Part shown: positions 1-64,000 of the stretch, one piece after another
Layout of the letters: each line of letters begins with the position of its first letter
How positions within the stretch are numbered: the first letter of the stretch is position 1
Origin: Candidatus Micrarchaeota archaeon
GTDB taxonomy: Archaea > Micrarchaeota > Micrarchaeia > Anstonellales > Bilamarchaeaceae
DNA: 64,000 bases
Reading direction: 5' to 3'
Assembly: GCA_038046805.1 (NCBI GenBank)
Contig: JBBSVO010000003.1
Coordinates: 83,120 to 147,119 of the forward strand
Made by a program: the position numbers and the translations under genes
The notes under the pieces: model-generated
Database searches by the model: none
What the model saw: only the letters and a program-made list of their open reading frames with translations
Told to the model about the DNA's origin: nothing

Positions 1-729
1 CTGAACCTGTGCCCTTACTACAGTTGCATTGATTTCGGCATACACACGGGCTAGATTTACTAATGAAACTATACTCATTTCATCAAACACCTGGAAATTC
101 CGTTCGCTCATGCGCACATTGGTATTGTATGCACGCACAAGCTGACCAAACCGAAACCTTCTTTTTGTTTCAGCATCCATGCAAACACGCAGATTAAGAG
201 CCCCTGGGAACGGATTCACAGCAACATGCGGAATCTGCGGAATTCCAAACCATGGCAGTATCAAATCAGAAAATTCTGCACGTGCTTTCAATAATCCCAG
301 CACGCCCCATGGCCTTCGAAATATCGGATCGCCTATATGGGTCGGTCTCCACTCTGTTATAGGGTCATACCATTTGCCAGGGCACATAAGCTGCTCGTAG
401 TCTGCATCCGCGCCTGCGCCTTTGAAGTTGAGTATGGCATATTCTCTACCTTCGTGCTCAAATGATTCATCCAAAAGGATATCAAGACCTTTGCCCCTTC
501 TGAACACGCGCATAAGCACGATTTCATAATCCGAAGATTTGAGATCCTGTGCATAACGTGGATGAACAAGCACGCAATCCTGAAGCTTTTCACCGCGCAC
601 GGGAATTTTCGCAATTGGCATGAGTTTGGTTTCTATGAGTGCCGGATGCCCGAAATGTCTTGTTATGGCAGTGCCTGAGTACATATCAAAATATCGGTAT
701 GTTTTGAGAGGGACTATGCTGTGAACCAT
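1..729 (-). CDS. Partial ORF (runs off window start), possible SelO/YdiU-like kinase-fold protein
   Basis: Not in ORF track. Manual translation from ATG at 729 is open to position 1: MVHSIVPLKTYRYFDMY...AILNFKGAGADAD...WGVLGLLKARAEFSDLILPWFGIPQIPH. FKGAG and RAEF...GIP resemble the SelO LKGxG and REf...GIPt motifs. Confidence 0.6.
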   Translation of the reverse strand, partial: MVHSIVPLKTYRYFDMYSGTAITRHFGHPALIETKLMPIAKIPVRGEKLQDCVLVHPRYAQDLKSSDYEIVLMRVFRRGKGLDILLDESFEHEGREYAILNFKGAGADADYEQLMCPGKWYDPITEWRPTHIGDPIFRRPWGVLGLLKARAEFSDLILPWFGIPQIPHVAVNPFPGALNLRVCMDAETKRRFRFGQLVRAYNTNVRMSERNFQVFDEMSIVSLVNLARVYAEINATVVRAQVQ

Positions 730-987
730 AAATACAAACCAGATAAATAATTAAACGAAGTAATTAAATAACCATATTTTATAACTCCATTTTAGGCTAA
801 GATAAATGCTGGAAAAAAAGGAAGGAAGGAAAAAAACACTGGTATTTAAACCCTTTTTTACATAGTATTTTTGTTGAAAGACAGATTAGATTAAACCCAT
901 AATTTACGACGATAAAAATTAACACTGATGAGACTTAGAAATTTACAAGGTTTAGTGTTAATATTGAACAACAAAATTGATGATAAT

Positions 988-2904
988 ATGGTTGATGAAC
1001 TAGACTCCTATACAGCAAAAGACATCCAGGTTCTGGAAGGATTAGAAGGGGTCAGGAAACGCCCTGCAATGTACATAGGCGACACCGGAAAACGGGGCCT
1101 CCATCACCTGGTTTATGAAATAGTGGATAATTCCATAGACGAAAGCCTTGCGGGATATTGTAAAAATATAGCGATTACGATCTATAAGGACGGCTCGGTA
1201 AGCATAAAGGACGACGGCAGGGGAATACCAACCGGAATCCACCCCCAGACTGGCAAATCAGCGCTGGAAACAATATCATTAACACTGCACGCAGGCGGAA
1301 AATTCGAAAAAAATGTTTACAAGGTAAGCGGAGGACTGCACGGAGTTGGCATGTCTGTAGTAAATGCACTTAGTGAAAGAATGGAAATTGAAGTCCACAG
1401 GGATGGAAAACAATTCAATCAAAGTTGTGCATATGGAAAGCTTGTTTCTCATGCAAAGGAAGTCGGGGCAACTACATACCGTGGAACGATAGTGCGATTC
1501 AAACCCGATGCAAAAATATTTTCAGTAACAGACTTTGATTTTGAATACTTGAAAGAAAGGTTTATGGAACTAGGATTCCTGAATCCTCAGATAACGATCG
1601 TATTTCGGGACGAAAGACCAGCACCAGAGCAGCCAGTGAGAGAAGAGATATTTCATTTCGAAGGTGGGATAAAGGCATTTGTAGAGCATCTTAACCGACT
1701 CAAGAATAAGATGCACCCTGCGATATACTCTGAAAAAAAGGCAGATGGAATTGAATGCGAATTCGCACTCCAGTATAATGATACATATACCGATAATATT
1801 TACAGTTTCGTAAATGACATAAAAACCATTGAGGGCGGAACTCATGAGATTGGATTCAGAGCCGCACTCACCCGCGCATTAAATGAATACGCCCGCAGCG
1901 GAAAAATGATAAAGGATGAAAGCAAAAGAATAACCGGCGATGATGCAATTGAAGGAATTACTGCGGTTATATCTGTTAAAATTCCTGAGCCGCAATTTGA
2001 AGGCCAGACAAAAACAAAGCTAGGGAACAGCGAGGTCAAGGGAATTGTTGACAGCATCGTATACGAATCACTTAAGACATTTTTTGATGAAAACCCCGGA
2101 CCAGCAAAAATAATACTCCACAAGGCACTTAGTTCATTAGAGGCAAGAGAAGCCGCACAAAAAGCAAAGGATTTGATACGCAGAAAAAATATATTTGAAA
2201 CTAGTATACTTCCTGGAAAGCTTGCGGACTGTGAGGAAGAGGATCCTGCAAAATCCGAATTGTTCTTGGTGGAGGGCGACTCAGCCGGAGGGTCATTAAA
2301 ATCTGCAAGAGATAGAAGAACTCAGGCCGTGCTCCCGTTACGAGGTAAAATTCTGAATGTGGAAAAGGCACCTCTTCCAAAGGTTCTAACAAGCGAGGAG
2401 ATAAAGGCGATTATACTTTCTCTCGGATGCGGATTTGGAGAAGACTTTAATATAGAAAAAATCAGATACCATAAAATTGTTATTGCAACTGATGCGGATG
2501 TTGACGGAGCTCACATCAGAACGCTTCTTCTTACGTTATTCTATAGGTATTTCAGAAAGATCGTTGAAGCAGGATATATCTACATTGCGCACCCGCCATT
2601 GTACAAGCTTTGGAAAGGAAAGGTAGTGCAATATGCGTATGGTGATGCAGAAAAGGACCGGATCGTACGGGAAATGGGCGAGAGCGGACTTAACATCCAG
2701 CGCTACAAAGGTCTTGGTGAAATGAACCCGGACCAATTATGGGATACTACGATTAATCCAGAAAACAGGATGCTGATGAAAGTAACAATTGAAGATGCGA
2801 TAAGGGCAGACGAACTATTCACAATATTAATGGGCGAGGAAGTTGAGCCAAGAAGGAAATTCATAGAGAATTATGCGAAAGAGGTGAAGAATCTTGACAT
2901 ATAA
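988..2904 (+). CDS. gyrB: DNA gyrase subunit B
   Basis: GLEGVRKRPAMYIG, EIVDNSIDE, GGLHGVG, VEGDSAGGS, PLRGKILNV, TDADVDG, QRYKGLGEMNPDQLW; start taken at MVDELDSY. Confidence 0.98.
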   Translation: MVDELDSYTAKDIQVLEGLEGVRKRPAMYIGDTGKRGLHHLVYEIVDNSIDESLAGYCKNIAITIYKDGSVSIKDDGRGIPTGIHPQTGKSALETISLTLHAGGKFEKNVYKVSGGLHGVGMSVVNALSERMEIEVHRDGKQFNQSCAYGKLVSHAKEVGATTYRGTIVRFKPDAKIFSVTDFDFEYLKERFMELGFLNPQITIVFRDERPAPEQPVREEIFHFEGGIKAFVEHLNRLKNKMHPAIYSEKKADGIECEFALQYNDTYTDNIYSFVNDIKTIEGGTHEIGFRAALTRALNEYARSGKMIKDESKRITGDDAIEGITAVISVKIPEPQFEGQTKTKLGNSEVKGIVDSIVYESLKTFFDENPGPAKIILHKALSSLEAREAAQKAKDLIRRKNIFETSILPGKLADCEEEDPAKSELFLVEGDSAGGSLKSARDRRTQAVLPLRGKILNVEKAPLPKVLTSEEIKAIILSLGCGFGEDFNIEKIRYHKIVIATDADVDGAHIRTLLLTLFYRYFRKIVEAGYIYIAHPPLYKLWKGKVVQYAYGDAEKDRIVREMGESGLNIQRYKGLGEMNPDQLWDTTINPENRMLMKVTIEDAIRADELFTILMGEEVEPRRKFIENYAKEVKNLDI

Positions 2905-3247
2905 CGCAGTTTTATTTGTGCTGGGAGTTGGTGCAATAATACTATCGGCAGTAATAGCAGTATATGGTGAAATGATTTTTGGAGTTTATGAAATGATGAT
3001 AGATGCCGAGGGAGCCCCATGCGAAAAACTTCCTTCAATTAGTGACGCTGAAAAGATTATAGAAGAACATAATGAAACATTTAAAAAAATTGAAAGTCTC
3101 TCACAAAATGTTGAGATACGTACAGAACGTTGTGAAGGAAAGGCAGTAATATTTATAAATTACGGCGCAAAGGCAGAGCGAGATTCTATAAAAAATATGA
3201 TGGGGGACACGTTTTTCGGAATACCATATACGATGCATAATGTTTAG
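2894..3247 (+). CDS. Hypothetical membrane-anchored protein between gyrB and gyrA
   Basis: 117-aa ORF overlapping the gyrB stop, with an N-terminal hydrophobic helix. Confidence 0.7.
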   Translation: MTYNAVLFVLGVGAIILSAVIAVYGEMIFGVYEMMIDAEGAPCEKLPSISDAEKIIEEHNETFKKIESLSQNVEIRTERCEGKAVIFINYGAKAERDSIKNMMGDTFFGIPYTMHNV

Positions 3248-3273
3248 ACAATAGCGATTGTTGTGTGATGTTG

Positions 3274-6200
3274 ATGGCAGAAAAAATTGAAGAACGGCCG
3301 ATTGAAAACGACATGCGCGAGTCATACATGGACTATGCAATGAGCGTTATTGTTGGCCGTGCGATTCCGGATGTGTGTGATGGACTAAAACCAGTGCACA
3401 GAAGAATTCTTTTCGGAATGTACGAATTGAGCAACACCCACGATAAGCAATACAAAAAAAGTGCCAGAATAGTCGGGGAAATTTTGGGTAAATTTCATCC
3501 ACATGGAGACGTAGCGATTTATGACACACTTGTTAGAATGGCCCAACCATTTAGCCTCAGATATCCTCTTGTTGATGGTCAAGGGAATTTTGGATGTTTC
3601 ACTAAAGATACAAAAGTCAGATTGGCGGATGGAAGAAGCTTAAGTTTTGAAGAACTAATCAAAGAAAATAACGATGGCAGAAAAAATTTTACATTTACGA
3701 TAGATGACACTGGCAACATAAAAATTGCAGAGATATTACGACCAAGATTAACCATCAAAGATGCTGAGGTAATGCAAATTGTTTTGGACAACGGAGAAGA
3801 AATCAAGTGTACTCTCAACCACAAATTTATGCTGCGTAACGGGGAATACAAGGAAGCCAAAGACCTTCGGATAGGAAACTCGCTAATGCCCTTATATACT
3901 AGATTATCTACGAAGGACGATGACCCAAATATAGCAAACTATGAAATGGTATTGCAGCCAATAAACGATAAATGGGATTACGTTCACCACATTTCAGATG
4001 CTTGGAATATTGAACATGCGATGTATGCAAAATCCGCTGGTAGGATCCGTCACCATCTTGATTTTAACAAACGGAATAATTACCCAAATAATATAAAAAG
4101 AATGAAATGGAAAGAACACTGGCAGATACATTATAGTTACGCTTCAGAAAAACACAAAAATGACGAAGATTATCGTGCAAAGTTAGCACAGGGAAGAAAG
4201 GAGTACTGGGCAAATCCAGAAAATAGAAAGAAACAGTCTGAGCGATATAGCAAGATAAACCGGGAAAGATGGCAGGTTCCAGAGTATAGGTTAAGAATGA
4301 TCAAAAATCTGAGTGAGATTAACAAAAGATATATCCAAACACATCCTGAAAAAAGAAAGGAACTTAGCGAAAGAGCTACAAAAACCCTGAAGCGACTGTG
4401 GCAAGATCCGGTTTACAGAAAATTTATTCATCAGAAAATCATTAATGGCAATAAAAATCATACTACTAACAGGACAGGGAGATTGAAATTTCTAAACATT
4501 TGTAGGCATCTCTTAAAACGCAATGAAGCTATTTGCGAGCAGAGTTATGAGAATGCACGAAAAATAGTATATCCATACGGACATGCTACTACATGGCTTA
4601 CAGGATTACTAAAGTATTTCAACAATGATCAAAACCTTGTCTTTTGTGAATTGAACAAAAATCACAAGATAGCAAAAATAGAATTTCTCGGAAAACGTGA
4701 AGACGTTTACGATTTAACAGTAGAAGGCACACACAACTTTGCTTTAGCGGCAGGAGTGTTCGTTCATAATTCAATTGATGGAGATAACGCTGCAGCTATG
4801 AGGTATACGGAGACGCGCATGAAAAAAATAGCAGAGGAAATGCTCTCCGACATTGACAAGGAAACAGTTGATTTCACCCCGAATTTTGACGGAACGCTTA
4901 AGGAGCCTATAGTACTTCCATCCCGCATTCCAAATCTTCTCATAAACGGTTCATCTGGAATTGCGGTAGGGATGGCAACGAATATTCCCCCTCACAATCT
5001 TGGGGAAATTTGCGATGCTGCTGCTGCGATAATTGATGGAGCAGACGAGGACGCGATAATTCACAGCATTACCGGACCGGATTTTCCTACAGGCGGGGTA
5101 ATTGTTGGAAAGGCCGGAATACATTCAGCATACAAAACAGGTAGAGGAATACTTCGCGTTCGCGGAAAGGCAGAGATTAAAGGGCAAAAAACAGGTGAAC
5201 CCGGGGAAACAAAATCAAAGGCTGCAAAGACCGTCATATCCATAACGGAAATTCCATATCAGGTTACAAAAACAGCGATCATTGAAAAAATAGCCGAGGC
5301 AGTGCGGGACAAAAGAATTGAAGGAATAAGCGGTGTGCACGACCGCTCGGACAAGGATGGACTAGAGGTAATCGTTGAACTTAAACGCGATGCAAATCCA
5401 GAAGTGGTGCTTAATCAGCTTTATGCACACACCCAGCTTGAAACCACATTTGGAATAATAAATCTGGTTCTTGTTGGAAAGGAACCAAAAGTTCTTGGAA
5501 TATACAAGATGCTCAAACAATTCGTTGAATTCAGAAAAGAGGTTGTAACAAAACGTTGTATATTTGAATTAAAGATCGCAGAAGAACGGGCACATATACT
5601 TGAAGGATTACGAAAGGCGCTTGAAAACATCGATGAGATAGTTCCATTCCTCAAAGGGTCCAAAGATGTCGCAGATGCACGCGCAGGACTTATGAGCAAA
5701 TATTCTCTTAGTGAAAAACAGGCAAATGCAATATTGGATATGAAACTGCAGAAACTCATATCGCTTGAACGAAAAAAGATCGATGATGAGTTTGCAGAAC
5801 TCCAGAAAACAATTTCATGGCTTAAAGACGTGCTTTCAGATGCTTTGAAAGTCCTGAAGATAATAAAGGACGAACTACTTGATATCAAACAAAAATACAA
5901 CGACAAACGAAGAACTGAGATAATCGAGGTCGAAGGTGAACGGACCACGGAAGCACTCATACCAAACGATGAAGTCGTGATAATGATAAGTAACCGAGGA
6001 TATGTGAAACGTGTGAGTCTTGACGAATACCGCTCTCAAAGAAGGGGTGGAAAAGGAGTTATCGGAGCTGAAACAAAAGAAGAGGACACAATAACAGACA
6101 TACTGGTTACGCGAAACCACAACTATCTTCTGATCTTCTCGGATAAAGGACGCGTTTACTGGATGAAAACATATGTGATTCCAGAAACTGGAAGATATTC

Positions 6201-6993
6201 CACAGGAAAACCCCTTGTAAACCTTGTTGAAATGCAAGAACAGGATGAAAAGATAACCTCCTGGATATCTGTAGATGCGTTTAGCGAAAAGGAATTCCTT
6301 TCAATGATAACCAAGAATGGAATAATCAAACGAATTTCACTGGACAATTTTTCAAGACCAAGAAAAGGTGGAATAATTGCCATAACTCTCAAAGAAGGAG
6401 ACCGACTTGTGGAAGTCGTGAAAACAGATGGAAAACAGGATCTTTTAGTTGCAACAAAGAATGGGCAGGCAATAAGATTTAACGAGCTTGATGCGCGCGA
6501 GATTGGAAGAACTGGGCAGGGCGTAATCGGAATTCGGTTCAAGGAAGGAGAAGATGAAGTAATTGGCATTACCATTTGCGATAAGCCAACAATATTGACG
6601 ATCACAGAAAACGGATACGGAAAAAGAACTCCGATTGAGGAATACCGCGCGCAGGGAAGAGGCGGAAGCGGAGTAATCAGCATAAAAACTGAAGGACGAA
6701 ACGGAACAGTGATCGGAATTAAAACCGTAAGCGATGATTACGAAGCAATAATAATAAGCTCAAAAGGCCAGACAATACGCGTGCCCATGAGCGGGATTTC
6801 GGTAATAGGAAGAAACACGCAGGGTGTGCGAATTATAAGGCTTGACGAGACTACTGGAGAAAAGGTAGCTAGTTTTGCAGTGATGAAAAGCGAGCGGGAA
6901 CTGGGTGGTACAGGAACAGAGACTAGCGCGGCACCTCAACCTCAGAAAGCGGAACCGCAACAGGACGCTGAGAGCACGCCTCAAAATCATTGA
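3274..6993 (+). CDS. gyrA: DNA gyrase subunit A, intein-containing
   Basis: YMDYAMSVIVGRA, DGLKPVHRR, HPHGD, AAMRYTE (catalytic Tyr), GyrA-box QRRGGKG, C-terminal pinwheel repeats. Confidence 0.98.
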   Translation: MAEKIEERPIENDMRESYMDYAMSVIVGRAIPDVCDGLKPVHRRILFGMYELSNTHDKQYKKSARIVGEILGKFHPHGDVAIYDTLVRMAQPFSLRYPLVDGQGNFGCFTKDTKVRLADGRSLSFEELIKENNDGRKNFTFTIDDTGNIKIAEILRPRLTIKDAEVMQIVLDNGEEIKCTLNHKFMLRNGEYKEAKDLRIGNSLMPLYTRLSTKDDDPNIANYEMVLQPINDKWDYVHHISDAWNIEHAMYAKSAGRIRHHLDFNKRNNYPNNIKRMKWKEHWQIHYSYASEKHKNDEDYRAKLAQGRKEYWANPENRKKQSERYSKINRERWQVPEYRLRMIKNLSEINKRYIQTHPEKRKELSERATKTLKRLWQDPVYRKFIHQKIINGNKNHTTNRTGRLKFLNICRHLLKRNEAICEQSYENARKIVYPYGHATTWLTGLLKYFNNDQNLVFCELNKNHKIAKIEFLGKREDVYDLTVEGTHNFALAAGVFVHNSIDGDNAAAMRYTETRMKKIAEEMLSDIDKETVDFTPNFDGTLKEPIVLPSRIPNLLINGSSGIAVGMATNIPPHNLGEICDAAAAIIDGADEDAIIHSITGPDFPTGGVIVGKAGIHSAYKTGRGILRVRGKAEIKGQKTGEPGETKSKAAKTVISITEIPYQVTKTAIIEKIAEAVRDKRIEGISGVHDRSDKDGLEVIVELKRDANPEVVLNQLYAHTQLETTFGIINLVLVGKEPKVLGIYKMLKQFVEFRKEVVTKRCIFELKIAEERAHILEGLRKALENIDEIVPFLKGSKDVADARAGLMSKYSLSEKQANAILDMKLQKLISLERKKIDDEFAELQKTISWLKDVLSDALKVLKIIKDELLDIKQKYNDKRRTEIIEVEGERTTEALIPNDEVVIMISNRGYVKRVSLDEYRSQRRGGKGVIGAETKEEDTITDILVTRNHNYLLIFSDKGRVYWMKTYVIPETGRYSTGKPLVNLVEMQEQDEKITSWISVDAFSEKEFLSMITKNGIIKRISLDNFSRPRKGGIIAITLKEGDRLVEVVKTDGKQDLLVATKNGQAIRFNELDAREIGRTGQGVIGIRFKEGEDEVIGITICDKPTILTITENGYGKRTPIEEYRAQGRGGSGVISIKTEGRNGTVIGIKTVSDDYEAIIISSKGQTIRVPMSGISVIGRNTQGVRIIRLDETTGEKVASFAVMKSERELGGTGTETSAAPQPQKAEPQQDAESTPQNH
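3595..4770 (+). mobile_element. Intein (392 aa) with HNH-type endonuclease region, inserted at GQGNFG/SIDGD of GyrA
   Basis: Begins CFTKDTKV, block B CTLNHKF, ends VYDLTVEGTHNFALAAGVFVHN followed by Ser; internal HHLDFNKRNNYPNN and basic NUMOD-like helices. Confidence 0.95.
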
Positions 6994-7414
6994 GCAAATA
7001 ACCAAGATACTCCCTGGAAACAGACATGAATCTTCCTGTTCTCGCCATTTCTGTTCCGAACAAAACCGCTGCCTGCATTCTAGTTAGTTCTAAATTGCCG
7101 TCACCTTCCAAAAATTCAGGAGAAACGCCCGTGGTTAGTAAACGGGTACGCGCCTCCAAATGCACGGGCGTCATTGTGCCATCGGTTTTGTGAACTTTTG
7201 AAAGCGCCAGTGTAGTTTTCAAAACATCAAGAAAAACATGTCTCAATCCCTCTTTTTGCGCCTTTTCATCTTCAGAAGTTCCCAACCCATGATATCTCTC
7301 AACGAGTTTCCATAGCGGAGTCTGTTTTTGAACCGCACGCGCTGCGGAAAGCGACCGACACGACCCATTACGCGGCTCGGATTTAGCATCAACATTACAC
7401 GGCATTACCATCAT
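6923..7414 (-). CDS. Hypothetical protein
   Basis: 163-aa ORF with upstream GAGGTGA SD-like motif; overlaps the gyrA 3' end. Confidence 0.6.
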   Translation of the reverse strand: MMVMPCNVDAKSEPRNGSCRSLSAARAVQKQTPLWKLVERYHGLGTSEDEKAQKEGLRHVFLDVLKTTLALSKVHKTDGTMTPVHLEARTRLLTTGVSPEFLEGDGNLELTRMQAAVLFGTEMARTGRFMSVSREYLGYLLNDFEACSQRPVAVPLSEVEVPR

Positions 7415-7440
7415 TTCACCTCAAAATATTATGGAAATTC

Positions 7441-7869
7441 TTAGTTCCCAACATCTTTATAAACTCCTTTTTTAAGGACAAAATGTTCTGCAAACAGATG
7501 TGGATTAACACCTTTTATCAGGCATATACGTCCATCTGAAAGGCAATCGGACAGAGTATCCAATGAGCCCCAGAGTTCTTCTCCGGGTTTTCTGGCGGAC
7601 TCAACAGCCTGCACGGATTCTAATCGTACCATAAGCCCAATTACCCTGGAAACCCCGTCCTCTTTGACTGACAAAACATATGCTCCATCCTCCCGCCTTT
7701 TTCCAACAAGGGTTTTCGGGTTTCTCGGATCGGTTGAAGAAATAAAAACAAAAGAAAGAGTTCCGAGCGCGATTGCTGTTTCGGATGCAGGAGTTCTTTG
7801 GCGTTTCAATCCTTCGCGCCTCTGCCCGCCGCGGCGCAAATCCTCCAAAGGCTTTAATGCTAATGCCAT
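7441..7869 (-). CDS. Hypothetical protein
   Basis: 142-aa ORF abutting the upstream ORF stop (operon-like). Confidence 0.65.
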   Translation of the reverse strand: MALALKPLEDLRRGGQRREGLKRQRTPASETAIALGTLSFVFISSTDPRNPKTLVGKRREDGAYVLSVKEDGVSRVIGLMVRLESVQAVESARKPGEELWGSLDTLSDCLSDGRICLIKGVNPHLFAEHFVLKKGVYKDVGN

Positions 7870-8460
7870 CTAGCGGACCACCTCACCGAGCGCATGCTCC
7901 AACGCAACCCTCCACGGAGTAAACCGTTGTCCGCCATCCATGACTTCAAGATTTGTCGGAACATTTAGGTAAACTTCCACCGAATCCGGCCTTACCCCAC
8001 GTACGAATTTCCTTCCTTCTACTCCAAATGGATTCACCGTAGGTTCAGATAACGGATCAAAACCATGCGCGGGGCTTTCGCTTTGCACAGCACTTACTGC
8101 AAGTTCGGAATGATACACTCCAAGGCAACTACCTCCCGAAACAACCATCTCTTCACGTGTGCCACCTACCAAAAAGGCGGTGTATCCCACACGGGCGGTT
8201 CTTAACGCAAGCTGAACCATCTCTTTGCTTAAAGGAACCGCATGACCTTCACGCGTTACACCCATCACTTTTCTTGAGAGCCCTTCTCCGGCATCGGCTG
8301 GAACGTAATTTACGCGTTCCGCGTTCTGTGGGCTTACATCTGACCGCGGGTTTGCATAATCAAGCAATCCAACCAATCGCCCAAAGGAGACTTTCGGCTC
8401 TGCCCGTAACGTCCTAGAACATACGGCGTCAATTGTAACTGGATTTAATACTGCAACCAT
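7870..8460 (-). CDS. Hypothetical protein (possibly paralogous to the downstream ORF)
   Basis: Start MVAVLNP preceded by GGTGAG; its segment AVQSESPAHG..DPLSE...VRGVRP resembles VQAVESARKPG..DTLSD...IKGVNP in the next ORF. Confidence 0.6.
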   Translation of the reverse strand: MVAVLNPVTIDAVCSRTLRAEPKVSFGRLVGLLDYANPRSDVSPQNAERVNYVPADAGEGLSRKVMGVTREGHAVPLSKEMVQLALRTARVGYTAFLVGGTREEMVVSGGSCLGVYHSELAVSAVQSESPAHGFDPLSEPTVNPFGVEGRKFVRGVRPDSVEVYLNVPTNLEVMDGGQRFTPWRVALEHALGEVVR

Positions 8461-8468
8461 ATTCTCAC

Positions 8469-8807
8469 CTACAAAACAAAGTTCGGTACCTGACCAAACT
8501 CCTGCACAACGCGCCAAACAGTCATTCTGGACACTCCAAACATGACTGCAAGCTGCCTCAGAGAATACGGCCGGCTATAATACGCCTCAAGAAGCTTTTC
8601 ACGCTTCTCTACATCCATGCAATTTGGCCTTCCAACTTTACTGTCGTCTGACTTATTATTATACCTATTTTCATCTACAAAATTAGATTCTGCTTGTTTT
8701 TCGCTGGCACTACCTCTGCCAAAAACTAAACTCTCACTGGATTTCACACCACCCTTTTGATGGTACCAACCGACAACACCCTTTCGGCTTCTTTCCCATT
8801 TTTTCAC
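8469..8807 (-). CDS. Hin/resolvase-type helix-turn-helix protein
   Basis: GRPNCMD..KREKLLEAY...SLRQLAVMFGVSRMTVWR; start uncertain (GTG 8807 or ATG 8618). Confidence 0.7.
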   Translation of the reverse strand: MKKWERSRKGVVGWYHQKGGVKSSESLVFGRGSASEKQAESNFVDENRYNNKSDDSKVGRPNCMDVEKREKLLEAYYSRPYSLRQLAVMFGVSRMTVWRVVQEFGQVPNFVL

Positions 8808-8911
8808 CCCTTTTTGTTTTTTTTTATTTTATTTATTGTTTGTTTTTTCTAGCACCCCGTCTGCGCCAACCGCATAAGAAGGCTATTAGAGATGTTTAAG
8901 TGAGGAATAAA

Positions 8912-8929
8912 TATTTAAAGGTATGTCAC
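8912..8929 (-). promoter_or_regulatory. TATA-box-containing motif shared with 40203-40220
   Basis: TATTTAAAGGTATGTCAC vs TATTTAAAGGTTTGTCAC (17/18 identical), each upstream of a minus-strand HTH gene. Confidence 0.5.
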
Positions 8930-8987
8930 AAACTGCGCAGCAGTTTTGACTGAAAAGAACGAATCGTCGTTCTTTGTTAGTCCCAAA

Positions 8988-9827
8988 TTACGAAATTCGG
9001 AAAAAATTAAAAGTGAAAAAAGTCCCAACCTTGTCCTTTATAAAATCCAAAACTCTGGACACAAACGGAGTCTTATCCGGGTGATTCGGCGATTCGAATA
9101 GCATCAGCGTGAATGTATCGCCCGCACAATAGTGTGTTTGCGTCTTCACCAGCTTGTAAGGCGCGAACAGGTGCTCGTATTCTTCTGGAGTTCTTAAAAT
9201 TGTATATCTGGATATTGGAAAATCCGGCCCTTCATAAGTGTGTTCAGCAATGAATATTCTGTCGCTCAGATCCATCATTCTCTGGATGGTTGCTCGAAGT
9301 TCTGTCGGAGAAAGAATGTGGAGCAAAACAATAGAATCAAAAACCAAATCGAATCGTTCTCCAGTTGCAAGCGGAACTTCGGTTATTTTGCCAAGATGTA
9401 ATTGGACATTAGCACAACCTTCGAGATACCGTTTTGCCTGTTCAAGCATTAATGGTGAGATGTCGCACCCTACAACTCGCGCGGCTATATTAGCCAGCAA
9501 ACGGGTAAAACGACCTATGCCAACTCCTAATTCAAATATTGTTCTTTCCCCAATGTAATCACGCAGGAAATCAATTACGGCGAATTCGAAATTCAATGAC
9601 GCATGATTATTCTCTTCTACAGTATGCCTGGCAGACATAACACTTTGCAAACCCGGCCTTTGTGCACGTGTATCCCAGTGTGCACGAATTTCGGATTCCG
9701 GAATTTGTTCCTTTTCTTTACGCTCGATTTGCTGGTATGTATCAAGTTCTCCTGGTGCTGTTGAAAATGCACGAACCCCCTGTTGCACGGAATTTCTGCT
9801 GGGATAGTTAAACCATTTCAATTTCAT
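8988..9827 (-). CDS. Class I SAM-dependent methyltransferase
   Basis: IFELGVGIGRF, VVGCDISPLML, FDLVFDSIVLLHI. Confidence 0.9.
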   Translation of the reverse strand: MKLKWFNYPSRNSVQQGVRAFSTAPGELDTYQQIERKEKEQIPESEIRAHWDTRAQRPGLQSVMSARHTVEENNHASLNFEFAVIDFLRDYIGERTIFELGVGIGRFTRLLANIAARVVGCDISPLMLEQAKRYLEGCANVQLHLGKITEVPLATGERFDLVFDSIVLLHILSPTELRATIQRMMDLSDRIFIAEHTYEGPDFPISRYTILRTPEEYEHLFAPYKLVKTQTHYCAGDTFTLMLFESPNHPDKTPFVSRVLDFIKDKVGTFFTFNFFRIS

Positions 9828-9932
9828 ATGATCACCATGTTATTTGTTGTAGAAAGTTGTATTTATTTCCTTTTGATGATTTATTTATCAAAACCGTAAA
9901 ATATTAATATGTTTTTAGGTAATGATAGATAT

Positions 9933-10931
9933 ATGTCCAACTTAGATTTACCAAAAGTCGATGAAAAAGATAAAAAGATATTATTGGAATTGGAAACAAA
10001 CGCAAGGCAAAGCGCATCACAGATCGCAAAAAGGGTCGGCTTGTCAAAGGAAGTAGTAAATTACAGGATTAAACGATACCTTGCAAGTGGGATTATAACC
10101 AAATTTTTTGTGATTCCAAATTTTGACCGCTTAGGCCTGACAACCTACAGGATATATCTGCAATTCCGTGCGACCACCCAGAAAAAAGAAAGCGAAATTA
10201 TAGATTATATAAAAAACAAAATGCCATGCCAGTGGATAGGGATATGCGATGGCAGATGGGATATAATCGCACGTATATGTGCAAAGGATATTTTTGAATT
10301 CAATAGCATGATGAGTGATTTTCTTGAAGTGCATGGAGAATCCATAAGAGAAAAGACAATCGCAATACAACTTAGACATACGTGGTGGCCAAGCACATAT
10401 GGACTCACTGAAAAAACTGAAGGAAAAACCCCTAGACATTATGTCCCCACAAATGTAAAACCAATTGAATATGATGAAAAGGACCTGATTACATTAAGCG
10501 AAATGACTGAAAACGCGCGCGTTCCCACGGTTGAAATTGCAAAAAAGGCGGGTCTTTCCCCAGATGCGGTGAAGTATAGAATTAATCGTCTCACCAAAGA
10601 AGGCGTAATAACGCAGGTTAAAAGTTATTTCAACCGTCAAAAATTTGGTTACCAGCACAACCAGGTATTTGTGAGATTTTACCAGGAACCCGTTGGGATA
10701 AAAAAATTCATAGATTTTTTAAACACACTTCCAGAATGTTTTTTCATATCCTCCATGGTAGGGGCGTGGGATATGCAATTCGGAATAGATGCCAGAAATT
10801 CTATAGAGTTTCATGAGATATTCGGAAAAATAAAAGAAAAATTCCCAGAGGTAATTCGGGAATACGAAACATTGATTGTGTATGAGGAATCCTCTCCCAA
10901 CCCGTTTAGGCATTTATTGGAGCGGAAATAG
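9933..10931 (+). CDS. Tandem-duplicated Lrp/AsnC family regulator
   Basis: Two HTH+RAM units (DEKDKKILLEL..NARQS and DEKDLITL..NARVP); divergent from the methyltransferase. Confidence 0.9.
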   Translation: MSNLDLPKVDEKDKKILLELETNARQSASQIAKRVGLSKEVVNYRIKRYLASGIITKFFVIPNFDRLGLTTYRIYLQFRATTQKKESEIIDYIKNKMPCQWIGICDGRWDIIARICAKDIFEFNSMMSDFLEVHGESIREKTIAIQLRHTWWPSTYGLTEKTEGKTPRHYVPTNVKPIEYDEKDLITLSEMTENARVPTVEIAKKAGLSPDAVKYRINRLTKEGVITQVKSYFNRQKFGYQHNQVFVRFYQEPVGIKKFIDFLNTLPECFFISSMVGAWDMQFGIDARNSIEFHEIFGKIKEKFPEVIREYETLIVYEESSPNPFRHLLERK

Positions 10932-11940
10932 GCGCAAGTGAATGCACGTGCTCGGAAACAGCCCTTCTGAAATCTTCTGACTTCGGCAGTTTTTTATTTG
11001 GATGAATCCTGAAATACTCATAAATGCCAATACCTACTTCATAATGCACTGATTTTATAGAACTGAAAAGTGAGGAGATTGCATCTAAAAAACCAATCAA
11101 TCGATAAAGGTCTTGAACCGCGGGAAATTGAGTTATTTGAGGTGCTTTTGCCGAGATTCCACCCTGCAAAACATATGATTCTCCTTCTACCCAGCACATA
11201 AAAAAATCCGCCAGCGGAGCAGCATAAGTAAGATATGATTTTAATGATTCTACGTCCATCCCAACCCTTTCAGCGAGCTTTAATACCTCTGGCAAAGCAA
11301 AAAAATCAAGTTCGTGGGTTCTCATACCAAACCTGATTCTCATCTCTCTTAAACGAGCATCTGCATGAATTGCATCAACAAGAGAGGCATAACCTCTCAT
11401 TCCAGTCCTTTGTCTAAATATACTAAATAGCTCTTCATGTTCTGGCTGAAGGGAATGCCGCAATTCATGCACTGCAACAATAACTGAGTAGATAGGTCTT
11501 GAAACATCAAATTCTAAAAAAAGTGAACGGACTATATCTCCCCGGGCATCCTGTGTAATGGCAATGCCACCGGTATCCGAGTCAGGATTAATTTTATCGA
11601 TCTTACCTCGCCTAAATAGTTCTGCAGTGTCACGTATACCACTGTGAACGCACACTGCATCAGTTGCCAGCATAACCATCCCCAGGGGATTAACAGGCCT
11701 GACGGGATTAAAAGACTCAAGACGACACATTGTGTCTTGCAATACTTCTTTGCCCTCACGCGCAATCACACGCATGTTCCCTGCCTTAGCAATATCTTCA
11801 AGAAGCCCTCTGCAGCGTAAAAAAAGGGCAATATCTTCTCTATTGTATAGAGCGATTCCACTACGTACTCCACCAAATTTTTCAAGCGCCCTTTTTGCAA
11901 AAGAAGCATGACCAATAGATACAATTTCCCGTAGTTCCAT
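10906..11940 (-). CDS. Hypothetical protein with HExxH zinc-metallopeptidase-like motif
   Basis: VAVHELRH and downstream WVEGESY. Confidence 0.55.
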   Translation of the reverse strand: MELREIVSIGHASFAKRALEKFGGVRSGIALYNREDIALFLRCRGLLEDIAKAGNMRVIAREGKEVLQDTMCRLESFNPVRPVNPLGMVMLATDAVCVHSGIRDTAELFRRGKIDKINPDSDTGGIAITQDARGDIVRSLFLEFDVSRPIYSVIVAVHELRHSLQPEHEELFSIFRQRTGMRGYASLVDAIHADARLREMRIRFGMRTHELDFFALPEVLKLAERVGMDVESLKSYLTYAAPLADFFMCWVEGESYVLQGGISAKAPQITQFPAVQDLYRLIGFLDAISSLFSSIKSVHYEVGIGIYEYFRIHPNKKLPKSEDFRRAVSEHVHSLAPISAPINA

Positions 11941-12038
11941 TATATATAACGTAAACAAAAGGGTATAAAAAGAGGCAATATACGATTTAATAAAACGCTG
12001 AACCAAAAATCGAAAACACTAGACTGGAAACAAAAAAA

Positions 12039-12189
12039 TGCGACCGTCGGGATTCGAACCCGAGTCATTAGCTTGGAAGGCTAAGATCCTACCGATGTCC
12101 AAACCAAATGGCAGGTGATGCATTATGGTTTTCGAAAACCTTTTGCCATAAGGTTTCATCAGCCAAAAGGTTTGCTAGACTACGATCGC
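12039..12189 (-). tRNA. tRNA-Gly(TCC) with 80-nt D-loop intron (15/16; 12095-12174)
   Basis: Spliced 71-nt cloverleaf GCGATCGTAGTCTAG/CGGTAGGAT...CT TCC AA...TTCGAAT CCCGA CGGTCGCA; BHB GTCT-AG|C ... GGAC-AT|C. Confidence 0.93.
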
Positions 12190-12223
12190 TACCGTAAATA
12201 AAAATGCGCAGAAAGGATTAAAA

Positions 12224-12409
12224 TCAGATTCTCTGGTCCGTAGCAGCAAGTCCTGCCCCTACACCTGCGAATATGCCTCCTGCTACCATCCATGTTGCAG
12301 ACGGAATTCCCTGAATTGGATTAATCGGCATGTTGCTGAATAACCCTAGTGCAAGCATTCCACCGCCAACTGCCATCACACCAACTCCGGTAAAAGTCTG
12401 TAAACCCAT
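12224..12409 (-). CDS. Small two-helix Gly-rich membrane protein
   Basis: 61 aa, two hydrophobic GxxxG segments, GGTGG SD-like motif, directly after tpiA. Confidence 0.6.
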   Translation of the reverse strand: MGLQTFTGVGVMAVGGGMLALGLFSNMPINPIQGIPSATWMVAGGIFAGVGAGLAATDQRI

Positions 12410-12424
12410 ATAGCCACCATTACG

Positions 12425-13078
12425 TTAAAACATCTCTGCAAGCCCTGCGAGGAATTTTTTCGGGTCGTCCGCATTTACGAACGCACTTGCAAGCAAAACC
12501 CCATCAACGCCAAGACCAAGCGCCTTTTTCACGTCTGCGGCATTGCTGACACCAGCACCACACAGTACTGGAATCTTATCGTTTATAGCCTTAATTTTCT
12601 TTATTGTTTCAGTTACGATTTCCGGCTTTGCATTTGAAACGCTAACTCCGCTTCCGATTAATTCGGGCGGCTCTATTGCAATATAAGTCGGATGAAACGT
12701 CGCAACCTGCTCCGCCTCTTTCGGACTTTCTGCACAAACCAGTCCTTCAAGCGCATTTTGATGAAGCCTTTCGATGGTGGCCTTTATTTTGTCATGCGGA
12801 CGAAGTTTTTTCTCTGAGTGATTAACAATAGAACCCTTGACTTTTATTTTTTTAAGAAGTTCCGCTGGAACCGAACCAGTGAATGCACCAGGACTCTCGG
12901 CATCAACGTGCTGTGCGAAAACGTCTGAGAACCTCTCTGCTGCATCCTTGAGAAATGGTGCTGGAGGACAAATAACGATTCTCACTCCGGTTTCCGCAAC
13001 TACTTCGCTGACAATGTCTGTAAAATAGAGTGCTTTTTCAAGCGTTCGGTCATATGTCTTCAGGTTAAGGACGATCAT
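12425..13078 (-). CDS. tpiA: Triosephosphate isomerase (archaeal type)
   Basis: NLKTY, VNHSE, AIEPPELIG, VLCGAGV, VLLASAFV. Confidence 0.97.
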   Translation of the reverse strand: MIVLNLKTYDRTLEKALYFTDIVSEVVAETGVRIVICPPAPFLKDAAERFSDVFAQHVDAESPGAFTGSVPAELLKKIKVKGSIVNHSEKKLRPHDKIKATIERLHQNALEGLVCAESPKEAEQVATFHPTYIAIEPPELIGSGVSVSNAKPEIVTETIKKIKAINDKIPVLCGAGVSNAADVKKALGLGVDGVLLASAFVNADDPKKFLAGLAEMF

Positions 13079-13136
13079 AATTGAATATTAGAAGGTAAAG
13101 AAATAAAAGAGGATTGCAACCCTAACTTATATATTC

Positions 13137-13342
13137 GCTGGAGTCGCATAACCTGGTAGTGCGTCGGTCTCGAACCGATTTTCGAGCAAACCGATCCCTT
13201 TGGGATTGTAGGTTCAAACACAAGCCTTTTGGATTCCAAAAGCATTAGGACAAAAGGCTGGTGCTTATCCAAAATCAAGGAGAAGCAAACGGAACCGTTA
13301 CGCGAAACGGAAAACCAAAAACTGAAAATCCTACCTCCAGCG
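13137..13342 (+). tRNA. tRNA-Ser(CGA) with 14-nt 37/38 intron (13175-13188) and 110-nt T-loop 59/60 intron (13219-13328)
   Basis: Acceptor GCTGGAG/CTCCAGC-G, anticodon arm TCGGT CT CGA A..A ACCGA, long variable arm, T stem GTAGG/CCTAC; central helices CTCG/CGAG and TTCA/TGAA each followed by 3-nt bulges. Confidence 0.9.
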
Positions 13343-13455
13343 TTTTGTTTTACAAAACGCGGTAGCCTGGCAGCAGCCAAGTCTGCCGGCGTTTTATTTT
13401 CTATTTCTCAGCCAAACCACTACCTTTATAAATAACAAACGACAAATATACATAT

Positions 13456-14703
13456 ATGACAACTCATAGGCAATTGTCACTTCCTGGTCTGAACGCAACC
13501 CCCGGAACACTTGCAAGAATTCACCGGATAGATAGAAGACTTACTCAAAAATGGGACGGTTTTAATGCACATATAGCACGTATTCTGGGAGAACTTGAGG
13601 ATGCAAGCTCGGCATCTCTTTACGTGGTACGCACAGAAAAACCGAACGGAACTGCAACTCCAGAAAGCGAACTGGCATTTTCATCAAAAGTAGTACGAAC
13701 CGTATTAACTGAAGAGCAGGCGAAAAGGAGAATCCCCCCATATAGGGTAGTTTCTGCAGAAGATAGTTGGGGCAGTTTAAGCGATCCTGAAAGAATTCAT
13801 CCTGCAACCACACTACGGGGAGGCATGTCGTTTATATTTAGCGATGGAAGAACAGCATCTAGTTATACTACTGATGAGGGGGATTATACTCATCGTGAAA
13901 TTGAATTAATAACACCTTCAACAACCAACCAGATACTTCTTCCATTATATACGGAAGTAGAAGGAGAAACTCCTGAAAGATTGGGGGTTCTCTCTTTTGA
14001 AGGAAAAAACCTTTTTTGGAAAGATTCGACCTGCGTAACCGAAGCAGAGAAGATGCTGGAGATTATGCTTATCATGTCCCTCCTCTCAACAGGCATATCT
14101 GCAAAACTTGAATCAGGAACAGACGCACTTACAAAACTCATGAGAAAAAAAGAGTTCAAGAGTGAACTAAGCCGAGTGCTTAGAGCAGTCAAAGAAGGAA
14201 CAATACCGGATTTTTCAATTGTGATGGCGGACATAGATTATTTCAAAAGGATAAACGACACACATGGGCACCTTGCCGGAGATGCAGTTCTTGAAATAGT
14301 CGCAGATGTTCTGATGAGCAGCGTCAGGAATGAGCAGAAAGTTGCACGAATGGAAGGAAGGAACGCCAATACCGAACATCCGATTTTTGATGTCGTTGCG
14401 AGATATGGGGGCGAGGAATTTGCCATAATCGCCATAACCGGCATAGACGGAGCGTTAAAGATGGCCGAAAGACTCAGGAAATCCGTGGAAGAAGCATGCA
14501 GAGAAATAGAAGGCAAAGTCTCGGGAGTAACCTGTAGTTTCGGAGTCGCAAGCCTTTTGCAGTGCATAAATGGCATTTCAGATATCGGAGCAGAAACAGG
14601 GCGGCTTATAATGGAAAGAGCGGACCAGATGCTTTATCAGGCAAAACGAAACGGCCGCAATAGGGTTGAACCGCAACCTGCGCCAACTGATTGGGCATTA
14701 TGA
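13456..14703 (+). CDS. GGDEF-domain (diguanylate cyclase-like) protein with GAF-like N-terminal region
   Basis: DALTKL, MADIDYFKRINDTHGHLAGDAVL, ARYGGEEF, TCSFGVA, ADQMLYQAKRNGRNRV. Confidence 0.93.
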   Translation: MTTHRQLSLPGLNATPGTLARIHRIDRRLTQKWDGFNAHIARILGELEDASSASLYVVRTEKPNGTATPESELAFSSKVVRTVLTEEQAKRRIPPYRVVSAEDSWGSLSDPERIHPATTLRGGMSFIFSDGRTASSYTTDEGDYTHREIELITPSTTNQILLPLYTEVEGETPERLGVLSFEGKNLFWKDSTCVTEAEKMLEIMLIMSLLSTGISAKLESGTDALTKLMRKKEFKSELSRVLRAVKEGTIPDFSIVMADIDYFKRINDTHGHLAGDAVLEIVADVLMSSVRNEQKVARMEGRNANTEHPIFDVVARYGGEEFAIIAITGIDGALKMAERLRKSVEEACREIEGKVSGVTCSFGVASLLQCINGISDIGAETGRLIMERADQMLYQAKRNGRNRVEPQPAPTDWAL

Positions 14704-14759
14704 TGTTGTTCCGCTATCCGAAGAATTTTTAATTCCAATCCTGCAACGTTTTCTTATTA

Positions 14760-15048
14760 GCCCCAATAGCTCAGGGCCCTTTTGACTTCTGAAACCTAAA
14801 GACAAAAGCGTTACATTTGAAAAACGTTGTTTCGTTTTTCAAAATTTTGAACGATTCGTCGTTCAAATCTTCGGAAAAGTCCTTAGGCAGCATAAATCAA
14901 AAGGGACGAGTAATGGTAGAGCGCCTCTCTCGTACTTGCTGGTTCTGAGTCAAGCGTTTTGTGTCTTATTATCCAAGACACTGAACTGGAAACTCGAAAC
15001 CGGAAACAGGCAAGGAGGAGGTCGGGAGTTCAAATCTCTCTTGGGGCT
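14760..15048 (+). tRNA. tRNA-Thr(CGT) with 139-nt D-loop intron (14775-14913) and 78-nt 37/38 intron (14935-15012)
   Basis: Spliced 72-nt cloverleaf GCCCCAATAGCTCAG/TGGTAGAGCGCCTCTCTCGTA/AGGAGG...TTGGGGCT; BHB GCTC-AG|G ... GAGT-AA|T. Confidence 0.9.
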
Positions 15049-15095
15049 ATTTGTATTTTATAATTATCAGTTCAAATGAATCTGGATGTGTTTAT

Positions 15096-16034
15096 ATGGA
15101 AGTTCTGGTTACTGGCGGAGCCGGTTTCATCGGCTCGAATATTGTTGAAAGATTAATTTCAGAAGGTCATTCAGTTACTGTCATAGACTGCCTTAACACG
15201 GGAAGTGAAAACAACCTCGCAGGAGTGCGGGACAAAATCAAATTCGTTCGTGGGAATTCCGGCGAGATTGAAAAACTCGTAAGTGGAAAAAAATTCGATA
15301 TCATCCTCCATCAGGGGGTTTACTCTACTTCTCCATTATATAAGGAAAACCGCTTGCTCACCGCAAAGGCTCTGGAAGAATTTATCAACATACTTGAATA
15401 CTGCACTAAGAACGGAACGCGACTGGTGTTCGCGTCGTCTTCTTCTCTTTACAATGGAGTAACTCCTCCGCACCGCGAGGATGCTCAAATCAATGTAACA
15501 GACTTTTACAGCGAAGCAAGACTGGCGATGGAAAGAGTCGCAACATTATACCATCAGCTTTATGGAACGAAAATAATTGCCCTCAGGTATTTCAGCGTTT
15601 ACGGGCCTCATGAAGAGGCAAAGGGAAAATATGCAAATCTCATAACCCAATTCTTATGGGCAATGATGAAAAACGAGGCACCCGTAGTCTATGGAGATGG
15701 TTCACAGACAAGGGATTTCGTCTTTGTCAGCGACATCGTTGAGGCAAACATGCTTGCAATGAAAAGCCCGCTTGAGTTCGGAATTTTCAATGTTGGAACC
15801 GGGCGCTCTGTTTCGATAAACGGGATGATTGAAATTTTGAACAACAAGCTCGGAACGAAACTACCAATAAAATACGTTGAAAATAAGGTGAAGAACTACG
15901 TGGCGCACACGCAGGCCGACACCTTGCTGACAAAAACAAAGCTAGGCTTTTCTGCAAAGACATCGCTTGAGGAAGGAATCGAAAAACTGATTGAATACAC
16001 CAAGTCTCGGGCGTATACTGAACCAAATAAGTAA
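15096..16034 (+). CDS. NAD-dependent epimerase/dehydratase (UDP-glucose 4-epimerase-like)
   Basis: VTGGAGFIGS, FASSSS, LRYFSVYGP, GDGSQTRDF; YxxxK appears as YSEAR. Confidence 0.93.
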   Translation: MEVLVTGGAGFIGSNIVERLISEGHSVTVIDCLNTGSENNLAGVRDKIKFVRGNSGEIEKLVSGKKFDIILHQGVYSTSPLYKENRLLTAKALEEFINILEYCTKNGTRLVFASSSSLYNGVTPPHREDAQINVTDFYSEARLAMERVATLYHQLYGTKIIALRYFSVYGPHEEAKGKYANLITQFLWAMMKNEAPVVYGDGSQTRDFVFVSDIVEANMLAMKSPLEFGIFNVGTGRSVSINGMIEILNNKLGTKLPIKYVENKVKNYVAHTQADTLLTKTKLGFSAKTSLEEGIEKLIEYTKSRAYTEPNK

Positions 16035-16200
16035 TACCGATTCGGAATATTAGCATTTATCTCGATGGTTCAGTATCCAGTGATCTGCTGATCACTAGCT
16101 GTTCACCAATGTGGTGAACATAGATCGAGCCATCTACAACTTCGAAGAAGTTGGAGAGACAGAGAATGCAATTCTCTGGGAAAAACTTATTTGGCTCGGG
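16013..16200 (+). repeat. Structured repeat (family M), copy carrying two double-hairpin inserts
   Basis: Homologous to the reverse complement of 60002-60097 except for inserts 16076-16120 and 16132-16178. Confidence 0.8.
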
Positions 16201-16253
16201 CGTAAACAGGGATAAGCAAAAACCTTTTAATCTCCAACTTCTTTTATGATACT

Positions 16254-16904
16254 ATGACAGAACTTGCAAAGAAAGTCGAGGATGGAAGATTATCCTCTAT
16301 CCTGAATTCCATTCAGATAGCTCTGGACCATTACGACGATATATTCTCTGATTTTGACCCATCTCCATTTAGTCAAAGAATGCTTTCAGATGATTTTCTC
16401 AAGGAGATGCAAAAGAGATATATAGAAACTAAAAAAGGGGAGTTTGAAATACGGTTTTCACTTCCAGCTTCAATAAGAGATGTAAAAACAGAGGGCTTGG
16501 TAAAGAAACGCCTTAAAGATTATTTCCACAAGCAGATAAAGAACGTGGATGTGGAAGTTGAAAAAAGACAAAATGCGGGAATACAACGCGCAGGATTTGG
16601 ATTCGTAGTTCTTGCAATAGAGCTTCTCATGACAGTATATGGATTCACAGCATTTCCTCTTAATTTCCTGGGTGTGATATTGGTTCCGGCTGGATGGTTC
16701 GGAATGTATTCTGGATTTGAAATGTTCTTTGACCATCCGAAAAAACTCAATGAGCAGAAGAAATTCTACAAAAAATTCCACGATGCGATATATCTTTTTG
16801 TTTCGGAAGAGGAGATTCTTGAGAGCATAGAGACTACTTCAGATCAAAAACCACTGGATGTCGTGATAAAGGATATTACAGAACGTGAAAAAGGAAAACC
16901 ATGA
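16254..16904 (+). CDS. Hypothetical two-TM membrane protein
   Basis: LDHYDDIFSDFDP..LSDDFL N-terminal motif, two hydrophobic helices. Confidence 0.8.
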   Translation: MTELAKKVEDGRLSSILNSIQIALDHYDDIFSDFDPSPFSQRMLSDDFLKEMQKRYIETKKGEFEIRFSLPASIRDVKTEGLVKKRLKDYFHKQIKNVDVEVEKRQNAGIQRAGFGFVVLAIELLMTVYGFTAFPLNFLGVILVPAGWFGMYSGFEMFFDHPKKLNEQKKFYKKFHDAIYLFVSEEEILESIETTSDQKPLDVVIKDITEREKGKP

Positions 16905-16961
16905 TTCTAAACAGCACGCTTTAAATCCCCTTTGCGACGCTAATTTTAGAATAAATTAAAC

Positions 16962-17073
16962 GGGGTCATGGGCTAACCTGGTAGACTACCGGCCTTGGGC
17001 GTCGGTGATTAGAGTTCAAGAGCCAGTCTAGACGCAAAACTCAAGACTGGAAACACAAATCTCTATGACCCCA
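16962..17073 (+). tRNA. tRNA-Pro(TGG) with 39-nt T-loop intron (~17020-17058)
   Basis: GGGGTCA/TGACCCC-A, CCGGC CT TGG GC GTCGG, TAGAG TTCAA[insert]AT CTCTA; exact register ambiguous because CAA repeats. Confidence 0.9.
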
Positions 17074-17122
17074 ATTTTTCTTTTTTTAATATGTGATCCG
17101 CGCTAGCGATGCGCATTCTGCG

Positions 17123-17560
17123 TTAGTTTTCCGGCATCCTTACAAGAATGAGAGACTGACCGGATTTTGAACCAGACCGTGGTTTTACTACAAAACCTTC
17201 TTTTTCATACAGCACGAGCGCACTTTCATTTTTTGGGCTGACTCTCAGGTAAACTGGTTTCCCAGACTTGAATAGAGGTTTGAGCAATGCCGAACCAACC
17301 CCCGTCGAACGAAATTCGGGAAGAACACCAAGACCCTTTACGGAAATTGAGCCGCCCGTTCCCATGCTCTCTGAAAAATTAATAAATCCTACACGTTTGC
17401 CATCAACCTCAGCAACAGTAACTTTATCGTCTTTTTTGATTATTGTTTCCGCATCGATTTCAGGGAAGATCGCATGAATTAATTTGGTTATTTCGATTAG
17501 TTCGTCTTTGCGCATTGGACGGATTTTTATTTCCTCCGACCGATGTTGTAGATGTCCCAT
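17123..17560 (-). CDS. GNAT family N-acetyltransferase
   Basis: LGVLPEFRSTGVGSALL, NESALVLYEKEGF. Confidence 0.9.
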   Translation of the reverse strand: MGHLQHRSEEIKIRPMRKDELIEITKLIHAIFPEIDAETIIKKDDKVTVAEVDGKRVGFINFSESMGTGGSISVKGLGVLPEFRSTGVGSALLKPLFKSGKPVYLRVSPKNESALVLYEKEGFVVKPRSGSKSGQSLILVRMPEN

Positions 17561-17692
17561 TTCAAATCCCGGTTTCTCTCTAATTCATCAACTATCTGAC
17601 TCAGCAAGGAAGCTTTTATTTGTTTATACTGGTCTGGAGTAGGAAGAACATTTTAGAGCATTCTTGAAATTTGCTTTTTGTATTTCATTTTT

Positions 17693-18406
17693 CTATTTCT
17701 CGAAATGCCTTGTTGCCGAGTCAAGCATTGCTCTGAATTCTGCAAGAAGTTCATGAACAAGATTTAGTGCAATATGTTGCATCGCACTTGATTTGTTACC
17801 TGGGTACTTCCGTAGTACGTCATAAAATAGTTTGTAGTACGCAATTTCGAACTCGGTTTCAGAAACGTGAATGTCTGGAAGGTCTGTATATGTACCAATT
17901 AATAGATTGGTCTGGAACGCACCAGTTAAATTCTCGTAACATCTCGGTTCCAGCCCATTTTCTACCGATGTAAAGGACGAAACGGGTTTTAGCTTGATTA
18001 AAAGATTGCCAATAGCTCGATCCAGTCTTATCAACCCAGATATGCTCAAAAAAGAAAAACCAGTTGGAGAATTATTTTGAAAGTTATTGAAATATATTGA
18101 TGCGACTACTGTGGAAGTGTCCGTATACAAGGAGAAGCATCCGACTTCGATTCGTGCTGAACCACTTTCAATACTCACACCAGCAGTAGTTCTTTCAGTA
18201 ATTATAGCTGAGTTGACTCTGCGCAAATCTTGCATACGTCTGAATTGCTTTTCAATTTCTGGTTCTGACCTTGAGAAATATCGTTTTTCTTCAGTCTTTC
18301 CTATAACGCCATCTAATCTTTCGAACGTTTTTGTGCATATACGCTCTGTTCTTCTAAATTGTTCGCAAATTCTAGGACGATTTTGGAAGTGGTTCATATA
18401 TACCAA
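17693..18406 (-). CDS. Hypothetical protein
   Basis: 237-aa ORF directly after the upstream ORF. Confidence 0.6.
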   Translation of the reverse strand: MVYMNHFQNRPRICEQFRRTERICTKTFERLDGVIGKTEEKRYFSRSEPEIEKQFRRMQDLRRVNSAIITERTTAGVSIESGSARIEVGCFSLYTDTSTVVASIYFNNFQNNSPTGFSFLSISGLIRLDRAIGNLLIKLKPVSSFTSVENGLEPRCYENLTGAFQTNLLIGTYTDLPDIHVSETEFEIAYYKLFYDVLRKYPGNKSSAMQHIALNLVHELLAEFRAMLDSATRHFEK

Positions 18407-18407
18407 C

Positions 18408-19079
18408 CTATCTTATCGGAACTTCAATACCAAGCTGCGCGTTTGCCGCCAGCAGTTTTCCATCCTCTGGGTCTGACATTCCGAAAGCCCTTACAAAGAA
18501 ATTCGCGACTTTTGTTTTCAGGGTTAATTGCACTGTTCCTCCGGCATTTGGAGATTCTTTTCCCTGTACAAATGGGACAATCGCTGTTGCTGAAACAGAG
18601 ACTGGGTCAAAACCCAAATCCGCACCAGCAAAAACCGGAGTGTTTCCTGTTATATCCAGTTCTGCACCTGCGCGTAGACCCAAGGAACTTGAAGACAAGT
18701 GTGCTACTCCGCCGAAAGCCCTTTGATTTCCAAGAAACCGACTTCTTTGTGCATACGCGGTTAATCCAAACCCACCGGGGGCAGACAGAGTAAGGTTTGC
18801 CCCTGCTTTTTCAAGCGAGGTCGCTCCACTCTCTAAATCACCGGCAAATGCAGTGCCAAGCCCTAGATTAGCACATCCAAATGTAAGCGAATGCTCAATG
18901 CCCAAACCTGCTTCATGTGTCTCTCCCTTTGACGTTTGATAAAATGCCTGAGTTGATAAACGGCTCTGTAATGAATCAGCATTTGCCTTGAATGGCAAAA
19001 GCAGCGTTGCTACAGACGCCACGACAGTAATTACTTTTCCAGAGCTTCTGCTAACCGTTTGTAAACTAACCATAAGCAC
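18408..19079 (-). CDS. Secreted protein with beta-barrel-like alternating strands
   Basis: Signal peptide ending ANA-D, then many amphipathic strands (AGLGIEHSLTF, GANLTLS, GLRAGAEL, NAQLGIEVPI). Confidence 0.6.
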   Translation of the reverse strand: MLMVSLQTVSRSSGKVITVVASVATLLLPFKANADSLQSRLSTQAFYQTSKGETHEAGLGIEHSLTFGCANLGLGTAFAGDLESGATSLEKAGANLTLSAPGGFGLTAYAQRSRFLGNQRAFGGVAHLSSSSLGLRAGAELDITGNTPVFAGADLGFDPVSVSATAIVPFVQGKESPNAGGTVQLTLKTKVANFFVRAFGMSDPEDGKLLAANAQLGIEVPIR

Positions 19080-19179
19080 ATCACCTTTCTAATTTTTCTA
19101 CAGCAGTTTGAACTGCAGTTTATGATATTATCTACGACATACCCAATATTTAAATGCTATTGGTGGCAATTATCACCAC

Positions 19180-19929
19180 ATGTACGAGTCGACATTAGAG
19201 GAGCTAGGGCTTACCTTAAACGAATCTAAGGTTTACGAGGCGCTTTTGTCGTTAGGCAGTTCTTCTATCGAGCAAATTGCAATTAAATCCAAGGTTCACA
19301 GAAGAAATATTTACGATGTTCTTGCCAAGCTATTAGAAAAAGGGTTAATCTCCGAATCATTCGACTATAATAGAAAAGAGTACCGTGCCATTCACCCATC
19401 GCGTTTGCTGGACTTGATACAGGAAAAGGAGAATAAACTACAGATTATTCTGCCAGAATTGGAAAAACGTTTTAGTCACTACGAGGAAGAGGAAACTGCA
19501 TATATGTACAAAGGAATTAACGGTTTTAAGCAGTATCTACAAGACATCCTAGACGTAGGAGAAACAGCTTATTTTATCGGGGCAAAGGGATTTTGGCTTG
19601 ATCCAAGGCTCCAATATTTCCTGCCAAAATTCGAGATAGAACGAAAGAAACTCGGAATAAAATTCATGCACATCTTTGATTATGAGGTAAAGGAACAGAA
19701 ACCGGAGATATTGAAATTGGTTGGCCGACCATACAAATTCCTGCCGAAGGATTACTCAAGCCAGACCTCAATTGATTTCTTTGGTGACAGAATAGTTACA
19801 TTCGTTGGAGTTAAACCCGGCCAACTTGACGAGGAACCCACCCAGTTCGTAATGCGAAGCAGACGATTAGCAGACGGTTACAGAAAATTCTTCAATTTTA
19901 TGTGGGATAAACTTCCATTTGACTATTAG
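19180..19929 (+). CDS. TrmB family transcriptional regulator
   Basis: LEELGLTLNESKVYEALL...HRRNIYDVLAKLLEKGLI. Confidence 0.9.
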   Translation: MYESTLEELGLTLNESKVYEALLSLGSSSIEQIAIKSKVHRRNIYDVLAKLLEKGLISESFDYNRKEYRAIHPSRLLDLIQEKENKLQIILPELEKRFSHYEEEETAYMYKGINGFKQYLQDILDVGETAYFIGAKGFWLDPRLQYFLPKFEIERKKLGIKFMHIFDYEVKEQKPEILKLVGRPYKFLPKDYSSQTSIDFFGDRIVTFVGVKPGQLDEEPTQFVMRSRRLADGYRKFFNFMWDKLPFDY

Positions 19930-19934
19930 TTACC

Positions 19935-20609
19935 CTACAATGAAAAGAACTCCGCACCCACGTTTCTTGTTTTCTCGTCAATCTCCGCAATACAATACCT
20001 TCCAAGCTTTGCCGCAGGAACTTTGATTATGTACGTGCTGCCAAGCATTGCCATGCCTTCAAGTTCATGAACATGCCCGCAGAACACGACGAGCGGCTTT
20101 TTTTCCTCGATGATTTTCCGCACTGACGAACTTCCAATGTGTAGATTCCCGCGCGGACTTGTAACTTCGTCAAAGAATCCGAGTGGGGGCACATGGAGAA
20201 TGAGAATTGTATTATTATCAATAGGAAGTTTTTGCATCTGTGTGTGAATCTCATCTTCGCTTAATTCACCCGGAGTTCCGAACGGAGTTGGATTTGATTT
20301 TCCGAAACCAACAACATTCAATCTATCTGCCAGCTCAACCCGCTTTCCATGCAGATAACCTTTATGAGAAGTAGATGATGAAACCCTCTTAACCGCATTT
20401 TCCGGTTCGTTATTTCCAGGGATAAAAAAACAGTTTTCAAATGACGAAACGACTTCCTCCAGAAACTTCGGGCTGTCGTTTGTAGTATCTCCTAAGATAA
20501 GGGTAAAAATGCATTTTGATTCTTCGTATTTTTTCCGCAATTCCTCAAACACGACCTCTTCGTCATGAAGGTCTGAGAATACGAAAACGTGCATGGAATG
20601 GTCAGCCAC
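19935..20609 (-). CDS. Calcineurin-like metallophosphoesterase
   Basis: SDLH, GD, PGNNE, HVPP, CGHVHE. Confidence 0.92.
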   Translation of the reverse strand: MADHSMHVFVFSDLHDEEVVFEELRKKYEESKCIFTLILGDTTNDSPKFLEEVVSSFENCFFIPGNNEPENAVKRVSSSTSHKGYLHGKRVELADRLNVVGFGKSNPTPFGTPGELSEDEIHTQMQKLPIDNNTILILHVPPLGFFDEVTSPRGNLHIGSSSVRKIIEEKKPLVVFCGHVHELEGMAMLGSTYIIKVPAAKLGRYCIAEIDEKTRNVGAEFFSL

Positions 20610-21546
20610 CGATTTCCTTGGTCTGTGTTGGTCCTTCCTTTACCCCAACTCCCTTTTGCGCTTTCTCCTTTGCTTTTGTATACTCGTCCATTATTTGGGT
20701 ATAACGCTCATCAAAACGCTTAATCAACGAATCACCGAGTTTGTTCTTCGTGAAGTGATCCGCTTTTGCAGCCAGGGCAATAGAATTTGCAAGAGCACGG
20801 GCGATTTTTCCTCGCACAACCTTGGGTGATGCGGAAATACGAACGTGCTGGAATATGATTCCGTGCTTTGGCGGATCTATTTTTCTGTTCTTCAAATGCT
20901 TGAAAAGGGCCTTTTCAGCACCAAGAACCTGAATAGTGCTTGATGGAAGTATTGAAAGGCGGGCAAGTGAACCAACATGTGAAATAAGTTTTGCCGCGAT
21001 ATCCGAACCTGCAACTGCCGAGATATTTGGACAGACTTCATTGGTCAGTGTTTCAAGATATTTCGCATACTGATCCTTGAACTTGTATAGCATGAGAAGC
21101 TGATTTGCAAAGTGTCTGCACTGTGTAAGGTCCTCTTCTGTAAGGGGTGCGCCAATGCTTTTACCACATAAAGAGATTATTTCGTTTGATTTTCCGCTCC
21201 CGACGATTTTGGACAATTCTTTGGCATCAGGATTTGTTTTATCAAGAACCATGATAATCTCGCAGTATTTCCTGCGGTCTTCAAGCCTTAACTCCGGAAG
21301 ATAAATGCCATATAATTCTTCAAGTCTTTCCCCTAAGGCATTCGCAACTTGAACTGTCTCGTCTATTACTCTGGACACATTGGCAAGTAAAATGTCCTTT
21401 CCGCCAAGAGCCTTGGTTGTGGCTTCTGCTGCTTTCTGAAGAAACATCGAACGCTTGTTTGAAGGGCTGAAACCCTGTTTTTTGGGCTTCTGACCCGATC
21501 TGTTAGGACTACCGCCCCTGCTTCCTGTTGAATTTGGTCTAGGCAT
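20602..21546 (-). CDS. nop5: Box C/D sRNP protein Nop5 (Nop56/58), N-terminally divergent
   Basis: PSSTIQVLGAEKALFKHL, PPKHGIIFQH, RGKIARALA. Confidence 0.92.
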   Translation of the reverse strand: MPRPNSTGSRGGSPNRSGQKPKKQGFSPSNKRSMFLQKAAEATTKALGGKDILLANVSRVIDETVQVANALGERLEELYGIYLPELRLEDRRKYCEIIMVLDKTNPDAKELSKIVGSGKSNEIISLCGKSIGAPLTEEDLTQCRHFANQLLMLYKFKDQYAKYLETLTNEVCPNISAVAGSDIAAKLISHVGSLARLSILPSSTIQVLGAEKALFKHLKNRKIDPPKHGIIFQHVRISASPKVVRGKIARALANSIALAAKADHFTKNKLGDSLIKRFDERYTQIMDEYTKAKEKAQKGVGVKEGPTQTKEIGG

Positions 21547-21605
21547 AATGAGATAGTTGGCGGAATACTATTTAAAGCATATCTTATCTCAATTATAACG
21601 TGGCG

Positions 21606-21658
21606 GTTAGCTCCTAGCTTCTAGGTACTAGCCCCTAGCCAAGAGCCAGGAGCCATAA
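21606..21658. repeat. Degenerate heptamer array arranged as an inverted repeat
   Basis: CTCCTAG CTTCTAG GTACTAG CCCCTAG CCAAGAG CCAGGAG. Confidence 0.7.
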
Positions 21659-21674
21659 ATAACAGGTAGAAACC

Positions 21675-22193
21675 ATGACAGATATAACCAAGCTCACAAA
21701 TGAAACCATAAACAAGGGCGGAGTGCTGGCCATATTTTATTTTGACCTCCATGCGACCTCAACGGACATGCTGCAGCAACTTGGAGCCGGATTTATACAG
21801 AAATTACTAAGCGAACCAGGAGTTGTAACTGCATTGGGGGAAATAGACGAACCAATAGAAGCAGAGGCTAAAGAAGGAATTGACAGAAAGATGCTATCCA
21901 CAGCAATCGAGGTAAAGATTCTGGTGAAATCATTTGCAGATATAGCAAGGATATGTGCTGTATATAGCCCATTCTCTATTGAAATCCTGCGACCAAGCGA
22001 AATAAAACTCCCATTGGACAAGGCACACGAACTCCTTACAAACATTTCAACCACGACGTTTGGATATAAAAAACACATCGTTGAAAGACTTTCAACAAAA
22101 GAAGAGCTGGAGAATTACAAAAAAGTAATCCAACAAAAGATGGAGTTAGGAAAGAAGTTGCTTGAAAAAAAGGATGGCGCTGATAAAAAGTAA
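21675..22193 (+). CDS. Conserved-looking hypothetical protein
   Basis: 172-aa ORF with YSPFSIEILRP motif and C-terminal coiled coil. Confidence 0.75.
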   Translation: MTDITKLTNETINKGGVLAIFYFDLHATSTDMLQQLGAGFIQKLLSEPGVVTALGEIDEPIEAEAKEGIDRKMLSTAIEVKILVKSFADIARICAVYSPFSIEILRPSEIKLPLDKAHELLTNISTTTFGYKKHIVERLSTKEELENYKKVIQQKMELGKKLLEKKDGADKK

Positions 22194-22207
22194 ATTGAGG
22201 GATTTGC

Positions 22208-22906
22208 ATGCTTAAACGCGAATTTGTGAAAACCGGAATACCAGGACTGGACGAAATATGTGGTGGAGGATTTCCACGGGAATCAATCATAACTCTGAGC
22301 GGGCCTACTGGATGCGGAAAAAGCACATTTGGTATGCAATTCCTTGTAGAAGGTGCATTGAAATACAAGCAACCAGGACTTTACATTTCAATAGAACAGG
22401 ACAAACAATCAATGTTCCTGCATATGAGCGGGTACAAATGGGACCTTGAAAAACTTGAAAAAGGCAAACAACTCGTGTTTTTGGATTATCCGCTTCACGA
22501 AGTAGACCAATTCATGCAGCAAAACAGCGCAATTGCCGAGATAATCAATACAACCGGGGTTGAACGGGTTGTAATAGATTCCGTAATGCCGCTTGCGATT
22601 ATTTTTGCAAATGACGACGAACGAAAAAGGGGATTCCTCAGCCTGATAGATCATATAAGAAAATGGGGTGCGACCGTGTTGATTATTTCAGAGGATACGC
22701 CGGCGACTACCCAGGATGTGTTGCCGGATACAAGATATGGGATTGAAACGCTCAGCGACGGCTGGATGCATATATACTTTCTTTATGATAAAAGCAGGGA
22801 ACGTAAAAGAGCAGTTGAAATAATCAAAATGAAAGGTGTTGCCCATTCGAGCAAGATATACCCGCTTGAGCTTGACGATGATGGTTTTAAAGTGAATCGG
22901 GAGTAA
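22208..22906 (+). CDS. KaiC/RAD55-like RecA-fold ATPase
   Basis: KTGIPGLDE, GPTGCGKS, RVVIDS, IIKMKG. Confidence 0.92.
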   Translation: MLKREFVKTGIPGLDEICGGGFPRESIITLSGPTGCGKSTFGMQFLVEGALKYKQPGLYISIEQDKQSMFLHMSGYKWDLEKLEKGKQLVFLDYPLHEVDQFMQQNSAIAEIINTTGVERVVIDSVMPLAIIFANDDERKRGFLSLIDHIRKWGATVLIISEDTPATTQDVLPDTRYGIETLSDGWMHIYFLYDKSRERKRAVEIIKMKGVAHSSKIYPLELDDDGFKVNRE

Positions 22907-23432
22907 CGATTATTCCGAAAACGGATTTTCCGATTTTGCTGCTGGCAGAGATACCGGAACTGCAATCGATAATGATTCGTTTATCGGTTTTTTTGAACCG
23001 CTCGCTGTTTGGTTTGTCTTCTGCACCAATGATTATGTCAAAAACCTCTCCGGCATCTCCCTTAAAATTTTTTCCAATCCGCCCTACGAGAAGTCTCTTT
23101 TTTTCTACAAAGCCGGATAAAACCAATTTTGAAGGAAGAGGAACAACAACGCGCGCTTTTATTTTGAGAAGCCGCTTGATTAGTTTTTCACTGCCAGTTG
23201 CTGCGGCGCCCTCAACCTGGATATTTACAACATAAGTCAGATGGTCGTATATATCGAAATTCATCTCATTTCCGTGTTCGGCATCAAGATCGACAATGTG
23301 GATAAGTTTAATCCCTTTTTTCTTCCATTCACGCGCAAGCTCTGTTGGCTTTCCAATGAGAATAAGCGAACCCTCTGCTGATTTGGAGAACGCCTGCTTA
23401 TCTTTGACATATATCAGGGGAATCTGCATCAT
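22887..23432 (-). CDS. HisA/HisF-related truncated TIM-barrel protein
   Basis: IPLIYVKD, GIKLIHIVDLDA, IQVEG; only 181 aa. Confidence 0.7.
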   Translation of the reverse strand: MMQIPLIYVKDKQAFSKSAEGSLILIGKPTELAREWKKKGIKLIHIVDLDAEHGNEMNFDIYDHLTYVVNIQVEGAAATGSEKLIKRLLKIKARVVVPLPSKLVLSGFVEKKRLLVGRIGKNFKGDAGEVFDIIIGAEDKPNSERFKKTDKRIIIDCSSGISASSKIGKSVFGIIVTPDSL

Positions 23433-24775
23433 GAATTCACTTTTTCAGTTTTATTTTTTACCATATTTATCCTTGTAATTAAAGCTTGCATAATTGGAGG
23501 GGTTACGATAGTTGTAAGCAAGGCCATGGTGGCCAATATCGAATATTCTGCCGGATTCAGGATTTTCGTTGTCAAACCTATCGCAGCAACTATAAGCGCA
23601 ACCTCTCCGCGCGGTGCCATGCCAAAGCCAACTATAGCGGCTTCTAGCTTGGTTAGGCCAGAGAAGAATGCTGCGATCCCGCAGCCAATTACTTTTGTGA
23701 ATATCGCAAGAACTGAAATAATCAAAATCGGCACCAGGAAAATTTGTAGGGCATTTACATCCATCAGCATCCCGAGCGAGATAAAAAATATCGGCATGAA
23801 CAGCATCTCAAGGCCGTATGTTTTTTCTTCAATTTCCTTGTTGTGCCTGCTGCTGTTCAGGATTATTCCTGCCATGAACGCGCCAACTATAGCCGAGAGA
23901 CGTATGAATTCTGCAATATATGAATAGAATAAGACCAATGCAAGAACCATCAAAAATCGTTTTGCGTCCAGTTCCTTCTTGTCCAGGTATTTGACAAAGT
24001 AATTACCCGAGATTACGGCACCTGCAAGAAACACAATGGCTGTGATGAAGGTAGTAATCAATGAAATTGCAGTCGCATCCTGCCCTCCAACCCCGGTTAT
24101 GTTTATTACGAATGACAGAACGAGAAGTGCAAGGATATCATCAAGCACTGCTGCACCAATTATGATTTCTGCAAAATGCTCGGACATTAATTTGAATTCT
24201 TTTAGAATCGCCACCGTAACACCGACCGATGTTGCGGTTAGTGCCGCGGCGACAAACATGGAATATACAAAACTTCCTCCTGTTGAGATTGCGTAGAAGT
24301 AACCTACTACAAAAGGGATTACTACGCCAGCAGAAGCAACAAACAGGTTGTCGAATGCGAATATTTTCTCAATCTTGTTGTGCATGCCGACTTTAAACAA
24401 AAGAACGATTGCACCAAGCTGCGCAAAGACGCTGATAACACTTTCAAACCTTAGTATAATAGGTTGGTTCGCTGGAATGCTGAATGGAAGATTTAAAGTT
24501 CCAAGAAACTCCCATGATATGGATAAAAAACTAGGGCTTAATAGAACCCCCAGTACCATGAGAATCATAACCGTCGGTTGTTTGGTATATACCACCACCA
24601 ATTCCCCGACTACTGCCAGAAGAAGCAGGAAAACTATTTCGAAATAGATATGCTTTTCTTCCTCAACCTCTCCAAATACACTGGTCCTAACTATTGAAAT
24701 TACCAAAAGTAGGAATATACCCAGTACCAACAATGCGATAGTCGGTAATGCCTTTTTTATAGTTTCCTGAATCAT
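23429..24775 (-). CDS. Cation:proton antiporter (CPA2/Kef-type)
   Basis: LTATSVGVT, GAAVLDDI, GMAPRGEVA; multiple TMs. Confidence 0.93.
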   Translation of the reverse strand: MIQETIKKALPTIALLVLGIFLLLVISIVRTSVFGEVEEEKHIYFEIVFLLLLAVVGELVVVYTKQPTVMILMVLGVLLSPSFLSISWEFLGTLNLPFSIPANQPIILRFESVISVFAQLGAIVLLFKVGMHNKIEKIFAFDNLFVASAGVVIPFVVGYFYAISTGGSFVYSMFVAAALTATSVGVTVAILKEFKLMSEHFAEIIIGAAVLDDILALLVLSFVINITGVGGQDATAISLITTFITAIVFLAGAVISGNYFVKYLDKKELDAKRFLMVLALVLFYSYIAEFIRLSAIVGAFMAGIILNSSRHNKEIEEKTYGLEMLFMPIFFISLGMLMDVNALQIFLVPILIISVLAIFTKVIGCGIAAFFSGLTKLEAAIVGFGMAPRGEVALIVAAIGLTTKILNPAEYSILATMALLTTIVTPPIMQALITRINMVKNKTEKVNS

Positions 24776-26115
24776 TCAAATTTCACCAATCTTTCAATCG
24801 CATCCTTCACAAAAACAAAATCCTCTTTTCCGCTTTTCATATCCTTTAGCGTGATTTTGTTTTCCTTTGCCTCGCGCTCACCAACTACCGCAAAGAATGG
24901 CATACCCAGAGAATTTGCATAATCCATCTGCTTTCTCAGGTTGCGCTCATTGAGATCAGTTTCCGTTGCGATACCAGCCGCCCTAAATTCTCCAGCTACC
25001 TTTGCCGCATAATTATAAAACTCTGGTTTTACACAACCAACAAATACCTTTGTGTAGGTTTTAGCAGTTCCGCCCGAATTGTTCTTCGCATTGCGTTCTT
25101 TGATAAGGGTTATGAGCCGCTCGATTCCGATTGAGATTCCGATTGCGCAATCGGGCTGGCCATAAAGACCTAAAAGCTTGTCATATCTTCCTCCGCCTGC
25201 GATTGTCCCGATTCCGTCAGAAAGTTTTATTTCAAATACCGGGCCTGTGTAATAGCCCAATCCACGGACCATCGCCAGATCAACCACCACTTCAAATCCA
25301 GCAGAATCGCACAATGAAACTATTTCGCGAAGCTCTGCAACACCTTCTGGACAGACATTCTCAACTGCGCGCAACTTATCCTCGTTCTCCCCGCTCATTT
25401 TCACGAGTTCAAGAACTGTTTTTGTTGCCTTTTTACCTATGATTCCTTCAAGCTCCACGCGGACTGCAGCCTCTCCGATTTTATCTGTTTTGTCAAGAAC
25501 CCGCAATATATCATTTATATTATCGCCCATGTCCAGGTCATCCACAATCGCGTCCATGATTTTGCGGTTATTTAGCAGGATTCTTGGATTTTCAAATCCA
25601 AATCCAACAAGTGATTCTCGAGCCACGGACAAAACTTCTGCCTCTGCACGCATAGACTTGCTTCCTATGACATCAATATCAGCCTGCCAGAACTCGCGGA
25701 ATCTTCCGCGTTGCGGCTCTTCTTTTCTCCATACATTGGAGATACAATATCTTTTGAATGGCTTTGGCTCTGCGGTATTTGATGCAACCCTTGCAAGCGG
25801 GACGGTAAGATCGAATCTGAGGCCGTATTCGTTCTTTCCGATTTTGTTCTCGCTGTTCTCGCCGTTTTCGCTTTTTTCCGTATTTTGTTTTTTTCCGCTT
25901 CCGCTCACGATTTCAAATATCTCGCCTTCAATGTCTTCTCCTGCCTTTGCTCTAAGAGTTTCGAGATATTCCATAGCCGGAGTTTCAAGCGGCCTGTAAC
26001 CATACTTACGGTACACGGCTTCGATCTTAGCGAAAACCTCATTGCGCAGTATCATATCCTCTGGGAGAAAATCCCGCATTCCTTTAGGGGTTGATTTTGA
26101 CGACATAGGAATCAT
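24772..26115 (-). CDS. hisS: Histidine--tRNA ligase
   Basis: PKGMRDF, LRFDLTVP, GRFREFWQAD, RGLGYYTG, GGGRYD. Confidence 0.98.
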   Translation of the reverse strand: MIPMSSKSTPKGMRDFLPEDMILRNEVFAKIEAVYRKYGYRPLETPAMEYLETLRAKAGEDIEGEIFEIVSGSGKKQNTEKSENGENSENKIGKNEYGLRFDLTVPLARVASNTAEPKPFKRYCISNVWRKEEPQRGRFREFWQADIDVIGSKSMRAEAEVLSVARESLVGFGFENPRILLNNRKIMDAIVDDLDMGDNINDILRVLDKTDKIGEAAVRVELEGIIGKKATKTVLELVKMSGENEDKLRAVENVCPEGVAELREIVSLCDSAGFEVVVDLAMVRGLGYYTGPVFEIKLSDGIGTIAGGGRYDKLLGLYGQPDCAIGISIGIERLITLIKERNAKNNSGGTAKTYTKVFVGCVKPEFYNYAAKVAGEFRAAGIATETDLNERNLRKQMDYANSLGMPFFAVVGEREAKENKITLKDMKSGKEDFVFVKDAIERLVKFE

Positions 26116-26131
26116 ATTAACACCAAACCAA

Positions 26132-27193
26132 TTAATACCTGACCTTGGCGGATTTTACCGCATCTTCCAGAGCATACATAACCCGAAATGCAAGCTCCCA
26201 TAGGTCTGCGCAACCAGAAAGGTCTGGAAGCAAACCCAGGGGGGTTGGGGTTCTCAAAACTGCGTACTCGGGATATTTCCCAAGTTTTGACTTCAGTCTT
26301 AACAGATCATTAAATGCATTTATTGGAGGGAATGGCACGCAAAGCGGGCAAAAATCAGATATGGATTCAACTGCCTTAAATGCCAGCCTTGCAATCTCCG
26401 GGATTTTTCCGCTATCGAATTCAAATGGGGAAACCGCATAGGCAAGCTCCGGACATAAAATGCCAGGCAACAGAAGATAGAATTCACTGTAGTTCCATGA
26501 AGCAGATGGCCGCACTTTTCCCTCCAATGCCAATTTTTCTATATCCTCGAGCGAATACTTTCCATACTTGCCTCCGTAAAAGGTTTGCGGAATAAGAAGG
26601 CGCCCTTCTTTCACGAATAGCTGGCCTATCTTCTGCCCGCTTGACTTGAGATTCATTAGCACAATCTTTGAATAAAATGGAGACAAGTCACGGACATATG
26701 ACACTTGCGGTATCCTGCCTGCCTCCTGCCTAAATGAATCTGCCATAAGGTCTCCGCGCGCATTCCTTAATTCGTCCAGCGAGGTATAAGGTTCTGGCTT
26801 AGGGACGGTTTCGCGAAGTACAATTGCATTATCAACATCCCAAACATACTGAGATATGAAACTATCCTTGTAAGGCGCAGGCATCCAGCAATCCAAAGTA
26901 AGTTCAAGAATCCCAAAAGGAACCCCGAGTTCTCTTGCAATGGCAAAACCCATCAAAGCCTCTGCATCCAACCGTGCGAGTTGCCGTGGAAGAACAACTC
27001 CACACAGGTTTAGTTCCAGAGAATCGAAATCCACGCCCCATCTTTCCTTTAGGTATTTGCGTGCCTTTGAAGAACAATCCGAGGATGCTCGCTGTCTGGT
27101 TTCTTCCCCAAACTGCTCTTTTGAAAGAACGTATGGGAGCCTAAAGGTTTCCCTGCAGTATTTTTCAGCAATACCACGGATATCACTTCGCAT
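26132..27193 (-). CDS. Hypothetical protein
   Basis: 353-aa ORF downstream of the radical SAM gene; no motif recognised. Confidence 0.7.
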   Translation of the reverse strand: MRSDIRGIAEKYCRETFRLPYVLSKEQFGEETRQRASSDCSSKARKYLKERWGVDFDSLELNLCGVVLPRQLARLDAEALMGFAIARELGVPFGILELTLDCWMPAPYKDSFISQYVWDVDNAIVLRETVPKPEPYTSLDELRNARGDLMADSFRQEAGRIPQVSYVRDLSPFYSKIVLMNLKSSGQKIGQLFVKEGRLLIPQTFYGGKYGKYSLEDIEKLALEGKVRPSASWNYSEFYLLLPGILCPELAYAVSPFEFDSGKIPEIARLAFKAVESISDFCPLCVPFPPINAFNDLLRLKSKLGKYPEYAVLRTPTPLGLLPDLSGCADLWELAFRVMYALEDAVKSAKVRY

Positions 27194-27297
27194 ATCCGAA
27201 ACAGTGAAGTAAATCCCTTCCCATTCTCTGTTCCCGATTCTCAGCTCCTGGTTTCAGGTTTCCCGCTCCAGGCCTCCTGTTTTCTGTTTTGTACATT

Positions 27298-28284
27298 TCA
27301 AATCCCTCCTTTTTGTTTTTCAGTTTTTTCTCTTTCTGAACGTGACAAATAGTGATACGCCGGACAATCAAGCGGATTTCCCTTTGATGAAAACTCCCTT
27401 TCTCGCACGAGTTCTCCGTCCTCATAGCGGCCTATTGCATTTTCAGGCTGTGTGAGGTAGATACATGGATAGATATTGCCGTCAACCCCGATGGTAAGGC
27501 CGCCATCCCTTGAACCTGCACCACAGCAAAATTGTTTTTTCCTGAACTGAGTGCCTAAAGAGCCTGCAGCTGAAAGATAGATAGCCGGATAGCGGATGCG
27601 TAATTCATCAAGCATCCCGAAGAAATTCCCAGTTTCCTGCTCAGTTAGCATTTGCGGACCTTTTCCATTAATCCGCAAGTATCTCAAGAACTGAACCACC
27701 TGCGCGCCCTGACAGATACACTCTTCGGCCATTTGCGGGACAAAATCCAAATTCCTCTGTGTAATAGTGATGCGCATCATCAATTCAAGTCCGCTTGCAA
27801 CCACGCGCCTCGCAGCCTCACGCACGATATCAGAGGAGGTAAGCCTCAGTCCGCTGTTTTCAAAATTCGCGGTCAGGACAACCTGCCTTATCCCAATATC
27901 CCTTATCTCTTCGCACAAATCCGATTTTTCAACAAGAACTCGGCCATTTGTAAGAACAGATGTTGAAGCAGAAGCCTTGAGGATTTCGGCCAATCTTCTG
28001 AATCGCAGAACCTCAGTTGTGCTTGCGAATACGGAAAACCCGGCTTTCCTGAACCTGAGAAGATCTACGATTATCGCCTCTTCGGTTCTCTTGATCCTCT
28101 TTTTATATGCGCCTCCGGATAGCACAAAACACCCAGTGCAGCGCGAATTGCAGGGAGGTTCTGTTTCTGGCAAAAACATATATGTAATTGTGGGGCGCCG
28201 TGCGAATTTCTTCATATATTCCGGAATTGATGCAAATTTTCGGCCGCACGCTGGCGCGCAGGTAGGATTAATCATTTTTTCCAC
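27298..28284 (-). CDS. Radical SAM protein with SPASM/Twitch domain
   Basis: CNSRCTGC, LTNG, CGAG...GNIYPC...C. Confidence 0.9.
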   Translation of the reverse strand: MEKMINPTCAPACGRKFASIPEYMKKFARRPTITYMFLPETEPPCNSRCTGCFVLSGGAYKKRIKRTEEAIIVDLLRFRKAGFSVFASTTEVLRFRRLAEILKASASTSVLTNGRVLVEKSDLCEEIRDIGIRQVVLTANFENSGLRLTSSDIVREAARRVVASGLELMMRITITQRNLDFVPQMAEECICQGAQVVQFLRYLRINGKGPQMLTEQETGNFFGMLDELRIRYPAIYLSAAGSLGTQFRKKQFCCGAGSRDGGLTIGVDGNIYPCIYLTQPENAIGRYEDGELVREREFSSKGNPLDCPAYHYLSRSEREKTEKQKGGI

Positions 28285-28555
28285 CTCGACACCTTCCGTA
28301 CCTCAAATAAGCGCAATTTCTTGAGAATTTCCGCCCGTTTGCCATATCGCTGTCGCTGGCTTTCGCTAATTCAATAATGATGCTATTGGCTCCTGGCTTC
28401 TGGCTACTAGCTACCGGCCAACTGCCACTAGCAATTCGGATAATTATTTTTCCATTCGTTTCAATTCCGAGAGCCTCGCGTATTTCCAGCGGTAAAACTA
28501 GACGCGCCTTTGAATCAAGCGCAATAACGTATTTTCGTTGCTCAATGAAGTACAT
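28268..28555 (-). CDS. AbrB/MazE/MraZ-like DNA-binding protein with in-frame heptamer-repeat stretch
   Basis: LDSKARLVLPLEIREALGI; segment ASGSWPVASSQKPGANS is encoded by 7-nt repeats. Confidence 0.8.
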   Translation of the reverse strand: MYFIEQRKYVIALDSKARLVLPLEIREALGIETNGKIIIRIASGSWPVASSQKPGANSIIIELAKASDSDMANGRKFSRNCAYLRYGRCRGGKND

Positions 28556-28663
28556 CCCTTTTTGTGAAGTACATCCCTTCCTTTGTTCACCATATCCATT
28601 ACCTGTTTCTGATTTTCTTTGCTTACAGATATTGTATCTTTCCCACTTAATATACGTTTCGGT

Positions 28664-28972
28664 TTATTGATTCAACACCAGCAAAAAGCTTGTGTCTTTA
28701 TTCGCACTTAGCGAATGCACTGCCTTTTTCTTCATGTGGATAAACGTGCCAGGAAGCATCGGGATTCCCTCTCCCTCTAGAGTGAACGTGCCGTTGCCTT
28801 CTATAACATAGACTAACCCTTCTTTGGTGGACGTATGCTCGCCAAGCTCCGTTCCCTTTGCCATGCAGAACAACGTAACATCCACTTTATCGCTTTTTGA
28901 TATTACCTTGCTCACAATGCCGCCGTTTGAATACGAAATCATTTCCTTCAGGTTTTTCCATGTTTTTGGCAT
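28664..28972 (-). CDS. Cupin domain protein
   Basis: LGEHTS..GLVYVIEGNG...AVHSLSA. Confidence 0.9.
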   Translation of the reverse strand: MPKTWKNLKEMISYSNGGIVSKVISKSDKVDVTLFCMAKGTELGEHTSTKEGLVYVIEGNGTFTLEGEGIPMLPGTFIHMKKKAVHSLSANKDTSFLLVLNQ

Positions 28973-29031
28973 GACGGGAATTCACGATTTACAGTTTATA
29001 TTTGTTTCCGTTCATAATTCTTAGATGTTAT

Positions 29032-29171
29032 AGCCCCGTCGTCTAGAGTCTTGTGTCCAGCGTCTAGAGTTTCAAAAATACGAGACTGACGACTCAAGAC
29101 ACGAGACGGACTTTGGTCAAGGATGACAGGCTCTGGACCTGTATACGTCGGTTCGAATCCGATCGGGGCTA
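29032..29171 (+). tRNA. tRNA-Gln(CTG) with 67-nt D-loop intron (15/16; 29047-29113)
   Basis: AGCCCCG/CGGGGCT-A, ACAGG CT CTG GA CCTGT; BHB GTCT-AG|A GTCTTGTGTC...GACACGAGAC GGAC-TT|T. Confidence 0.93.
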
Positions 29172-29215
29172 TTTTAATTCCATAACTTTTTAATCCAAAC
29201 CGCATAAATACCGCC

Positions 29216-29623
29216 ATGCATCCCTTAAGCGAGGAGTTCAAAAAAAGCTTTGAGAATGAAAGCTGGGACTCCATAGCGCATATGGCACTGACGTTCCAAA
29301 TCGAACTTGAAGAGGACGACAAACATCAGAAAAGGCTCAAAAAGGAATTGGGGATGCTCAAACATGTGCTTCATCATCATTTGAAAGACCAAGAAGCCGC
29401 GGCAAGAAATCTGAATATAACGTTCTTTGTCCGCCTGCACAAGACAATAACACGATTAGAAAAGGCATTTGACAGGCATGACGTAAAAAGAAGGGAATTT
29501 TTAGTATTTCTCAAGGCAATTTTGCATAAATTAAGAAACACAAAATTCAGGGTATTCAAGACATTGGAAAGAAAAAACGAATTTGGAAGAATGAAGGGAT
29601 TGATGGACAAGAAGAATGGATGA
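29216..29623 (+). CDS. Hypothetical basic helical protein
   Basis: 135-aa ORF whose 3' end abuts the pgi start region. Confidence 0.65.
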   Translation: MHPLSEEFKKSFENESWDSIAHMALTFQIELEEDDKHQKRLKKELGMLKHVLHHHLKDQEAAARNLNITFFVRLHKTITRLEKAFDRHDVKRREFLVFLKAILHKLRNTKFRVFKTLERKNEFGRMKGLMDKKNG

Positions 29624-29648
29624 AGGATTAAGAGAGATGGGAAATAAT

Positions 29649-30374
29649 ATGGTCGAAATCTACAAAGAACCTTTGAAAATTGAACTTGACGGAACAAAAC
29701 TGCATGTAAATGGAGCGCCGCATCCAAGCAGCGTGAGAAAGCTTGGCCAGATGCAGGAAGTGCTGATGCAGCATGTTGAGCCAAAATCAGAAGAGGATTT
29801 CAATACTTACTGGATGTACCGCAAGGTATATTTCTCGAATAACATCAGATTCGACATTACCCTTCTGCCAGCGAGAATGCTTGGAGGAGAATACATGAAA
29901 ACATATGGGCATTACCACCCAAAAGCACAGGATGGAAGCAGTCTTGGATATCCTGAGATATATCAGGTGCTTAAAGGAAAAGCGATTTTTATACTTCAGG
30001 AAAAAAACAAAGATGGGAGCGTAAATGTAACCGTGCAGGATGCAAACGAAGGAGACATTGCAATAATGCCCCCAGGAAACGGACACGTTACTGTAAATAA
30101 CGGAATAGAAGACATTATACTGTCAAATCTGGTATATGATAATTTCGAATCGGAATACGAAGATTACAAAATATATAGAGGCGCGGCATTTTATGCCACC
30201 GAAGAGGGATTAAAACAGAATACGGAATATCTTGTTAAAAAATTCAGCCGTATAAAGGCAACAGAATTCATCAAAAAATATGGAATCACGGTAAGGGATT
30301 TACTTAAGGAATTCTACAGCAACCCGGAAAAATTCGCCTTCTTAGAAAAGCCCGGACTGCTCTTTGGGCGCTGA
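29649..30374 (+). CDS. pgi: Cupin-type (archaeal) glucose-6-phosphate isomerase
   Basis: EYMKTYGHYH, YPEIYQVLKG, MPPGNGHVTVN, YRGAAFY. Confidence 0.85.
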   Translation: MVEIYKEPLKIELDGTKLHVNGAPHPSSVRKLGQMQEVLMQHVEPKSEEDFNTYWMYRKVYFSNNIRFDITLLPARMLGGEYMKTYGHYHPKAQDGSSLGYPEIYQVLKGKAIFILQEKNKDGSVNVTVQDANEGDIAIMPPGNGHVTVNNGIEDIILSNLVYDNFESEYEDYKIYRGAAFYATEEGLKQNTEYLVKKFSRIKATEFIKKYGITVRDLLKEFYSNPEKFAFLEKPGLLFGR

Positions 30375-33074
30375 CTTCAGTCGTCCACTCGCGAGCTTTT
30401 CATTCCCGCCACCGCCTCCACCGAACTTTGAAGCCAGTTTTTGCATTAGGTCGCGGGCATTTACAGATTTGTTGCTGGAAGCGCAGACCGTATCCCCAAG
30501 ATTATTTACAAGGATAGCTGAAACACCGACACCGCCTGCTGTGAGCAGAAGATTTCCGATTTTTCTAAGGGTTTCTGCATCCGTATCAAGTATTCTTACC
30601 GCGGTTTTGCCACTTGCAATGCTTTCTTTTACTACTTCGGCAGCTTCGCTTTTTGCAAATCCTTCTGAAAGCTCCACTATCTTTTTCTTTTGCTCTTTCC
30701 ATTCATTGAAAAATCGTTCAACAGTCTTCTTCAGCTCATTGTCACTTACGCTTACAACCAACGCGGCATCGCGGAGCATTTTTTCCTTTTCCTGAACATA
30801 TGCAATTGCAACAGTTCCGCATTTGTAGGTTATTCTTTCTACACCATCCTGAATACCCTCGCGTTTCACGATTTTGAAGCATCCAATTTCGCCAGTGCTT
30901 TTTAGCATGTGATGGGTTCCGCCACACGCTTCGGTGTCGATTCCCTTGACCGAAACAATGCGAAGTTCTTTTCCCGGAACTGCACCGCCCTGATAAAGCG
31001 TGAAACCATATTTTGATTCCGCAACGTTTCGCGGCAAAACTTCAACAAGAATCGGAACGTTTCGCAAGATGTATTCATTTACCTTTAATTCGATTTTGTC
31101 CAGCTCCTCCTGCGTTGTGCGCTTGTAATGAGTGACGTCCAAATGCGCTTTTTCCGCATCCTTGTGAGAACCGCCCTGCCAGATATGGTTTCCCAGAATC
31201 TCGCGACAAGCCGCATTTAACAGGTGCGCAGCTGTGTGATGACGAGTGATTGTTTTCCTGCGTTCCAACTCAACTTCGCCTTTGATCTTTTGACCGGATT
31301 TGAACTTGGAAGCATCTGCAGAAGAAACTTCGTGAAGGATTACGCCTGCCTGTTTTTGGGTATCGGTTACAGAGATTCCATTTAATGTTCCGGTATCGCC
31401 TACCTGTCCGCCCCCTTCTGGATAAAAAGCAGATTTGTCAAGAACAACATACTTGCTGCCAATTACTCCAAGGACTTTTGCATCAAACGAACCGGACGAA
31501 CCGGACGAACCAGACCCCTTTTCCGAATAGTATAGCGGCTCTGTTTTATCGAATTTTGAAACATCTAATTTTGCTCCCTCTTCTTTCTTTGCTTCTCCTT
31601 CCTTTTCACGCACTAACCCGTAGAAGTTACCCGGAACATGAACTTTTACTCCAGACTCTTTCGCGACTTCCTCTACAAACTCTGGCGGAACACCATGACT
31701 CTTGTAAAGCGTAATAAGATCGTCAGTCTTGATTGAACTGTTTACTCCATCAGCTCCTTTGGAAAGCATAGAAACTACTTTTCCTCGCGCTTTTTGTTTT
31801 GTTGCCTCGTATTTCTTTTTTTCTTCTGTGATGACGTCCGCGGTTGATAAGACTCCGCTCTTTAGATTCGGAAACAAGTCTGTAAGATGCGCAGCATGAA
31901 GTTCGAGGATTTTCGCATAATCAAACTTGAAACCATATTCTTCTTCGAAACCAAACGCACGCCTAAGAATGAGCCGTAAATTATATCCGCCTCCGGCATT
32001 GCTCGGAAGCATTCCATCTGTAACCGCTGAAAGGACCGTGAGCAAATGATCACTCGTGGCATAAAGCGCCTGCAACGGCTCAATATGCGAGAAAAGCTCT
32101 TGCTTGGAAATACCCAGTTTTTTTGCGATGGATTCTTTTTCTGCTTCAACGTCGGCAACTTCATCTATGTTAAGGCTTCCTGACATGCGGGCATATTGTG
32201 TGAACAGTTTTTCATCAACTTTAACGCCATGCTCCTTTCTCAGATATTTTATGACTGGTCCGAAAACAACTTCATAACTGGTTGCAGCGTCATTTGTTAT
32301 CCATGCAAGTCTCTCAAGACCTGCACCCATATCAATAACTTTCGTACTGAGTTCTCGTCCAGAACCGTTCGGTAAAACCTCGTATTGCATAAAGACGCAA
32401 TTTCCTAATTCGAGTCCGCCAACGAAATATTCCATGCTTGGACCGTAGTTTCCGCCACCTGCCCAGACATCTTCCATGAAAACAAGCTCTTCTTTCTGGA
32501 TTCCCAGCGCTTTAAGATACGCAACATCATGCATCAATGCTTCGTCCTTCCAGTAGAAAAGTCCTGTCTTTTTTGTGTTGAACGCGTGTTGACCGACCAT
32601 AACGAAATTAGTGTAGTGCCGCCCGGTTACGCCGACGTTCGCTATATCGGGAAACCGTATGCAGTGCTGCGGAATGAGCAATGGATTATGAGGCGGGGGA
32701 AGCTCGCCATTAACCACGTAAGGCTGAAAATCATTGATCGATGCGATTGAAAAGTAAAGGTCGTCCCTCCATCTTGCGACCGTGGGATAGGAATCGATTA
32801 TTCCATGACCATGTTTTGAAAAGTATTTTTTCAATTCATTCCAGGTTTCAACATAACCGAGTTTTCGCCTTGAGGGAGATTTTCCAATGAATGGATACCC
32901 AATACAAGATGCGTCAGCGCAATATTCCCTTTCTCCGCCGCTCCAGAAATTCCTTCCGCATTTCTTGCATTTCTGACGGGTGAACCCCATCTCGACAATG
33001 CTCTTTATCTTGTAATGCTTCTCCCAGTCCCTGGAGAATTGTTTTCGAAGATCGTTTTTGTCAACATCTGGCAT
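30342..33074 (-). CDS. alaS: Alanine--tRNA ligase
   Basis: VARWRDDLYF, GRHYTNF, IDMGAGLER, HHTAAHLL, EACGGTH, GGGGGG. Confidence 0.98.
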   Translation of the reverse strand: MPDVDKNDLRKQFSRDWEKHYKIKSIVEMGFTRQKCKKCGRNFWSGGEREYCADASCIGYPFIGKSPSRRKLGYVETWNELKKYFSKHGHGIIDSYPTVARWRDDLYFSIASINDFQPYVVNGELPPPHNPLLIPQHCIRFPDIANVGVTGRHYTNFVMVGQHAFNTKKTGLFYWKDEALMHDVAYLKALGIQKEELVFMEDVWAGGGNYGPSMEYFVGGLELGNCVFMQYEVLPNGSGRELSTKVIDMGAGLERLAWITNDAATSYEVVFGPVIKYLRKEHGVKVDEKLFTQYARMSGSLNIDEVADVEAEKESIAKKLGISKQELFSHIEPLQALYATSDHLLTVLSAVTDGMLPSNAGGGYNLRLILRRAFGFEEEYGFKFDYAKILELHAAHLTDLFPNLKSGVLSTADVITEEKKKYEATKQKARGKVVSMLSKGADGVNSSIKTDDLITLYKSHGVPPEFVEEVAKESGVKVHVPGNFYGLVREKEGEAKKEEGAKLDVSKFDKTEPLYYSEKGSGSSGSSGSFDAKVLGVIGSKYVVLDKSAFYPEGGGQVGDTGTLNGISVTDTQKQAGVILHEVSSADASKFKSGQKIKGEVELERRKTITRHHTAAHLLNAACREILGNHIWQGGSHKDAEKAHLDVTHYKRTTQEELDKIELKVNEYILRNVPILVEVLPRNVAESKYGFTLYQGGAVPGKELRIVSVKGIDTEACGGTHHMLKSTGEIGCFKIVKREGIQDGVERITYKCGTVAIAYVQEKEKMLRDAALVVSVSDNELKKTVERFFNEWKEQKKKIVELSEGFAKSEAAEVVKESIASGKTAVRILDTDAETLRKIGNLLLTAGGVGVSAILVNNLGDTVCASSNKSVNARDLMQKLASKFGGGGGGNEKLASGRLKSAPKEQSGLF

Positions 33075-33218
33075 GAAATCAACTTTCAGTGTTCTAATGT
33101 TTTCGGATAAAACTTTTAAAGCAACGGTTATCCGTTGAAGTAGCTACCCATAGGCACAACCACATAATTTTTAAACAGAATTCGACTCATTCTTAGAATA
33201 CCATTTACGCTTAGCTGT

Positions 33219-33473
33219 GGGCCCGTAACTCAGCTTGAACCTTTTGACTTCTGAAACCTAAAGGCAAAACGTTTCATGTCAAGAACGACGTTTCGTTCTT
33301 GAGCATGATCATGAACGGTTCGCCGTTCATGACATCGAAAAGCCCTTAGGTAGCACAAGTCAAACGGTTTCTGAAATGGTAGAGTGCCGGACTCTTATGG
33401 TCCTGAGTCTTGAGTTTAGAGTCTTGGGATTTAAGAAATCCGTTTGCCAAGGGTTCAAATCCCTTCGGGCCCG
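33219..33473 (+). tRNA. tRNA-Lys(CTT) with 141-nt D-loop intron (17/17a; 33236-33376) and 40-nt 37/38 intron (33398-33437)
   Basis: GGGCCCG/CGGGCCC-G, CCGGA CT CTT A..A TCCGT, AAGGG TTCAAAT CCCTT; BHB TCAG-CT|T GAACC...GGTTT CTGA-AA|T. Confidence 0.9.
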
Positions 33474-33520
33474 TTTTATGTTTCCGGTAGCGGGCTCCCT
33501 GCCTCCGGTCAACGGATGGC

Positions 33521-36223
33521 TTACGAATTTAGGTGATTTTTTCTTCTTGGTGATACCAGCATTACTGCAAATGGAGATAATGAATTTGGCTTAGAATGCC
33601 CTTGTTTACGCGTAGAAAACGAAATTGAATTTTTTCTTTTTCTGGTTTTTTGTTTTTCCGCACGGCTTGAAATTTCCGCACGTTTTGGATTACGTCTTTG
33701 ATTATTGGTTACGCGAAATTTTGGTTTGGTTGGTTTTTCAGCTCTTAAACTGTCTGATTTTGGAGTTTCTTTAGACCATCTTGGTTCTACTCTTTGCGGT
33801 TTTTCTCTTCTGAATGCTGCTTTTTTCGTATTTCTTTTTTGGATTTGTTTTTCCACTTTTTCCGGATTGGATATTTGCATTGTTTTTTCGGATTTTCTTT
33901 TTTCTTTAACAGAACGAAAACGGGATGAAAGCATGGGCCTGACTTTCGCGAATTCGGATGCCGGATTTTGACTTGGTTTTGATCTTCGGCGTTGAGCGGG
34001 CATCACGATTTGCGATTTTGTTTTTCTCTTCACTGGTTTCATTTTTTCAGGTTTTCCGTTTTCCGAGGTTCTGGCTTTTTGTGAATCTGATTTCTGAGCT
34101 GGCGTTCCTGGCATTTTTCTTTCCGGTTTTTTCTTTTCAGATTTCGGAGTTTCTGTTTTGTGTTTTTCCGCTCTCCGAACCACATTTTTCAACGTTTTTG
34201 GTTTTGCATTTATTGGTGCATCATTTAGAGGTTCGAATTTTCTGAATTTTTTTCGTGGGAATTTGTCTTCCAACCCTCTTCGGAATTTTGGGCTTGGTTC
34301 TTTTTTCGCAATTCTGGGCTTTTTACCTGACGACTTGGCTTCTGGAAGTTTCCTGGAGGCAGGTTTCCTTTCTTGTCTAGAGACGCGTGAGGATTCTGTT
34401 TGTAATTTCTGGCGTGGAGTGCGAATGATCGCGGAAATTTGCGGAACAGGAATGGATTCCATATACCTAACGACTTTCGTATGCGGAGCCGGTCGCACGT
34501 GCGGAACAAACACAACTCCCGCATATTTTACTTCGGTTGAGAATTGAGAAGGTTGTGAAATTTGTGAGAGAAATGAAACGGCTTTAACTTCTATTGGCTT
34601 TTCTGACTTAGGTGGTTCCGGTTTCTGCGGTTCCTGCTGGTTCGGTGCACTAAAGGAAAGCGAAACGGCGGGGGATTGAACAGATACAACAGAGCGGGTA
34701 GATGGAAATTCAATCGCTGGAACGGACAATATTGACGAAATAACACGGATTTGATTTTGTTCCGCAACAACGTCATGTTGAGGTTCTAAACGTGGCATCT
34801 GATGAGGTATGGTAAGCATGGACGATACAAAAAAAAGAGAGGATGATGATTTCTCCGAATTGCGCGGAAATTTTGATGGCAAAATAACCTGTTTGGGTAG
34901 AACTGGCTGGGACAAAACGGGTTGAGGAATGCGCGGCTCGGAATACAGTATGTCGGATGCTCGCAATGCTTGCTGAGAGATTGCCGATACCGTTGCCCTA
35001 ACCAAAAACTGATTAAGCAAAGGCCGCTGGACAGGAGTTAATACGAATTGCGGGGCGATAGCTGAAGACAAAAGAGTATTGGGTCCCGGTTGCCGGATTT
35101 CGGTTGCTGGCAAAGAATATGATTGCCCAACCGAAGCCGTGGATTCGCGAGAAGCTACCAGAATAGGATTTTGAGATGCGGACTGAGGCTGAATCTGTTG
35201 GTTTTCAGAAAGAAACTGGGTTCTTGATGTGTTAACTGTTTCTGAAGACGCGGAAACAAACGGGAGGAAATCAGAACGAAAAGAAGATGGAGCAGCACCT
35301 GGAGCGGATTGTACTTGATACGTGTTTTGTGAGCCGCCCGATTGAATTGATGACGAAACTACGGGTTCCTGATGTTGGATGGGGAGCGTGGTTGATTGAA
35401 CCGCGAGATTCTGCAAAATCAGTTGCTGTAAGGCGAATTCCCCGCTTCCTGAAAAATCAATTCCTGATTTTGTCAAAAGGTTGGTTTTGTCAAGCGAGGC
35501 AGTGTCTGTTGTAGGATTGAAGGTTCCGGTTACGTAAAATTGTTCGGATTCTTTTTGCTGGATGAGCTTGGCATCCATACTGTCTCCGTGAGAACTGCCA
35601 CCCCCGCCAATAGATTTAGGTTGCATGGATACGCGCGTATAAACATCTTGGTTCCGTATATTAGCATCCTGTTGAAGATTGCGCGCATCATTCGGAGTAA
35701 AAAATATCGCACCCGGGACAGAAGAAGTTACATGAAGCGATGGTGAAATTCCATCAAACGAAACTGCATTAAGTCGCCTGACAGAATCCGCGTCAAGAAG
35801 GTTGACTGGATTTGGAATATCCGCGGTCATCCCAACATCATCACGCAACAGGAAACTAAATTCTTGAGATCCGGATAGTACCTGCGAGGTGAGATTCTCC
35901 CAAAAAACATCACTGGAACGAAGAACCCTAAAGCACATTTCAGCTGTTTCAGATTCAACACCAGCACCCCGTATTGAATAGAACTGAATCCAGTCCCTTA
36001 AACGAAGCCCTCCGATTTCAACCTCTTTTAGATAATGTTTGGCCATTTGTGCGTTGAATTCAACATTGCAATTCCCGCCATGTTGCTTTACTACGTTCAT
36101 TATCCCTTCTAGAAGCGTGATTCCTTCTCTCACCAAACCGCTTATTGCCCTGCGGTTGCCAGTGCAGTCTTGAACATGAAGTTTTAGAAGAACAAGCGAA
36201 CCAAAACTAGCCATACCAGCCAA
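33521..36223 (-). CDS. Large low-complexity protein (S/Q/P-rich middle, K/R-rich C-terminus)
   Basis: 900-aa uninterrupted ORF. Confidence 0.75.
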   Translation of the reverse strand: MAGMASFGSLVLLKLHVQDCTGNRRAISGLVREGITLLEGIMNVVKQHGGNCNVEFNAQMAKHYLKEVEIGGLRLRDWIQFYSIRGAGVESETAEMCFRVLRSSDVFWENLTSQVLSGSQEFSFLLRDDVGMTADIPNPVNLLDADSVRRLNAVSFDGISPSLHVTSSVPGAIFFTPNDARNLQQDANIRNQDVYTRVSMQPKSIGGGGSSHGDSMDAKLIQQKESEQFYVTGTFNPTTDTASLDKTNLLTKSGIDFSGSGEFALQQLILQNLAVQSTTLPIQHQEPVVSSSIQSGGSQNTYQVQSAPGAAPSSFRSDFLPFVSASSETVNTSRTQFLSENQQIQPQSASQNPILVASRESTASVGQSYSLPATEIRQPGPNTLLSSAIAPQFVLTPVQRPLLNQFLVRATVSAISQQALRASDILYSEPRIPQPVLSQPVLPKQVILPSKFPRNSEKSSSSLFFVSSMLTIPHQMPRLEPQHDVVAEQNQIRVISSILSVPAIEFPSTRSVVSVQSPAVSLSFSAPNQQEPQKPEPPKSEKPIEVKAVSFLSQISQPSQFSTEVKYAGVVFVPHVRPAPHTKVVRYMESIPVPQISAIIRTPRQKLQTESSRVSRQERKPASRKLPEAKSSGKKPRIAKKEPSPKFRRGLEDKFPRKKFRKFEPLNDAPINAKPKTLKNVVRRAEKHKTETPKSEKKKPERKMPGTPAQKSDSQKARTSENGKPEKMKPVKRKTKSQIVMPAQRRRSKPSQNPASEFAKVRPMLSSRFRSVKEKRKSEKTMQISNPEKVEKQIQKRNTKKAAFRREKPQRVEPRWSKETPKSDSLRAEKPTKPKFRVTNNQRRNPKRAEISSRAEKQKTRKRKNSISFSTRKQGHSKPNSLSPFAVMLVSPRRKNHLNS

Positions 36224-36245
36224 TTAGATGATTTGGATTTTTATA

Positions 36246-37136
36246 TTAATCGTTTGGTTCATCTGGATTTGCACGCGGATTTATCTCAACTCCTTCCAGA
36301 TATTCTCCAAGTTCTTTTAGTGCGGCCAATTCTCTTTTTTCAAATTCAATATTATACCCGTGCTCGAGAATTTTTCTTACAAAATCTCCAAACAATGGAA
36401 TTTTTTCAACCATTACATAAAACCAGTTATCCTCTGGTTCTTTGACATTGCCAGATTCTATGAGACGGTCCCCCACATCAACCAATTCTTGGTATTTTGA
36501 CGTGTGTTGGTCTCGCAATCTTAGCTTAAGGCGGTTCAAAAGCACATCCTGGCTGTCATCAAGGAATTGCTTGAACCATGCGAAAGAAATAAATATGCCG
36601 ATACCTGCCAGGCCTATTTCAACAAGAGCTTCGGAAGATTCCACTGCTTCGTCCTTCAGACGCATTATCGTTTCAGATAAAGTACCCTCCAGCAACCCGA
36701 CAACCAAACCAACTGCTGCCGCAGTGCATACTGCTACCCTTAAACCAATGGCGATGTGAGAAGTGAGGATATCCAACCGCGAGTTTAGCTCTGCAACCCT
36801 GAGCGCGAAGTTCAATCCATAACGGTCAATCCACTCATCTGCACGTTTTGAGAATTTATTCCTTAACACTTCCGAACGCCTTTCTTCTGGAGACTGCTCG
36901 GATTCAACAAGGTCATATTTGGTTTTGCCTACAGTTATCTGAGTAATGACATCTGACCCATTATCTTCATCCAGATCAACAATGAGCTGTCGTTTTCCAT
37001 CAGTTCCCGAAACAACTTTTGCCGGATTTGTTGGGCCCTCTGGTTCAACTCCTCCAAATAATGAACTCGCGACGGTTGTTCTTTTTCGCATTCCTGTGCT
37101 TAACGCTGCAAGATGCTGGATAAATTTATATCTCAT
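36246..37136 (-). CDS. Hypothetical two-TM membrane protein
   Basis: 296-aa ORF with two hydrophobic segments. Confidence 0.7.
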   Translation of the reverse strand: MRYKFIQHLAALSTGMRKRTTVASSLFGGVEPEGPTNPAKVVSGTDGKRQLIVDLDEDNGSDVITQITVGKTKYDLVESEQSPEERRSEVLRNKFSKRADEWIDRYGLNFALRVAELNSRLDILTSHIAIGLRVAVCTAAAVGLVVGLLEGTLSETIMRLKDEAVESSEALVEIGLAGIGIFISFAWFKQFLDDSQDVLLNRLKLRLRDQHTSKYQELVDVGDRLIESGNVKEPEDNWFYVMVEKIPLFGDFVRKILEHGYNIEFEKRELAALKELGEYLEGVEINPRANPDEPND

Positions 37137-37162
37137 GTCGCAATTTATGAAGGAAGGGGTAT

Positions 37163-39118
37163 TTAAATCACGGCGCGCCTGCTCAATTCCCTCGCCAGTG
37201 TCATTTGCTCAAATGGCTTCCCTGAGTTTTCCTTTTCAACGAGAGAGGCGAGTTCCTCTACGCCCATCTCCTTTTTCTCCCCGCTCGCCCGCATTGAAAC
37301 GCTTAGTTTTCCGCTTTCGATTTCTTTGTCACCTATAACGGCAACATAAGGAATCCATTCTTTTTCTGCATCGCGGATTTTCTTTCCCAATTGCTCGCTT
37401 CTGTCGTCAAAATCAACGCGAACCAGACGATTTCCGAATTCCGCCAGAATCTTCTGCGCGTAATCGCGGTGTTTATCGCTAACAGGAATAACACGGATTT
37501 GTGTTGGGGCAAGCCATATTGGCAGCATTGCCTTTTTCCCTTGTTTCATTTTTCTTGCTTCATTCTCAAGAAGCGCATAAATAACACGTTCGAGGCTTCC
37601 TGAGATCGACGCATGAAGAATAAACGGCTTTTTCTTAGAGCCATCCTCTGCAATATAATTTATGTCGTATGTGTCTGCATTCTCAACATCTATCTGGACT
37701 GTTGAAAGTGCGCTTGCCTTGTCATTGTTATCTACGAAATTGAATTCAAATTTCGTGATAAAATACGCATAACGTTCCTTGAACAATTCAACAAGAATGG
37801 GTTTCCCCCATTTCTTTACCATTGAAAGATACCAATCCTTGTTTTCGTTGAAAAAGTCCTCCTGAATTCTAAAGCCTGCTTCACTGTCCAAACCCATATC
37901 GTTCATCCAGTCAAGAGATTTGAAAAACTGTGCTTCAAATTCTGCCTTTGCTTGATCAATATCACCGCAGAACGTGTGCATATCCGGCATTGTGAATGCC
38001 CGTAATCGTTTGAGTCCCGCGAGTTCACCGCCCTGCTCGCGACGGAAGCTATATCTTGTAAGCTCGAACATTTTCAGCGGAAGGTGTTTGTAACTAATGA
38101 CCATGTCGTGCGCGATTAGAAATTGCCCAAAACACGCTGCGAATCTGAGGAACAACTTCTTGTCTTCGCTAATTACTGTATATTGGCGCGCGGGAAAGCG
38201 GTTCAAATATTTTTTTAGTGTTGGGTGTTCGTAATCATACATTATCGGGGTTTCCACTTCCATCGCCCCATAGTTCGAACAGTAATCCGTAATCGCGCGT
38301 TCGAGAATCTTTTTGATGAGCCGCCCTTTTGGAAGGAAACGGAAATTACCGGAATCGCTTCCAGGCTCGTAATCAATCAGGCCGTGTTCTTTCATGATTT
38401 TGATATGCGGTGGCTCGGTTTCATACGCCCGGACTTTCTTTGTTTCATAGGTTGCGAATGTTTTCAGGCCTGCGTTCTTCCCATAGTTAAATTTATCCAC
38501 TTCGTGTAGTTTGCCTTCAAGGTCAAAGATATGGAAATGGCTTTTCATTACACTTTCCTGCTTTAGACTGGCGGAAATTACCTCTTTTTCCATTTCCTTT
38601 CCGTCGGTACCAATTCTCGCGCCAATCCCAGCCCCAACCTCAGTTCCGATTCCAGTACCAATTTGCTTTCCGGTATCGCCCTCGGCTTTCAACTCGCGGG
38701 ATAATTCACTTAGCGGATGGCCTTTGCATCTGAGCGTGTAACTCTTATACCATCCAAAAGGAGAATGGTCTGCAGTGTAACCAGCATGTTTCAGCAATCC
38801 TTCTGCCTTTTCAATAACAGAACGCGCAACACGTGGTGCGGACGGCTTTGATGTAAGATGAACAAGCGGATAAAGAAGAATGTTTTTTGCCTTTAACTGC
38901 TTTGCAACATTTTCCGTCTCGCTTGCGAGCTTTTGTGCTACAGATGCAACGTCTTCGTCCCCCTCTTCAACAGCAGTAAACACTACGAGCACTTCCTCGT
39001 ATTTTTGCTTCCCTTTCTTGCCTTCGCTATCAAGCAATTCCGCATCCTTTATTGCCTTGCTAAGCGCCTCAACCTCAATGAAATCCGCGTGTACTGTAAG
39101 TATTCTCATAGATACCAA
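37163..39118 (-). CDS. thrS: Threonine--tRNA ligase (archaeal type with N-terminal editing domain)
   Basis: PFGWYK, CKGHPLSELSR, LRFAACFG, RLRAFTMPDMH, LPIWLAPTQ. Confidence 0.98.
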   Translation of the reverse strand: MVSMRILTVHADFIEVEALSKAIKDAELLDSEGKKGKQKYEEVLVVFTAVEEGDEDVASVAQKLASETENVAKQLKAKNILLYPLVHLTSKPSAPRVARSVIEKAEGLLKHAGYTADHSPFGWYKSYTLRCKGHPLSELSRELKAEGDTGKQIGTGIGTEVGAGIGARIGTDGKEMEKEVISASLKQESVMKSHFHIFDLEGKLHEVDKFNYGKNAGLKTFATYETKKVRAYETEPPHIKIMKEHGLIDYEPGSDSGNFRFLPKGRLIKKILERAITDYCSNYGAMEVETPIMYDYEHPTLKKYLNRFPARQYTVISEDKKLFLRFAACFGQFLIAHDMVISYKHLPLKMFELTRYSFRREQGGELAGLKRLRAFTMPDMHTFCGDIDQAKAEFEAQFFKSLDWMNDMGLDSEAGFRIQEDFFNENKDWYLSMVKKWGKPILVELFKERYAYFITKFEFNFVDNNDKASALSTVQIDVENADTYDINYIAEDGSKKKPFILHASISGSLERVIYALLENEARKMKQGKKAMLPIWLAPTQIRVIPVSDKHRDYAQKILAEFGNRLVRVDFDDRSEQLGKKIRDAEKEWIPYVAVIGDKEIESGKLSVSMRASGEKKEMGVEELASLVEKENSGKPFEQMTLARELSRRAVI

Positions 39119-39172
39119 TCCTTCTTTGCATTTGTTGCATTTTATATGTGAATAATAAAAGATAAAAAAGAA

Positions 39173-39682
39173 TCACACTGGCAGGTTGGCTGAATCACGA
39201 TATCCCTCAACTGGGTGGGATCGCTGCACATATCGCGGGTAATGCCACTGTGGAGAATGAAATCCATACGGAAGATCACGCAGCCCGTATATGCGCTCGA
39301 AATCACATAATTTACTCGCGAAAACCCTAAATTCAGATACAACCACACCGATCGGAACATCCCTATCTAGTAAGGGTAAGATACTTTCTGGTTTCTTACG
39401 ACTTGCATCCAACCAAATCGTCAGGAAACGCGCAAGGTGCGGATTCGACAATGAAATCAAACCATCGACTCTTTCGCGAATTACCTGCTCGGCTTCTGTT
39501 TGGAAATAAATTTGCATAGCACGTGGATTATCTGCATCCGGACAAGTTCTTTTCGGTCTTATCGCGCATTCGAGTGCAAGAAGCTGAGGTCCTTTGAACT
39601 TAAAACTCCTTTTTGTAATGAGCCCGCCCTTACCCCTAACCTGGCATTCCGAAGGAATTCCGATTTTAAGAACTACCACCAT
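39173..39682 (-). CDS. Hypothetical protein
   Basis: 169-aa ORF with GGAGGTG SD-like motif, overlapping the end of the HTH frame. Confidence 0.65.
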   Translation of the reverse strand: MVVVLKIGIPSECQVRGKGGLITKRSFKFKGPQLLALECAIRPKRTCPDADNPRAMQIYFQTEAEQVIRERVDGLISLSNPHLARFLTIWLDASRKKPESILPLLDRDVPIGVVVSEFRVFASKLCDFERIYGLRDLPYGFHSPQWHYPRYVQRSHPVEGYRDSANLPV

Positions 39683-39875
39683 TCAAACACCTCCATATTG
39701 CCATGCGAGATACCTTGCAGATATCAGCTATGCCACGTATGCGATACTCTCCACTCAGATAGAGCTTCCTCGCCAAATCCACCTGTTCTTTACTAAGCGC
39801 TCTTTTCCTTCCCCTGCGCTCAAACCGTCCGAAGTCTTCTTTTCTATTGCCGTGTTTCTAAACACCCTTTTTCAT
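39666..39875 (-). pseudogene. Hin-type HTH gene with in-frame TAG at codon 6
   Basis: Manual translation: MKKGV*KHGNRKEDFGRFERRGRKRALSKEQVDLARKLYLSGEYRIRGIADICKVSRMAIWRCLNGGSS. Confidence 0.65.
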
Positions 39876-39906
39876 TTTTCATCAAATTCACCCCATTTTT
39901 TATTTT

Positions 39907-39964
39907 CCCAATTGAACGGCAAACCGTTCAATGGGCGCGATGAACGTTTCGACGTTCATCCGCG
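39907..39964. repeat. Double-hairpin repeat, family B
   Basis: Reverse complement aligns gap-free with 51957-52014, with compensatory stem changes. Confidence 0.85.
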
Positions 39965-40272
39965 TTATTTTGTTTTCAATTCCAGATCCCGTGACTTGCG
40001 GTCACGATCTCTCGATGTATTTTCTAATACATCAAGATTCCAAAATTCCTTCAGCGCCAAGTCTACCCAAAAAGAAAATTTCAAACAAAAATTCAGATTT
40101 CTTCAAGGGTCGGGCTGGATATGTGGAATTAGCACGTAGTTGTGGTTGTTATGCCCGAATCCTTGCTTGCCATTTTTATCAAATAAATTACAGTTCAGGT
40201 TCTATTTAAAGGTTTGTCACGGAAAACGCGTTGACAATTCCATTTAAATACGTAATGTACCAACATAGAATT

Positions 40273-40761
40273 ATGAAACCATCTACGAAATTTGCTTTGA
40301 AAAACGCGATTATACACCCAAAAATCACGGCCAGGGCTGCATGGAATGCATATATCAGTGAGAAACCATTTTTAGATCGGTTGAAAACCACCCAAATGGC
40401 TTTGGTGAAACTGAGAGAATTCATGTTAGAGAATAAATTTACAAAGACTGAGCAAAAGCATGTTGCAGAGGCTGCAAAAGGACTGGAGTTCATTATTCAG
40501 GTTGGGCACCATTCGGAAAAACCAAAATCAATAGCAATTGTCACGAGAATGATGAAGGGTGTCATGTATTATAGGGTAATAAGAGCAGAAGCCACGGATG
40601 CATTTCCGAAAAGAGTTGATGAGGCAAATAGAATCGAACCGAATACGGCTTTTGATTCCGAGTTTTGCATGAAGGCGAGACTAATCGCTTCTGCCAGTCA
40701 ACAATTGGCTGAAGCTGGCGACGCGTTTCGGGACTTATTCCTCAAGCCGCAATTCGGATAG
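40273..40761 (+). CDS. Hypothetical helical protein
   Basis: ORF downstream of a TTTAAATA box. Confidence 0.6.
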   Translation: MKPSTKFALKNAIIHPKITARAAWNAYISEKPFLDRLKTTQMALVKLREFMLENKFTKTEQKHVAEAAKGLEFIIQVGHHSEKPKSIAIVTRMMKGVMYYRVIRAEATDAFPKRVDEANRIEPNTAFDSEFCMKARLIASASQQLAEAGDAFRDLFLKPQFG

Positions 40762-40889
40762 AATCAAACAACAAGATTTCATGGCCAAACAGAACAATTT
40801 TAAGTCTTGTTAGAAACATTAATACATCGCTGAAAAAACGTTGGAGTTGAACCGAATTTTATGGGTTTATCGACAAAGAGGTGTATCGC

Positions 40890-41978
40890 ATGAACAGGTT
40901 CATGCGAGGAGGCCCACGCACTGCTTCTACAACAGGTATAGCACCACCCAGTCCTGGTTCTGCAGCAGTAATTCGCACTATAGATACATTTCTCCGCGTG
41001 CGCACCAGAGCTGACGAAACAGCAAATGGTTCGTGGAATGACAGACGAACGAAATTTGTCGCTTCATGCAGGATTCTTGCAGAGGACATTCTTAGATTGA
41101 ATAACGAGGGGATTGCACTTTCCAAAGACCAGATTAGACTCCGTATGATCGTAAAAGGCTTGGATTCTAGCAATGATTTTGCAACATCTGCAGTTGGTAT
41201 TGGCGATGTCTTTAATTTCATTTCCCACGGCGTTGGGATGCCACGAGTCATGTTTGGTAATTCATTCGAACTTGGAGAGTACATTCGTTTATTTTGTATC
41301 GAACATGGATTGGAAATGCCATATAACCCAAACCCTTTGAATCTTTCAGATACAACCACGGTAGTAATCAGATTAAGACACGAAATATTGATTAGACATA
41401 TACAGATACCTGATGAAGAGATGAGCAGATTACTTACTGCAGTTCATTTTGACATTTTTTCCGAAGTTCATGCATTATTCCGCGAAGCGTTGCGGGTCGT
41501 GAAGAGCGGAGTCGGAGAATTACAGCCTCTTGTCCGCTCACTCATAGATATGTCAGGCAAAAGTATTGATGCCTGCATGACATTAACTGTTATTGCAGCT
41601 TTTTGTGCGAATTCTAAAGACAGACTGCAAGCTACTGAACGCCTCCTATCTTTGAGGGCATCTCCTGATTCACGCATTTCGATTACTGCCCACACTATTT
41701 TGTTTGATTTGCAGGCATATTCCGAGTATGGAGACATCAGAAGGCTCCTGAATGATGCGGGTTTTACTAGCAGATATTACGAGGATTTGTTTACCAGAGA
41801 ACACCCACGATCGAGACTAGATCCTGCAGTTGGGGAGATCCATGACCAAAAAAGAGGGTTTGCCATTCGCGTTATTGGCGGAGAGCGGAAAATCATAGAT
41901 AAAAAACCAAGAATCGTAGGCGGAACCTCAAAAACAGTACCTCTCGAACATAATGAAGCATTTGGAAAATTCGATTAA
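40890..41978 (+). CDS. Hypothetical protein
   Basis: Long ORF with GAGGTG SD-like motif. Confidence 0.7.
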   Translation: MNRFMRGGPRTASTTGIAPPSPGSAAVIRTIDTFLRVRTRADETANGSWNDRRTKFVASCRILAEDILRLNNEGIALSKDQIRLRMIVKGLDSSNDFATSAVGIGDVFNFISHGVGMPRVMFGNSFELGEYIRLFCIEHGLEMPYNPNPLNLSDTTTVVIRLRHEILIRHIQIPDEEMSRLLTAVHFDIFSEVHALFREALRVVKSGVGELQPLVRSLIDMSGKSIDACMTLTVIAAFCANSKDRLQATERLLSLRASPDSRISITAHTILFDLQAYSEYGDIRRLLNDAGFTSRYYEDLFTREHPRSRLDPAVGEIHDQKRGFAIRVIGGERKIIDKKPRIVGGTSKTVPLEHNEAFGKFD

Positions 41979-41986
41979 ATTAATTT

Positions 41987-42490
41987 TCACTTCCTTGTTT
42001 TCACATACTTGAACGCATCATGTCCTGCATGGACTTTAACATAATTTTTCACGAACGCAAGAAATGCGCGCGGTTTTTCAACTACTAGTCTTCTATCACG
42101 CACCCGCGCACCAAAACCAAGCCTAATGAGAATCATCTCATCCTGTTTTCTAGGACGCTCAATATATATGAAACCCTTTTCATCAATCCCGCCCGCAGAA
42201 TCAAACATCCCGGCAAGATAACTCGCAGCGTATTCATTCAGGTATTTGAACCGCTCGAGCTGCTCGTCTTCAACATCCTGAAAGAATTTTCTATAAGCAG
42301 TATGATAAAAGTAAACGCTGTCTTGAGTGGCAAGAAGCTTGTCGCTGGTCGTAAGTCCCAGGTCTATTGCATCTTTGGAAAAAATCTCGCAAAAAGAACT
42401 CTCTCCATAAACCCCAATTCCTTCCTTTGTCCTGCGCTTGCGCCAGAAACCAATCACATATGAAAGTTCGGGAGTAAGTTTTATTTTCAT
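41987..42490 (-). CDS. Stand-alone degenerate LAGLIDADG-fold protein
   Basis: LTPELSYVIGFW and SYLAGMFDSAGGI resemble the two LAGLIDADG helices. Confidence 0.7.
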   Translation of the reverse strand: MKIKLTPELSYVIGFWRKRRTKEGIGVYGESSFCEIFSKDAIDLGLTTSDKLLATQDSVYFYHTAYRKFFQDVEDEQLERFKYLNEYAASYLAGMFDSAGGIDEKGFIYIERPRKQDEMILIRLGFGARVRDRRLVVEKPRAFLAFVKNYVKVHAGHDAFKYVKTRK

Positions 42491-42544
42491 GAGATATTCA
42501 CCCAGTATGGAAAATATAAATCGTACTGATACAACATATCAGAA

Positions 42545-42967
42545 TCAATGCATCAGAATCTTCTTTGGAACAGATAGTATTTTTTCCTCTCGTTTTCCAA
42601 CTGCAAGCTCAGCAACTTCGGAATTCAAAAATTCATCGCGCTGAAGCGTCAGCCATCTGGCAACCTTGAACGGAACTCCGGCTCTTTTGAACATATCCCT
42701 TAATTCATTTTGTTCTGACTGGGAAAACGGCTCCCTGCCAGATGAAATCCGATCGTTTGCAGTATTAAGGAGCAGTGAAAAACGTTTGATATCTAATTCT
42801 GAGGATTTTCCAGTGCCAAGTGCTGTAAGAAGTCCGCGCGCGAGAATTGTGTTTCGCTTCTTTGTTTTATCAAGAAGTCGTTTCAGGCTGGAGGCATCCC
42901 GCTCTCCGAGTTTTCCGAATCGTGCAGAATCAAGCACCCTTTTCGCGAAATCTTCAAAGAATCCCAT
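42545..42967 (-). CDS. Hypothetical protein
   Basis: 140-aa ORF with GAGG upstream. Confidence 0.6.
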   Translation of the reverse strand: MGFFEDFAKRVLDSARFGKLGERDASSLKRLLDKTKKRNTILARGLLTALGTGKSSELDIKRFSLLLNTANDRISSGREPFSQSEQNELRDMFKRAGVPFKVARWLTLQRDEFLNSEVAELAVGKREEKILSVPKKILMH

Positions 42968-42992
42968 AAAAATTCCTCTAAATTTTTATACT

Positions 42993-43130
42993 CCAATTGA
43001 ACGTCGCAACGTTCAATGGACCATAAAACGTTTCAACGTTTTATTGGTGTCGAAAATCTCGGATTTTCTCCATGTCGCGAACGACGATTCGTTCGCGAGC
43101 ATGTTCATGAATGCAATGCATTCACGACAT
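42993..43130. repeat. Hairpin cluster: family B-like (42993-43047), small hairpin, family A (43072-43130)
   Basis: CCAATTGAACGTCGCAACGTTCAATGG...; ATGTCGCGAACGACGATTCGTTCGCGAGCATG...GACAT. Confidence 0.85.
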
Positions 43131-43161
43131 CCCATAATATAATCCCCGTACAAACTGGGCG

Positions 43162-45432
43162 CTAAAGATTCTTAATCTTGTTCTTCCAGTCATCAACCGC
43201 TTCCTTGAACTTCGCCCTTTCTACAACCACTATACTCTCAACATCCCGGTATTTTATGAGCGCAAGAACGACTTTCCCCCCGACTACGGCGACGCTTCCA
43301 TATTCATGCATGTGCATTTTCTGTGAAAGGGTCCGCAGATAGGAAAGAAGCTTCACTGCAAGAACGCCAAACACAGTCCCGCTTCCACCGTCTGCTACCT
43401 GAACAACTGTAAGTTTTCCGCTTTTCACTACTGCAACGCCGCGCATCAGATTTTTATCAAGAAGGAGCTTTGTCGCATCCTCTGCACTCATAGTTTTTTT
43501 CTTTATAACGTTTCCTTCAAATGAAAAACCAAGATCCTCGTGCTCTTTTGCATATCTTGAAAGAGCCCATAATCTAAGTGAGGATGGAATTGTAAGAAGA
43601 TTCGAAGCATATGCCTCATTCTTATCACGCAAAAGCGCGGTGATATTATCGCTCCATTTTGGCCAACTCTCCTCGGAAACTCGCTTTTTCTCATGCAGGC
43701 TGTCCATAGCCCCTTCAACCTTCTCAAGCATTTCCGAGATCGTTTTCTTTGCGTAGTTATCAGCCTTTGACAAAAGAGTGTCTATATGTTGAAGTGAAAT
43801 CGTACTTAGGAGATCGTATTCTTCACCTACTTCAAAACCATTTTTTCCGAGCTGGTCCACCAGGCTTTTAAGTTCCCCGATTTTTGACTTAAGCTGAGTT
43901 ACGTTTGCAGCAAAAACATCTTTTTCTTCTTTTATCGCCTGCCCGTAAATGCGCTCAAGCGCATATATTCTGACGAAATTATCCACACTGCTATATAGGA
44001 GAAGCATGCCTGCAGCAACTCCAAACCATGCACCGAATCCATAATAGTCTTCAAAAACGAGCGGAATAAAACGAAGAACATCAAATTCGCTGTCACCTGT
44101 TTTGGCAAGAAATAGAGATATTCCAATGCCAACAACAAACAAAAGAACTCCAAGTCCCGCATCGGTCTTCCAGCGCATTTCGGTTTTTCCAATCACTCTT
44201 TTGAACGCAGCAGTATTATTTTCGTGTTGTGACCGCGCTTTCAATAGATTAAATGCAACCAGCGCCATAGAATAGAAGAAGAGGATTATAATGATCGTAA
44301 GTGCTGTTGCCACACCAAGAGAAATAAAGTAATTTTTTGTGAACGAATGAAACAAATCAAAAATGGCAATGCTCGGTTTGAGGGCATCTGTGCTTATGCT
44401 TTTGATTATTATAACCGGTCTGTCCAAACGCTCAGCAACATCAGAAGGCGCCATTGTAGATGTGAACTCATAGAAAAGAATTGATTTTTTATTTACATAC
44501 GGTTTTATCGTAGGCCAACTGATTTCGCCCTTGTCGCTTTTTATCTGCTGCGGGGAAACAAATTCAGAAGAAAGTGCTGCAATTGAAGGCGTAACAACAT
44601 CTTTTACGATAAGGTCGCTATATACACCATTTTTTACATCTCCTGTGCGCTCCAGTTCCAAAAAGACATAATAACGATAAGATGAAGGTTTCATGCTGTA
44701 TGCGACCAATCTGTCAAGCATTTCGCGGAGATTGTCCGCTCCGTATGTCCCCATGTCACAAATCCCGAACACATCTGATTGGGAGAGCGGATTTGCATTA
44801 ATGGCAGCCACAAAGGATTCTATTTCAAGGATCCGGCTTACCATGTCTGATTTTTTTGAATCAGAAGTTTCCGCATCCTTGAGCGACGGTATCTTGTTTT
44901 GTAGGGAAACAGTGGCATCGTATATTCCGCTGTTTGCCTTGACGTATGAAAGAATGAAATGACCCAGAATGTCAGGATAATCCTCGACAAGCTTTTTGCA
45001 TTTTTGGGAGCTGGATGAACAAAGTTTTGAACACGTCGCCTCATCAAGACATCTTACTCCGCTAAGGCCTATCGCACCGCCACATTCCTTGTCGGCATCT
45101 GCCTTTTCCTTTATGAAATTCTCAAAAAGTGATTCGATCTTGTCTGCATCTTCCGAACTGAGTTCCTTGAGCTGACTGGTTTCCACCGAATATGCCGGAA
45201 CCACGATCAGGTTTCTCCTAACAAGTATATCTGTGTCCTTGAGCCGATATGCTGTGAACGAATAGGTAAGGACATCCTGATAAAAATCGCCTTCTATATC
45301 GTAGGAATTCGAAGATAGTACTATTTCTTTCTTGTTTTCGGATGCAATTTTTTCACTTATGCAACCAGAAATCAACAGCACGGCAACAATGCTGAACAGC
45401 AGCATTACGCGCGTGATGCGCGGGTATTCCAT
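43162..45432 (-). CDS. Large membrane protein (lipoprotein-like signal, Cys-rich ectodomain, 3 TMs, coiled coil)
   Basis: LLISGC motif; C..C..C..C cluster; hydrophobic helices. Confidence 0.8.
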   Translation of the reverse strand: MEYPRITRVMLLFSIVAVLLISGCISEKIASENKKEIVLSSNSYDIEGDFYQDVLTYSFTAYRLKDTDILVRRNLIVVPAYSVETSQLKELSSEDADKIESLFENFIKEKADADKECGGAIGLSGVRCLDEATCSKLCSSSSQKCKKLVEDYPDILGHFILSYVKANSGIYDATVSLQNKIPSLKDAETSDSKKSDMVSRILEIESFVAAINANPLSQSDVFGICDMGTYGADNLREMLDRLVAYSMKPSSYRYYVFLELERTGDVKNGVYSDLIVKDVVTPSIAALSSEFVSPQQIKSDKGEISWPTIKPYVNKKSILFYEFTSTMAPSDVAERLDRPVIIIKSISTDALKPSIAIFDLFHSFTKNYFISLGVATALTIIIILFFYSMALVAFNLLKARSQHENNTAAFKRVIGKTEMRWKTDAGLGVLLFVVGIGISLFLAKTGDSEFDVLRFIPLVFEDYYGFGAWFGVAAGMLLLYSSVDNFVRIYALERIYGQAIKEEKDVFAANVTQLKSKIGELKSLVDQLGKNGFEVGEEYDLLSTISLQHIDTLLSKADNYAKKTISEMLEKVEGAMDSLHEKKRVSEESWPKWSDNITALLRDKNEAYASNLLTIPSSLRLWALSRYAKEHEDLGFSFEGNVIKKKTMSAEDATKLLLDKNLMRGVAVVKSGKLTVVQVADGGSGTVFGVLAVKLLSYLRTLSQKMHMHEYGSVAVVGGKVVLALIKYRDVESIVVVERAKFKEAVDDWKNKIKNL

Positions 45433-45481
45433 GAACAGGGTTTAAATCTTTAGCTTTTAAACCTTTTTGAGGAGGTTGAAC

Positions 45482-46834
45482 ATGCAGGTTTCACAAATTC
45501 TAAAGAGTGTGCTTGAACGGATTTCACCGACAACGACAGAAGTTGAGGCAGAAAAAAGGTTTGCAGAAGAAAGCATGGATAAGCTCCGAAACTATGTTCC
45601 AGACGGAGCGCACGTAATGTTGATGGGATCTGTTGCTAAAGGAACCTTCCTACGCGGAAACATGGATGTTGATATATTTATCCTGCTTCCGAAAACGGTG
45701 CGACAGGATGAATTCGAAAGTATTGCAAAAAGGGCTGCTGCCGGAGCATTTCCCGGCCCGGACACAAGAATCATCATAAGGTATTCCCAGCACCCATACG
45801 TAAGCGTTTATGCAAAATCAGGGGGAGAAGAAAGGAAACTTGATATAGTTCCTGCTTATGAGATAAAAACCGCCAGCGAACGGATTACTGCGGTTGACCG
45901 CACAACATTGCATGTAAAATATATTTACAAAAATCTGAAACGCAGTGCAATTCCAGATGTACGTCTTCTTAAAAAATTCCTCAGGGCAGCAGGGGCATAT
46001 GGGGCAGAAATAAGGATTGAAGGTTTTTCCGGATATCTTTGCGAACTGTTGATAATAAAATATGGAAGTTTTATGCGTTTCCTGCGAGAGGCTGCACAAT
46101 GGAAAGAATCGACTCGCAACGAGAATAAAAAGAATGTTTTGATAATAGACCTTGCGAAATATTATCCACGCGCGCTTTATCCCAGGCTTATTGAAAAGTT
46201 CAAGGATTCTAGATTGATTGTTATAGATCCGACGGACAAAAACCGCAATGTTGCAGCGATTGTTTCCAAAGAAAGCATACGAAGACTATCATTGGTTGCA
46301 CGTGCGTTCATAAAAGCACCAACCGAAAAATACTTTTTCAGAACCGAAAATGAAATAATGGGGGAAAAAATGAATTATCTGAAAAAGAAGAGCGGAAAAA
46401 CTTACGAGATAGTATTTCCTGCTCCGCGAGTTCCCGAGGATGTGTTATGGGGACAATTGAAAAGAATGGCAAAGGACTTAGTAAATTATCTGGAAAGAAA
46501 TGACTTTGAAACAAGCGGAATTGTAGCCGATGCCAATGAGAAAGAAGCAAAAATTTTCATTGGGGTGAAAACAGAAACACTCGGAAAAATACGACTAATG
46601 TCAGGACCTCCTATGAAAAAAGAATTCGAAAAGAACCTAGAGGAATTCAAAAAGGCACACCCTAGATCAAGAATTATAATAAAAAAAGGAAAGACATTTG
46701 CAGAAGTCCAGAGAAGCCTTAGAGATTCAAATGACGCAATTTCAATGTTCTTTAAAACTCGGGTCTTACCATCCCATTTTATAGAAAAAAGAGGAGTAGT
46801 GACGATAAAAAGAATTGGTGGAGGGAAAAAGTGA
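45482..46834 (+). CDS. cca: CCA-adding enzyme (class I)
   Basis: GSVAKGTFL..DVDIF, YSQHPYV, DIVP, AVDRT, GFSGYLCELL, IDPTD..RNVAA. Confidence 0.96.
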   Translation: MQVSQILKSVLERISPTTTEVEAEKRFAEESMDKLRNYVPDGAHVMLMGSVAKGTFLRGNMDVDIFILLPKTVRQDEFESIAKRAAAGAFPGPDTRIIIRYSQHPYVSVYAKSGGEERKLDIVPAYEIKTASERITAVDRTTLHVKYIYKNLKRSAIPDVRLLKKFLRAAGAYGAEIRIEGFSGYLCELLIIKYGSFMRFLREAAQWKESTRNENKKNVLIIDLAKYYPRALYPRLIEKFKDSRLIVIDPTDKNRNVAAIVSKESIRRLSLVARAFIKAPTEKYFFRTENEIMGEKMNYLKKKSGKTYEIVFPAPRVPEDVLWGQLKRMAKDLVNYLERNDFETSGIVADANEKEAKIFIGVKTETLGKIRLMSGPPMKKEFEKNLEEFKKAHPRSRIIIKKGKTFAEVQRSLRDSNDAISMFFKTRVLPSHFIEKRGVVTIKRIGGGKK

Positions 46835-47913
46835 CAGACCAGAAGACGCGGTCAATAGTGATTGTAGCGATTATATTCCTGATAGTACTCTTTGGATGCC
46901 TGCAACAGGCAGGAAATGAAATTTCAAAAGAAAAAGCAAAGGAAAAATCCGGCGAAAAAGATAAGGTCAATGAAAACGAGGATATGACTCCGCTTCCGGA
47001 AATCGGATCGCAAACTGAAACAGAATCACAGACAACGACCGAGACCAAACCACCGACGGAATTTAACCCGAAATCATTTGGCAACCCAAATCCGAGAAGC
47101 GTCCAGCCACATCCCGAACAATGTTGCAATCATCCATATTATCATTATATAGTTAGTGCAGGTTCCGATAATGGATTAAATTGGCAGGAAGACAGCATAG
47201 ACACCGTGATCCGCGACCATGCAAGCGTTCCGGATTATGCAATACTTGACGATGGAACGCACATGCTCTATTTTGTTGACGGAGTTTACGACACGCTTGG
47301 CTGTATGGAATCAAAAGATGGTAAAACATTTGTTGAAGTTGAGTGCAGAATTTACAATTTTACAAAAGAAAAAGTCTGGGACCCGAACGTGGTAAGCATA
47401 GGAAACAGCACCTATCGCCTGTTTTTCTTTTCTCCGGAATTTGAACCAGGGATGGGGCAACCAAATGGGTTTGATCAGCCAAAAAATAGAATATTCAGCG
47501 CAATCTCAAAGAACGGAAAGGATTGGCTTATGGAATCTGGGGTTAGGTATGAGGATATTTCTATAACAGATCCTTCAGTCATCAAAAGAACTGATGGGAC
47601 ATGGTATATGTTTGTTTCACATGGAAATACGATCATCCAGGCCGAAAGCAGCGACGGATTAACATTCAAACGATTGCAGGAAATAAACACAATTGGGGGG
47701 GTTCCGGACGTAACACAAATCAATGGCAAATATTACCTGTTCACGTGTGCAAATGGAATAAGTTACTCGATTTCAGATAATCTCGTGGATTGGAGCAAAC
47801 TAAAAAACGCGATAAAACCATGGGGTGGTGGAGTGATTTGCGACCCAACTGTTGAGAAGACAAATGAAGGATATATGATGTTTTTGAAAAGAATGGGAAT
47901 GAATAAACAATAG
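46831..47913 (+). CDS. Lipoprotein with glycoside-hydrolase-like beta-propeller repeats
   Basis: LFGC motif; SVPD/WDP/TDP/GVPD/CDP blade motifs and SxDGxxW/F boxes. Confidence 0.75.
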   Translation: MTDQKTRSIVIVAIIFLIVLFGCLQQAGNEISKEKAKEKSGEKDKVNENEDMTPLPEIGSQTETESQTTTETKPPTEFNPKSFGNPNPRSVQPHPEQCCNHPYYHYIVSAGSDNGLNWQEDSIDTVIRDHASVPDYAILDDGTHMLYFVDGVYDTLGCMESKDGKTFVEVECRIYNFTKEKVWDPNVVSIGNSTYRLFFFSPEFEPGMGQPNGFDQPKNRIFSAISKNGKDWLMESGVRYEDISITDPSVIKRTDGTWYMFVSHGNTIIQAESSDGLTFKRLQEINTIGGVPDVTQINGKYYLFTCANGISYSISDNLVDWSKLKNAIKPWGGGVICDPTVEKTNEGYMMFLKRMGMNKQ

Positions 47914-47971
47914 AATCAAAGAAAAAACAGAAAAAGAAAAAATTCAAAAAAAATAAAGAAAGAACCCTGGT

Positions 47972-48226
47972 CTACTTTTCCGGCATTGTGATTGCATTAT
48001 CCGTGCTTTCAAACGAGAAATCTGGCTCCTCAATTATCGGAAGCTCATCCTCGCTTAGTTCAAGAGGCGGAAGGGAAGAGGAAGCAGATGGCGTTTTTGT
48101 TGAGCTGCCAGCCACGCCCGAAGCACCCGTTTTCCCAATCTGCCCGATGCAACCAAACAGCACCATTGCAAAGGCTACCAATACTACAACCACAAGTAGT
48201 GTTTTCATAAAAGACACCTTAGACAC
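47972..48226 (-). CDS. Small lipoprotein-like protein
   Basis: LFGC motif, acidic tail. Confidence 0.65.
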   Translation of the reverse strand: MSKVSFMKTLLVVVVLVAFAMVLFGCIGQIGKTGASGVAGSSTKTPSASSSLPPLELSEDELPIIEEPDFSFESTDNAITMPEK

Positions 48227-48232
48227 TGCGTG

Positions 48233-49213
48233 CTACTGCAATACTCCGCCTTCAGGAGGCGCAGGTCCAGTAAAATTCTGACCGACTTCAACCTGTGTGG
48301 CAGCTGCGGCCGGACCTTGGGTAATCTTCTTATAAAGTACCCTCAGTTTTTGTGCTGCATCCTTTAGCTCCTTGACAACAGTTTCGAAATCTCCCTGGTC
48401 ATAAGCTTTTCCAGGCATTGTTTTGCCGGTTACATCCGCAAGCAATGCACGAATACTTTCCACATCTTCGTCGTATCCCATCGCAACCGCACGATCATTC
48501 ATTTTTGAAAGAACTGCATCTATTGAAGCGATTTGATATCTTGCCCAGACATGGAGATGCCTTTGCCTGAGTTCTTTTTCCTTTTCAATTACTTTTTGAC
48601 CATCTCCGGTAGATACAGCATCTTCCAGCTCAGATACTTTCTCATCGGCCTCTGAAACAACATCACTCATATTGGTTGTGTCGATTCCCTTTTCTTTCAG
48701 TTTATTTATCCTCTCAAGCTGTTTTGCTCTCCATTCCTTTACATAATCAACTTGAGCATTCCCTACATGAAGCGCGTTCTCTCGAAGACACTCTGCCATA
48801 GTCTGCTTGTTTTCAACAAAACTCTTCCTGAGAGCAAGACGCATATCCTTGTCTTTTCTGACCGCGTTCTTTACGTCATTATAGGTCAGGACAACATCTT
48901 TACCGTCTTGCAAGAGCAGTTGCATTGCATCAAGGAAACCTTTTCGGTCGCCATTCTCTGCAGCAGATTTCAATGTTACAAGATCCGTACCAATCTTTTC
49001 CCGTAATGCATCAACGCTTATATTGTACTTTGTTCCAAGACCAATGTCTTTTGCATCCTGCAGAATGCCATCATAAAATAAGGCCCTGCAAGCAACCTGA
49101 CCGTATTTTGCGACTAGTACATCGTTCTTGAGTTCCTTAAGCGCACCACCTTGCGCCATCACAAGCATGGAAAGCGCAAAAAACGCAAACACAAATTTCA
49201 ACCCACTGTTCAT
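48233..49213 (-). CDS. Secreted helical/coiled-coil protein
   Basis: Signal peptide from MNSGLK; helical charged body. Confidence 0.75.
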   Translation of the reverse strand: MNSGLKFVFAFFALSMLVMAQGGALKELKNDVLVAKYGQVACRALFYDGILQDAKDIGLGTKYNISVDALREKIGTDLVTLKSAAENGDRKGFLDAMQLLLQDGKDVVLTYNDVKNAVRKDKDMRLALRKSFVENKQTMAECLRENALHVGNAQVDYVKEWRAKQLERINKLKEKGIDTTNMSDVVSEADEKVSELEDAVSTGDGQKVIEKEKELRQRHLHVWARYQIASIDAVLSKMNDRAVAMGYDEDVESIRALLADVTGKTMPGKAYDQGDFETVVKELKDAAQKLRVLYKKITQGPAAAATQVEVGQNFTGPAPPEGGVLQ

Positions 49214-49351
49214 ATTTTTCACCCGCAGGCCAATCGCCAGCAAAATACATTGCGAACCGCCCCTATTTATATAAACTGTCGAAAAACTTTGGAAAAGCTT
49301 TTTTTTTGGAATGGGAGAAGAATTAAAAAGGCTGATTTCCATTCGTATGTC

Positions 49352-50086
49352 ATGCGGACAATTGTTGCAGTACTCTTGATTCTCACTTTACTACATGCTA
49401 CCACAGTATATGGAGAAATTTATGATGGGGAGGAGTTTGAACTCTTAAACAACGCAGTGATAAAGGTATCTGGACTAACAACCCTTCAACTTGTTGCCAA
49501 TGAGAATTACAGTATTGAACTTGAACCGGGAGAGTATCAGGTAACAACGCGATTCTACGAGAATGGAACAATGAAATATTATTCAAAGGACAAAGTAACT
49601 GCAGCTGGAAACGAAACAAGATTTGATATAGTTGTTTTCCCCGTAGATCCGCAACTAATAGATGATTTTGATATAGATATCCCGATACCACATCAACCAG
49701 GACTGGGAGGAACTAACTTATTCAAGAGTGAATTAGACGAGATTCTGTTCCTTGTAGTGATTGCAACTCTGGTTGGAATAATGTTATTTTTCTTACTCAA
49801 AAAGACGGAAAGAACGGAATTGAATTCGGAAAACGGCGAGGGGGTAAAGATACCTGTGGAAAGCCAAGGATTCGAACCAGAGAAAGAGTATGAAATTGAC
49901 GAGGACGGAAAGCGCGTGCTGAAGATTCTTGGTGAAAACGAAGGTAGGATGATACAAAAAGAATTGCGGAACATAATGAATTTTTCAGAGACAAAAATGA
50001 GCCTGGTGATTTCCGAACTTGAAGCATGCGGATTGGTGAAGAGAATAAAAAAAGGAAGGGAGAATATACTTAAGCTTGTAAAATAA
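49352..50086 (+). CDS. Membrane-anchored protein with C-terminal winged HTH
   Basis: Signal peptide, beta domain, TM, then GRMIQKELR..FSETKMSLVISELE..GLVKRIKKGRENI. Confidence 0.85.
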   Translation: MRTIVAVLLILTLLHATTVYGEIYDGEEFELLNNAVIKVSGLTTLQLVANENYSIELEPGEYQVTTRFYENGTMKYYSKDKVTAAGNETRFDIVVFPVDPQLIDDFDIDIPIPHQPGLGGTNLFKSELDEILFLVVIATLVGIMLFFLLKKTERTELNSENGEGVKIPVESQGFEPEKEYEIDEDGKRVLKILGENEGRMIQKELRNIMNFSETKMSLVISELEACGLVKRIKKGRENILKLVK

Positions 50087-50118
50087 AAGATTGAAATAAA
50101 GGAACGAAACGTGATATT

Positions 50119-51234
50119 ATGAAACACACGATTGCGACATTGGGGAGTCATTCCGCGCTTGACGTATGCGAAGGCGCGATGCAGGAAGGTTTTGGCACTC
50201 TTGTAGCAGCTCAACGGGGGAGGGAGAAAACCTATCTCGGATACTACAAAAAAAGAAAGCGTGGGAAGGGAAAGAATGCGGAAACCGTAGGAGTAATTGA
50301 CGAAGTCCTTCTCCTGAATAAATTTTCAGACATCACACAGGCGGAAAAAATAAATTTCATGAAAAAACGGAATTGTATATTTGTTCCGAACCGCTCGTTT
50401 TCCGTATACGTTGGCTATGATGCGATTGAGAACACGAAGGTATTTCCTATACCTATTTTCGGAAACCGCTATCTTCTTAGGGCGGAAGAGCGGGATGCTG
50501 AAAAAAACCAGTATTATCTGATGGAAAAGGCGGGAATACGGTATCCGAAAACGATCAGCTCTCCTGAGAAGATTGACAGGCTTTGCATAGTAAAAGTAAG
50601 CGAAGCAAAGCGAAGTTACGAACGCGCGTTTTTCCTTGCATCTAATCCAGAGGAATATGCAACAAAAAGTGCGCAGCATTTGCGTGAAGGGAAGATAACC
50701 CGCGAAGGGCTTGCAAAGGCACGAATAGAAGAATTCGTAATTGGCGCGCAATTCAATCTCAACTTTTTCTACTCACCAGTTCATGAAGAGCTTGAACTGC
50801 TCGGACTGGACACAAGGCGCCAGACCAACCTTGACGGCCTGCTCAGAATGCCAGCGGACGTCCAGCTTGAGGCACTAAAGAGCATGCACCCGAGAAATAT
50901 AGAAGTCGGACATATCGCCTGCACGATCCGCGAATCATTGCTTGAGCAGGTGTTTGATTTGGGCGAACGATTCGTGGATGCAGTTCAGAAAGAGCCTAAA
51001 TACAAGGCAGGTCTCATCGGTCCGTTTGCGCTCCAATGCGCGATTACCGAAGAGGACGGGAAGGAAGATTTCGTCTGCTTTGACATTTCGTTCCGTATGC
51101 CTGGTTCCCCTGGAACGCGGTTCACACCGTATTCGGAATATTTATTCGGAAAATCCGTTTCGTTCGGAAGAAGAATTGCGATGGAAATAAAAAAAGCGGA
51201 AAGAGAGAAGATGATTGGAAAGGTAACTACGTAA
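50119..51234 (+). CDS. purP: PurP-family ATP-grasp ligase (FAICAR synthetase-like), paralog 1
   Basis: IATLGSHSAL, VPNRSF, FGNR, IRESLLE, IGPFALQ, PGSPG, GRRIAMEI. Confidence 0.88.
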   Translation: MKHTIATLGSHSALDVCEGAMQEGFGTLVAAQRGREKTYLGYYKKRKRGKGKNAETVGVIDEVLLLNKFSDITQAEKINFMKKRNCIFVPNRSFSVYVGYDAIENTKVFPIPIFGNRYLLRAEERDAEKNQYYLMEKAGIRYPKTISSPEKIDRLCIVKVSEAKRSYERAFFLASNPEEYATKSAQHLREGKITREGLAKARIEEFVIGAQFNLNFFYSPVHEELELLGLDTRRQTNLDGLLRMPADVQLEALKSMHPRNIEVGHIACTIRESLLEQVFDLGERFVDAVQKEPKYKAGLIGPFALQCAITEEDGKEDFVCFDISFRMPGSPGTRFTPYSEYLFGKSVSFGRRIAMEIKKAEREKMIGKVTT

Positions 51235-51282
51235 AATAAGGTAAGTGAACTACCCACGGCTGAAGCCGTGGGCTTCCACGAC

Positions 51283-51756
51283 TCAAAAGAAAGCAGATAG
51301 TTGCGCCTGTTTTGCTTCCTCCCTTGCGTCGTAAATTGACTGGTTTAATTCCTTGAACTTATGCCCTTCAATGTAATGCCCTATGGTATCTGATTTTACG
51401 TTGCTTATGCTCCTGCAAAACTTTCCGGGAGACCAGAAATGTCCTTTCCCGAATACGTTTCTCAGCCATGGAAAAGCGGCAAAAACCGAATGGCTTGACC
51501 TGCCCTTGAAAAGCCTCATGGCTTCTGACGGACTCGTATTGAATGGCAGGGAAACGAAAAGATGCACGTGCTCGGAGGCAATTTCCATGGAGTGAATCAA
51601 AATATTGTATTGGTGGGCAGTGTTAATTATGCTCTGCCACAAAAACCGTTTCACATCACCAACCATTACTGCTTTTCTGTATTTCGGGCACCACTCAAGA
51701 TGAAACTGATTTAAACCCACGCTCCTATTACTTGATACAAAGCTTACGCTAGTCAT
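51283..51756 (-). CDS. tnpA: IS200/IS605 Y1 HUH transposase
   Basis: HLEWCPKYRK, HUH motif EHVHL, FKGRSS, FWSPG, catalytic YIEGH. Confidence 0.95.
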   Translation of the reverse strand: MTSVSFVSSNRSVGLNQFHLEWCPKYRKAVMVGDVKRFLWQSIINTAHQYNILIHSMEIASEHVHLFVSLPFNTSPSEAMRLFKGRSSHSVFAAFPWLRNVFGKGHFWSPGKFCRSISNVKSDTIGHYIEGHKFKELNQSIYDAREEAKQAQLSAFF

Positions 51757-51777
51757 TTCAACAACTCCGTAGCCGTC

Positions 51778-51837
51778 TTGTCAAGAACGACGAATCGTTC
51801 TTGATCATGCTCGTGAACGAAACGTCGTTCACGACAT
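51778..51837. repeat. Double-hairpin repeat, family A
   Basis: Reverse complement is 51/60 identical to 33276-33335 inside the tRNA-Lys intron. Confidence 0.9.
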
Positions 51838-51956
51838 CTCTTGGAAGGTTGTGCGCCGCCTGCGGCGGCGCGCCGGCTACAGGGCATAAAAACAGTGAAA
51901 AAATAAGAAGAAAACGAATTTTTGACATAAAAAAAGAAGGGGGTCGCTTTCATCTA

Positions 51957-52014
51957 CGCGAATGAACGGCGCTCCGTTCATTGCGCCCATTGTTCGAGCC
52001 GTCGAACAATCGGG
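51957..52014. repeat. Double-hairpin repeat, family B
   Basis: CGCGAATGAACGGCGCTCCGTTCATTGCG CCCATTGTTCGAGCCGTCGAACAATCGGG. Confidence 0.85.
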
Positions 52015-52037
52015 ACGGCTAAAGCCGTGTTGCTGAG

Positions 52038-52391
52038 TTGTTTCTGGGTCAGGTTTCCCGCGCCCCCCTTAAACCCCCTCGACTAAATTGGGGTGCAATC
52101 ATATTATTTCTATTGGCATGGGCAATATCAATAAGTCCAGCGATAGAAAGCATGCTTGGCAAAGAAGTCCGGTATAATCCGTTTGACCTGGAAAAAAATT
52201 GGCAAAGACACGTGATTGGCATTGGTTTTATTCTGGCTGCGTTTTATTATAATTTTTCTCAATTCGAATCCAGGCTCGGATTAAAAACAGGTCCATTTGA
52301 CATGGGCATACTCTTTTTCGGAGCATTCGCTGTGGTCGCATATATCCTAAATGAATGGATTGTGATGATATCGACAAATGAATTTGCCTAG
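52038..52391 (+). CDS. Small membrane protein; start uncertain, possibly 5'-truncated by the IS
   Basis: Three hydrophobic segments from ~52095; the ORF N-terminus lies in structured IS-flanking DNA. Confidence 0.45.
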   Translation: MFLGQVSRAPLKPPRLNWGAIILFLLAWAISISPAIESMLGKEVRYNPFDLEKNWQRHVIGIGFILAAFYYNFSQFESRLGLKTGPFDMGILFFGAFAVVAYILNEWIVMISTNEFA

Positions 52392-52400
52392 TTCGTTCAA

Positions 52401-52805
52401 TTAATTCCCAACCGCATTAATTACTGCTTCTCCAAGAATTCTCAGCGCTTTTCTGGGCTTATCTACATTCATGGCAAATATCCCATGGTCACTGTCGCTT
52501 GAGACTAGATGAACATTCTCAATATTCACCCGATTCTGGGAAAGTTTTGAAGTCAGTGAATTTATTCCTCCAAGAACATTGCCTACCCGTACAAACAGCG
52601 TATCGGATTCCGAAACATTGTAGCCGCTTTCGCGCAATGAAGATGAAGCTTTTTGAGCATCCTTGAGAGTAAGTGAAATAATCGCATCCCCGCCAACAAC
52701 ATCAACGCTAACACCATCTATGTTTATGTTTCGTTTTCCAAGGATATAAGAAATATCCGCAAGCAAACCAACCTTGTCCTTGGAAACTACTGTTATTGTC
52801 TTCAT
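52401..52805 (-). CDS. Tandem ACT-domain protein
   Basis: DKVGLLADISYILGKRNINI. Confidence 0.9.
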   Translation of the reverse strand: MKTITVVSKDKVGLLADISYILGKRNINIDGVSVDVVGGDAIISLTLKDAQKASSSLRESGYNVSESDTLFVRVGNVLGGINSLTSKLSQNRVNIENVHLVSSDSDHGIFAMNVDKPRKALRILGEAVINAVGN

Positions 52806-52874
52806 ACGATCACCCTCCAGTAAAATGCACCATGTATCCTAATCACTCAAAAATGGCATGCAACCGCATGCCTG

Positions 52875-53216
52875 TCAAATAATACTTGCCACGTCACTTG
52901 TTATCGAATCAAGGCTTCTGAAAATTTCATAGCCACTATCATCTTTTGTGGAAACAAGGGCTCGTACCTTGGCTCTATTGAGCATCTTCAAAACCCGCAC
53001 GCGCTCTTGAGTATCTAGTTCGGATACCACACCTCTTCGCAAAACACTTCTTATCCGCTTTGCGACATCCACAACCCGTCCGCCAGTCTTGGACGGAAAA
53101 TCTGCATCCACATAGCGTTCTAGTTCAGATGCAAGGTTAAGAAATTCCGTTCTTCTGGCAAATTGAGGCGTTTCTAAACCCAAAAATTCCTTCAGAACTC
53201 CAAACATATTCCCCAC
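52875..53216 (-). CDS. Hypothetical protein
   Basis: 113-aa helical ORF. Confidence 0.6.
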   Translation of the reverse strand: MGNMFGVLKEFLGLETPQFARRTEFLNLASELERYVDADFPSKTGGRVVDVAKRIRSVLRRGVVSELDTQERVRVLKMLNRAKVRALVSTKDDSGYEIFRSLDSITSDVASII

Positions 53217-53314
53217 CCCAGGGGGATTAACAATGTGAACTATATATAGTTTACGTTCAAAAAAATGTGAGAAATAACATAAGGCATATAAAGATTATGT
53301 TATAATACACACTT

Positions 53315-53821
53315 ATGACACGAAAAATAGGTAAAATATTCGGAAATTACGATGAGTTTGACTTTCTTATATTAAAGGAACTGAGAAACCAGGCCAAAAT
53401 CCCGATTCGCTCGCTTGCTAACAAGACCGGCTTGCACCCAAATACTCTTTTGCAGAGAATAAAAAAACTTGAGAAAGATGGGATTATAGTAAAATATGCT
53501 GCGGAATTGAACTATGCAAAGCTCGGCTTTGACCTGCACGCGATAATATTTATCGAAGTAACCCACAAGGCACACAAAGAATGGGATGTGGCAAAAGAAC
53601 TGGGGAGCATACCTGAGATTCTGGCGCTTTATTCCATAACCGGGGATTATGACATAGTCGCGATAGTGAAAACAAAAAACAACGAAAGCCTCTCAAAGAT
53701 TATACGGGAACTTAGTAAAAGAGATTATATAACCAGAACGTATACCCATGTCGTTCTATATGCATACAAGCACAGCTATGAGTTTAATCCGTTTAATGGA
53801 ATGATGATAACTGAGAGATAG
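53315..53821 (+). CDS. Lrp/AsnC family regulator
   Basis: DEFDFLILKEL...RIKKLEKDGII, ITGDYD. Confidence 0.92.
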   Translation: MTRKIGKIFGNYDEFDFLILKELRNQAKIPIRSLANKTGLHPNTLLQRIKKLEKDGIIVKYAAELNYAKLGFDLHAIIFIEVTHKAHKEWDVAKELGSIPEILALYSITGDYDIVAIVKTKNNESLSKIIRELSKRDYITRTYTHVVLYAYKHSYEFNPFNGMMITER

Positions 53822-53877
53822 ACGCCACACCGGCAGAGATTGTTGGATTTTTAACCATTTCGCTTCACAGATAGTAT

Positions 53878-54927
53878 ATGGCTCTAAAGGACAAAATATC
53901 AGATATATTAGACAGTTACAGGAATTTCACGATTGCAACGATTTGTTCTCATTCTTCATTGCAGATTTTTCATGGCGCACGGCAGGAAGGGATTAAAACA
54001 ATTGGAATCGTGCGAAAGGACAGAAAAACACTTTACGAGTCGTTTCCATATGGAAAGCCAGATGAATTTATTGTAGTTGACGACTACTCAAAATTCCCTG
54101 TGAACGAACTCGTTGCAAAAAACGCAATTGTTGTGCCGCACGGATCCTTTGTCGAATATGTTGGCGAAAAAGTAGACAACCTGGCTGTGCCGATATACGG
54201 AAATCGCGCATCACTCGCATGGGAAAGAAGCAGGGAAAAAATGTTCGAATGGATGCATAAAGCAGGGGTAAAAACCCCAAGGATTCTGAAGCCAGAAGAA
54301 ATAGATGGCCCAGCACTTGTAAAATTTCCAGGGGCCAAAGGCGGAAAAGGATATTTTATTGTTAATTCGCAAAAGGAATTCGAGGAGAGAATGCGCGAAA
54401 CTGGAAACACCGAATATATGATACAGGAGTTCATCATAGGCGTGCGGGCATACCCCCATTTTTTCTTTACTCCGTTCGGAAACAGCGGATACAAAACAGC
54501 AAGGGGAAGAATAGAACTTTTGGGAATGGACAAACGCGTTGAAAGCAGTGCTGACGAAATAGCACGTGCGGTTTCAGTAGGACTTAAACCACGACTTTCA
54601 TTCACAGTGACTGGTAATGAACCAATCGTCCTTAGAGAATCTCTCCTTTCAGATTACATGGAAATCGGCAGGAAGATAAGTGACACGTCATTTGACCTGT
54701 TTGGAGGAATGTTTGGCCCATATTGTGTTGAAACAATAATCAATGACGACTTGGAGATATTTGCCTTTGAAATAAGCGCGAGAATCGTTGCCGGGACAAA
54801 TGTTTACCCGGAGGGTTCCCCGTATTCTATCTATTATCACAAAGAACCGATGAGTATGGGCAGAAGAATCGCAAAAGAACTAAAGAATGCAAAGAAAAAA
54901 GGAAAGCTCTCGGAAATAGTATTTTAG
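53878..54927 (+). CDS. purP: PurP-family FAICAR synthetase, paralog 2
   Basis: IATICSHSSLQI, VPHGSF, PGAKGGKG, FEISARIVAGTN, MGRRIA. Confidence 0.92.
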   Translation: MALKDKISDILDSYRNFTIATICSHSSLQIFHGARQEGIKTIGIVRKDRKTLYESFPYGKPDEFIVVDDYSKFPVNELVAKNAIVVPHGSFVEYVGEKVDNLAVPIYGNRASLAWERSREKMFEWMHKAGVKTPRILKPEEIDGPALVKFPGAKGGKGYFIVNSQKEFEERMRETGNTEYMIQEFIIGVRAYPHFFFTPFGNSGYKTARGRIELLGMDKRVESSADEIARAVSVGLKPRLSFTVTGNEPIVLRESLLSDYMEIGRKISDTSFDLFGGMFGPYCVETIINDDLEIFAFEISARIVAGTNVYPEGSPYSIYYHKEPMSMGRRIAKELKNAKKKGKLSEIVF

Positions 54928-54982
54928 ATAAAATGCACTCAAACAATCATAAGTAAAAATGCTTCTTTTCATAAGGCATATC

Positions 54983-55681
54983 ATGGACAACGAGAGAAAA
55001 CCATCTCATATTGCGATAATCCCTGATGGAAATCGCAGATGGGGCGAATTGCAGGGCATTACAAAGCAAGAGGCGTATGCAACAGGCATAAGAAAAATTG
55101 GCGATATCGCAAAATGGTGCAGGGACGAAGGCATCCATATGCTGACTATGTGGGGTTTCAGCTCAGAGAACTTTGAGCGAGACTCCGCGGAGATCGGCGG
55201 GTTGTTCGAACTTTTCAAGAAAAATCTTATAGATATTCTTACGAGCAATGGGAAAGAAAAACAACAGATACGTGTTCGGTTTTTAGGCCGAATCGGAAAA
55301 TTCCCCAAGGCAGTGCAGGAACTGATGAAAAAAGTTGAGCAGGAGACTGCGGGCAATTCGGAATACCAGCTCAATCTTCTTTTATCGTACGGTGGAAGAG
55401 ACGAGATCATTGACGCAGTCAAGGAGATAATACAAAGCGGGAAAAAAGCGGAAGAAATCGATGAGAAAACAATCGCAGAACATCTTTACACGCGCGGGCT
55501 TCCTGATCCAGATCTGATAATACGTACATCGGGTGAACTGCGCCTCAGCGGGCTTATGCCCTGGCAAACGGTTTATAGCGAGCTTTACTTCTGCAAAAAA
55601 CTCTGGCCGGATTTTGCAAAAGAGGATTTTCTTGATGCGCTTTCAGACTATGCAAAGAGAAGGAGAAGATTTGGGAAATAA
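54983..55681 (+). CDS. uppS: cis-prenyltransferase (polyprenyl diphosphate synthase)
   Basis: HIAIIPDGNRRW, FSSENF, YGGRDEI, DLIIRTSGELRLSG. Confidence 0.96.
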   Translation: MDNERKPSHIAIIPDGNRRWGELQGITKQEAYATGIRKIGDIAKWCRDEGIHMLTMWGFSSENFERDSAEIGGLFELFKKNLIDILTSNGKEKQQIRVRFLGRIGKFPKAVQELMKKVEQETAGNSEYQLNLLLSYGGRDEIIDAVKEIIQSGKKAEEIDEKTIAEHLYTRGLPDPDLIIRTSGELRLSGLMPWQTVYSELYFCKKLWPDFAKEDFLDALSDYAKRRRRFGK

Positions 55682-55699
55682 CCAGACATGGATTAATGG

Positions 55700-56050
55700 G
55701 TGAACCCAGTGAAAATAAAAACAATCGAAGGAAAAATCATCTGCGAAACATGCGAAAAGGCAGATACTTCGCTGGCCCGCATACGAGGGCTAATGTTCTC
55801 GGAAAAAAGAAATATTTTATTTGTGTTTCCGCACGATGGAATCCAGCCGATCCACTCATTATTCGTATTTTTTCCGTTTCACGCGATTTATCTGGACGAA
55901 GAAATGCGCGTTGTGGAAATGTTCCGCGTTGAACCATTCGCGCTTCTTGTACGCAATACAAAACCTGCGAGATATCTTCTTGAAATCTCAGAGGGCACTT
56001 GTCAAGTGCCGCAAATTGGTGACAAATTATGCTTGGATGGAAAATGCTAA
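55700..56050 (+). CDS. DUF192 family protein
   Basis: ADTSLARIRGLMF, ILFVF, IHSLFVFFP, ARYLLE. Confidence 0.85.
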   Translation: MNPVKIKTIEGKIICETCEKADTSLARIRGLMFSEKRNILFVFPHDGIQPIHSLFVFFPFHAIYLDEEMRVVEMFRVEPFALLVRNTKPARYLLEISEGTCQVPQIGDKLCLDGKC

Positions 56051-57474
56051 ACAACGGAGATTATAAGCTTGGATTCCCTGTTCTCAGTGAAGAGGAAATA
56101 CGGGCAGTGTTATACGCAGAGGAAAAATTCAAAGACGAAACAAGAACGCACGAAATCATTGATGAAAAGGAAGCCATGAATATATTTTCAGAACTCGTTT
56201 CCGAGTATGCGGAGAGAAATAAGGCATATCTTACCAGAAAACAAGAGGAGTATCTTACAAAAATAGCATTTCTCCATACATGCAAATTCGCATTCTTATC
56301 TCTTCTTCTTGATGATAAGGAGATAGAAGAAATAAGCATCATAGGTCCGAATATTCCGGCATATGTATTTTTGCGGGACAACGGCTGGAAAACAACAAAT
56401 GCGTGTTTTGAAAGCGAACAGGGAATATCTGAAATAATAAATAAAATGGCCAGCGAAGCAGGAAGAAGAATTACGCTCCAAAACCCCCGGCTCTCGGCAG
56501 TTTTACCAGATGGTTCACGACTTCATGCATCGTTGCCACCAGTATCAAAAGGCGAAATAACAATAAGAAAATTCAGGGAACGGCCATTTTCGCCAAAAGA
56601 ACTCTGTGAACACGGGACAGTGAGTCCCGAGGCAATTGCCCTACTGTCACTGATTATGCAGGGAGACTTTTCTGTTGCGATAGCAGGAAACACTGCAAGT
56701 GGAAAAACAACAACACTTAATTCACTGTTCTCGTTTGTTCCTGCAAACGAAAGAATTATCATCACTGAAGAAACACCGGAAATAAACATTCCTCATCCAC
56801 ACCAACTCAGATTAGTTGCAAACTCAGATATGAATATCGATCTAAAGGACCTGGTATATGACAGCCTGAGGATGAGACCAGATAGAATGATAGTTGGAGA
56901 AGTGAGAAATCAGGAAGAAATTGAGGCCTTATTTGATGTTCTTCTTGGTGGCCAGGCACGAGGAACTTATGCCACATTCCATGCACAAAGTGCAGAAGAA
57001 GGAATGCAAAGAATACGGTCGTTTGGAATAAATGAAAACGACCTTAACAGTCTTGACCTGATAGTCGTTCAGAGAAGGATGTTAAAATATAATACAAAAA
57101 CAGGATCTGGAAAGGAAATTAGAAGAATAATAGAAATATGCGAGATAGAAGGAGGAAACCCATCTCCGCTTTTTGCTTATGATGCACGAACAGACCGCCT
57201 TGAATCAAGAGTCTCAATTTCTGGCAAACGTGCTGGAAGACACGGAGGAACCGGGATTTTGGAAAGACTCGCAGACGATCTGAGACTTAGCAAAAAAGAG
57301 CTTTGTATAGAAATTGAAAAAAGAAAAAAACTGATCAAAGACTCTGAAAACGACTTTCACACGGCATTTAGGAGAATACAAAAACAGCTTTTCAATATAG
57401 ACGCACCAGATGTAGGCAACCGAACGAAACATGATCACACTACACAGGACGAGGATGAAGATGAAGATTATTGA
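56044..57474 (+). CDS. Type II/IV secretion / type IV pilus ATPase (TadA/FlaI-like)
   Basis: LPDGSR, TIRKF, GNTASGKTT, LRMRPDRMIVGEVR, TFHA. Confidence 0.95.
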   Translation: MLNNGDYKLGFPVLSEEEIRAVLYAEEKFKDETRTHEIIDEKEAMNIFSELVSEYAERNKAYLTRKQEEYLTKIAFLHTCKFAFLSLLLDDKEIEEISIIGPNIPAYVFLRDNGWKTTNACFESEQGISEIINKMASEAGRRITLQNPRLSAVLPDGSRLHASLPPVSKGEITIRKFRERPFSPKELCEHGTVSPEAIALLSLIMQGDFSVAIAGNTASGKTTTLNSLFSFVPANERIIITEETPEINIPHPHQLRLVANSDMNIDLKDLVYDSLRMRPDRMIVGEVRNQEEIEALFDVLLGGQARGTYATFHAQSAEEGMQRIRSFGINENDLNSLDLIVVQRRMLKYNTKTGSGKEIRRIIEICEIEGGNPSPLFAYDARTDRLESRVSISGKRAGRHGGTGILERLADDLRLSKKELCIEIEKRKKLIKDSENDFHTAFRRIQKQLFNIDAPDVGNRTKHDHTTQDEDEDEDY

Positions 57475-58933
57475 AATTCTCACAGCAATGTCTGAAAAAA
57501 TGCCTGGATTTCCATTGGAAAGCAGTTCTGCTGAAAAACTGTTGTTGAAACACCAGGATTATAATCCAAAGAAATATGTCACGGCATCATTTCTTGTAGC
57601 AATCGCCATCAGTCTGATCGTTTTTGCATTTTATTCAGTTATTGGAATGTTTCTTGCATTTGCAGGATGTTTTTTTGTTTTTCTGAAACTTCCTGAGATT
57701 GAAATCAAAATTATTGATGAAAAGATGGAGGCAGAAATGCCGATTGTCTTGACAAATTTACACCTTCATCTTAAAACCGGGATTCAATTCAGGCGCGCGC
57801 TGGAACTTTCGTGCGAAGATGGTGAATTCTCCGGGAGAATGCGCGAAGCATTAAGAAATGTTGAAAGCGGATCAACAATTCAATCTGCATTTGCACAGAT
57901 TTATTCGAAGACAAACTCCCCGCGAATCAAGATGGCGATTTCCCAGACATTGAGCGCATATGAGCATGGAGGAGAAGCACGTGAGATAGGCGCGTTCGCA
58001 GATTCGATGCTTTCAATGCAGCACCATAAGCTCAGGGATACCTCTTCAAAACTTGGGATGATTGGCCTTATTTTCGTCACTGTTTCTGTGGTTGCACCGA
58101 CATTTTTTCTAATAGGTGCAATTCTCTCAAAACCACTATTCAACGTGGAAATAGGAACCTTCCAACTCGCAATAATTCTGCTCGTGTTATTTCCATTGGT
58201 TTCATTTGCAGTACTCTACGCAGGAAATGCAATAATGCCTGCATTTTATTTATCCGCGACTAAAACCCGAAGAAATCTTAATCCATACTCAGTATATCTC
58301 CTGGAAAAAAAGACTGAAGAAATAGAAAATGCGCTCCCTGACGCACTGATTGCCATGTCAACACTTCCAAAAGGAGCAAATATCAAAAAGATTCTTGGTG
58401 TGATTGCAAATTCTTCTTCAAAGGAATTGACCAACGAGGGGCAAATAATGATAAGACAGCTTGAATCAGGGATTACCCCTCAAAAAGCGCTGGAAGATTT
58501 TTACATGAGAAATAAATCTCCCATAGTACGCAGGACTGTGACCGCCATAGAGCAGATAGTTGGAACCGGAAGAATGGAAAGTGTTTCTTCAGTAGCAGAA
58601 TCAATAATAAAGTTTTTTGAGATAAAACGAGCCAGGGCAAACATTCTCTCGATGCATAAGTATACGCTTATTTTCGGAGCCCTGTTGGTTCCTGCGATAA
58701 TGGCAGGTACGATTTCATTCACAAAGAACCTAACTAATGGATTTGGCAGTTCTGATATGATTATAACAAAGGCACCAGAAATAATTTCAATATACCTTAT
58801 AATATATTCCGTGCTTGTCTCATTGTATATAGCTGATGCGGAAGGAAAACGCTCGCTCGCATTGCCTTATGCGGGAGTTCTTTCTTTTGTTTCGGTGATG
58901 TTGTTTAATACTATTGGAATGGTGTGGGGTTGA
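57461..58933 (+). CDS. Type II secretion system F / TadC-like membrane platform (two domains)
   Basis: MEAEMP and IENALPDAL repeats with TMs; follows the ATPase. Confidence 0.85.
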   Translation: MKIIEILTAMSEKMPGFPLESSSAEKLLLKHQDYNPKKYVTASFLVAIAISLIVFAFYSVIGMFLAFAGCFFVFLKLPEIEIKIIDEKMEAEMPIVLTNLHLHLKTGIQFRRALELSCEDGEFSGRMREALRNVESGSTIQSAFAQIYSKTNSPRIKMAISQTLSAYEHGGEAREIGAFADSMLSMQHHKLRDTSSKLGMIGLIFVTVSVVAPTFFLIGAILSKPLFNVEIGTFQLAIILLVLFPLVSFAVLYAGNAIMPAFYLSATKTRRNLNPYSVYLLEKKTEEIENALPDALIAMSTLPKGANIKKILGVIANSSSKELTNEGQIMIRQLESGITPQKALEDFYMRNKSPIVRRTVTAIEQIVGTGRMESVSSVAESIIKFFEIKRARANILSMHKYTLIFGALLVPAIMAGTISFTKNLTNGFGSSDMIITKAPEIISIYLIIYSVLVSLYIADAEGKRSLALPYAGVLSFVSVMLFNTIGMVWG

Positions 58934-58934
58934 A

Positions 58935-59432
58935 ATGGACCGAATAACCACTGTGATATCAACTTTGAATGATCCGCTGATTACCGCAGTTTCGCTTGCG
59001 ATAAATGATAAAGTGATTTTTATTGCACTGATAACCGTACTTATTTTCTTATTTGAAAAAAGAACCGAGAAAATACTAAAGATATTCCTTGTACTTCTCA
59101 CTGCATTTGTATTGGCATCGGCAGCAAAGGAAGTTCTGAGGCTGGAAAGACCATGCGATTCCGCAATGACAAAGATTCAGTGCCCGGATGATTTCTCATT
59201 TCCAAGCAATCATGCAGCCCTTGCATTTACGCTTGCACTTGCATTCATAAACAAGAAAACATACCCTATGCTGATGGGATTTGCAATTCTCACTGCATTC
59301 AGCAGAATATATCTGGGAGTGCATACATTTGAGGATATTGTAGGAGGACTTGTTATTGCTCCGATTGCATACCAAACCGTTGAAATATTCTGGAAGACTA
59401 AAGAGGAAAAACCATGGGAGAAGAAAAAATAG
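58935..59432 (+). CDS. PAP2 family phosphatase
   Basis: K......RP, SFPSNH, SRIYLGVH...D. Confidence 0.93.
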   Translation: MDRITTVISTLNDPLITAVSLAINDKVIFIALITVLIFLFEKRTEKILKIFLVLLTAFVLASAAKEVLRLERPCDSAMTKIQCPDDFSFPSNHAALAFTLALAFINKKTYPMLMGFAILTAFSRIYLGVHTFEDIVGGLVIAPIAYQTVEIFWKTKEEKPWEKKK

Positions 59433-59998
59433 AAACAGACACCAGAAGAAGAGAAATAGTGCGCCAGATGGTACACGCACTCATAGGACTGCTTATGATT
59501 GCAATCATGTTTTTGCTTGGGCGGGGATATCTTATAGCATTTCTATTTTTTGTTACGATAATAGGATTATTGATAATAAATTTCAGGACAAGTTGGGGAA
59601 AATTTCCAATTGCAGAATGGTTTGAGAAAAAACTTGAAAGAAACCATGTGAGGTTTCCCGGATACGGCTCATCGTGGTACGTGGTCGGAATAATCCTGAT
59701 GGCACTGGTAATTCATGATCCAAATAAGATAGCTGCAGGAATTTTTGTTCTTGCAATTGGGGATGCAGCCTCAACCATTTTCGGGATGAACGGAACGCAC
59801 AGGTGTCCGTATAATGAACGAAAGACGTTTGAGGGTTCGGCAGCATTCTTCGCATTTTCACTGATTGCGTTCATTTTCATCGGATGGAAGGCGATTCCAC
59901 TCGCACTTATTGCGGCAATCGTAGAGAGCCTTCCACTTCCATATGATGACAACATTGTGATTCCGGTTGTTGCAACCTCATTTTTCTTAATTGTTTGA
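59414..59998 (+). CDS. Dolichol/phytol kinase-like CTP-dependent kinase
   Basis: RQMVH, GDAASTIFG, KTFEGS, DDNIVIP. Confidence 0.92.
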   Translation: MGEEKIETDTRRREIVRQMVHALIGLLMIAIMFLLGRGYLIAFLFFVTIIGLLIINFRTSWGKFPIAEWFEKKLERNHVRFPGYGSSWYVVGIILMALVIHDPNKIAAGIFVLAIGDAASTIFGMNGTHRCPYNERKTFEGSAAFFAFSLIAFIFIGWKAIPLALIAAIVESLPLPYDDNIVIPVVATSFFLIV

Positions 59999-60001
59999 TA
60001 T

Positions 60002-60097
60002 CCCGAGACAGAAAAGTTTTTCCGTCTCGATCTATAGTGAACCAACGTTGTAGGATATTCGCCTGAAAGTCGGAGTTATTTAGTTGGTTCAGTATAC
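60002..60097 (-). repeat. Structured repeat (family M), copy without inserts
   Basis: Inverted repeat TATAGTGAACCAAC/GTTGGTTCAGTATA plus adjacent CGAGAC/GTCTCG hairpin; homologous to 16013-16200. Confidence 0.8.
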
Positions 60098-60109
60098 AAC
60101 GGTGCTCAC

Positions 60110-60892
60110 ATGCCAACGATTCTTTACACCTCAAAACAGCTCGCAAGCAAGAATATTGCAGACGAGCTGGAAAAAATTGGCAGGATAAATGCAATTGATA
60201 CAGAAGTTCAGACAGTTCTTGATATTCCTACTGACTTTGACGCGGATTGCGAGTACGTTCTGGTTTTAAGCCCGCACAAAAGTAAAGTTCCAAAGCCAAT
60301 GCTCACGATGCATTTTCCTGGGAACTGGGGTACTGCAGAAATGGGCGGAGAACCGGAAACACTCAACATTGCACATGCGGGCAAGCTCAAGCAACTATTC
60401 CTTGAGACAAAAAGGGCAAATGTTGCGCTTGGACTTAACTGGGAAGTAACAATCGAGGCAGATCATCACGGACCAACCATGACCGAAAACGCGGTCCCGA
60501 TAATCTTCGTGGAAATTGGGAGTTCAGAAGCAGAATGGGGAAATAAACTGGCGGCACAGGTTCTCGCAACTGCAATAAACGGAATAATAAAAATAAAAAA
60601 CGATGAAGATAGTCAGAAATTCCGCACGTTTTTCGGAGTTGGCGGCGGCCATTATGCTAAAGAATTTTGCAGATTCGTGGAAAGCGAACAGGGAAAGGAA
60701 TGGGCAGTCGGACATATAATCCCGAAATACGCTATAGACAATGCGAGCGAGAGCGTGCTAATACAAGCAATAGAAAAAAATATGGGAAGAGTTGAGAAGG
60801 CAATTATCCTCAAGGATTCATTAAACGCAAAACAAAAGGAGAAAATCCTGGATTTCTGCAAATCTCACGACGTGCCTGCGGAACTTATTTAA
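60110..60892 (+). CDS. dtdA: D-aminoacyl-tRNA deacylase (archaeal DTD2)
   Basis: SPHKS, LTMHFPGN, EADHHGP, FVEIGS, GGGHYA, GHIIPKY. Confidence 0.93.
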   Translation: MPTILYTSKQLASKNIADELEKIGRINAIDTEVQTVLDIPTDFDADCEYVLVLSPHKSKVPKPMLTMHFPGNWGTAEMGGEPETLNIAHAGKLKQLFLETKRANVALGLNWEVTIEADHHGPTMTENAVPIIFVEIGSSEAEWGNKLAAQVLATAINGIIKIKNDEDSQKFRTFFGVGGGHYAKEFCRFVESEQGKEWAVGHIIPKYAIDNASESVLIQAIEKNMGRVEKAIILKDSLNAKQKEKILDFCKSHDVPAELI

Positions 60893-61028
60893 ATCCTTTC
60901 TGTGAATTGAGAATACGAACAAAAAGGGATTGAAATGGAAAAAGAAAGCGTCCTGCCGCAAAGGCTTGGAAGAACTCCGGATATTCTTGGAGTATTTCTT
61001 GGTCGTGGGCCGCTCTTGGGTGCAACCA

Positions 61029-61322
61029 ATGAAGGCGAAGAAAGCTAAAACCAAAGAAACAAAAAAACACAGCCACCACTCGCCCAGAATTCAATCCGAC
61101 CCTAAATTTTTGGTTTCTCCTTCTGTAGAAAATAATTCCGCACTGCGCACGCTGTTAATGCTTCACCAAAACAACACGTTTGCAGGTGACGATGCGAAAA
61201 TATTCGACTCGTTTTTGGCAAGATTTTACACAGAAAGGCTGGAAGAAGGGGAATTACGCGATTTCTTAAGGGATAATCCGGCAATAAGAAGAAAGATTTG
61301 GGAAGCTAAGCCGATAATCTGA
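61029..61322 (+). CDS. Hypothetical protein
   Basis: ORF from MKAKKAK; start uncertain. Confidence 0.5.
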   Translation: MKAKKAKTKETKKHSHHSPRIQSDPKFLVSPSVENNSALRTLLMLHQNNTFAGDDAKIFDSFLARFYTERLEEGELRDFLRDNPAIRRKIWEAKPII

Positions 61323-61338
61323 GTTCACAACACCGCAA

Positions 61339-61890
61339 CTAAAGCCCAAACGCTTTCCTGATTCTTGCTGCTTCAATTTCTTTTCCTTCAGACTCAAAAT
61401 CATCAGCCACACTTCTTGCAATTTGTTTCAGATTAATAGGCACTGTCTCGTCAGGCATTATCTCTGGCTGCAGTATATGGTAAACTGCATCAAGTAAACG
61501 AGCAATTTCAAACACCCCTGCCCTTATAAATCGTTCCAGCATTCTTTTTAGAGCAATACCGAATTCGTCAGATAGCTCGGAGTTTCTTGCGAAAATTGCT
61601 GCTTCGTGTGGCTTAGTTTCCATGAGCTTTGAGATCCACAATCTTGCCGCACGCTTTGCCTCTGTGGCCATATTGTGCTCTCGCGCAAACTGTGCTGCGC
61701 CGGGATATTTCTTTTCTCTCATAAGTCGTTTGAACGTTTTATCTGGGTCTTCGATTTCAGCAGTAGTATTCTCAGGGGCTACCTTTTTTGGGCCAAGGCT
61801 TTCTTCCACTGCCAGACTTCCTTTTACTACAAGCCTATGAGGAAACCTGATTAAATTAGAATCACCCGTTCCTCTTCTCTTGCGGACCAT
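61339..61890 (-). CDS. Hypothetical helical-repeat protein
   Basis: Repeated AAQFAR/AAIFAR/AARIR helices. Confidence 0.6.
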   Translation of the reverse strand: MVRKRRGTGDSNLIRFPHRLVVKGSLAVEESLGPKKVAPENTTAEIEDPDKTFKRLMREKKYPGAAQFAREHNMATEAKRAARLWISKLMETKPHEAAIFARNSELSDEFGIALKRMLERFIRAGVFEIARLLDAVYHILQPEIMPDETVPINLKQIARSVADDFESEGKEIEAARIRKAFGL

Positions 61891-61925
61891 ATAAACAACC
61901 AAAGCAAGATAATCAAAATGTGAAA

Positions 61926-61985
61926 TGCTAGACGCAGAACCATCAAAACACGGAACTCGAAACGCGAGACGCTAGACTTAAGACC
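61926..61985. repeat. Degenerate heptamer array
   Basis: CTAGACG CAGAAC.. CAAAACA CGGAACT CGAAACG CGAGACG CTAGACT TAAGACC. Confidence 0.75.
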
Positions 61986-61991
61986 ATTAAA

Positions 61992-62041
61992 TAAAAAGGG
62001 CGGAGTCTGGATTCGTTTGTTTCCAGGTTCCGCCCTTTTTA
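61992..62041 (-). terminator. Strong hairpin with T-tracts on both strands, just 3' of 5S rRNA
   Basis: TAAAAAGGGCGGA...TCCGCCCTTTTTA; terminator role is inferred. Confidence 0.5.
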
Positions 62042-62047
62042 CGAAAG

Positions 62048-62162
62048 TATCAGCAGCAGCATGGGTTCCCACCCATAGGGTAGTACAAACATTGCCGTGA
62101 AGGGGCTTAACTTCTGTGTTCGGGATGGGAACAGGTGAACCCCCTTCCTATGGCCGCTGACA
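62048..62162 (-). rRNA. rrf: 5S rRNA, unlinked from 16S/23S in this window
   Basis: TGTCAGCGGCCATAGG...CACCTGTTCCCATCCCGAACACAGAAGTTAAGCC...GTACT...GGGAA...GCTGCTGATA. Confidence 0.93.
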
Positions 62163-62219
62163 AGCAAAATCTATGTATGATTATGTTTAAAAGGGTTTCC
62201 AGAGACAGATTGCTACAGG

Positions 62220-63200
62220 ATGATCAATATGCCAGCCAAAAAAACGAAAAAAGAAACTGAAGTCAAAGTGAGCATTCCGGTGGAAAAAGTAAGCCTTCCA
62301 CAATCTCAGGCACCCACAGTCCAGCCTGCCGAGGAAAAGAAAGGCTGGTTTCCAAAGATAGATTCAGCGTTGGAAATGTATAGTCTGCTTGTAAAACAGA
62401 ATTGGAAAGGACTATTCATAGATGGACTAAAAATAGGCGGATTACAGTTGATAGTATCTGCCATAACCTTGACCCTCTTGGGTATACTGGCGTTCACATT
62501 ATTTGCTTCGATTATGCAGGCATTGGAAAAAGGGGATATTACAACGGTGTTGTCTGGAATTGGTCCAAGTATAATAATAATCCTTACAGTGTTTTTACCA
62601 ATAGCCCTTGTTTCTGCCGCGATTCAGGGAATTCTCAGCTTTACGATGTTTCCGGCAGTTGAGGAACGGGCAAACGGAAGGATAGTAGACATATTTGCAA
62701 AATTCAAAGAACTTGCATTTCCTGCGATAGGTTATACGTTAGTGGTTACGATCATATCAATCATTTTGCTCCTTCCGCTAATCATTGGGATTATTTCTAA
62801 AGAATTTGCAATTATTTGCCTGTTTGCAATAATTGGCGGAGCGGCATTTTTGATATTTGCATTTTCAATTCAATTCGCAGGATGGGAACTTACAGTGGGA
62901 AAGGCAGGCGTATTTGAAAGTCTGAAACGATCACATGCGCTAGTAAAGAAAAACATTGGTGGAACGATTGTTTTTGACATAATTTTGGTAGTTGTGTCAA
63001 TACTCATAAGTATTCCATTCAGCATTCCGTCAATCCTGGTTTCTTTACTAACGATGAGTACGGATTGGTTACCCGCATTTATTATTAAACAAGCTTCCAG
63101 CTTAATCATAAATTTCGTTTTCACGGGGGTAACTCTTGCACTAATAATGACGCTTAGTTACTCGTACTGGAAAACATTAAGACAAAACACTGGAAACTGA
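62220..63200 (+). CDS. Multi-pass membrane protein
   Basis: About six TMs; ESLKRSHALVKKN motif. Confidence 0.8.
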   Translation: MINMPAKKTKKETEVKVSIPVEKVSLPQSQAPTVQPAEEKKGWFPKIDSALEMYSLLVKQNWKGLFIDGLKIGGLQLIVSAITLTLLGILAFTLFASIMQALEKGDITTVLSGIGPSIIIILTVFLPIALVSAAIQGILSFTMFPAVEERANGRIVDIFAKFKELAFPAIGYTLVVTIISIILLLPLIIGIISKEFAIICLFAIIGGAAFLIFAFSIQFAGWELTVGKAGVFESLKRSHALVKKNIGGTIVFDIILVVVSILISIPFSIPSILVSLLTMSTDWLPAFIIKQASSLIINFVFTGVTLALIMTLSYSYWKTLRQNTGN

Positions 63201-63292
63201 TTCAAAACCAGAAGCCAGACTGTGAACGCAAGACAGGATTCAAAACTAGAGACAACTATGCTAGACTCGAAACGCTGAACTCTAGACTCAAC
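63190..63292. repeat. Degenerate heptamer array
   Basis: CCAGACT GTGAACG CAAGACA ... CTAGACT CGAAACG CTGAACT CTAGACT. Confidence 0.75.
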
Positions 63293-63308
63293 AAAGGAGA
63301 CAAAGACT

Positions 63309-64000
63309 ATGATACCGCATTGGGCAGAGCAACTGGCTCAAAGAATTATAACCGAAAAAAAGGAGCCGTACATTGTGAGCGCAGGCATAACCACTTCAGG
63401 GCCTGCACACCTGGGCACGCTATGCGAATTCCTTTTTCCAGGAACAATAGCAAAGGCAATTGAAAAACAAAGCTGGAAAAATTGCAAATTCTATTTTTTC
63501 GCGGATATATTCGACGCATTTGACTCGATTCCGTTGTCAATGGAAAAGTACTCAAAAGAGCTTGAGCCGCATCTGGGAAAGCCATTATGCGACGTGCCTG
63601 ACCCAACCGGAAAAAGCAAAAGCTTTGGCGACCATTTCTTAGATGAAGTGAGGGAATTAATGAAGCTATTTGGAGTGGAAGCAGAAGTAGTTAGAATAAA
63701 CGAATGGTATGCTTCTGGGAAAATCGACAAACACATTAAATTCTTCCTTGAAAACGAAGCGCAGGCAAATGAAATAATAGAAAGGACATCTGGGAAAACC
63801 AATTCAAAGGACTGGAGCGCGATAATGCCTGTTTGCGCAAAATGCGGAAAGATTGCTACAACGCGCGTTACATCGCACGATTCTGAAAATTACGAATATG
63901 TATGCGACAGGAATGTAAAATACACAACTGGATGTGGGTTCAACGGAAAAAACAGCATTTACGATCATAAGTGCAAATTAGTCTGGAGATTGCACTGGCC
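63309..64000 (+). CDS. lysS: Lysine--tRNA ligase, class I (partial, runs off window)
   Basis: Not in ORF track. MIPHWAEQLA...SAGITTSGPAHLGTLCE...DIFDAFD...LGKPLCDVPDP...PVCAKCGKI...KLVWRLHW. Confidence 0.95.
   Translation, partial: MIPHWAEQLAQRIITEKKEPYIVSAGITTSGPAHLGTLCEFLFPGTIAKAIEKQSWKNCKFYFFADIFDAFDSIPLSMEKYSKELEPHLGKPLCDVPDPTGKSKSFGDHFLDEVRELMKLFGVEAEVVRINEWYASGKIDKHIKFFLENEAQANEIIERTSGKTNSKDWSAIMPVCAKCGKIATTRVTSHDSENYEYVCDRNVKYTTGCGFNGKNSIYDHKCKLVWRLHW

Follow-up and report, generated by a model that had tools for sequence, protein, structure and literature searches.

The window analyzed here, a 64,000-nucleotide stretch of one contig from a Candidatus Micrarchaeota genome (G000), contains five tRNA genes, each of which is interrupted by at least one intron. 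The tRNA-Gly(TCC) gene (12039..12189, minus strand) carries an 80-nt D-loop intron at position 15/16 (12095..12174, minus strand) with a central bulge-helix-bulge (BHB) helix of four pairs out of four (GTCT/GGAC); in all three D-loop introns listed here the 4-bp helix has 3-nt bulges on its two sides, at the junctions. Two introns are present in the tRNA-Thr(CGT) gene (14760..15048, plus strand): a 139-nt D-loop intron at position 15/16 (14775..14913, plus strand; helix GCTC/GAGT, 4/4) and a 78-nt anticodon intron (14935..15012, plus strand) composed of heptamer repeats, which form another dispersed family. The tRNA-Lys(CTT) gene (33219..33473, plus strand) also has two, a 141-nt D-loop intron at position 17/17a (33236..33376, plus strand; helix TCAG/CTGA, 4/4) and a 40-nt anticodon intron at position 37/38 or 38/39 (33398..33437, plus strand). 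Heptamer-type introns are found in the tRNA-Gln(CTG) gene (29033..29170, plus strand; 67 nt, D-loop) and in the tRNA-Pro(TGG) gene (16962..17073, plus strand; 39 nt, T-loop), the latter gene and intron having been overlooked in the first-pass annotation of this DNA. A four-helix-bundle (IVP) gene that could be a partner of the heptamer repeats gave no match in G000, which is 86% complete.

Removal of the introns restores a normal cloverleaf with spliced forms of 71-74 nt, and the Gly junction is that of intron-free orthologues such as L029. Introns are carried by 40 of the 41 tRNA genes found in G000, with a median length of 53 nt; genes for His, Asn, Leu(CAG), Glu(CTC), and Arg(CCG) were not found in this 86% complete genome. 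ARAGORN recovered one of the five tRNA genes in the window, and that only partially, and its output on the whole genome at a relaxed score was largely noise. A search of the window with Rfam returned no intron or ribozyme family at the gathering score or at E values up to 5, and group I and group II self-splicing introns were rejected as no catalytic core was detected in the window by the Rfam models.

The Gly, Thr, and Lys D-loop introns belong to one family, here called F1, as had been proposed from the sequence, and the family extends to 21 copies in the genome rather than three. The motif common to the three introns occurs three times in the window and not once in 100 shuffles. Local alignment scores were 44 (Gly-Thr), 50 (Gly-Lys), and 141 (Thr-Lys) compared to maxima of 36, 29, and 37 among 500 shuffles per pair, with the Gly intron used in its 78-nt form. 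The covariation noted between Thr (GAC/GTC) and Lys (GGC/GCC) is borne out, pair 28-53 being G-C in 10 of 13 sequences and A-U in the other three. The search model R1 matched the Thr (E 1.8e-5) and Lys (E 8.6e-8) introns, both outside its training set, and their folds have z scores of -4.5 and -7.6, respectively; the Gly intron was matched at 68 bits but is itself an R1 training sequence.

The F1 core is ~55 nt in length and consists of a short flank, a T-tract, 20-22 nt, an A-tract, a small hairpin, a second A-tract, and a GCC(A/C)TGAG-like end. The 5' end coincides with the insertion point or is a few bases from it, and the 3' part is variable. The 21 copies comprise 20 found with R1 (13 training sequences) at E<0.03 and a split copy in Leu-GAG; 18 are tRNA introns, all in the sense orientation (10 D-loop, 4 anticodon, 4 T-loop), and the three elsewhere gave no match in Rfam, which was run on the two non-tRNA F1 regions of G000. 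For 10 of the 14 F1 introns compared, the nearest neighbor lies in another tRNA gene at 81-83% identity, and for nine of these the isotype is different; the Glu D-loop intron and the Pro anticodon intron, for example, are 82% identical. Nearest sequence neighbors thus cross both isotype and position, and orthologous sites differ within the genus, in agreement with the earlier suggestion that the intron has moved between tRNA genes. Resemblances to the hammerhead, the hairpin ribozyme, the K-turn, and c-di-GMP motifs, judged by eye, were dropped because they are not conserved between F1 copies.

The Lys and Thr introns each contain a nested double hairpin. The Lys insert has TGTCA...TGACA ends and measures 58 nt (33277..33334) against the orthologue in the closest relative, G001, where it is missing, and not 60 nt as first given; its ends are ambiguous by 2-3 nt of overlap from the Lys site alone. 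The Thr intron is filled at its apex by a different double hairpin of a TTTGA-ended subtype (14816..14867), with similar free copies on contigs C1 and C3. A free 58-nt copy with ~83% identity to the Lys insert (51779..51836) lies in the leader of an IS200-type tnpA, an IS200-like Y1 transposase gene (51283..51756, minus strand; Pfam Y1_Tnp, E 3.5e-29) that has no adjoining F1 core. Filled and empty alleles are real at the Lys site, whereas the Gly(TCC) intron, which had been taken as the empty allele, is a paralogue with another apex; empty counterparts are provided by the Gly(GCC) intron of G000 and, in G001, by the Lys(CTT) orthologue. At the Gly and Thr sites, F1 is absent from G001. The first-pass annotation left open whether the second element was gained or lost. 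A gain is supported by the empty G001 orthologue, by the small number of filled copies (four among 21), in which different hairpin subtypes occupy different points, and by the spread of the double hairpin over G000 (27 adjacent hairpin pairs). The double hairpin is a second dispersed repeat that invades F1. It inserts without target duplication, as the flanks of the Lys and tnpA-leader copies differ. By eye, neither the end hairpin of the resident IS (51245-51280) nor the ends of the TnpB element resemble it, and a nested BHB intron was rejected since no BHB was seen at its ends.

The 3' end of F1 is fitted to its host. In 28 anticodon introns the central helix scores 3.18 of 4 at its own host compared to 2.42 when hosts are permuted (0 of 10,000 permutations as high); this test was made at the fixed 37/38 site. 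D- and T-loop junctions were chosen partly by helix score. Just two of four helix pairs are formed in 7 of the 28. The G000 EndA protein (393 aa) has as its best match, over its full length, the ARMAN-2 epsilon2 structure 4FZ2 (E 1e-137), and endonucleases of this type cleave relaxed BHB motifs according to the available part of PMC3239211. It is predicted from its sequence that G000 encodes an EndA able to cut non-canonical sites. No spliced joint was seen in the low-coverage contigs of one RNA run.

F1 was detected in 21 of 43 further genomes from the family and in none of 77 from elsewhere in the order, as judged by a strict search in which 40 candidates were scored per genome and which yields some false negatives. 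The core is conserved across many genera, and a domesticated module that serves the host, either as a functional small RNA or by keeping viruses from integrating at tRNA genes, would fit this conservation as well as the 40 of 41 genes with introns; a protective role has been discussed in the accessible portions of PMC3293823 and PMC3218864. Against such a benefit, tRNA orthologues are intron-free in many relatives, F1 sites turn over between G000 and G001, two species of one genus, copies become decayed, truncated, or fused to other repeats, and there is no Rfam family match. We regard this explanation as very unlikely.

F1 also occurs outside tRNA introns. The 75 named loci yielded 76 matches, of which an automatic classification assigned 65 to tRNA-loop sites, one of them actually in 5S rRNA. 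By eye, the other 11 consist of single copies in 16S rRNA, in 23S rRNA, and at the 3' end of RNase P RNA, two just past stop codons, one tandem intergenic copy, four copies on the reverse strand within or at tRNA genes, and a single match from a bacterium. The inserts in 5S, 16S, and 23S rRNA have BHB helices of 4/4, and RNase P RNA has antisense copies in three loci. Inverted pairs are found at L206, L247, L257, L258, and L202 and tandem arrays at L151-L153, L276, L280, and L334, some of the arrays (L151, L280) lying at contig ends. In one metagenome lineage F1 has expanded between genes, mostly protein genes, and no transposase was evident beside these copies in translations inspected by eye. 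Automatic site classes mislabel intergenic copies in this set, and no counts are taken from them. Direct duplications of ~10-35 nt flank some copies and are missing at most, so there is no fixed target duplication. The F1 pattern gave no match in viral contigs. A short related repeat was noted in 23 viral loci, with no recurring neighbor gene by eye.

Since the genome is a metagenome bin and arrays of some relatives sit at contig ends, it was considered whether the introns are products of misassembly. Contigs from other runs carry the same inserts: contig X11 reproduces the filled Thr intron (14616-15041) and contig X12 the filled Lys apex (33180-33360), both with zero differences. Additionally, the orthologous F1 intron of G001 carries substitutions, and 74 of the 75 named loci are archaeal. 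An assembly artefact is refuted for the window and is given next to no weight in general. Among four runs neither empty nor spliced joints were seen in the contigs, which lose rare variants.

We propose, with a probability of roughly 0.55, that F1 is a ~55-nt non-coding, non-autonomous mobile repeat of the REP/MITE kind, belonging to one family of Micrarchaeota, that survives in RNA genes where the epsilon2 endonuclease can excise it. F1 would be copied as DNA by a trans-acting enzyme, as are REP/REPIN or MITE elements. An inverted pair, or a copy with the stub of a second, would fold into a rod, and a BHB would form where the last bases of the insert also pair with the upstream exon. The three-unit epsilon2 endonuclease and a ligase would then remove F1, and because of this removal the insertion would be tolerated and become an intron. 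An insert landing inside an existing intron would ride free, which would give rise to the nested inserts (F1 with a double hairpin, a double hairpin within a double hairpin, and heptamer hybrids). The folded core, possibly a triple helix, may be what the mobilizing enzyme recognizes, as suggested by the linked tract lengths described below. No such enzyme was found. Y1 transposase was rejected as it does not co-occur with F1 (7 of 17 F1-positive and 5 of 20 F1-negative among the incomplete genomes that both searches covered), and neither the 10 Y1 loci nor the TnpB locus has an F1 core next to it. Reverse transcriptase (RT) was likewise rejected (8 of 17 F1-positive and 5 of 20 F1-negative genomes).

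About 85% of F1 copies are housed in tRNA genes, a bias not easily explained by survival alone, which points to targeting at the RNA level or to recombination between tRNA genes. The latter is how introns could have spread if F1 resembles the transposed introns of Thermoproteales, moved by gene conversion or recombination between genes whose exon flanks are shared, with no dedicated element, the free copies being debris. Transposition of this kind has already been published for Thermoproteales (available text of PMC4090602 and PMC4033280). The D-loop subfamilies track the type of flanking exon, copies in GCTC hosts (Thr, Ile, Tyr) sharing both ends and those in GTCT hosts (Gly, Glu) doing likewise, and the Gly(GCC) intron of G001 (L150) retains its ends while its middle is replaced, as gene conversion would give. 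However, F1 has jumped between D, anticodon, and T loops, 5S, 16S, and 23S rRNA, RNase P RNA, and gene ends without shared flanks, and one lineage holds it chiefly between protein genes. By eye, the Ala D-loop and Asp anticodon introns of G001 are nearly identical, suggesting copies at unrelated flanks, and the core itself appears to be under selection. Recombination without an element is therefore considered unlikely.

Selection on the core is implied by its fixed internal spacing together with linked tract lengths. Among 208 distinct cores, the T-tract and first A-tract are correlated with a rho of 0.95, the two A-tracts with 0.52, and the T-tract and second A-tract with 0.56 (0.93, 0.55, and 0.60 among 99 apical types), with tracts shorter than 4 excluded by the search pattern. 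Coordinated shifts occur within most of 11 varying apical types. Joint length change of three homopolymer tracts is possibly the signature of a triple helix, and two alternative hairpins could produce the same pattern. An ENE is a triple helix of an internal loop rich in U plus an A-tract, as defined in the available part of PMC7583470. The antisense strand of the core has this geometry: a stem, a U4/U4 loop, a stem, a linker, and A4. Wobble pairs in the core stem favored the antisense over the sense strand by 42 to 17 with one poorly paired column omitted but were even (41 and 42) with it restored.

These features raise the alternative of an RNA route in which an excised circular intron, or an antisense transcript with a 3' ENE-type triple helix, enters another stable RNA or nicked DNA, through reverse splicing or by priming on it, before being reverse-transcribed into the genome. 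A precise end opposite one that varies, duplications of differing length, tandem arrays, and targets that are loops of abundant stable RNAs would fit, as would the antisense geometry and the first wobble count. G000 yielded a single RT, which belongs to the diversity-generating-retroelement (DGR) type, and the locus of this RT is the only one of 16 RT loci with an F1 core nearby. DGR RTs miscopy adenines, whereas the A-tracts of F1 belong to its invariant columns. The lack of co-occurrence with RT, the even wobble count with the full set of columns, and the tandem units, whose ends differ from those of their host intron, also speak against this route, which we hold to be distinctly doubtful.

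We return to the mobile repeat copied as DNA. In its most far-reaching form, F1 would be an archaeal intron-making element, built on a triple-helix core and moved by a dedicated mobilizer still to be discovered, which targets the loops of stable-RNA genes, acquires a host-matched BHB on insertion, and creates new protein-spliced introns in tRNA and 5S, 16S, and 23S rRNA on a sub-genus time scale. This extension is tentative and less likely than not. F1 provides a traceable intron donor, with orthologues both filled and empty, within-genus gains and replacements, and copies that are free, doubled, or arrayed, and its many dated steps make the route of intron arrival testable. F1 is also found outside introns and may illustrate how archaea acquire new ones. 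A spliced intron in 5S rRNA is a further prediction, of which no earlier description was found in a literature search.

Several known systems can be compared to F1. Transposed tRNA intron families were reported in Thermoproteales by Fujishima et al. [quoted passage not shown] F1 has introns at least 80% identical in at least two tRNA types of one genome, as in the Thermoproteales families. As far as the reviews describe those families, F1 is longer (~55-nt core, 80-nt intron) and structured, and it is not confined to tRNA introns, being also found in 5S, 16S, and 23S rRNA, RNase P RNA, and intergenic DNA as pairs, arrays, and nested inserts. ARMAN-2 (Ca. Micrarchaeum acidiphilum), of the same phylum, shares the three-unit epsilon2 EndA and introns in D, anticodon, and T loops, but there 56% of tRNA genes are disrupted and two tested introns are 13 and 25 nt, compared to 40 of 41 genes and a median of 53 nt here, and the available text of PMC3239211 describes no repeat family. 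The short BHB introns with a hairpin fold known from archaeal 16S rRNA (<50 nt, attributed to co-conversion with homing endonucleases) resemble F1 in forming ORF-less rRNA introns but are unrelated between loci, while F1 is a single family across loci and RNA classes (PMC4496867). Like the ENE triple helices of KSHV PAN, MALAT1, and plant and fungal transposon RNAs, the F1 antisense strand combines an internal loop rich in U, adjacent to G-C pairs, with an A-tract downstream whose length matches; the word archaea is absent from the accessible text of that review (PMC7583470). Unlike in those RNAs, the predicted geometry is confined to the strand antisense to the host tRNA transcript. As with REP, REPIN, and BIME elements, F1 is short, palindromic, non-coding, lineage-restricted, and non-autonomous and occurs singly, in inverted pairs, or in tandem, but REPs are extragenic whereas F1 lies mostly within RNA genes as an intron (18 of 21 G000 copies in tRNA genes) (PMC3337134). 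In contrast to the REP/RAYT system, no F1-flanked transposase was found at the 10 Y1 loci of these incomplete genomes.

Introner elements of eukaryotes are non-autonomous mobile elements whose insertion yields a removable intron with spliceosomal signals. F1 insertion would likewise create a removable intron, but one with a protein-cut BHB and no target duplication rule found. The first-pass annotation was incomplete, as the unit is a repeat that also exists outside introns, and copying of introns from tRNA to tRNA had already been published for Thermoproteales. F1 is a variant of Thermoproteales-type intron transposition.

The tRNA-Gly(TCC), tRNA-Thr(CGT) and tRNA-Lys(CTT) genes of the window each have a D-loop intron that carries F1, a non-coding repeat of ~55 nt composed of a T-tract, 20-22 nt, a first A-tract, a small hairpin and a second A-tract. 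The introns lie at 12095-12174 (- strand, 80 nt, position 15/16), 14775-14913 (+ strand, 139 nt, position 15/16) and 33236-33376 (+ strand, 141 nt, position 17/17a), respectively, and each forms all 4 pairs of the central helix of the bulge-helix-bulge (BHB), the shape cut by the splicing endonuclease EndA. The first-pass annotation had proposed that the three introns are one family, and this holds: the shared motif occurs three times in the window and in none of 100 shuffles, and the pairwise scores exceeded all 500 shuffles in 3/3 comparisons. The covariation noted at one pair was also recovered (G-C in 10 and A-U in 3 of 13 aligned unfilled copies). The Thr and Lys introns are filled, meaning that the F1 copy carries a double hairpin insert, and the filled Thr intron and filled Lys apex were found with 0 differences in contigs from other runs, which argues against misassembly.

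The studied genome (1.2 Mb, 86% complete), in which the window spans C3:83120-147119, has 41 detected tRNA genes, one of which is intron-free. The 38 parsed genes contain 67 introns with a median length of 53 nt, and the unparsed Ser(GGA) gene and the apparently permuted Ala(GGC) gene have introns as well. Excluding several truncated or hybrid copies, F1 is present 21 times: 20 copies were detected by the search model R1 (E<0.03), 13 of which were its training set, and one is a split copy in Leu(GAG). Eighteen of the 21 are in tRNA introns, in the sense orientation only (D-loop 10, anticodon 4, T-loop 4). The remaining three, at C3:78009, C6:217934 and C6:218031, have no Rfam match. In the region around the first of these (C3:77870-78130, L019), a 17-nt sequence resembling a T-arm is present three times with repeat inserts in between, one of which is F1; the region has no Rfam match. 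Two further kinds of repeat, a degenerate 7-bp one and a purine-rich hairpin related to F1, make up many other introns (e.g. window 14935-15012 and 29047-29113), and genome-wide both are also found between genes and beside tRNA genes.

The annotation had also suggested that the intron moved between tRNA genes. The nearest neighbours of F1 copies by sequence cross isotype and position (e.g. Glu D-loop and Pro anticodon, 82%), and the sites differ between the studied genome and G001, its closest relative in the same genus, which agrees with this suggestion. By eye, the two genomes have F1 in common at Lys(CTT), Ile(GAT), Glu(TTC), Pro(CGG), Pro(GGG), Ala(GGC) and Leu(GAG). F1 is absent by the same inspection from Gly(TCC) of G001, which has no intron at 15/16, from Thr(CGT), whose 15/16 intron is unrelated, and from Gly(GCC), where the intron ends are retained and the middle is different; Gly(TCC) is intron-free in many relatives. 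Sites occupied in G001 and empty in the studied genome, again by eye, are the Ala(TGC) D-loop, the Ala(GGC) and Asp anticodon loops and the Met T-loop. A rival explanation is that introns were copied by gene conversion where tRNA genes share flanks; such conversion probably has a part in the D-loop subfamilies, and as the account of F1 as a whole we regard it as unlikely.

The claim of filled and empty alleles stood in part. An empty form of the Lys intron exists in the G001 orthologue, the difference being 58 nt, but Gly(TCC) is a different apex variant and not the empty Lys allele. Four of the 21 F1 copies are filled (Lys, Thr, Leu-GAG and C6:218031), with differing subtypes and insertion points, and double hairpins are dispersed genome-wide, with 27 adjacent pairs of which some overlap; one lies in the leader of an IS200 tnpA (window 51779-51836), and within the Leu(CAA) T-loop intron one is nested inside a second. 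That F1 copies gained the double hairpin is much likelier than that they lost it, given the empty orthologue, the differing subtypes and points, and this dispersal.

The 5' end of F1 is fixed at, or a few bases from, the splice site and lies 5-7 nt ahead of the search pattern (28 anticodon introns). The 3' end varies yet matches the host: with its own host the central helix has 3.18 of 4 pairs and with permuted hosts 2.42 (0/10,000 as high), and 3.27 and 2.46, respectively, in the 22 anticodon introns of the studied genome. Seven of the 28 anticodon F1 introns have only 2 helix pairs. Across the long rod, 75% of cells are paired in the alignment of 13 unfilled copies and 70% in shuffles (0/500 as high), a difference inflated by relatedness. 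Conservation is higher where the T-tract pairs with the first A-tract (83% paired, 4 invariant pairs). A set of 208 distinct cores was obtained from 218 matches after a stem filter removed 10, one bacterial match remaining, and the spacing from T-tract to first A-tract is 20-22 nt in 207 of them. Tract lengths covary, with rho of 0.95 (T and first A), 0.52 (the two A-tracts) and 0.56 (T and second A), and all three are equal in 72% of cores vs 22% when permuted, although kin are non-independent and the pattern used for the search restricted how short a tract could be. With one representative for each of 99 apical types the values are 70% vs 29%, and lengths shift together inside most of the 11 apical types in which the T-tract varies. 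Judged from sequence, the matching lengths of two A-tracts and one T-tract suggest a triple helix; such values could also come from two alternative hairpins. Core-stem wobble pairs number 41 vs 42 between strands and, minus one poorly paired column, 17 vs 42 in favour of the reverse strand.

With R1, under strict filters and in incomplete genomes, F1 was detected in 21/43 further members of the family; none of 77 genomes representing 11 more families in the same order had a match. The exact pattern gave 75 loci over 185,579 species genomes, one bacterial and 74 from Micrarchaeota or archaeal bins (some Bilamarchaeaceae), with matches almost exclusively in Micrarchaeota records, which makes the studied genome very probably a member of that phylum; viral contigs had no match. 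At least 121 metagenome stretches were also found; these sets may overlap and the counts are not additive. Inserts with a 4/4 BHB helix are present in 5S rRNA (76 nt, identical junction in two records, L241 and L335), 16S rRNA (82 nt) and 23S rRNA (265 nt, compound). The 5S insert is in loop C, and its removal gives a canonical 5S sequence. Additionally, F1 is antisense in three RNase P RNA loci, directly follows some stop codons, occurs as inverted pairs and tandem arrays, and is chiefly intergenic in one metagenome lineage. By eye, one rRNA intron and two tRNA-Gly introns of genome G078 have a ~100-nt stretch in common. A short relative of F1, 26-29 nt long and made up of a T-tract hairpin, a small loop and an A-tract, is found in introns of other family members and at 23 viral loci (L380-L402), several in giant-virus bins. 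Direct duplications of a tRNA 5' or 3' end flank tRNA-adjacent repeat inserts at L160 (G006), L131 (G022), L164 (G078), L079 (G081) and L192, and look like failed insertions rescued by duplication.

Over its whole length, the 393-aa splicing endonuclease of the studied genome matches 4FZ2, the epsilon2 structure from ARMAN-2 (E 1e-137). A second protein of 177 aa in the C2:150197 region (L002:1456-1989, - strand) has a weak tRNA-endonuclease domain match. These results demonstrate that F1 is structured, keeps one end fixed, occupies varied kinds of site, is arranged in REP-like ways and turns over fast, that its splice helices match the host, and that the genome encodes a suitable endonuclease. 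We infer, with a probability of about 55%, that F1 would be copied at the DNA level by an enzyme acting in trans and would survive in RNA genes where a BHB forms. Spread by an RNA route appears quite improbable; the sole RT detected belongs to a DGR adjoining tRNA-Gly(CCC) (C11:463-2692, - strand, L174; target gene, template repeat and RT) and is broken in frame at a long G-run. In most relatives the RT is split at a similar point, and either programmed frameshifting or phase variation could account for the break. Neither RT (8/17 F1-positive vs 5/20 F1-negative genomes) nor Y1 transposase (7/17 vs 5/20) co-occurs with F1, neither the TnpB locus nor any of 10 Y1 loci has an F1 core next to it, and a mobilising enzyme was not found. 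Splicing of F1 was not observed in one RNA run, represented by contigs only at low cover.

Other features were recorded in the same DNA. An in-frame hairpin insert with a ~33-nt direct duplication on its flanks is present at a gene start (C6:218240-218400) directly downstream of two free F1 copies; the gene resembles RNA 3'-phosphate cyclase, judging by its N-terminal motif. The gyrA ORF (window 3265-6993, + strand, 1242 aa) has a two-stretch match and also hits the intein-containing GyrA model, and a GGDEF diguanylate-cyclase domain protein, here in an archaeal host, is encoded directly upstream of tRNA-Thr (13456-14703, + strand). A tRNA-Ile with anticodon TAT (C7:97785-97938, + strand) is also carried by relatives and, according to the available text, by ARMAN-2 (PMC3239211). 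The tRNA-Ala(GGC) gene (C4:76042-76300, - strand, L008) looks circularly permuted from its sequence: its last 14 nt precede the 5' end, a 4/4 BHB forms at the 59/60 break, and no second 3' end follows downstream. The G001 gene (L409) has the same layout, with an F1 copy as trailer. This is the permuted arrangement of Thermofilum pendens (PMC3218864), and no permuted tRNA in DPANN was found in the literature searched.

F1 is real, and is a variant on known tRNA intron copying. In the portions of the sources available, similar introns across tRNA isotypes are described in Thermoproteales (Fujishima 2010, via PMC4090602 and PMC4033280), and a census gives intron copying of 28.3% there vs 1.5% in Asgard and leaves intron arrival open (preprint 10.64898/2026.10.13.758758). 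ARMAN-2 has heavily interrupted tRNA genes and the epsilon2 enzyme (PMC3239211), and one Caldiarchaeum intron has been proposed to derive from a mobile element (PMC3293823). REPINs (PMC3337134), 16S introns (PMC4496867) and permuted tRNAs (PMC3218864) provide further background. The F1 repeat and a 5S BHB intron were not found described in the literature searched, which excluded subscription papers. The geometry of the F1 core on the reverse strand is that of an ENE, as given in the available text of PMC7583470. What F1 adds to the known systems is a donor whose sequence is defined and which also occurs as free copies, sites in rRNA and RNase P RNA, invaders nested within the repeat, an orthologue that is truly empty, and a core that may form a triple helix.

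Follow-up and report, generated by a model that had tools for sequence, protein, structure and literature searches.

Positions 16013-16200 of the window (the whole stretch of 64,000 nucleotides analyzed here, from contig JBBSVO010000003.1 of a Candidatus Micrarchaeota archaeon) are best explained as a gene-less two-hairpin repeat, M, that was invaded twice by a second repeat of ~48 nt, X, and it is probable that these units are mobilized as DNA by functions provided in trans. M and X are small repeats in two nested layers that lack genes, preserve their structure, and appear and disappear at orthologous sites, with exact junctions. We infer that both are non-autonomous mobile DNA. The genome was assembled as 1.2 Mb in 16 contigs, with a G+C content of 42.5%, and was compared with 40 relatives (41 genomes in all).

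The host repeat M and its locus

When 16076-16120 and 16132-16178 are removed from 16013-16200, the remainder can be aligned with the reverse complement of 60002-60097, both being 96 nt, with identity at 74 of 98 columns. This alignment scores 48, as compared with -12.7 ± 4.8 and a maximum of 6 for 1000 shuffles, so the match on which the sequence-only reading of this DNA had rested is upheld. The two copies, A (16013-16200, + strand) and B (60002-60097, - strand), fold alike into two hairpins each, and the compensatory change that had been pointed out is present in hairpin 2, which has CGAGCC/GGCTCG in copy A and CGAGAC/GTCTCG in copy B. In copy A, hairpin 1 has its 5′ arm, TATACTGAACCA, at 16014-16025 (+ strand) and its 3′ arm at 16066-16076 plus A16122; the arms enclose a 40-nt loop with the conserved AAGTAATACCGATT, and 4 of the 13 pairs are changed on both sides. 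The 5′ arm of hairpin 2, CGAGCC (16126-16131, + strand), pairs with GGCTCG at 16193-16198, and 8 of the 11 pairs that the family alignment has for this hairpin are changed on both sides. A 10-nt direct repeat, CTCGGGCGTA, brackets copy A at 16006-16015 and 16195-16204 (both + strand), with the right unit overlapping the 3′ arm of hairpin 2.

The searches for M used BLAST, nhmmer and R1, a covariance model for which 12 copies without inserts had been aligned. The 1.2 Mb genome contains 23 M loci at E<1e-3 and 27 at E<0.05, which fall into at least three subfamilies, and the consensus reads ATA, a 10-13-bp stem around ~40 nt starting AAGTAATWCCGATTT, TAGAT, a second hairpin of ~12 bp, and GGATAT. 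Among the 12 aligned empty copies, 12 of the 24 R1 pairs are changed on both sides. R1 matches copy B with E 2.4e-19 and copy A at C3:99128-99234 (E 1.8e-8), where the match ends at insert 1; a degraded remnant of M lies at C3:118743-118790. Copies are intergenic, in either orientation relative to the neighboring genes, and often abut a stop codon. At E<=1e-7, there are 143 matches in 10 of the 41 genomes, all of one family, with 0-57 per genome. A motif scan that allowed as many as 3 mismatches was specific enough to be of use for the 19-nt core alone.

Copy A lies between a NAD-dependent epimerase gene (15096-16034, + strand; PF01370, E 1.3e-47) and a 216-residue ORF that has no Pfam match. 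The last seven codons of the epimerase gene and its stop codon (TAA, 16032-16034) fall within M, so that the protein ends YTEPNK-stop. Read without M, it would end ...LIEYTKSRA, with TAA at 16203-16205, and the orthologues end 0-5 residues past LIEY or its equivalent. The same-genus genome G001 also carries an M at this locus, whose start within the reading frame lies 18 nt more toward the 5′ end. Given this difference, the M of G001 and that of the window may be separate arrivals.

In contigs from runs of four studies, the filled sequence recurs without a difference from 16032 to 16250; the match extends to 16024-16031 in three of them, and one contig spans all of 15600-16600. Neither an assembly joint nor an empty variant was seen in these contigs over 15600-16600. 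The recurrence of the filled sequence in four studies indicates that it is real DNA and not an assembly artifact. The runs in which the organism occurs are groundwater and aquifer metagenomes, and none of those listed is an RNA run.

At gathering score, an Rfam 15 search of the window returned 5S rRNA only, and no Rfam family matched M. ARAGORN reported one tRNA-Gly in the window, unrelated to M, and its tRNA-intron run, from which only 10 genes were parsed, gave no overlap with double hairpins.

The inserts and family X

Each of the two inserts had been described as a pair of adjacent hairpins, and this description holds: both are among the adjacent perfect hairpin pairs of the genome (C3:99198-99239 and C3:99256-99297), and both fold in this way. 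Perfect hairpins (stem of at least 7 bp, loop of 3-6 nt) number 534 genome-wide, as compared with 383 and 395 in two Markov-simulated genomes, and adjacent pairs number 78, as compared with 2 and 2.

An alignment of 18 copies of X has the form (A)TCTTC, hairpin 1, GGAGAG(M)(Y)A, hairpin 2, CTGG, with a length of ~48 nt. In this alignment, 92.3% of cells pair, as compared with 69.7% after shuffling, and 13 of 16 pairs are changed on both sides; none of 500 shuffles matched this. The proposal that the unit is defined by its double-hairpin shape is partly supported: shape counts, as the stems vary with compensation, but fixed unpaired or basal motifs (ATCT..GGAGAG..CTGG) are also retained in each family, and shape alone thus does not define the unit. 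On one strand, G-T pairs occur in the stems, and for this reason a role as RNA is possible. Tandem head-to-tail arrays exist, with the joint CTGGATCTT.

The X model, R2, has 20 matches in this genome, and X is present in 15 of the 41 genomes. Insert 2 (16132-16179, + strand; 62.7 bits, E 8.5e-13) is a 48-nt X with the structure ATCT-hairpin-GGAGAGA-hairpin-CTGG and lies within M hairpin 2, in its upper part, where eight other M copies carry X at the same place. Insert 1 (16077-16121, - strand) is a divergent member, a 45-nt double hairpin that was picked up with R2 applied to the window without filters and that matches the whole model (22.2 bits, E 0.0026). It occupies the 2-nt gap between the two hairpins of M, and its junction can be shifted by 2 nt (AT). 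Since both inserts match R2, they belong to one family and lie in opposite orientations. The sequence-only reading was right that the inserts are discrete stretches, and R2 shifts their borders slightly, to those given here. The window has one further X copy (39988-40038, - strand; 51.4 bits, E 3.7e-10) and a weak X-like match (43021-43073, - strand; 19.8 bits, E 0.0099).

The 58-60-nt double hairpins at 33276 and 51780, which are probably the families A and B of the earlier reading, gave only 7.8-11 bits with R2 (E>1).

Insertion sites and junctions

Copies of both repeats are present at some orthologous sites and absent from others. Copy B, which has no inserts and lies between two + strand genes, is missing from the orthologous site of G001, where the flanking genes are 19 nt apart rather than 124. 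Conversely, when ten M loci of G001 were checked, this genome lacked M at eight, two gave no clear answer and none was retained. Three clean M junctions are flanked by AT, TA and GGATAT.

For X, hairpin 2 of the G001 M at the copy A locus has an X in the corresponding position, whose stems differ but are fully compensated; nothing lies between the two hairpins of that M, so that insert 1 is absent. The nearest relative of insert 2 (86% identity over 43 nt) lies within an ATP-dependent DNA ligase gene (PF01068, PF04675, PF04679). This X is exactly 48 nt, or 16 codons, is in frame in the C-terminal domain and is missing from the orthologues of G001, G004 and G009. A second 48-nt X is in frame in a class-V aminotransferase gene and is missing from the orthologues of G001, G020 and G002. 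At other X loci, the comparison with G001 was less informative: C6:25642 (L076) and C13:40534 (L077) gave no collinear match, at C2:151795 G001 is shorter by ~69 nt in an alignment too poor to place the junction, and the site corresponding to C2:39091 consists of N. For six X loci of G001 (L092, L093 and L095-L098), all matches obtained in this genome were to repeats or one-sided.

Among the 143 M matches, 17 contain extra DNA: lengths of 132-162 nt, as compared with the usual ~105, were recorded for 16, and the 17th is the window copy. One further filled M copy of this genome falls just under the score threshold. Junctions were read in 17 loci of relatives alongside three filled copies of this genome. 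Nine M copies, representing three hairpin sequence types, have X on the upper 5′ side of hairpin 2; two of these inserts are identical, and the right flank begins with AA in eight of the nine. X in this hairpin could have spread by gene conversion instead of by repeated insertion. Members of a second element family (CCG-hairpin-GGWCC-hairpin-YGG) are found once in hairpin 2 and three times directly before the 3′ arm of hairpin 1. In the loop of hairpin 1, X follows the conserved CCG in two copies (L031 and L100), with other elements elsewhere in the loop, and the 2-nt gap between the hairpins holds insert 1 and, in three copies, a 58-nt type. Without its insert, L029 is letter for letter hairpin 2 of window copy B. 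Two copies, L030 and L034, have identical hairpin 2 and X on differing hairpin 1, which demonstrates an exchange of modules between M copies.

The extent to which a junction can be shifted was determined for 15 insertions and is 2, 0, 0, 10, 3, 2, 1, 1, 0, 1, 1, 2, 2, 5 and 4 nt. Although these cases are not independent, as some M+X copies have a common ancestry, the mean is 2.27 nt versus 0.73 nt for 20,000 random sites, and the ambiguity is at least 2 nt in 8 of 15 versus 18% expected. No direct repeat at all is present at 3 of the 15 junctions. The repeats at X junctions are mostly bits of the element ends (A, GA, GGA, GGAT, which is ATCC on the locus strand, and GGATTTACAA), and so are those at M junctions (AT, TA and GGATAT, with the 10-nt repeat already described at copy A). 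Ends are permuted by one or two bases, with CTTC...CTGGAT in the ligase copy and ATCTTC...CTGG in M-hosted copies, and the 3′ ends are constant, reading CTGG, then A. Such sharply defined ends would be expected of an enzyme more than of template switching. Among the nine M-hosted and two gene-hosted X copies, there is no shared left-flank word; the flanks include GAGCC, GAGAC, GACGG, ACAAG, GATCC and AGGAC, and only the last base is mostly A.

The proposal that the inserts are mobile gains from these data, since they are discrete units with exact junctions and insert 1 is missing from the G001 M at the same locus. With the M copies collected and aligned, the junctions are fixed and exact, and the ragged, variable deletions that would have spoken against insertion were not seen. 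Two further ideas of the sequence-only reading fared less well. Structured repeats are not the only target: besides unpaired spots of other hairpin repeats, X is found at the ends of genes and, in frame, within the genes for DNA ligase and the aminotransferase. No fixed word of 4-5 nt, as an HUH enzyme would need, was found in the left flanks, and Y1 genes do not track the elements in the comparison described below.

Several candidate element types do not fit these junctions. X is not a classical MITE, since its ends, ATCT... and ...CTGG, do not form terminal inverted repeats and the junction repeats range from 0 to 10 nt instead of having a fixed length. Excision of the hAT type would leave footprints consisting of flank palindromes without loops. 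An archaeal bulge-helix-bulge (BHB) intron has each of its junctions in a 3-nt bulge, the bulges flanking a 4-bp helix that adjoins an outer helix. Inspection of the junctions and the fold shows 13 unpaired bases between the outer helix and the 3′ junction of insert 2, and no pairing is possible between the exons that flank insert 1.

Possible routes of movement and related repeats

How might such elements move? The mechanism that we rank first, though with some hesitation, is integration guided by a short match of the target to one element end (...GGAT, ...GGATAT or AT), where the joining would take place by a strand switch or by annealing. Hairpin loops and the gaps between hairpins would be favored, as unpaired DNA would be accessible there and insertions would do little harm. 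Guidance by short matches would account for direct repeats that vary from 0 to 10 nt and resemble the element terminus, for the permuted ends and the tandem arrays, and for the missing target word and the absence of a duplication of fixed length; the in-frame copies in genes mean that a structured repeat would not be required as a target. A dedicated enzyme is a less likely agent, although one that we take seriously. In addition, gene conversion between M copies probably contributes to the pattern. Our explanation must be set against the observations that no mover enzyme was identified, that neither an excised nor a circular form was seen, and that the contigs from four studies contain only the filled state, meaning that there is no polymorphism in the sampled populations.

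IS200/IS605 family elements are inserted 3′ of a fixed 4-5-nt target word, which is not duplicated. It could be envisioned that the double hairpins are minimal derivatives of such an element, consisting of its left and right ends (PATE or REP-like), and are moved as single strands by the resident HUH Y1 transposase. We consider this unlikely. The genome contains a single Y1_Tnp gene of the IS200 type, which lies inside the window (C3:134483-134830), and a single TnpB-type gene; two-hairpin units with covariation in both hairpins, G-T pairs that let one strand fold better, the lack of a target duplication of fixed length, the AA at the start of eight of nine right flanks in hairpin 2 and the constant CTGG-then-A ends would all be expected. 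However, the left flank varies where a fixed word is needed, the ends are permuted between the ligase copy and the M-hosted copies, and the transposase genes do not follow the elements. At least five X copies are present in 8 of the 41 genomes, and the same eight hold at least five M copies. A PF01797 (Y1) match, in one case partial, was found in four of these eight genomes, as was a TnpB-type match in four. The X-rich genomes that gave no Y1 match, G002 (20 X), G004 (5), G009 (15) and G016 (10), are 71-89% complete, and three of them, G002, G004 and G009 (84-89% complete), have neither gene. Genomes rich in Y1 or TnpB (G034, G026, G015 and G013) contain no X, even though G034 has 14 Y1 matches and G026 has 4. 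Because Y1 and TnpB fail to track X, the involvement of an HUH enzyme gains no support from these comparisons, and the incompleteness of the genomes, together with the chance of past activity, keeps the idea alive. That M and X occur in the same genomes and have 3′ ends of the same ...GGAT type suggests that both use one shared route, but common descent of the genomes could also explain the co-occurrence.

Two further explanations were considered. If all M+X composites were descended from one that multiplied, with no ongoing insertion and with deletion and gene conversion accounting for the differences, then shared modules such as those of L030 and L034 and decayed copies such as the M remnant would be natural outcomes. 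We judge this improbable, since X is present at five kinds of site, including two protein genes for each of which three orthologues lack exactly 48 nt; independent precise deletions that restore the frame are far less likely than insertion, and the M hairpins 2 that contain X are of three sequence types, with the insertion point shifted slightly from one to another. Equally, the strong covariation of both M hairpins, the conserved loop motif AAGTAATWCCGATTT, the proximity of M to stop codons and the G-U-compatible pairs could point to a structured non-coding or cis-acting RNA at gene ends, with the inserts as expansion segments or as introns removed from RNA. This we regard as improbable as well. 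M lies in both orientations relative to neighboring genes, is missing at 8 of 10 orthologous sites, varies from 0 to 57 copies among relatives and matches no Rfam family; moreover, one host contains two oppositely oriented inserts, two protein genes include members of this insert family that are translated as part of their reading frames, and the junctions lack a bulge-helix-bulge. We therefore return to nested mobile DNA as the preferred explanation of 16013-16200.

Mitochondrial double-hairpin elements (DHE) have much in common with M and X. As described in two reports, in which Paquin et al. (2000) is cited, the DHE of Allomyces and Schizosaccharomyces and the hairpin repeats of sponges are short multi-copy units that are mostly intergenic and are also found inside RNA genes (PMC10085805, PMC2800124). 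According to the same reports, their presence differs between close species, no transposase is known and their mobility is unknown or debated, and for the Allomyces DHE no flanking duplication is reported there (PMC10085805, PMC2800124). M and X likewise consist of two adjacent hairpins, are multi-copy and are present or absent between close relatives, a likeness at the level of description. Whereas DHE are GC-rich in those accounts and belong to organelle genomes, M and X reside in an archaeal chromosome and have family-specific termini. Unlike DHE as described there, X nests in another repeat family, lies in frame in protein genes and has short terminus-like direct repeats.

Other families of small palindromic repeats share some of these features. 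Rickettsia palindromic elements are bacterial, measure ~100-150 nt and occur in intergenic regions as well as, in frame, within protein genes; X is likewise both intergenic and in frame, but is 48 nt (16 codons) and archaeal. The small dispersed repeats of cyanobacteria are single palindromes of 21-27 nt that occur in large genomes and insert into one another and into structured regions, whereas the units described here have two hairpins, measure 45-60 nt and reside in a 1.2 Mb genome. In contrast to archaeal BHB introns, the inserts have junctions without a bulge-helix-bulge, and their hosts match no known RNA gene in Rfam. REPINs accompany a RAYT gene and have a conserved tetranucleotide beside the hairpin; here, Y1 genes fail to track the elements and there is no fixed flank word. 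The bacterial REP, BIME and REPIN sequences (PMC3116915) with their RAYT (a Y1 HUH enzyme) are otherwise similar in being extragenic, palindromic, often paired and non-autonomous, with compensated stems.

In the collection searched, literature on double-hairpin elements, Micrarchaeota hairpin repeats and DPANN MITEs contained no archaeal description. Selfish DNA of this general kind is known, but the archaeal variant that M and X represent has apparently not been described before. The novel results are family M, the assignment of both inserts to a common family, the filled and empty pairs at the ligase and aminotransferase genes, the junction statistics and the phyletic test. A more speculative possibility is that M and X are the chromosomal counterparts of mitochondrial DHE, that is, mobile DNA without a transposase of its own that spreads by short-homology-guided copying at GGAT/AT-type ends. 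On this more tentative account, the repeats would have turned over almost completely within one genus of an ultrasmall archaeon, rewriting the ends of genes and extending essential enzymes, DNA ligase among them, by loops of 16 codons.

If M and X are mobile, a streamlined genome of 1.2 Mb tolerates dozens of nested hairpin parasites, which have altered gene ends (YTEPNK on the epimerase) and added 16 residues to DNA ligase and to the aminotransferase. The elements affect gene calls in metagenome-assembled genomes, and their tandem arrays cause contig breaks. Finally, the many dated pairs of filled and empty sites provide material for determining how hairpin elements without a known transposase move, a question that applies equally to mitochondrial DHE.

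Genes around the M copies

The NAD-dependent epimerase gene (window 15096..16034, + strand), which carries a copy of M, the two-hairpin host repeat, at its 3′ end, lies downstream of an intron-bearing tRNA gene. In G001, the same-genus genome, an M copy adjoins the end of this tRNA gene (L102, G001:C95:12370-13180); at the counterpart in the genome under study, G000 (window about 14711-15041), the intron-bearing tRNA gene is present and M is missing. On the other side of the epimerase gene, 3′ of M, is an ORF of 216 residues (window 16254-16904, + strand) that matches no Pfam family and is kept beside the epimerase gene in G001. The sole Rfam match in the window is a 5S rRNA gene (62048-62161, - strand).

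X within protein genes and a further repeat family

Outside the window, X, the double-hairpin insert of about 48 nt, occurs in frame in two G000 protein genes. A 48-nt X at G000:C6:230256-230303 adds 16 residues to the C-terminal domain of an ATP-dependent DNA ligase, and the orthologues of G001, G004 and G009 are without it. The other, also 48 nt, lies in a class-V aminotransferase gene (G000:C7:134434-134481), flanked by the 10-nt repeat TTGTAAATCC, and is missing in G001, G020 and G002.

X is also found, together with other double hairpins, in the loops of a further repeat family (CCCATATCCCCTTTCTTTT...AAAGAAAGGGG CTGAGGGG...CACCCC), with G000 copies at C2:38790-39250, C6:88256-88337 and C7:19657-19711. 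At the orthologous G001 site, hairpin 1 of this family has no insert; N masking covers the second part of the repeat.

Nested, composite and tandem copies

One M copy of a nest at G000:C2:125545-125955 holds a second M and a double hairpin in its hairpin 1 loop, and a further M lies 70 nt away on the opposite strand. The M at L100 (G001:C99:11460-12210) has two inserts, a 58-nt-type double-hairpin element between the hairpins and an X in the hairpin 1 loop; this M is part of a 267-nt stretch that G001 has in addition, and the corresponding G000 site has a 1-nt gap.

X-like units also form head-to-tail arrays with a period of ~56–67 nt (G000:C4:102560-102800; G000:C7:137169-137237 and C8:1-91). 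Since two of these arrays reach contig ends, such arrays probably cause breaks in the assembly.

Follow-up and report, generated by a model that had tools for sequence, protein, structure and literature searches.

The window analysed here is a 64,000-nt stretch of DNA from a Candidatus Micrarchaeota genome (G000; 1.2 Mb, 86% complete), which was compared with that of a congener (G001). It carries tRNA-Thr and tRNA-Lys genes with introns, several hairpin pairs and an IS200-like insertion sequence (IS). Scores below refer to R1, a model of the type-1 double hairpin built from 11 of the 19 loci that it matches in G000 at E<1e-3. The features lying outside the IS are:

8954..8976, no strand assigned: single GAACG..CGTTC hairpin, found by regex, with a partial R1 match (E 0.065)
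14760..15047, + strand: tRNA-Thr(CGU) gene interrupted in both the D-loop and the anticodon loop by an intron (acceptor/T-arm finder)
14813..14870, + strand: double hairpin, diverged, at the tip of the D-loop intron in tRNA-Thr (R1 35.4 bits, E 1.6e-6)
33219..33472, + strand: tRNA-Lys(CUU) gene with introns in the D-loop and the anticodon loop (acceptor/T-arm finder)
33235..33376, + strand: 142-nt intron in the D-loop, a member of the 'CCTTTTGAC...' family, predicted to fold as a rod
33276..33335, + strand: type-1 double hairpin at the intron tip (R1 84.4 bits, E 5.8e-20)
39907..39964, no strand assigned: solo type-2 hairpin pair (CCC-hairpin-GGG then CGC-hairpin-GCG)
42993..43050, no strand assigned: type-3 hairpin pair (CCAATTGAACG..CGTTCAATGG-ACC-ATAAAACG..CGTTTTAT)
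43070..43132, + strand: intergenic type-1 double hairpin (R1 77.7 bits, E 3.8e-18)

The tRNA-Lys gene was missed by default ARAGORN and by the Rfam gathering thresholds, which gave one tRNA in the window; genome-wide, four tRNAs passed the Rfam cut-off. ARAGORN with introns allowed made nine calls that were partly wrong, and the acceptor/T-arm finder was used instead. When both segments of tRNA-Lys were removed in silico, ARAGORN reported a tRNA for 1421 of the 1575 boundary variants, assigning it as tRNA-Lys(ctt) in 105 of those 1421, in agreement with the original prediction that a tRNA-Lys D-loop intron hosts the element. Introns of the 'CCTTTTGAC...' family occupy at least nine tRNA genes of the genome. 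The MFE fold of the tRNA-Lys D-loop intron is a predicted rod whose apex is formed by the hairpin pair, and the predicted fold of tRNA-Thr likewise puts the double hairpin at the intron tip. The tRNA-Thr orthologue of G001 has introns at the same positions, with unrelated sequences. The two host introns are probably archaeal introns spliced by protein: the tRNA-Lys exons restore a tRNA, and a candidate frame for the tRNA splicing endonuclease EndA (401 aa, 82.8 bits) is present. In the relevant passages of PMC3239211, ARMAN-2 is described as having a broad-specificity three-unit endonuclease together with heavily interrupted tRNAs. The proposal that splicing makes the hairpins tolerable in tRNA genes fits the EndA frame and the modelled apical position: there, distant from the splice junctions and removed with the intron, the element would be harmless. 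Inspection by eye found no 3' D box and no pseudouridylation pocket in the stems, so that a C/D-box or H/ACA guide RNA was rejected, as was a bulge-helix-bulge 'mini-intron' at the element's own boundaries, whose flanks seldom pair.

Sequence and structure of the type-1 double hairpin

The reverse complement of 51778-51837, a copy in the leader of the IS, aligns with 33276-33335 without gaps at 51 of 60 positions. Being nearly palindromic, the two copies also match at 49/60 when compared on the same strand. They differ at positions 6, 7, 24, 25, 37, 43, 48, 54 and 60; eight of these nine differences form four double-sided compensatory pairs, and the ninth disrupts a terminal A-T pair. The gap-free match and the compensatory changes of the original prediction were thus reproduced, and the further copies that it listed were found again at 43072-43130, in the tRNA-Thr intron (diverged) and, as a single hairpin, at 8954-8976.

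The element consists of two inverted units of about 30 nt, each with its own stem-loop, in the layout (A/G)TGTC-stem-loop-stem-GAGCAT followed by ATGNTC-stem-loop-stem-GACAT. Over 11 copies, 90.3% of cells are paired, compared with 80.3 +/- 1.3 after shuffling (0 of 500 shuffles as high) and 20-45% in slid controls. Two-sided changes occur in 10 of the 22 base pairs, indicating that compensatory changes maintain the local stems. The genome contains 85 GAACG..CGTTC hairpins, whereas five shuffles gave 16-25. The unpaired centre GAGCATGNTC is common to 35 full-length copies, which have AT at the start in 25 cases and at the end in 28.

Occurrence and turnover among relatives

R1 matches were found in 21 of 41 genomes and in 15 of the 23 genera of the taxonomic family, with the highest count among the relatives searched in G001 (58, both strands counted). 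Copies occupy spacers just past genes and the tips of tRNA-intron rods; others are found within arms or loops of further hairpin elements, and one is in the leader of an IS200-like element. Two more copies occupy the loops of TTGAACGG..CCGTTCAA hairpins. On a crude ORF map, most intergenic copies lie about 10-150 nt past a stop codon. The portions of the literature on Micrarchaeota/Micrarchaeum repeats, IS200 and tRNA introns available to us held no description of these repeats. A pattern scan of viral contigs gave one match in total (21.6 bits), which was put down to chance, being weak and located within an ORF for a tail protein on a phage contig of high GC.

Presence of the element varies between congeners. 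In G000 the tRNA-Lys intron is occupied, and its orthologue in G001 (..ACGTTTCATCGAAAAG..) lacks exactly 58 nt; the closest relative of the tRNA-Lys copy lies at a different locus of G001 (93% identity). The reverse case, G001 filled and G000 empty, was seen at eight sites. G001 has 34 nt in place of the 200-nt cluster at 42969-43168, and the type-1 copy at 43070..43132 is missing there. Most indels between the two genomes are composite (100-270 nt), so that clean target-site data come from few events. In these, the varying unit is 58 nt and abuts or duplicates an AT. The single AT of the empty tRNA-Lys tip in G001 becomes two in the filled tip. Taking 58 nt out of nested copies in G045 and G042 recreates an outer arm CG-AT-(T/C)AC, again going from two ATs to one, although these two copies may descend from one event. 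Because AT is a palindrome, duplication of 2 bp, an AT owned by the element and a Y1-type insertion 3' of AT would all look the same. Logan contigs of four runs over 33000-52400 contained no joint bypassing a hairpin or the IS, in contigs that drop rare variants.

The IS200-like element and its tnpA

The IS and the features within it are:

51245..52086, - strand: IS200-like insertion sequence of about 842 bp with tnpA only, its ends recurring at contig ends
51253..51272, - strand: right-end subterminal hairpin CCC-ACGGC-TNAA-GCCGT-GGG, 7-8 nt from the end ..TAGTTCAC
51283..51756, - strand: tnpA, encoding a 157-aa HUH/Y1 transposase (PF01797, E 3.5e-29)
51778..51837, - strand: type-1 double hairpin in the IS leader (R1 81 bits)
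51853..51873, - strand: G+C-rich leader hairpin, conserved in four homologous leaders of the IS family
51957..52014, - strand: type-2 hairpin pair within the IS left end
52012..52031, - strand: left-end IS hairpin ACGGC-TTTA-GCCGT, its core identical to that of the right-end hairpin

The IS end sequence recurs at C11:1-55 (100%) and C3:1-66 (98.5%); on C3 homology resumes past a variable patch of about 20 nt and reaches about 52086, giving at least two copies in G000. In G001 the site, between purP and a membrane-protein gene, is empty. A Logan unitig over 51245-52020 has a depth of 12, compared with 6.7-7.5 alongside. The hairpin-spanning unitig has roughly double depth and no branch, which is consistent with the type-1 hairpin being in both IS copies. 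An RNA-library contig covers 51188-51716, for which DNA carry-over is possible.

The two ends of the IS are unlike each other (ATTTAGTCGAGG... and ...GGGTAGTTCAC), with boundaries that are good to a few nucleotides from two copies. The IS of G005, G038, G020, G006 and G045 keep the right-end hairpin, with compensatory changes, as does a tnpB element of G000 (C6:9910-11208) that has its ends in common with the tnpA IS. Hairpins of the form ACGGC-TTNA-GCCGT occur four times in the genome, all at IS ends. The type-2 pair in the left end has an architecture identical to that of the solo pair at 39907..39964; neither the tnpB element, at its left end, nor the IS of G005 and G006 has it, and the IS of G020 has a pair at that place.

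The tnpA translation contains EHVH and YIEGH motifs, and its PDB matches are all IS200/IS605 TnpAs (best 2ec2, 2f4f, 2xm3 and 2a6m). It scored 103.2 bits against the IS200 equivalog NF033573 (transpos_IS200; cut-off 55), but 22.7 bits against the REP-associated tyrosine transposase model NF047646, below the cut-off of 80. Placed between the IS200 and RAYT families in this way, the resident tnpA is, judged from its sequence, a classical IS200/IS605-type transposase gene. Y1 TnpA and TnpB were the only transposases found in G000 among the five families searched; DDE_3, DDE_Tnp_1 and Resolvase (serine recombinase) gave no match in this 86% complete genome.

Origin of the hairpin pairs

The 58-60-base double hairpin is probably a MITE/REPIN-like hairpin-pair element, and its copy at tnpA a later insertion. 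As in MITEs in the broad sense, the units are short, non-coding, multi-copy, bounded by inverted termini and present or absent at orthologous sites; type-1 elements are best read as a small non-coding palindromic family within one Micrarchaeota family. Indels and the similarity between copies suggest that they are mobile. They would move as DNA, by cut- or copy-and-paste beside AT dinucleotides, and may prefer as targets DNA able to extrude as hairpins.

The original prediction held instead that the TnpA encoded here spreads the hairpins. An IS200-type Y1 TnpA would then bind GAACG-type ssDNA hairpins and mobilise hairpin pairs in trans, the elements being an archaeal analogue of REPIN/RAYT or PATE-like non-autonomous partners. 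We consider this unlikely, and the more specific version, self-nesting hairpin-pair replicators sitting next to AT in hairpin-extruding DNA and moved in trans by an IS200-type Y1 enzyme, a little more doubtful. Action of Y1 HUH enzymes on ssDNA hairpins is established for IS608 and ISDra2 in the sections of PMC6006769 that treat them, two hairpins per element resemble a minimal left end plus right end, and the left-end hairpin of the IS (ATGAACGG..CCGTTCAT) shares its stem family with the type-1 arms. The hairpin does begin 21 nt upstream of the tnpA ATG at 51756 on the minus strand, as first described, on that side of tnpA only. However, homologous leaders (..TTTCCAAGAG|A(A/G)A.C.GCTAC..) are empty at this site in all four comparable cases (G005, G006, G020 and G001:C97), which rules out the hairpin as the IS left end. 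The cognate IS-end hairpin, CCC-ACGNN-TTNA-NNCGT-GGG...TAGTTCAC, is common to the tnpA and tnpB elements, differs from type 1 in loop and flanks, and is not dispersed; the type-1 termini (ATGTC/GACAT) and stems are likewise unlike the IS ends, and a BLAST of the IS against the genome matched type-1 copies only via the copy inserted at IS 535-594. Since the leaders are empty and the IS has a different end hairpin of its own, the hairpin beside tnpA appears to be a secondary insertion into the IS leader, since carried along by the IS. The original prediction had named a chance insertion of the tnpA copy as the outcome that would count against it, and this is largely what was found.

The distribution among relatives also speaks against TnpA as the driver. 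A type-1 copy lies within the examined flanks of only 3 of 18 Y1 loci (G000, G001:C97 and G045). Y1 genes are somewhat commoner in hairpin-bearing relatives (8/20) than in hairpin-free ones (4/20), but this difference gives a Fisher p of 0.30 among genomes that are related and not independent, and 71-95% complete. No Y1 gene was found in 5 of 10 hairpin-rich relatives (G009, G016, G042, G048 and G049, with 15-29 R1 matches), where absence is not proven because the genomes are 71-93% complete; G049 is 93% complete. G001, with the most copies, has as its sole Y1 match a frame cut short by a stop not far past the HUH motif, and G005, G006, G010, G023 and G055 have Y1 genes yet 0-2 R1 matches. A link to TnpA keeps some weight because only Y1 TnpA and TnpB were found among the five families searched. 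Of the REP/REPIN-like system first proposed, the repeated, structure-conserving and indel-variable inverted pair stands, whereas TnpA as its driver does not. Improbable too is an immobile module under host selection, such as an RNA stabiliser or terminator at 3' ends or a site for protein binding, copied by local duplication or recombination and lost by deletion between short repeats. Compensatory conservation of structure, the position of most intergenic copies shortly past stop codons and persistence over 15 genera would suit it. Against it stand the occurrence of the 58-nt unit in unrelated contexts (intron tip, IS leader, inside other copies), the differing presence at orthologous sites of congeners, the nested copies, which break the very stems that would be functional, and the lack of matches in half of the related genomes. 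Chance resemblance among unrelated inverted repeats, for which nothing speaks beyond the low complexity of palindromes, is scarcely credible given R1 E-values down to 1e-20, observed pairing that no shuffle attained and a centre common to 35 full-length copies.

The hairpin-pair elements resemble the REPINs of bacterial REPIN/RAYT systems (Bertels & Rainey 2011, PMC3116915; Nunvar et al. 2010, PMC2817692) in being inverted pairs of short extragenic palindromes, dispersed in spacers, with structure kept and persistent in a lineage. Unlike REPINs, which typically number over 100 per genome, they occupy about 19 loci rather than hundreds and are not co-inherited with a transposase. A RAYT gene is single-copy, immobile and flanked by its own REPs; here there is no RAYT-clade protein, and the only Y1 gene belongs to a mobile, multi-copy IS200 (at least two copies) with other ends. 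For Archaea, PMC6006769, in its parts on Y1 enzymes, gives IS200 subclass 1.1 as the only Y1 transposase subclass seen. IS200/IS605 elements and PATEs are, like type-1 elements, hairpin-based with no long terminal inverted repeats, and G000 has a tnpA-only and a tnpB-only IS with common ends. In a PATE the hairpins are those of the parent IS, whereas type-1 elements are unlike the resident IS ends in hairpins, loops and termini. MITEs of the Tc1/IS630 type duplicate a 2-bp TA target, and some insertion sequences target REP/BIME palindromes. Type-1 elements share with these short inverted termini, dinucleotide repeats at both junctions and nesting in palindromes, but the dinucleotide is AT, not TA, and, as noted, neither DDE_3 nor DDE_Tnp_1 was found in G000.

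The families of transposed tRNA introns in Thermoproteales (Fujishima et al. 2010, as summarized in the review PMC4090602) are similar in that a single family is spread over many tRNA genes and positions, with turnover from one close relative to the next. By contrast, the type-1 element is a separate 58-nt unit that enters an existing intron, also lives outside tRNA genes and is not itself bounded by the splice motif. For the way in which archaeal tRNA introns arise, grow and move, the same review calls the mechanism unknown. As a caution, a repeat next to a transposase gene is no proof of partnership unless homologous elements share it. If TnpA-driven replicators did prove true, Archaea would have their first REPIN-like system, one from which the growth and turnover of tRNA introns would directly stem. 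At the same tRNA-intron tip, one species has the 58-nt unit and its congener lacks it, which offers a concrete substrate for the growth of introns in genomes that measure about 1 Mb, a size at which repeats would be expected to be purged.

Structure and distribution of the hairpin pair

The original prediction started from two 60-nt sequences, one in the D-loop intron of tRNA-Lys and one (51778-51837) 21 nt upstream of tnpA. We confirmed that they are identical at 51/60 positions after one is reverse-complemented; compared on the same strand they agree at 49/60, because the type-1 element (a 58-60-nt double hairpin with GAACG..CGTTC stems) is almost a palindrome. The compensatory changes also held, with eight of the nine differences forming four double-sided pairs in the two stems and the ninth breaking a terminal A-T pair. 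All of the further copies it had named are real.

Further copies in the window
43070-43132: type-1 copy
14813-14870: diverged hairpin pair in the D-loop intron of tRNA-Thr
8954-8976: single hairpin

The structure was tested on 11 aligned copies from the window's own genome (G000), the model being a three-way junction in which an outer ATGT/ACAT helix encloses a pair of 9-bp hairpins. Pairing cells amounted to 90.3%, versus 80.3 +/- 1.3 in shuffles (0/500 reached 90.3%) and 20-45% in slid controls, and both-sided changes were found in 10 of the 22 pairs. A scan of the 1.2-Mb G000 with R1, the covariance model of the element, gave 19 loci at E<1e-3, among them the 11 used to build the model. According to a crude ORF map, type-1 copies in G000 are intergenic or intronic and mostly lie shortly 3' of stop codons. 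Across the taxonomic family, R1 matches occur in 21/41 genomes and 15/23 genera, with up to 58 per genome (both strands summed). The type-1 element is real and structured, a hairpin pair of the MITE/REPIN-like kind, and is indel-variable between relatives. Full-text literature searches turned up no paper describing these repeats.

Related hairpin-pair modules that occur intermixed and nested with type-1 copies
Type 2: CCC-hairpin-GGG, then CGC-hairpin-GCG
Type 3: CCAATTGAACG..GGACC..ATAAAACG..
Further related element: ACTGAACC..GGTTCAGT

Another element, with termini ATACTGAACC..GGTTCAGTAT, abuts type-1 copies at several loci of the congener G001 (L027, L049, L057). A 57-nt unit with a GTGAACGAAACGTCGTTCAC hairpin runs head-to-tail across two G000 contig ends (C7:137180-137237 and C8:1-114).

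Presence and absence between relatives

Between relatives, the type-1 element acts as a discrete indel. In G001, the orthologous tRNA-Lys contains the same D-loop intron with the tip ..GGCAAAACGTTTCATCGAAAAGCC.., and the G000 tip is exactly 58 nt longer, each junction showing AT (or CAT). In G000, paralogous introns of this family share the empty tip of G001; the nearest relative of the tRNA-Lys copy is a different G001 locus, at 93% identity. The reverse case was also observed: eight G001 copies stand at sites empty in G000, usually as composite blocks of 100-270 nt. At 42969-43168, a 200-nt hairpin cluster corresponds to 34 nt in G001. Of the 35 full-length copies compared across several genomes, 25 start with AT and 8 with GT, and 28 end with AT. 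In two family members, G045 and G042, one copy is nested in the 3' hairpin arm of another, and deleting 58 nt restores CG-AT-(T/C)AC; these nested copies may reflect a single ancestral event. Two G001 copies lie within a hairpin loop, between TTGAACGG and CCGTTCAA.

TnpA and its insertion sequence

Insertion sequence and transposase gene
51245-52086: IS carrying tnpA, about 842 bp
51283..51756, minus strand: tnpA, encoding a 157-aa Y1_Tnp protein

It had been proposed that this TnpA moves type-1 hairpin pairs. In favour of this, hairpins are a substrate class that suits Y1 enzymes, a hairpin within the IS left end has the same stem as the type-1 arms (ATGAACGG/CCGTTCAT), and of five transposase families searched for in G000, only Y1 TnpA and TnpB were found. 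Placement among the RAYTs failed: TnpA scored 103 bits with the IS200 equivalog and 22.7 bits with the REP-associated tyrosine transposase model (cut-off 80), and its solved structural relatives are IS200/IS605 transposases. Quentin et al. (2018; PMC6006769) give IS200 subclass 1.1 as the sole subclass seen in Archaea and Y[IV]ENQ as its signature. The tyrosine motif of TnpA (residues about 127-133) is YIEGH, with His in the place of Gln; His is also found in the homologue of G005, and Gln in those of G038, G020 and G006 (all of the same family).

The IS ends, moreover, are a different hairpin, common to the tnpA IS and a tnpB element. An ACGGC-TTNA-GCCGT hairpin stands at both ends, and all four of its G000 occurrences are IS ends. 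The right-end hairpin with ..TAGTTCAC is kept, with compensatory changes, in homologous IS of G005, G038, G020, G006 and G045, and a 432-codon tnpB frame outside the window (G000:C6:9910-11208) is flanked by the same pair of ends, left and right. Because they are kept in homologous IS and common to the tnpB element, these are, from sequence comparison, most likely the ends on which TnpA would work. The tnpB element is stand-alone and has these ends in common with the tnpA IS; therefore, G000 holds an IS200-type and IS1341-type partner pair. Both IS ends recur at the edges of G000 contigs (C11:1-55, and C3:1-66 onwards), and a public unitig over 51245-52020 has about twice the neighbouring depth and is unbranched at the hairpin. 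In G001 the IS site, between purP and a membrane-protein gene, is empty. Comparison with G001 shows that the IS took the place of this downstream gene's 5' end (52038-52391), and the G000 membrane-protein frame begins inside IS-derived sequence.

Just 5' of the tnpA ATG, the IS family has a conserved leader, ..GTAGCAGGCGCGCTGCC..GGCAGCGCACAAATTTCCAAGAG followed directly by A.A.C.GCTACGGAG... The G000 60-mer sits exactly at the junction of these two parts, where the homologous IS of G005, G006, G020 and G001:C97 have an empty site. Judged from these leaders, the type-1 copy next to tnpA is apparently secondary to the IS. The tnpB element and the G005 and G006 IS also lack the type-2 pair that lies farther upstream in the G000 IS; the G020 IS has a hairpin pair at the same place. 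A type-1 copy was nearby at 3 of the 18 Y1 loci examined with flanks.

Y1 loci with a nearby type-1 copy
G000: in the leader
G001:C97: about 330 nt upstream
G045: 22 nt beyond the right end

The anticipated co-occurrence of repeat and TnpA did not emerge, as Y1 was present in 8/20 hairpin-bearing and 4/20 hairpin-free relatives (Fisher p 0.30, with related genomes non-independent). Ten of the 40 relatives are hairpin-rich (at least 14 R1 matches), and 5 of these, namely G009, G016, G042, G048 and G049, which are 71-93% complete, gave no Y1 match. In G001, the richest in hairpins, the sole Y1 frame stops shortly past the HUH motif; G010, G023 and G055 have Y1 genes and zero hairpin matches. This distribution weighs against dependence of the hairpins on TnpA, although less than conclusively, because metagenome bins often miss insertion sequences. 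Given the IS200-type score, the different IS ends, the empty homologous leaders and the Y1-free hairpin-rich genomes, a REP/RAYT-type partnership is unsupported, and mobilisation of type-1 pairs by TnpA seems unlikely.

Hairpins and introns in tRNA genes

tRNA-Lys gene and examples of the CCTTTTGAC intron family in G000 tRNA genes
33219-33472: tRNA-Lys gene; introns in the D-loop (142 nt) and in the anticodon loop
14777-14890; 33235-33376; C6:233011-233187; C8:6536-6722: intron family examples

The tRNA-Lys gene was missed by default ARAGORN and by Rfam. When both introns were removed in silico, ARAGORN reported a tRNA for 1421 of the 1575 intron boundaries tried, 105 times as Lys(ctt). As to how tRNA genes may tolerate the element, the hairpin pair caps a rod-like fold in the D-loop intron of tRNA-Lys and likewise in that of tRNA-Thr; the G001 tRNA-Lys intron, which lacks the pair, gives that rod too, bearing a small loop. 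By hand count, 7 of 85 GAACG-type hairpin matches fall inside 6 of 18 delimitable G000 tRNA genes, and the tRNA genes counted total 3.4 kb (0.28% of G000). G000 encodes a 401-codon splicing-endonuclease frame. For ARMAN-2, PMC3239211 describes a three-unit, broad-specificity splicing endonuclease and heavily interrupted tRNAs.

At least seven G000 tRNA genes carry an intron of the family CCTTTTGAC..CTGAAACC..GGCAAAACG.. in the D-loop, and further genes carry one elsewhere. The G001 tRNA-Lys (L058, C20; aligned to 33440-33470) has an additional 79-nt T-loop intron absent in G000; the difference between the congeners thus extends to a whole intron besides the 58-nt hairpin. In tRNA-Thr (14760-15047, versus G001 L073 on C95), the D-loop and anticodon-loop intron positions are shared, and the sequences and lengths are unrelated, the D-loop intron being about 140 nt in G000 and about 40 nt in G001. 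The closest published parallel is the spread, as yet unexplained, of tRNA intron families in Thermoproteales (PMC4090602). The tRNA yield of standard finders on G000 was very low, with 4 Rfam matches above cut-off in 1.2 Mb. The tRNA counts of such genomes will come out badly underestimated.
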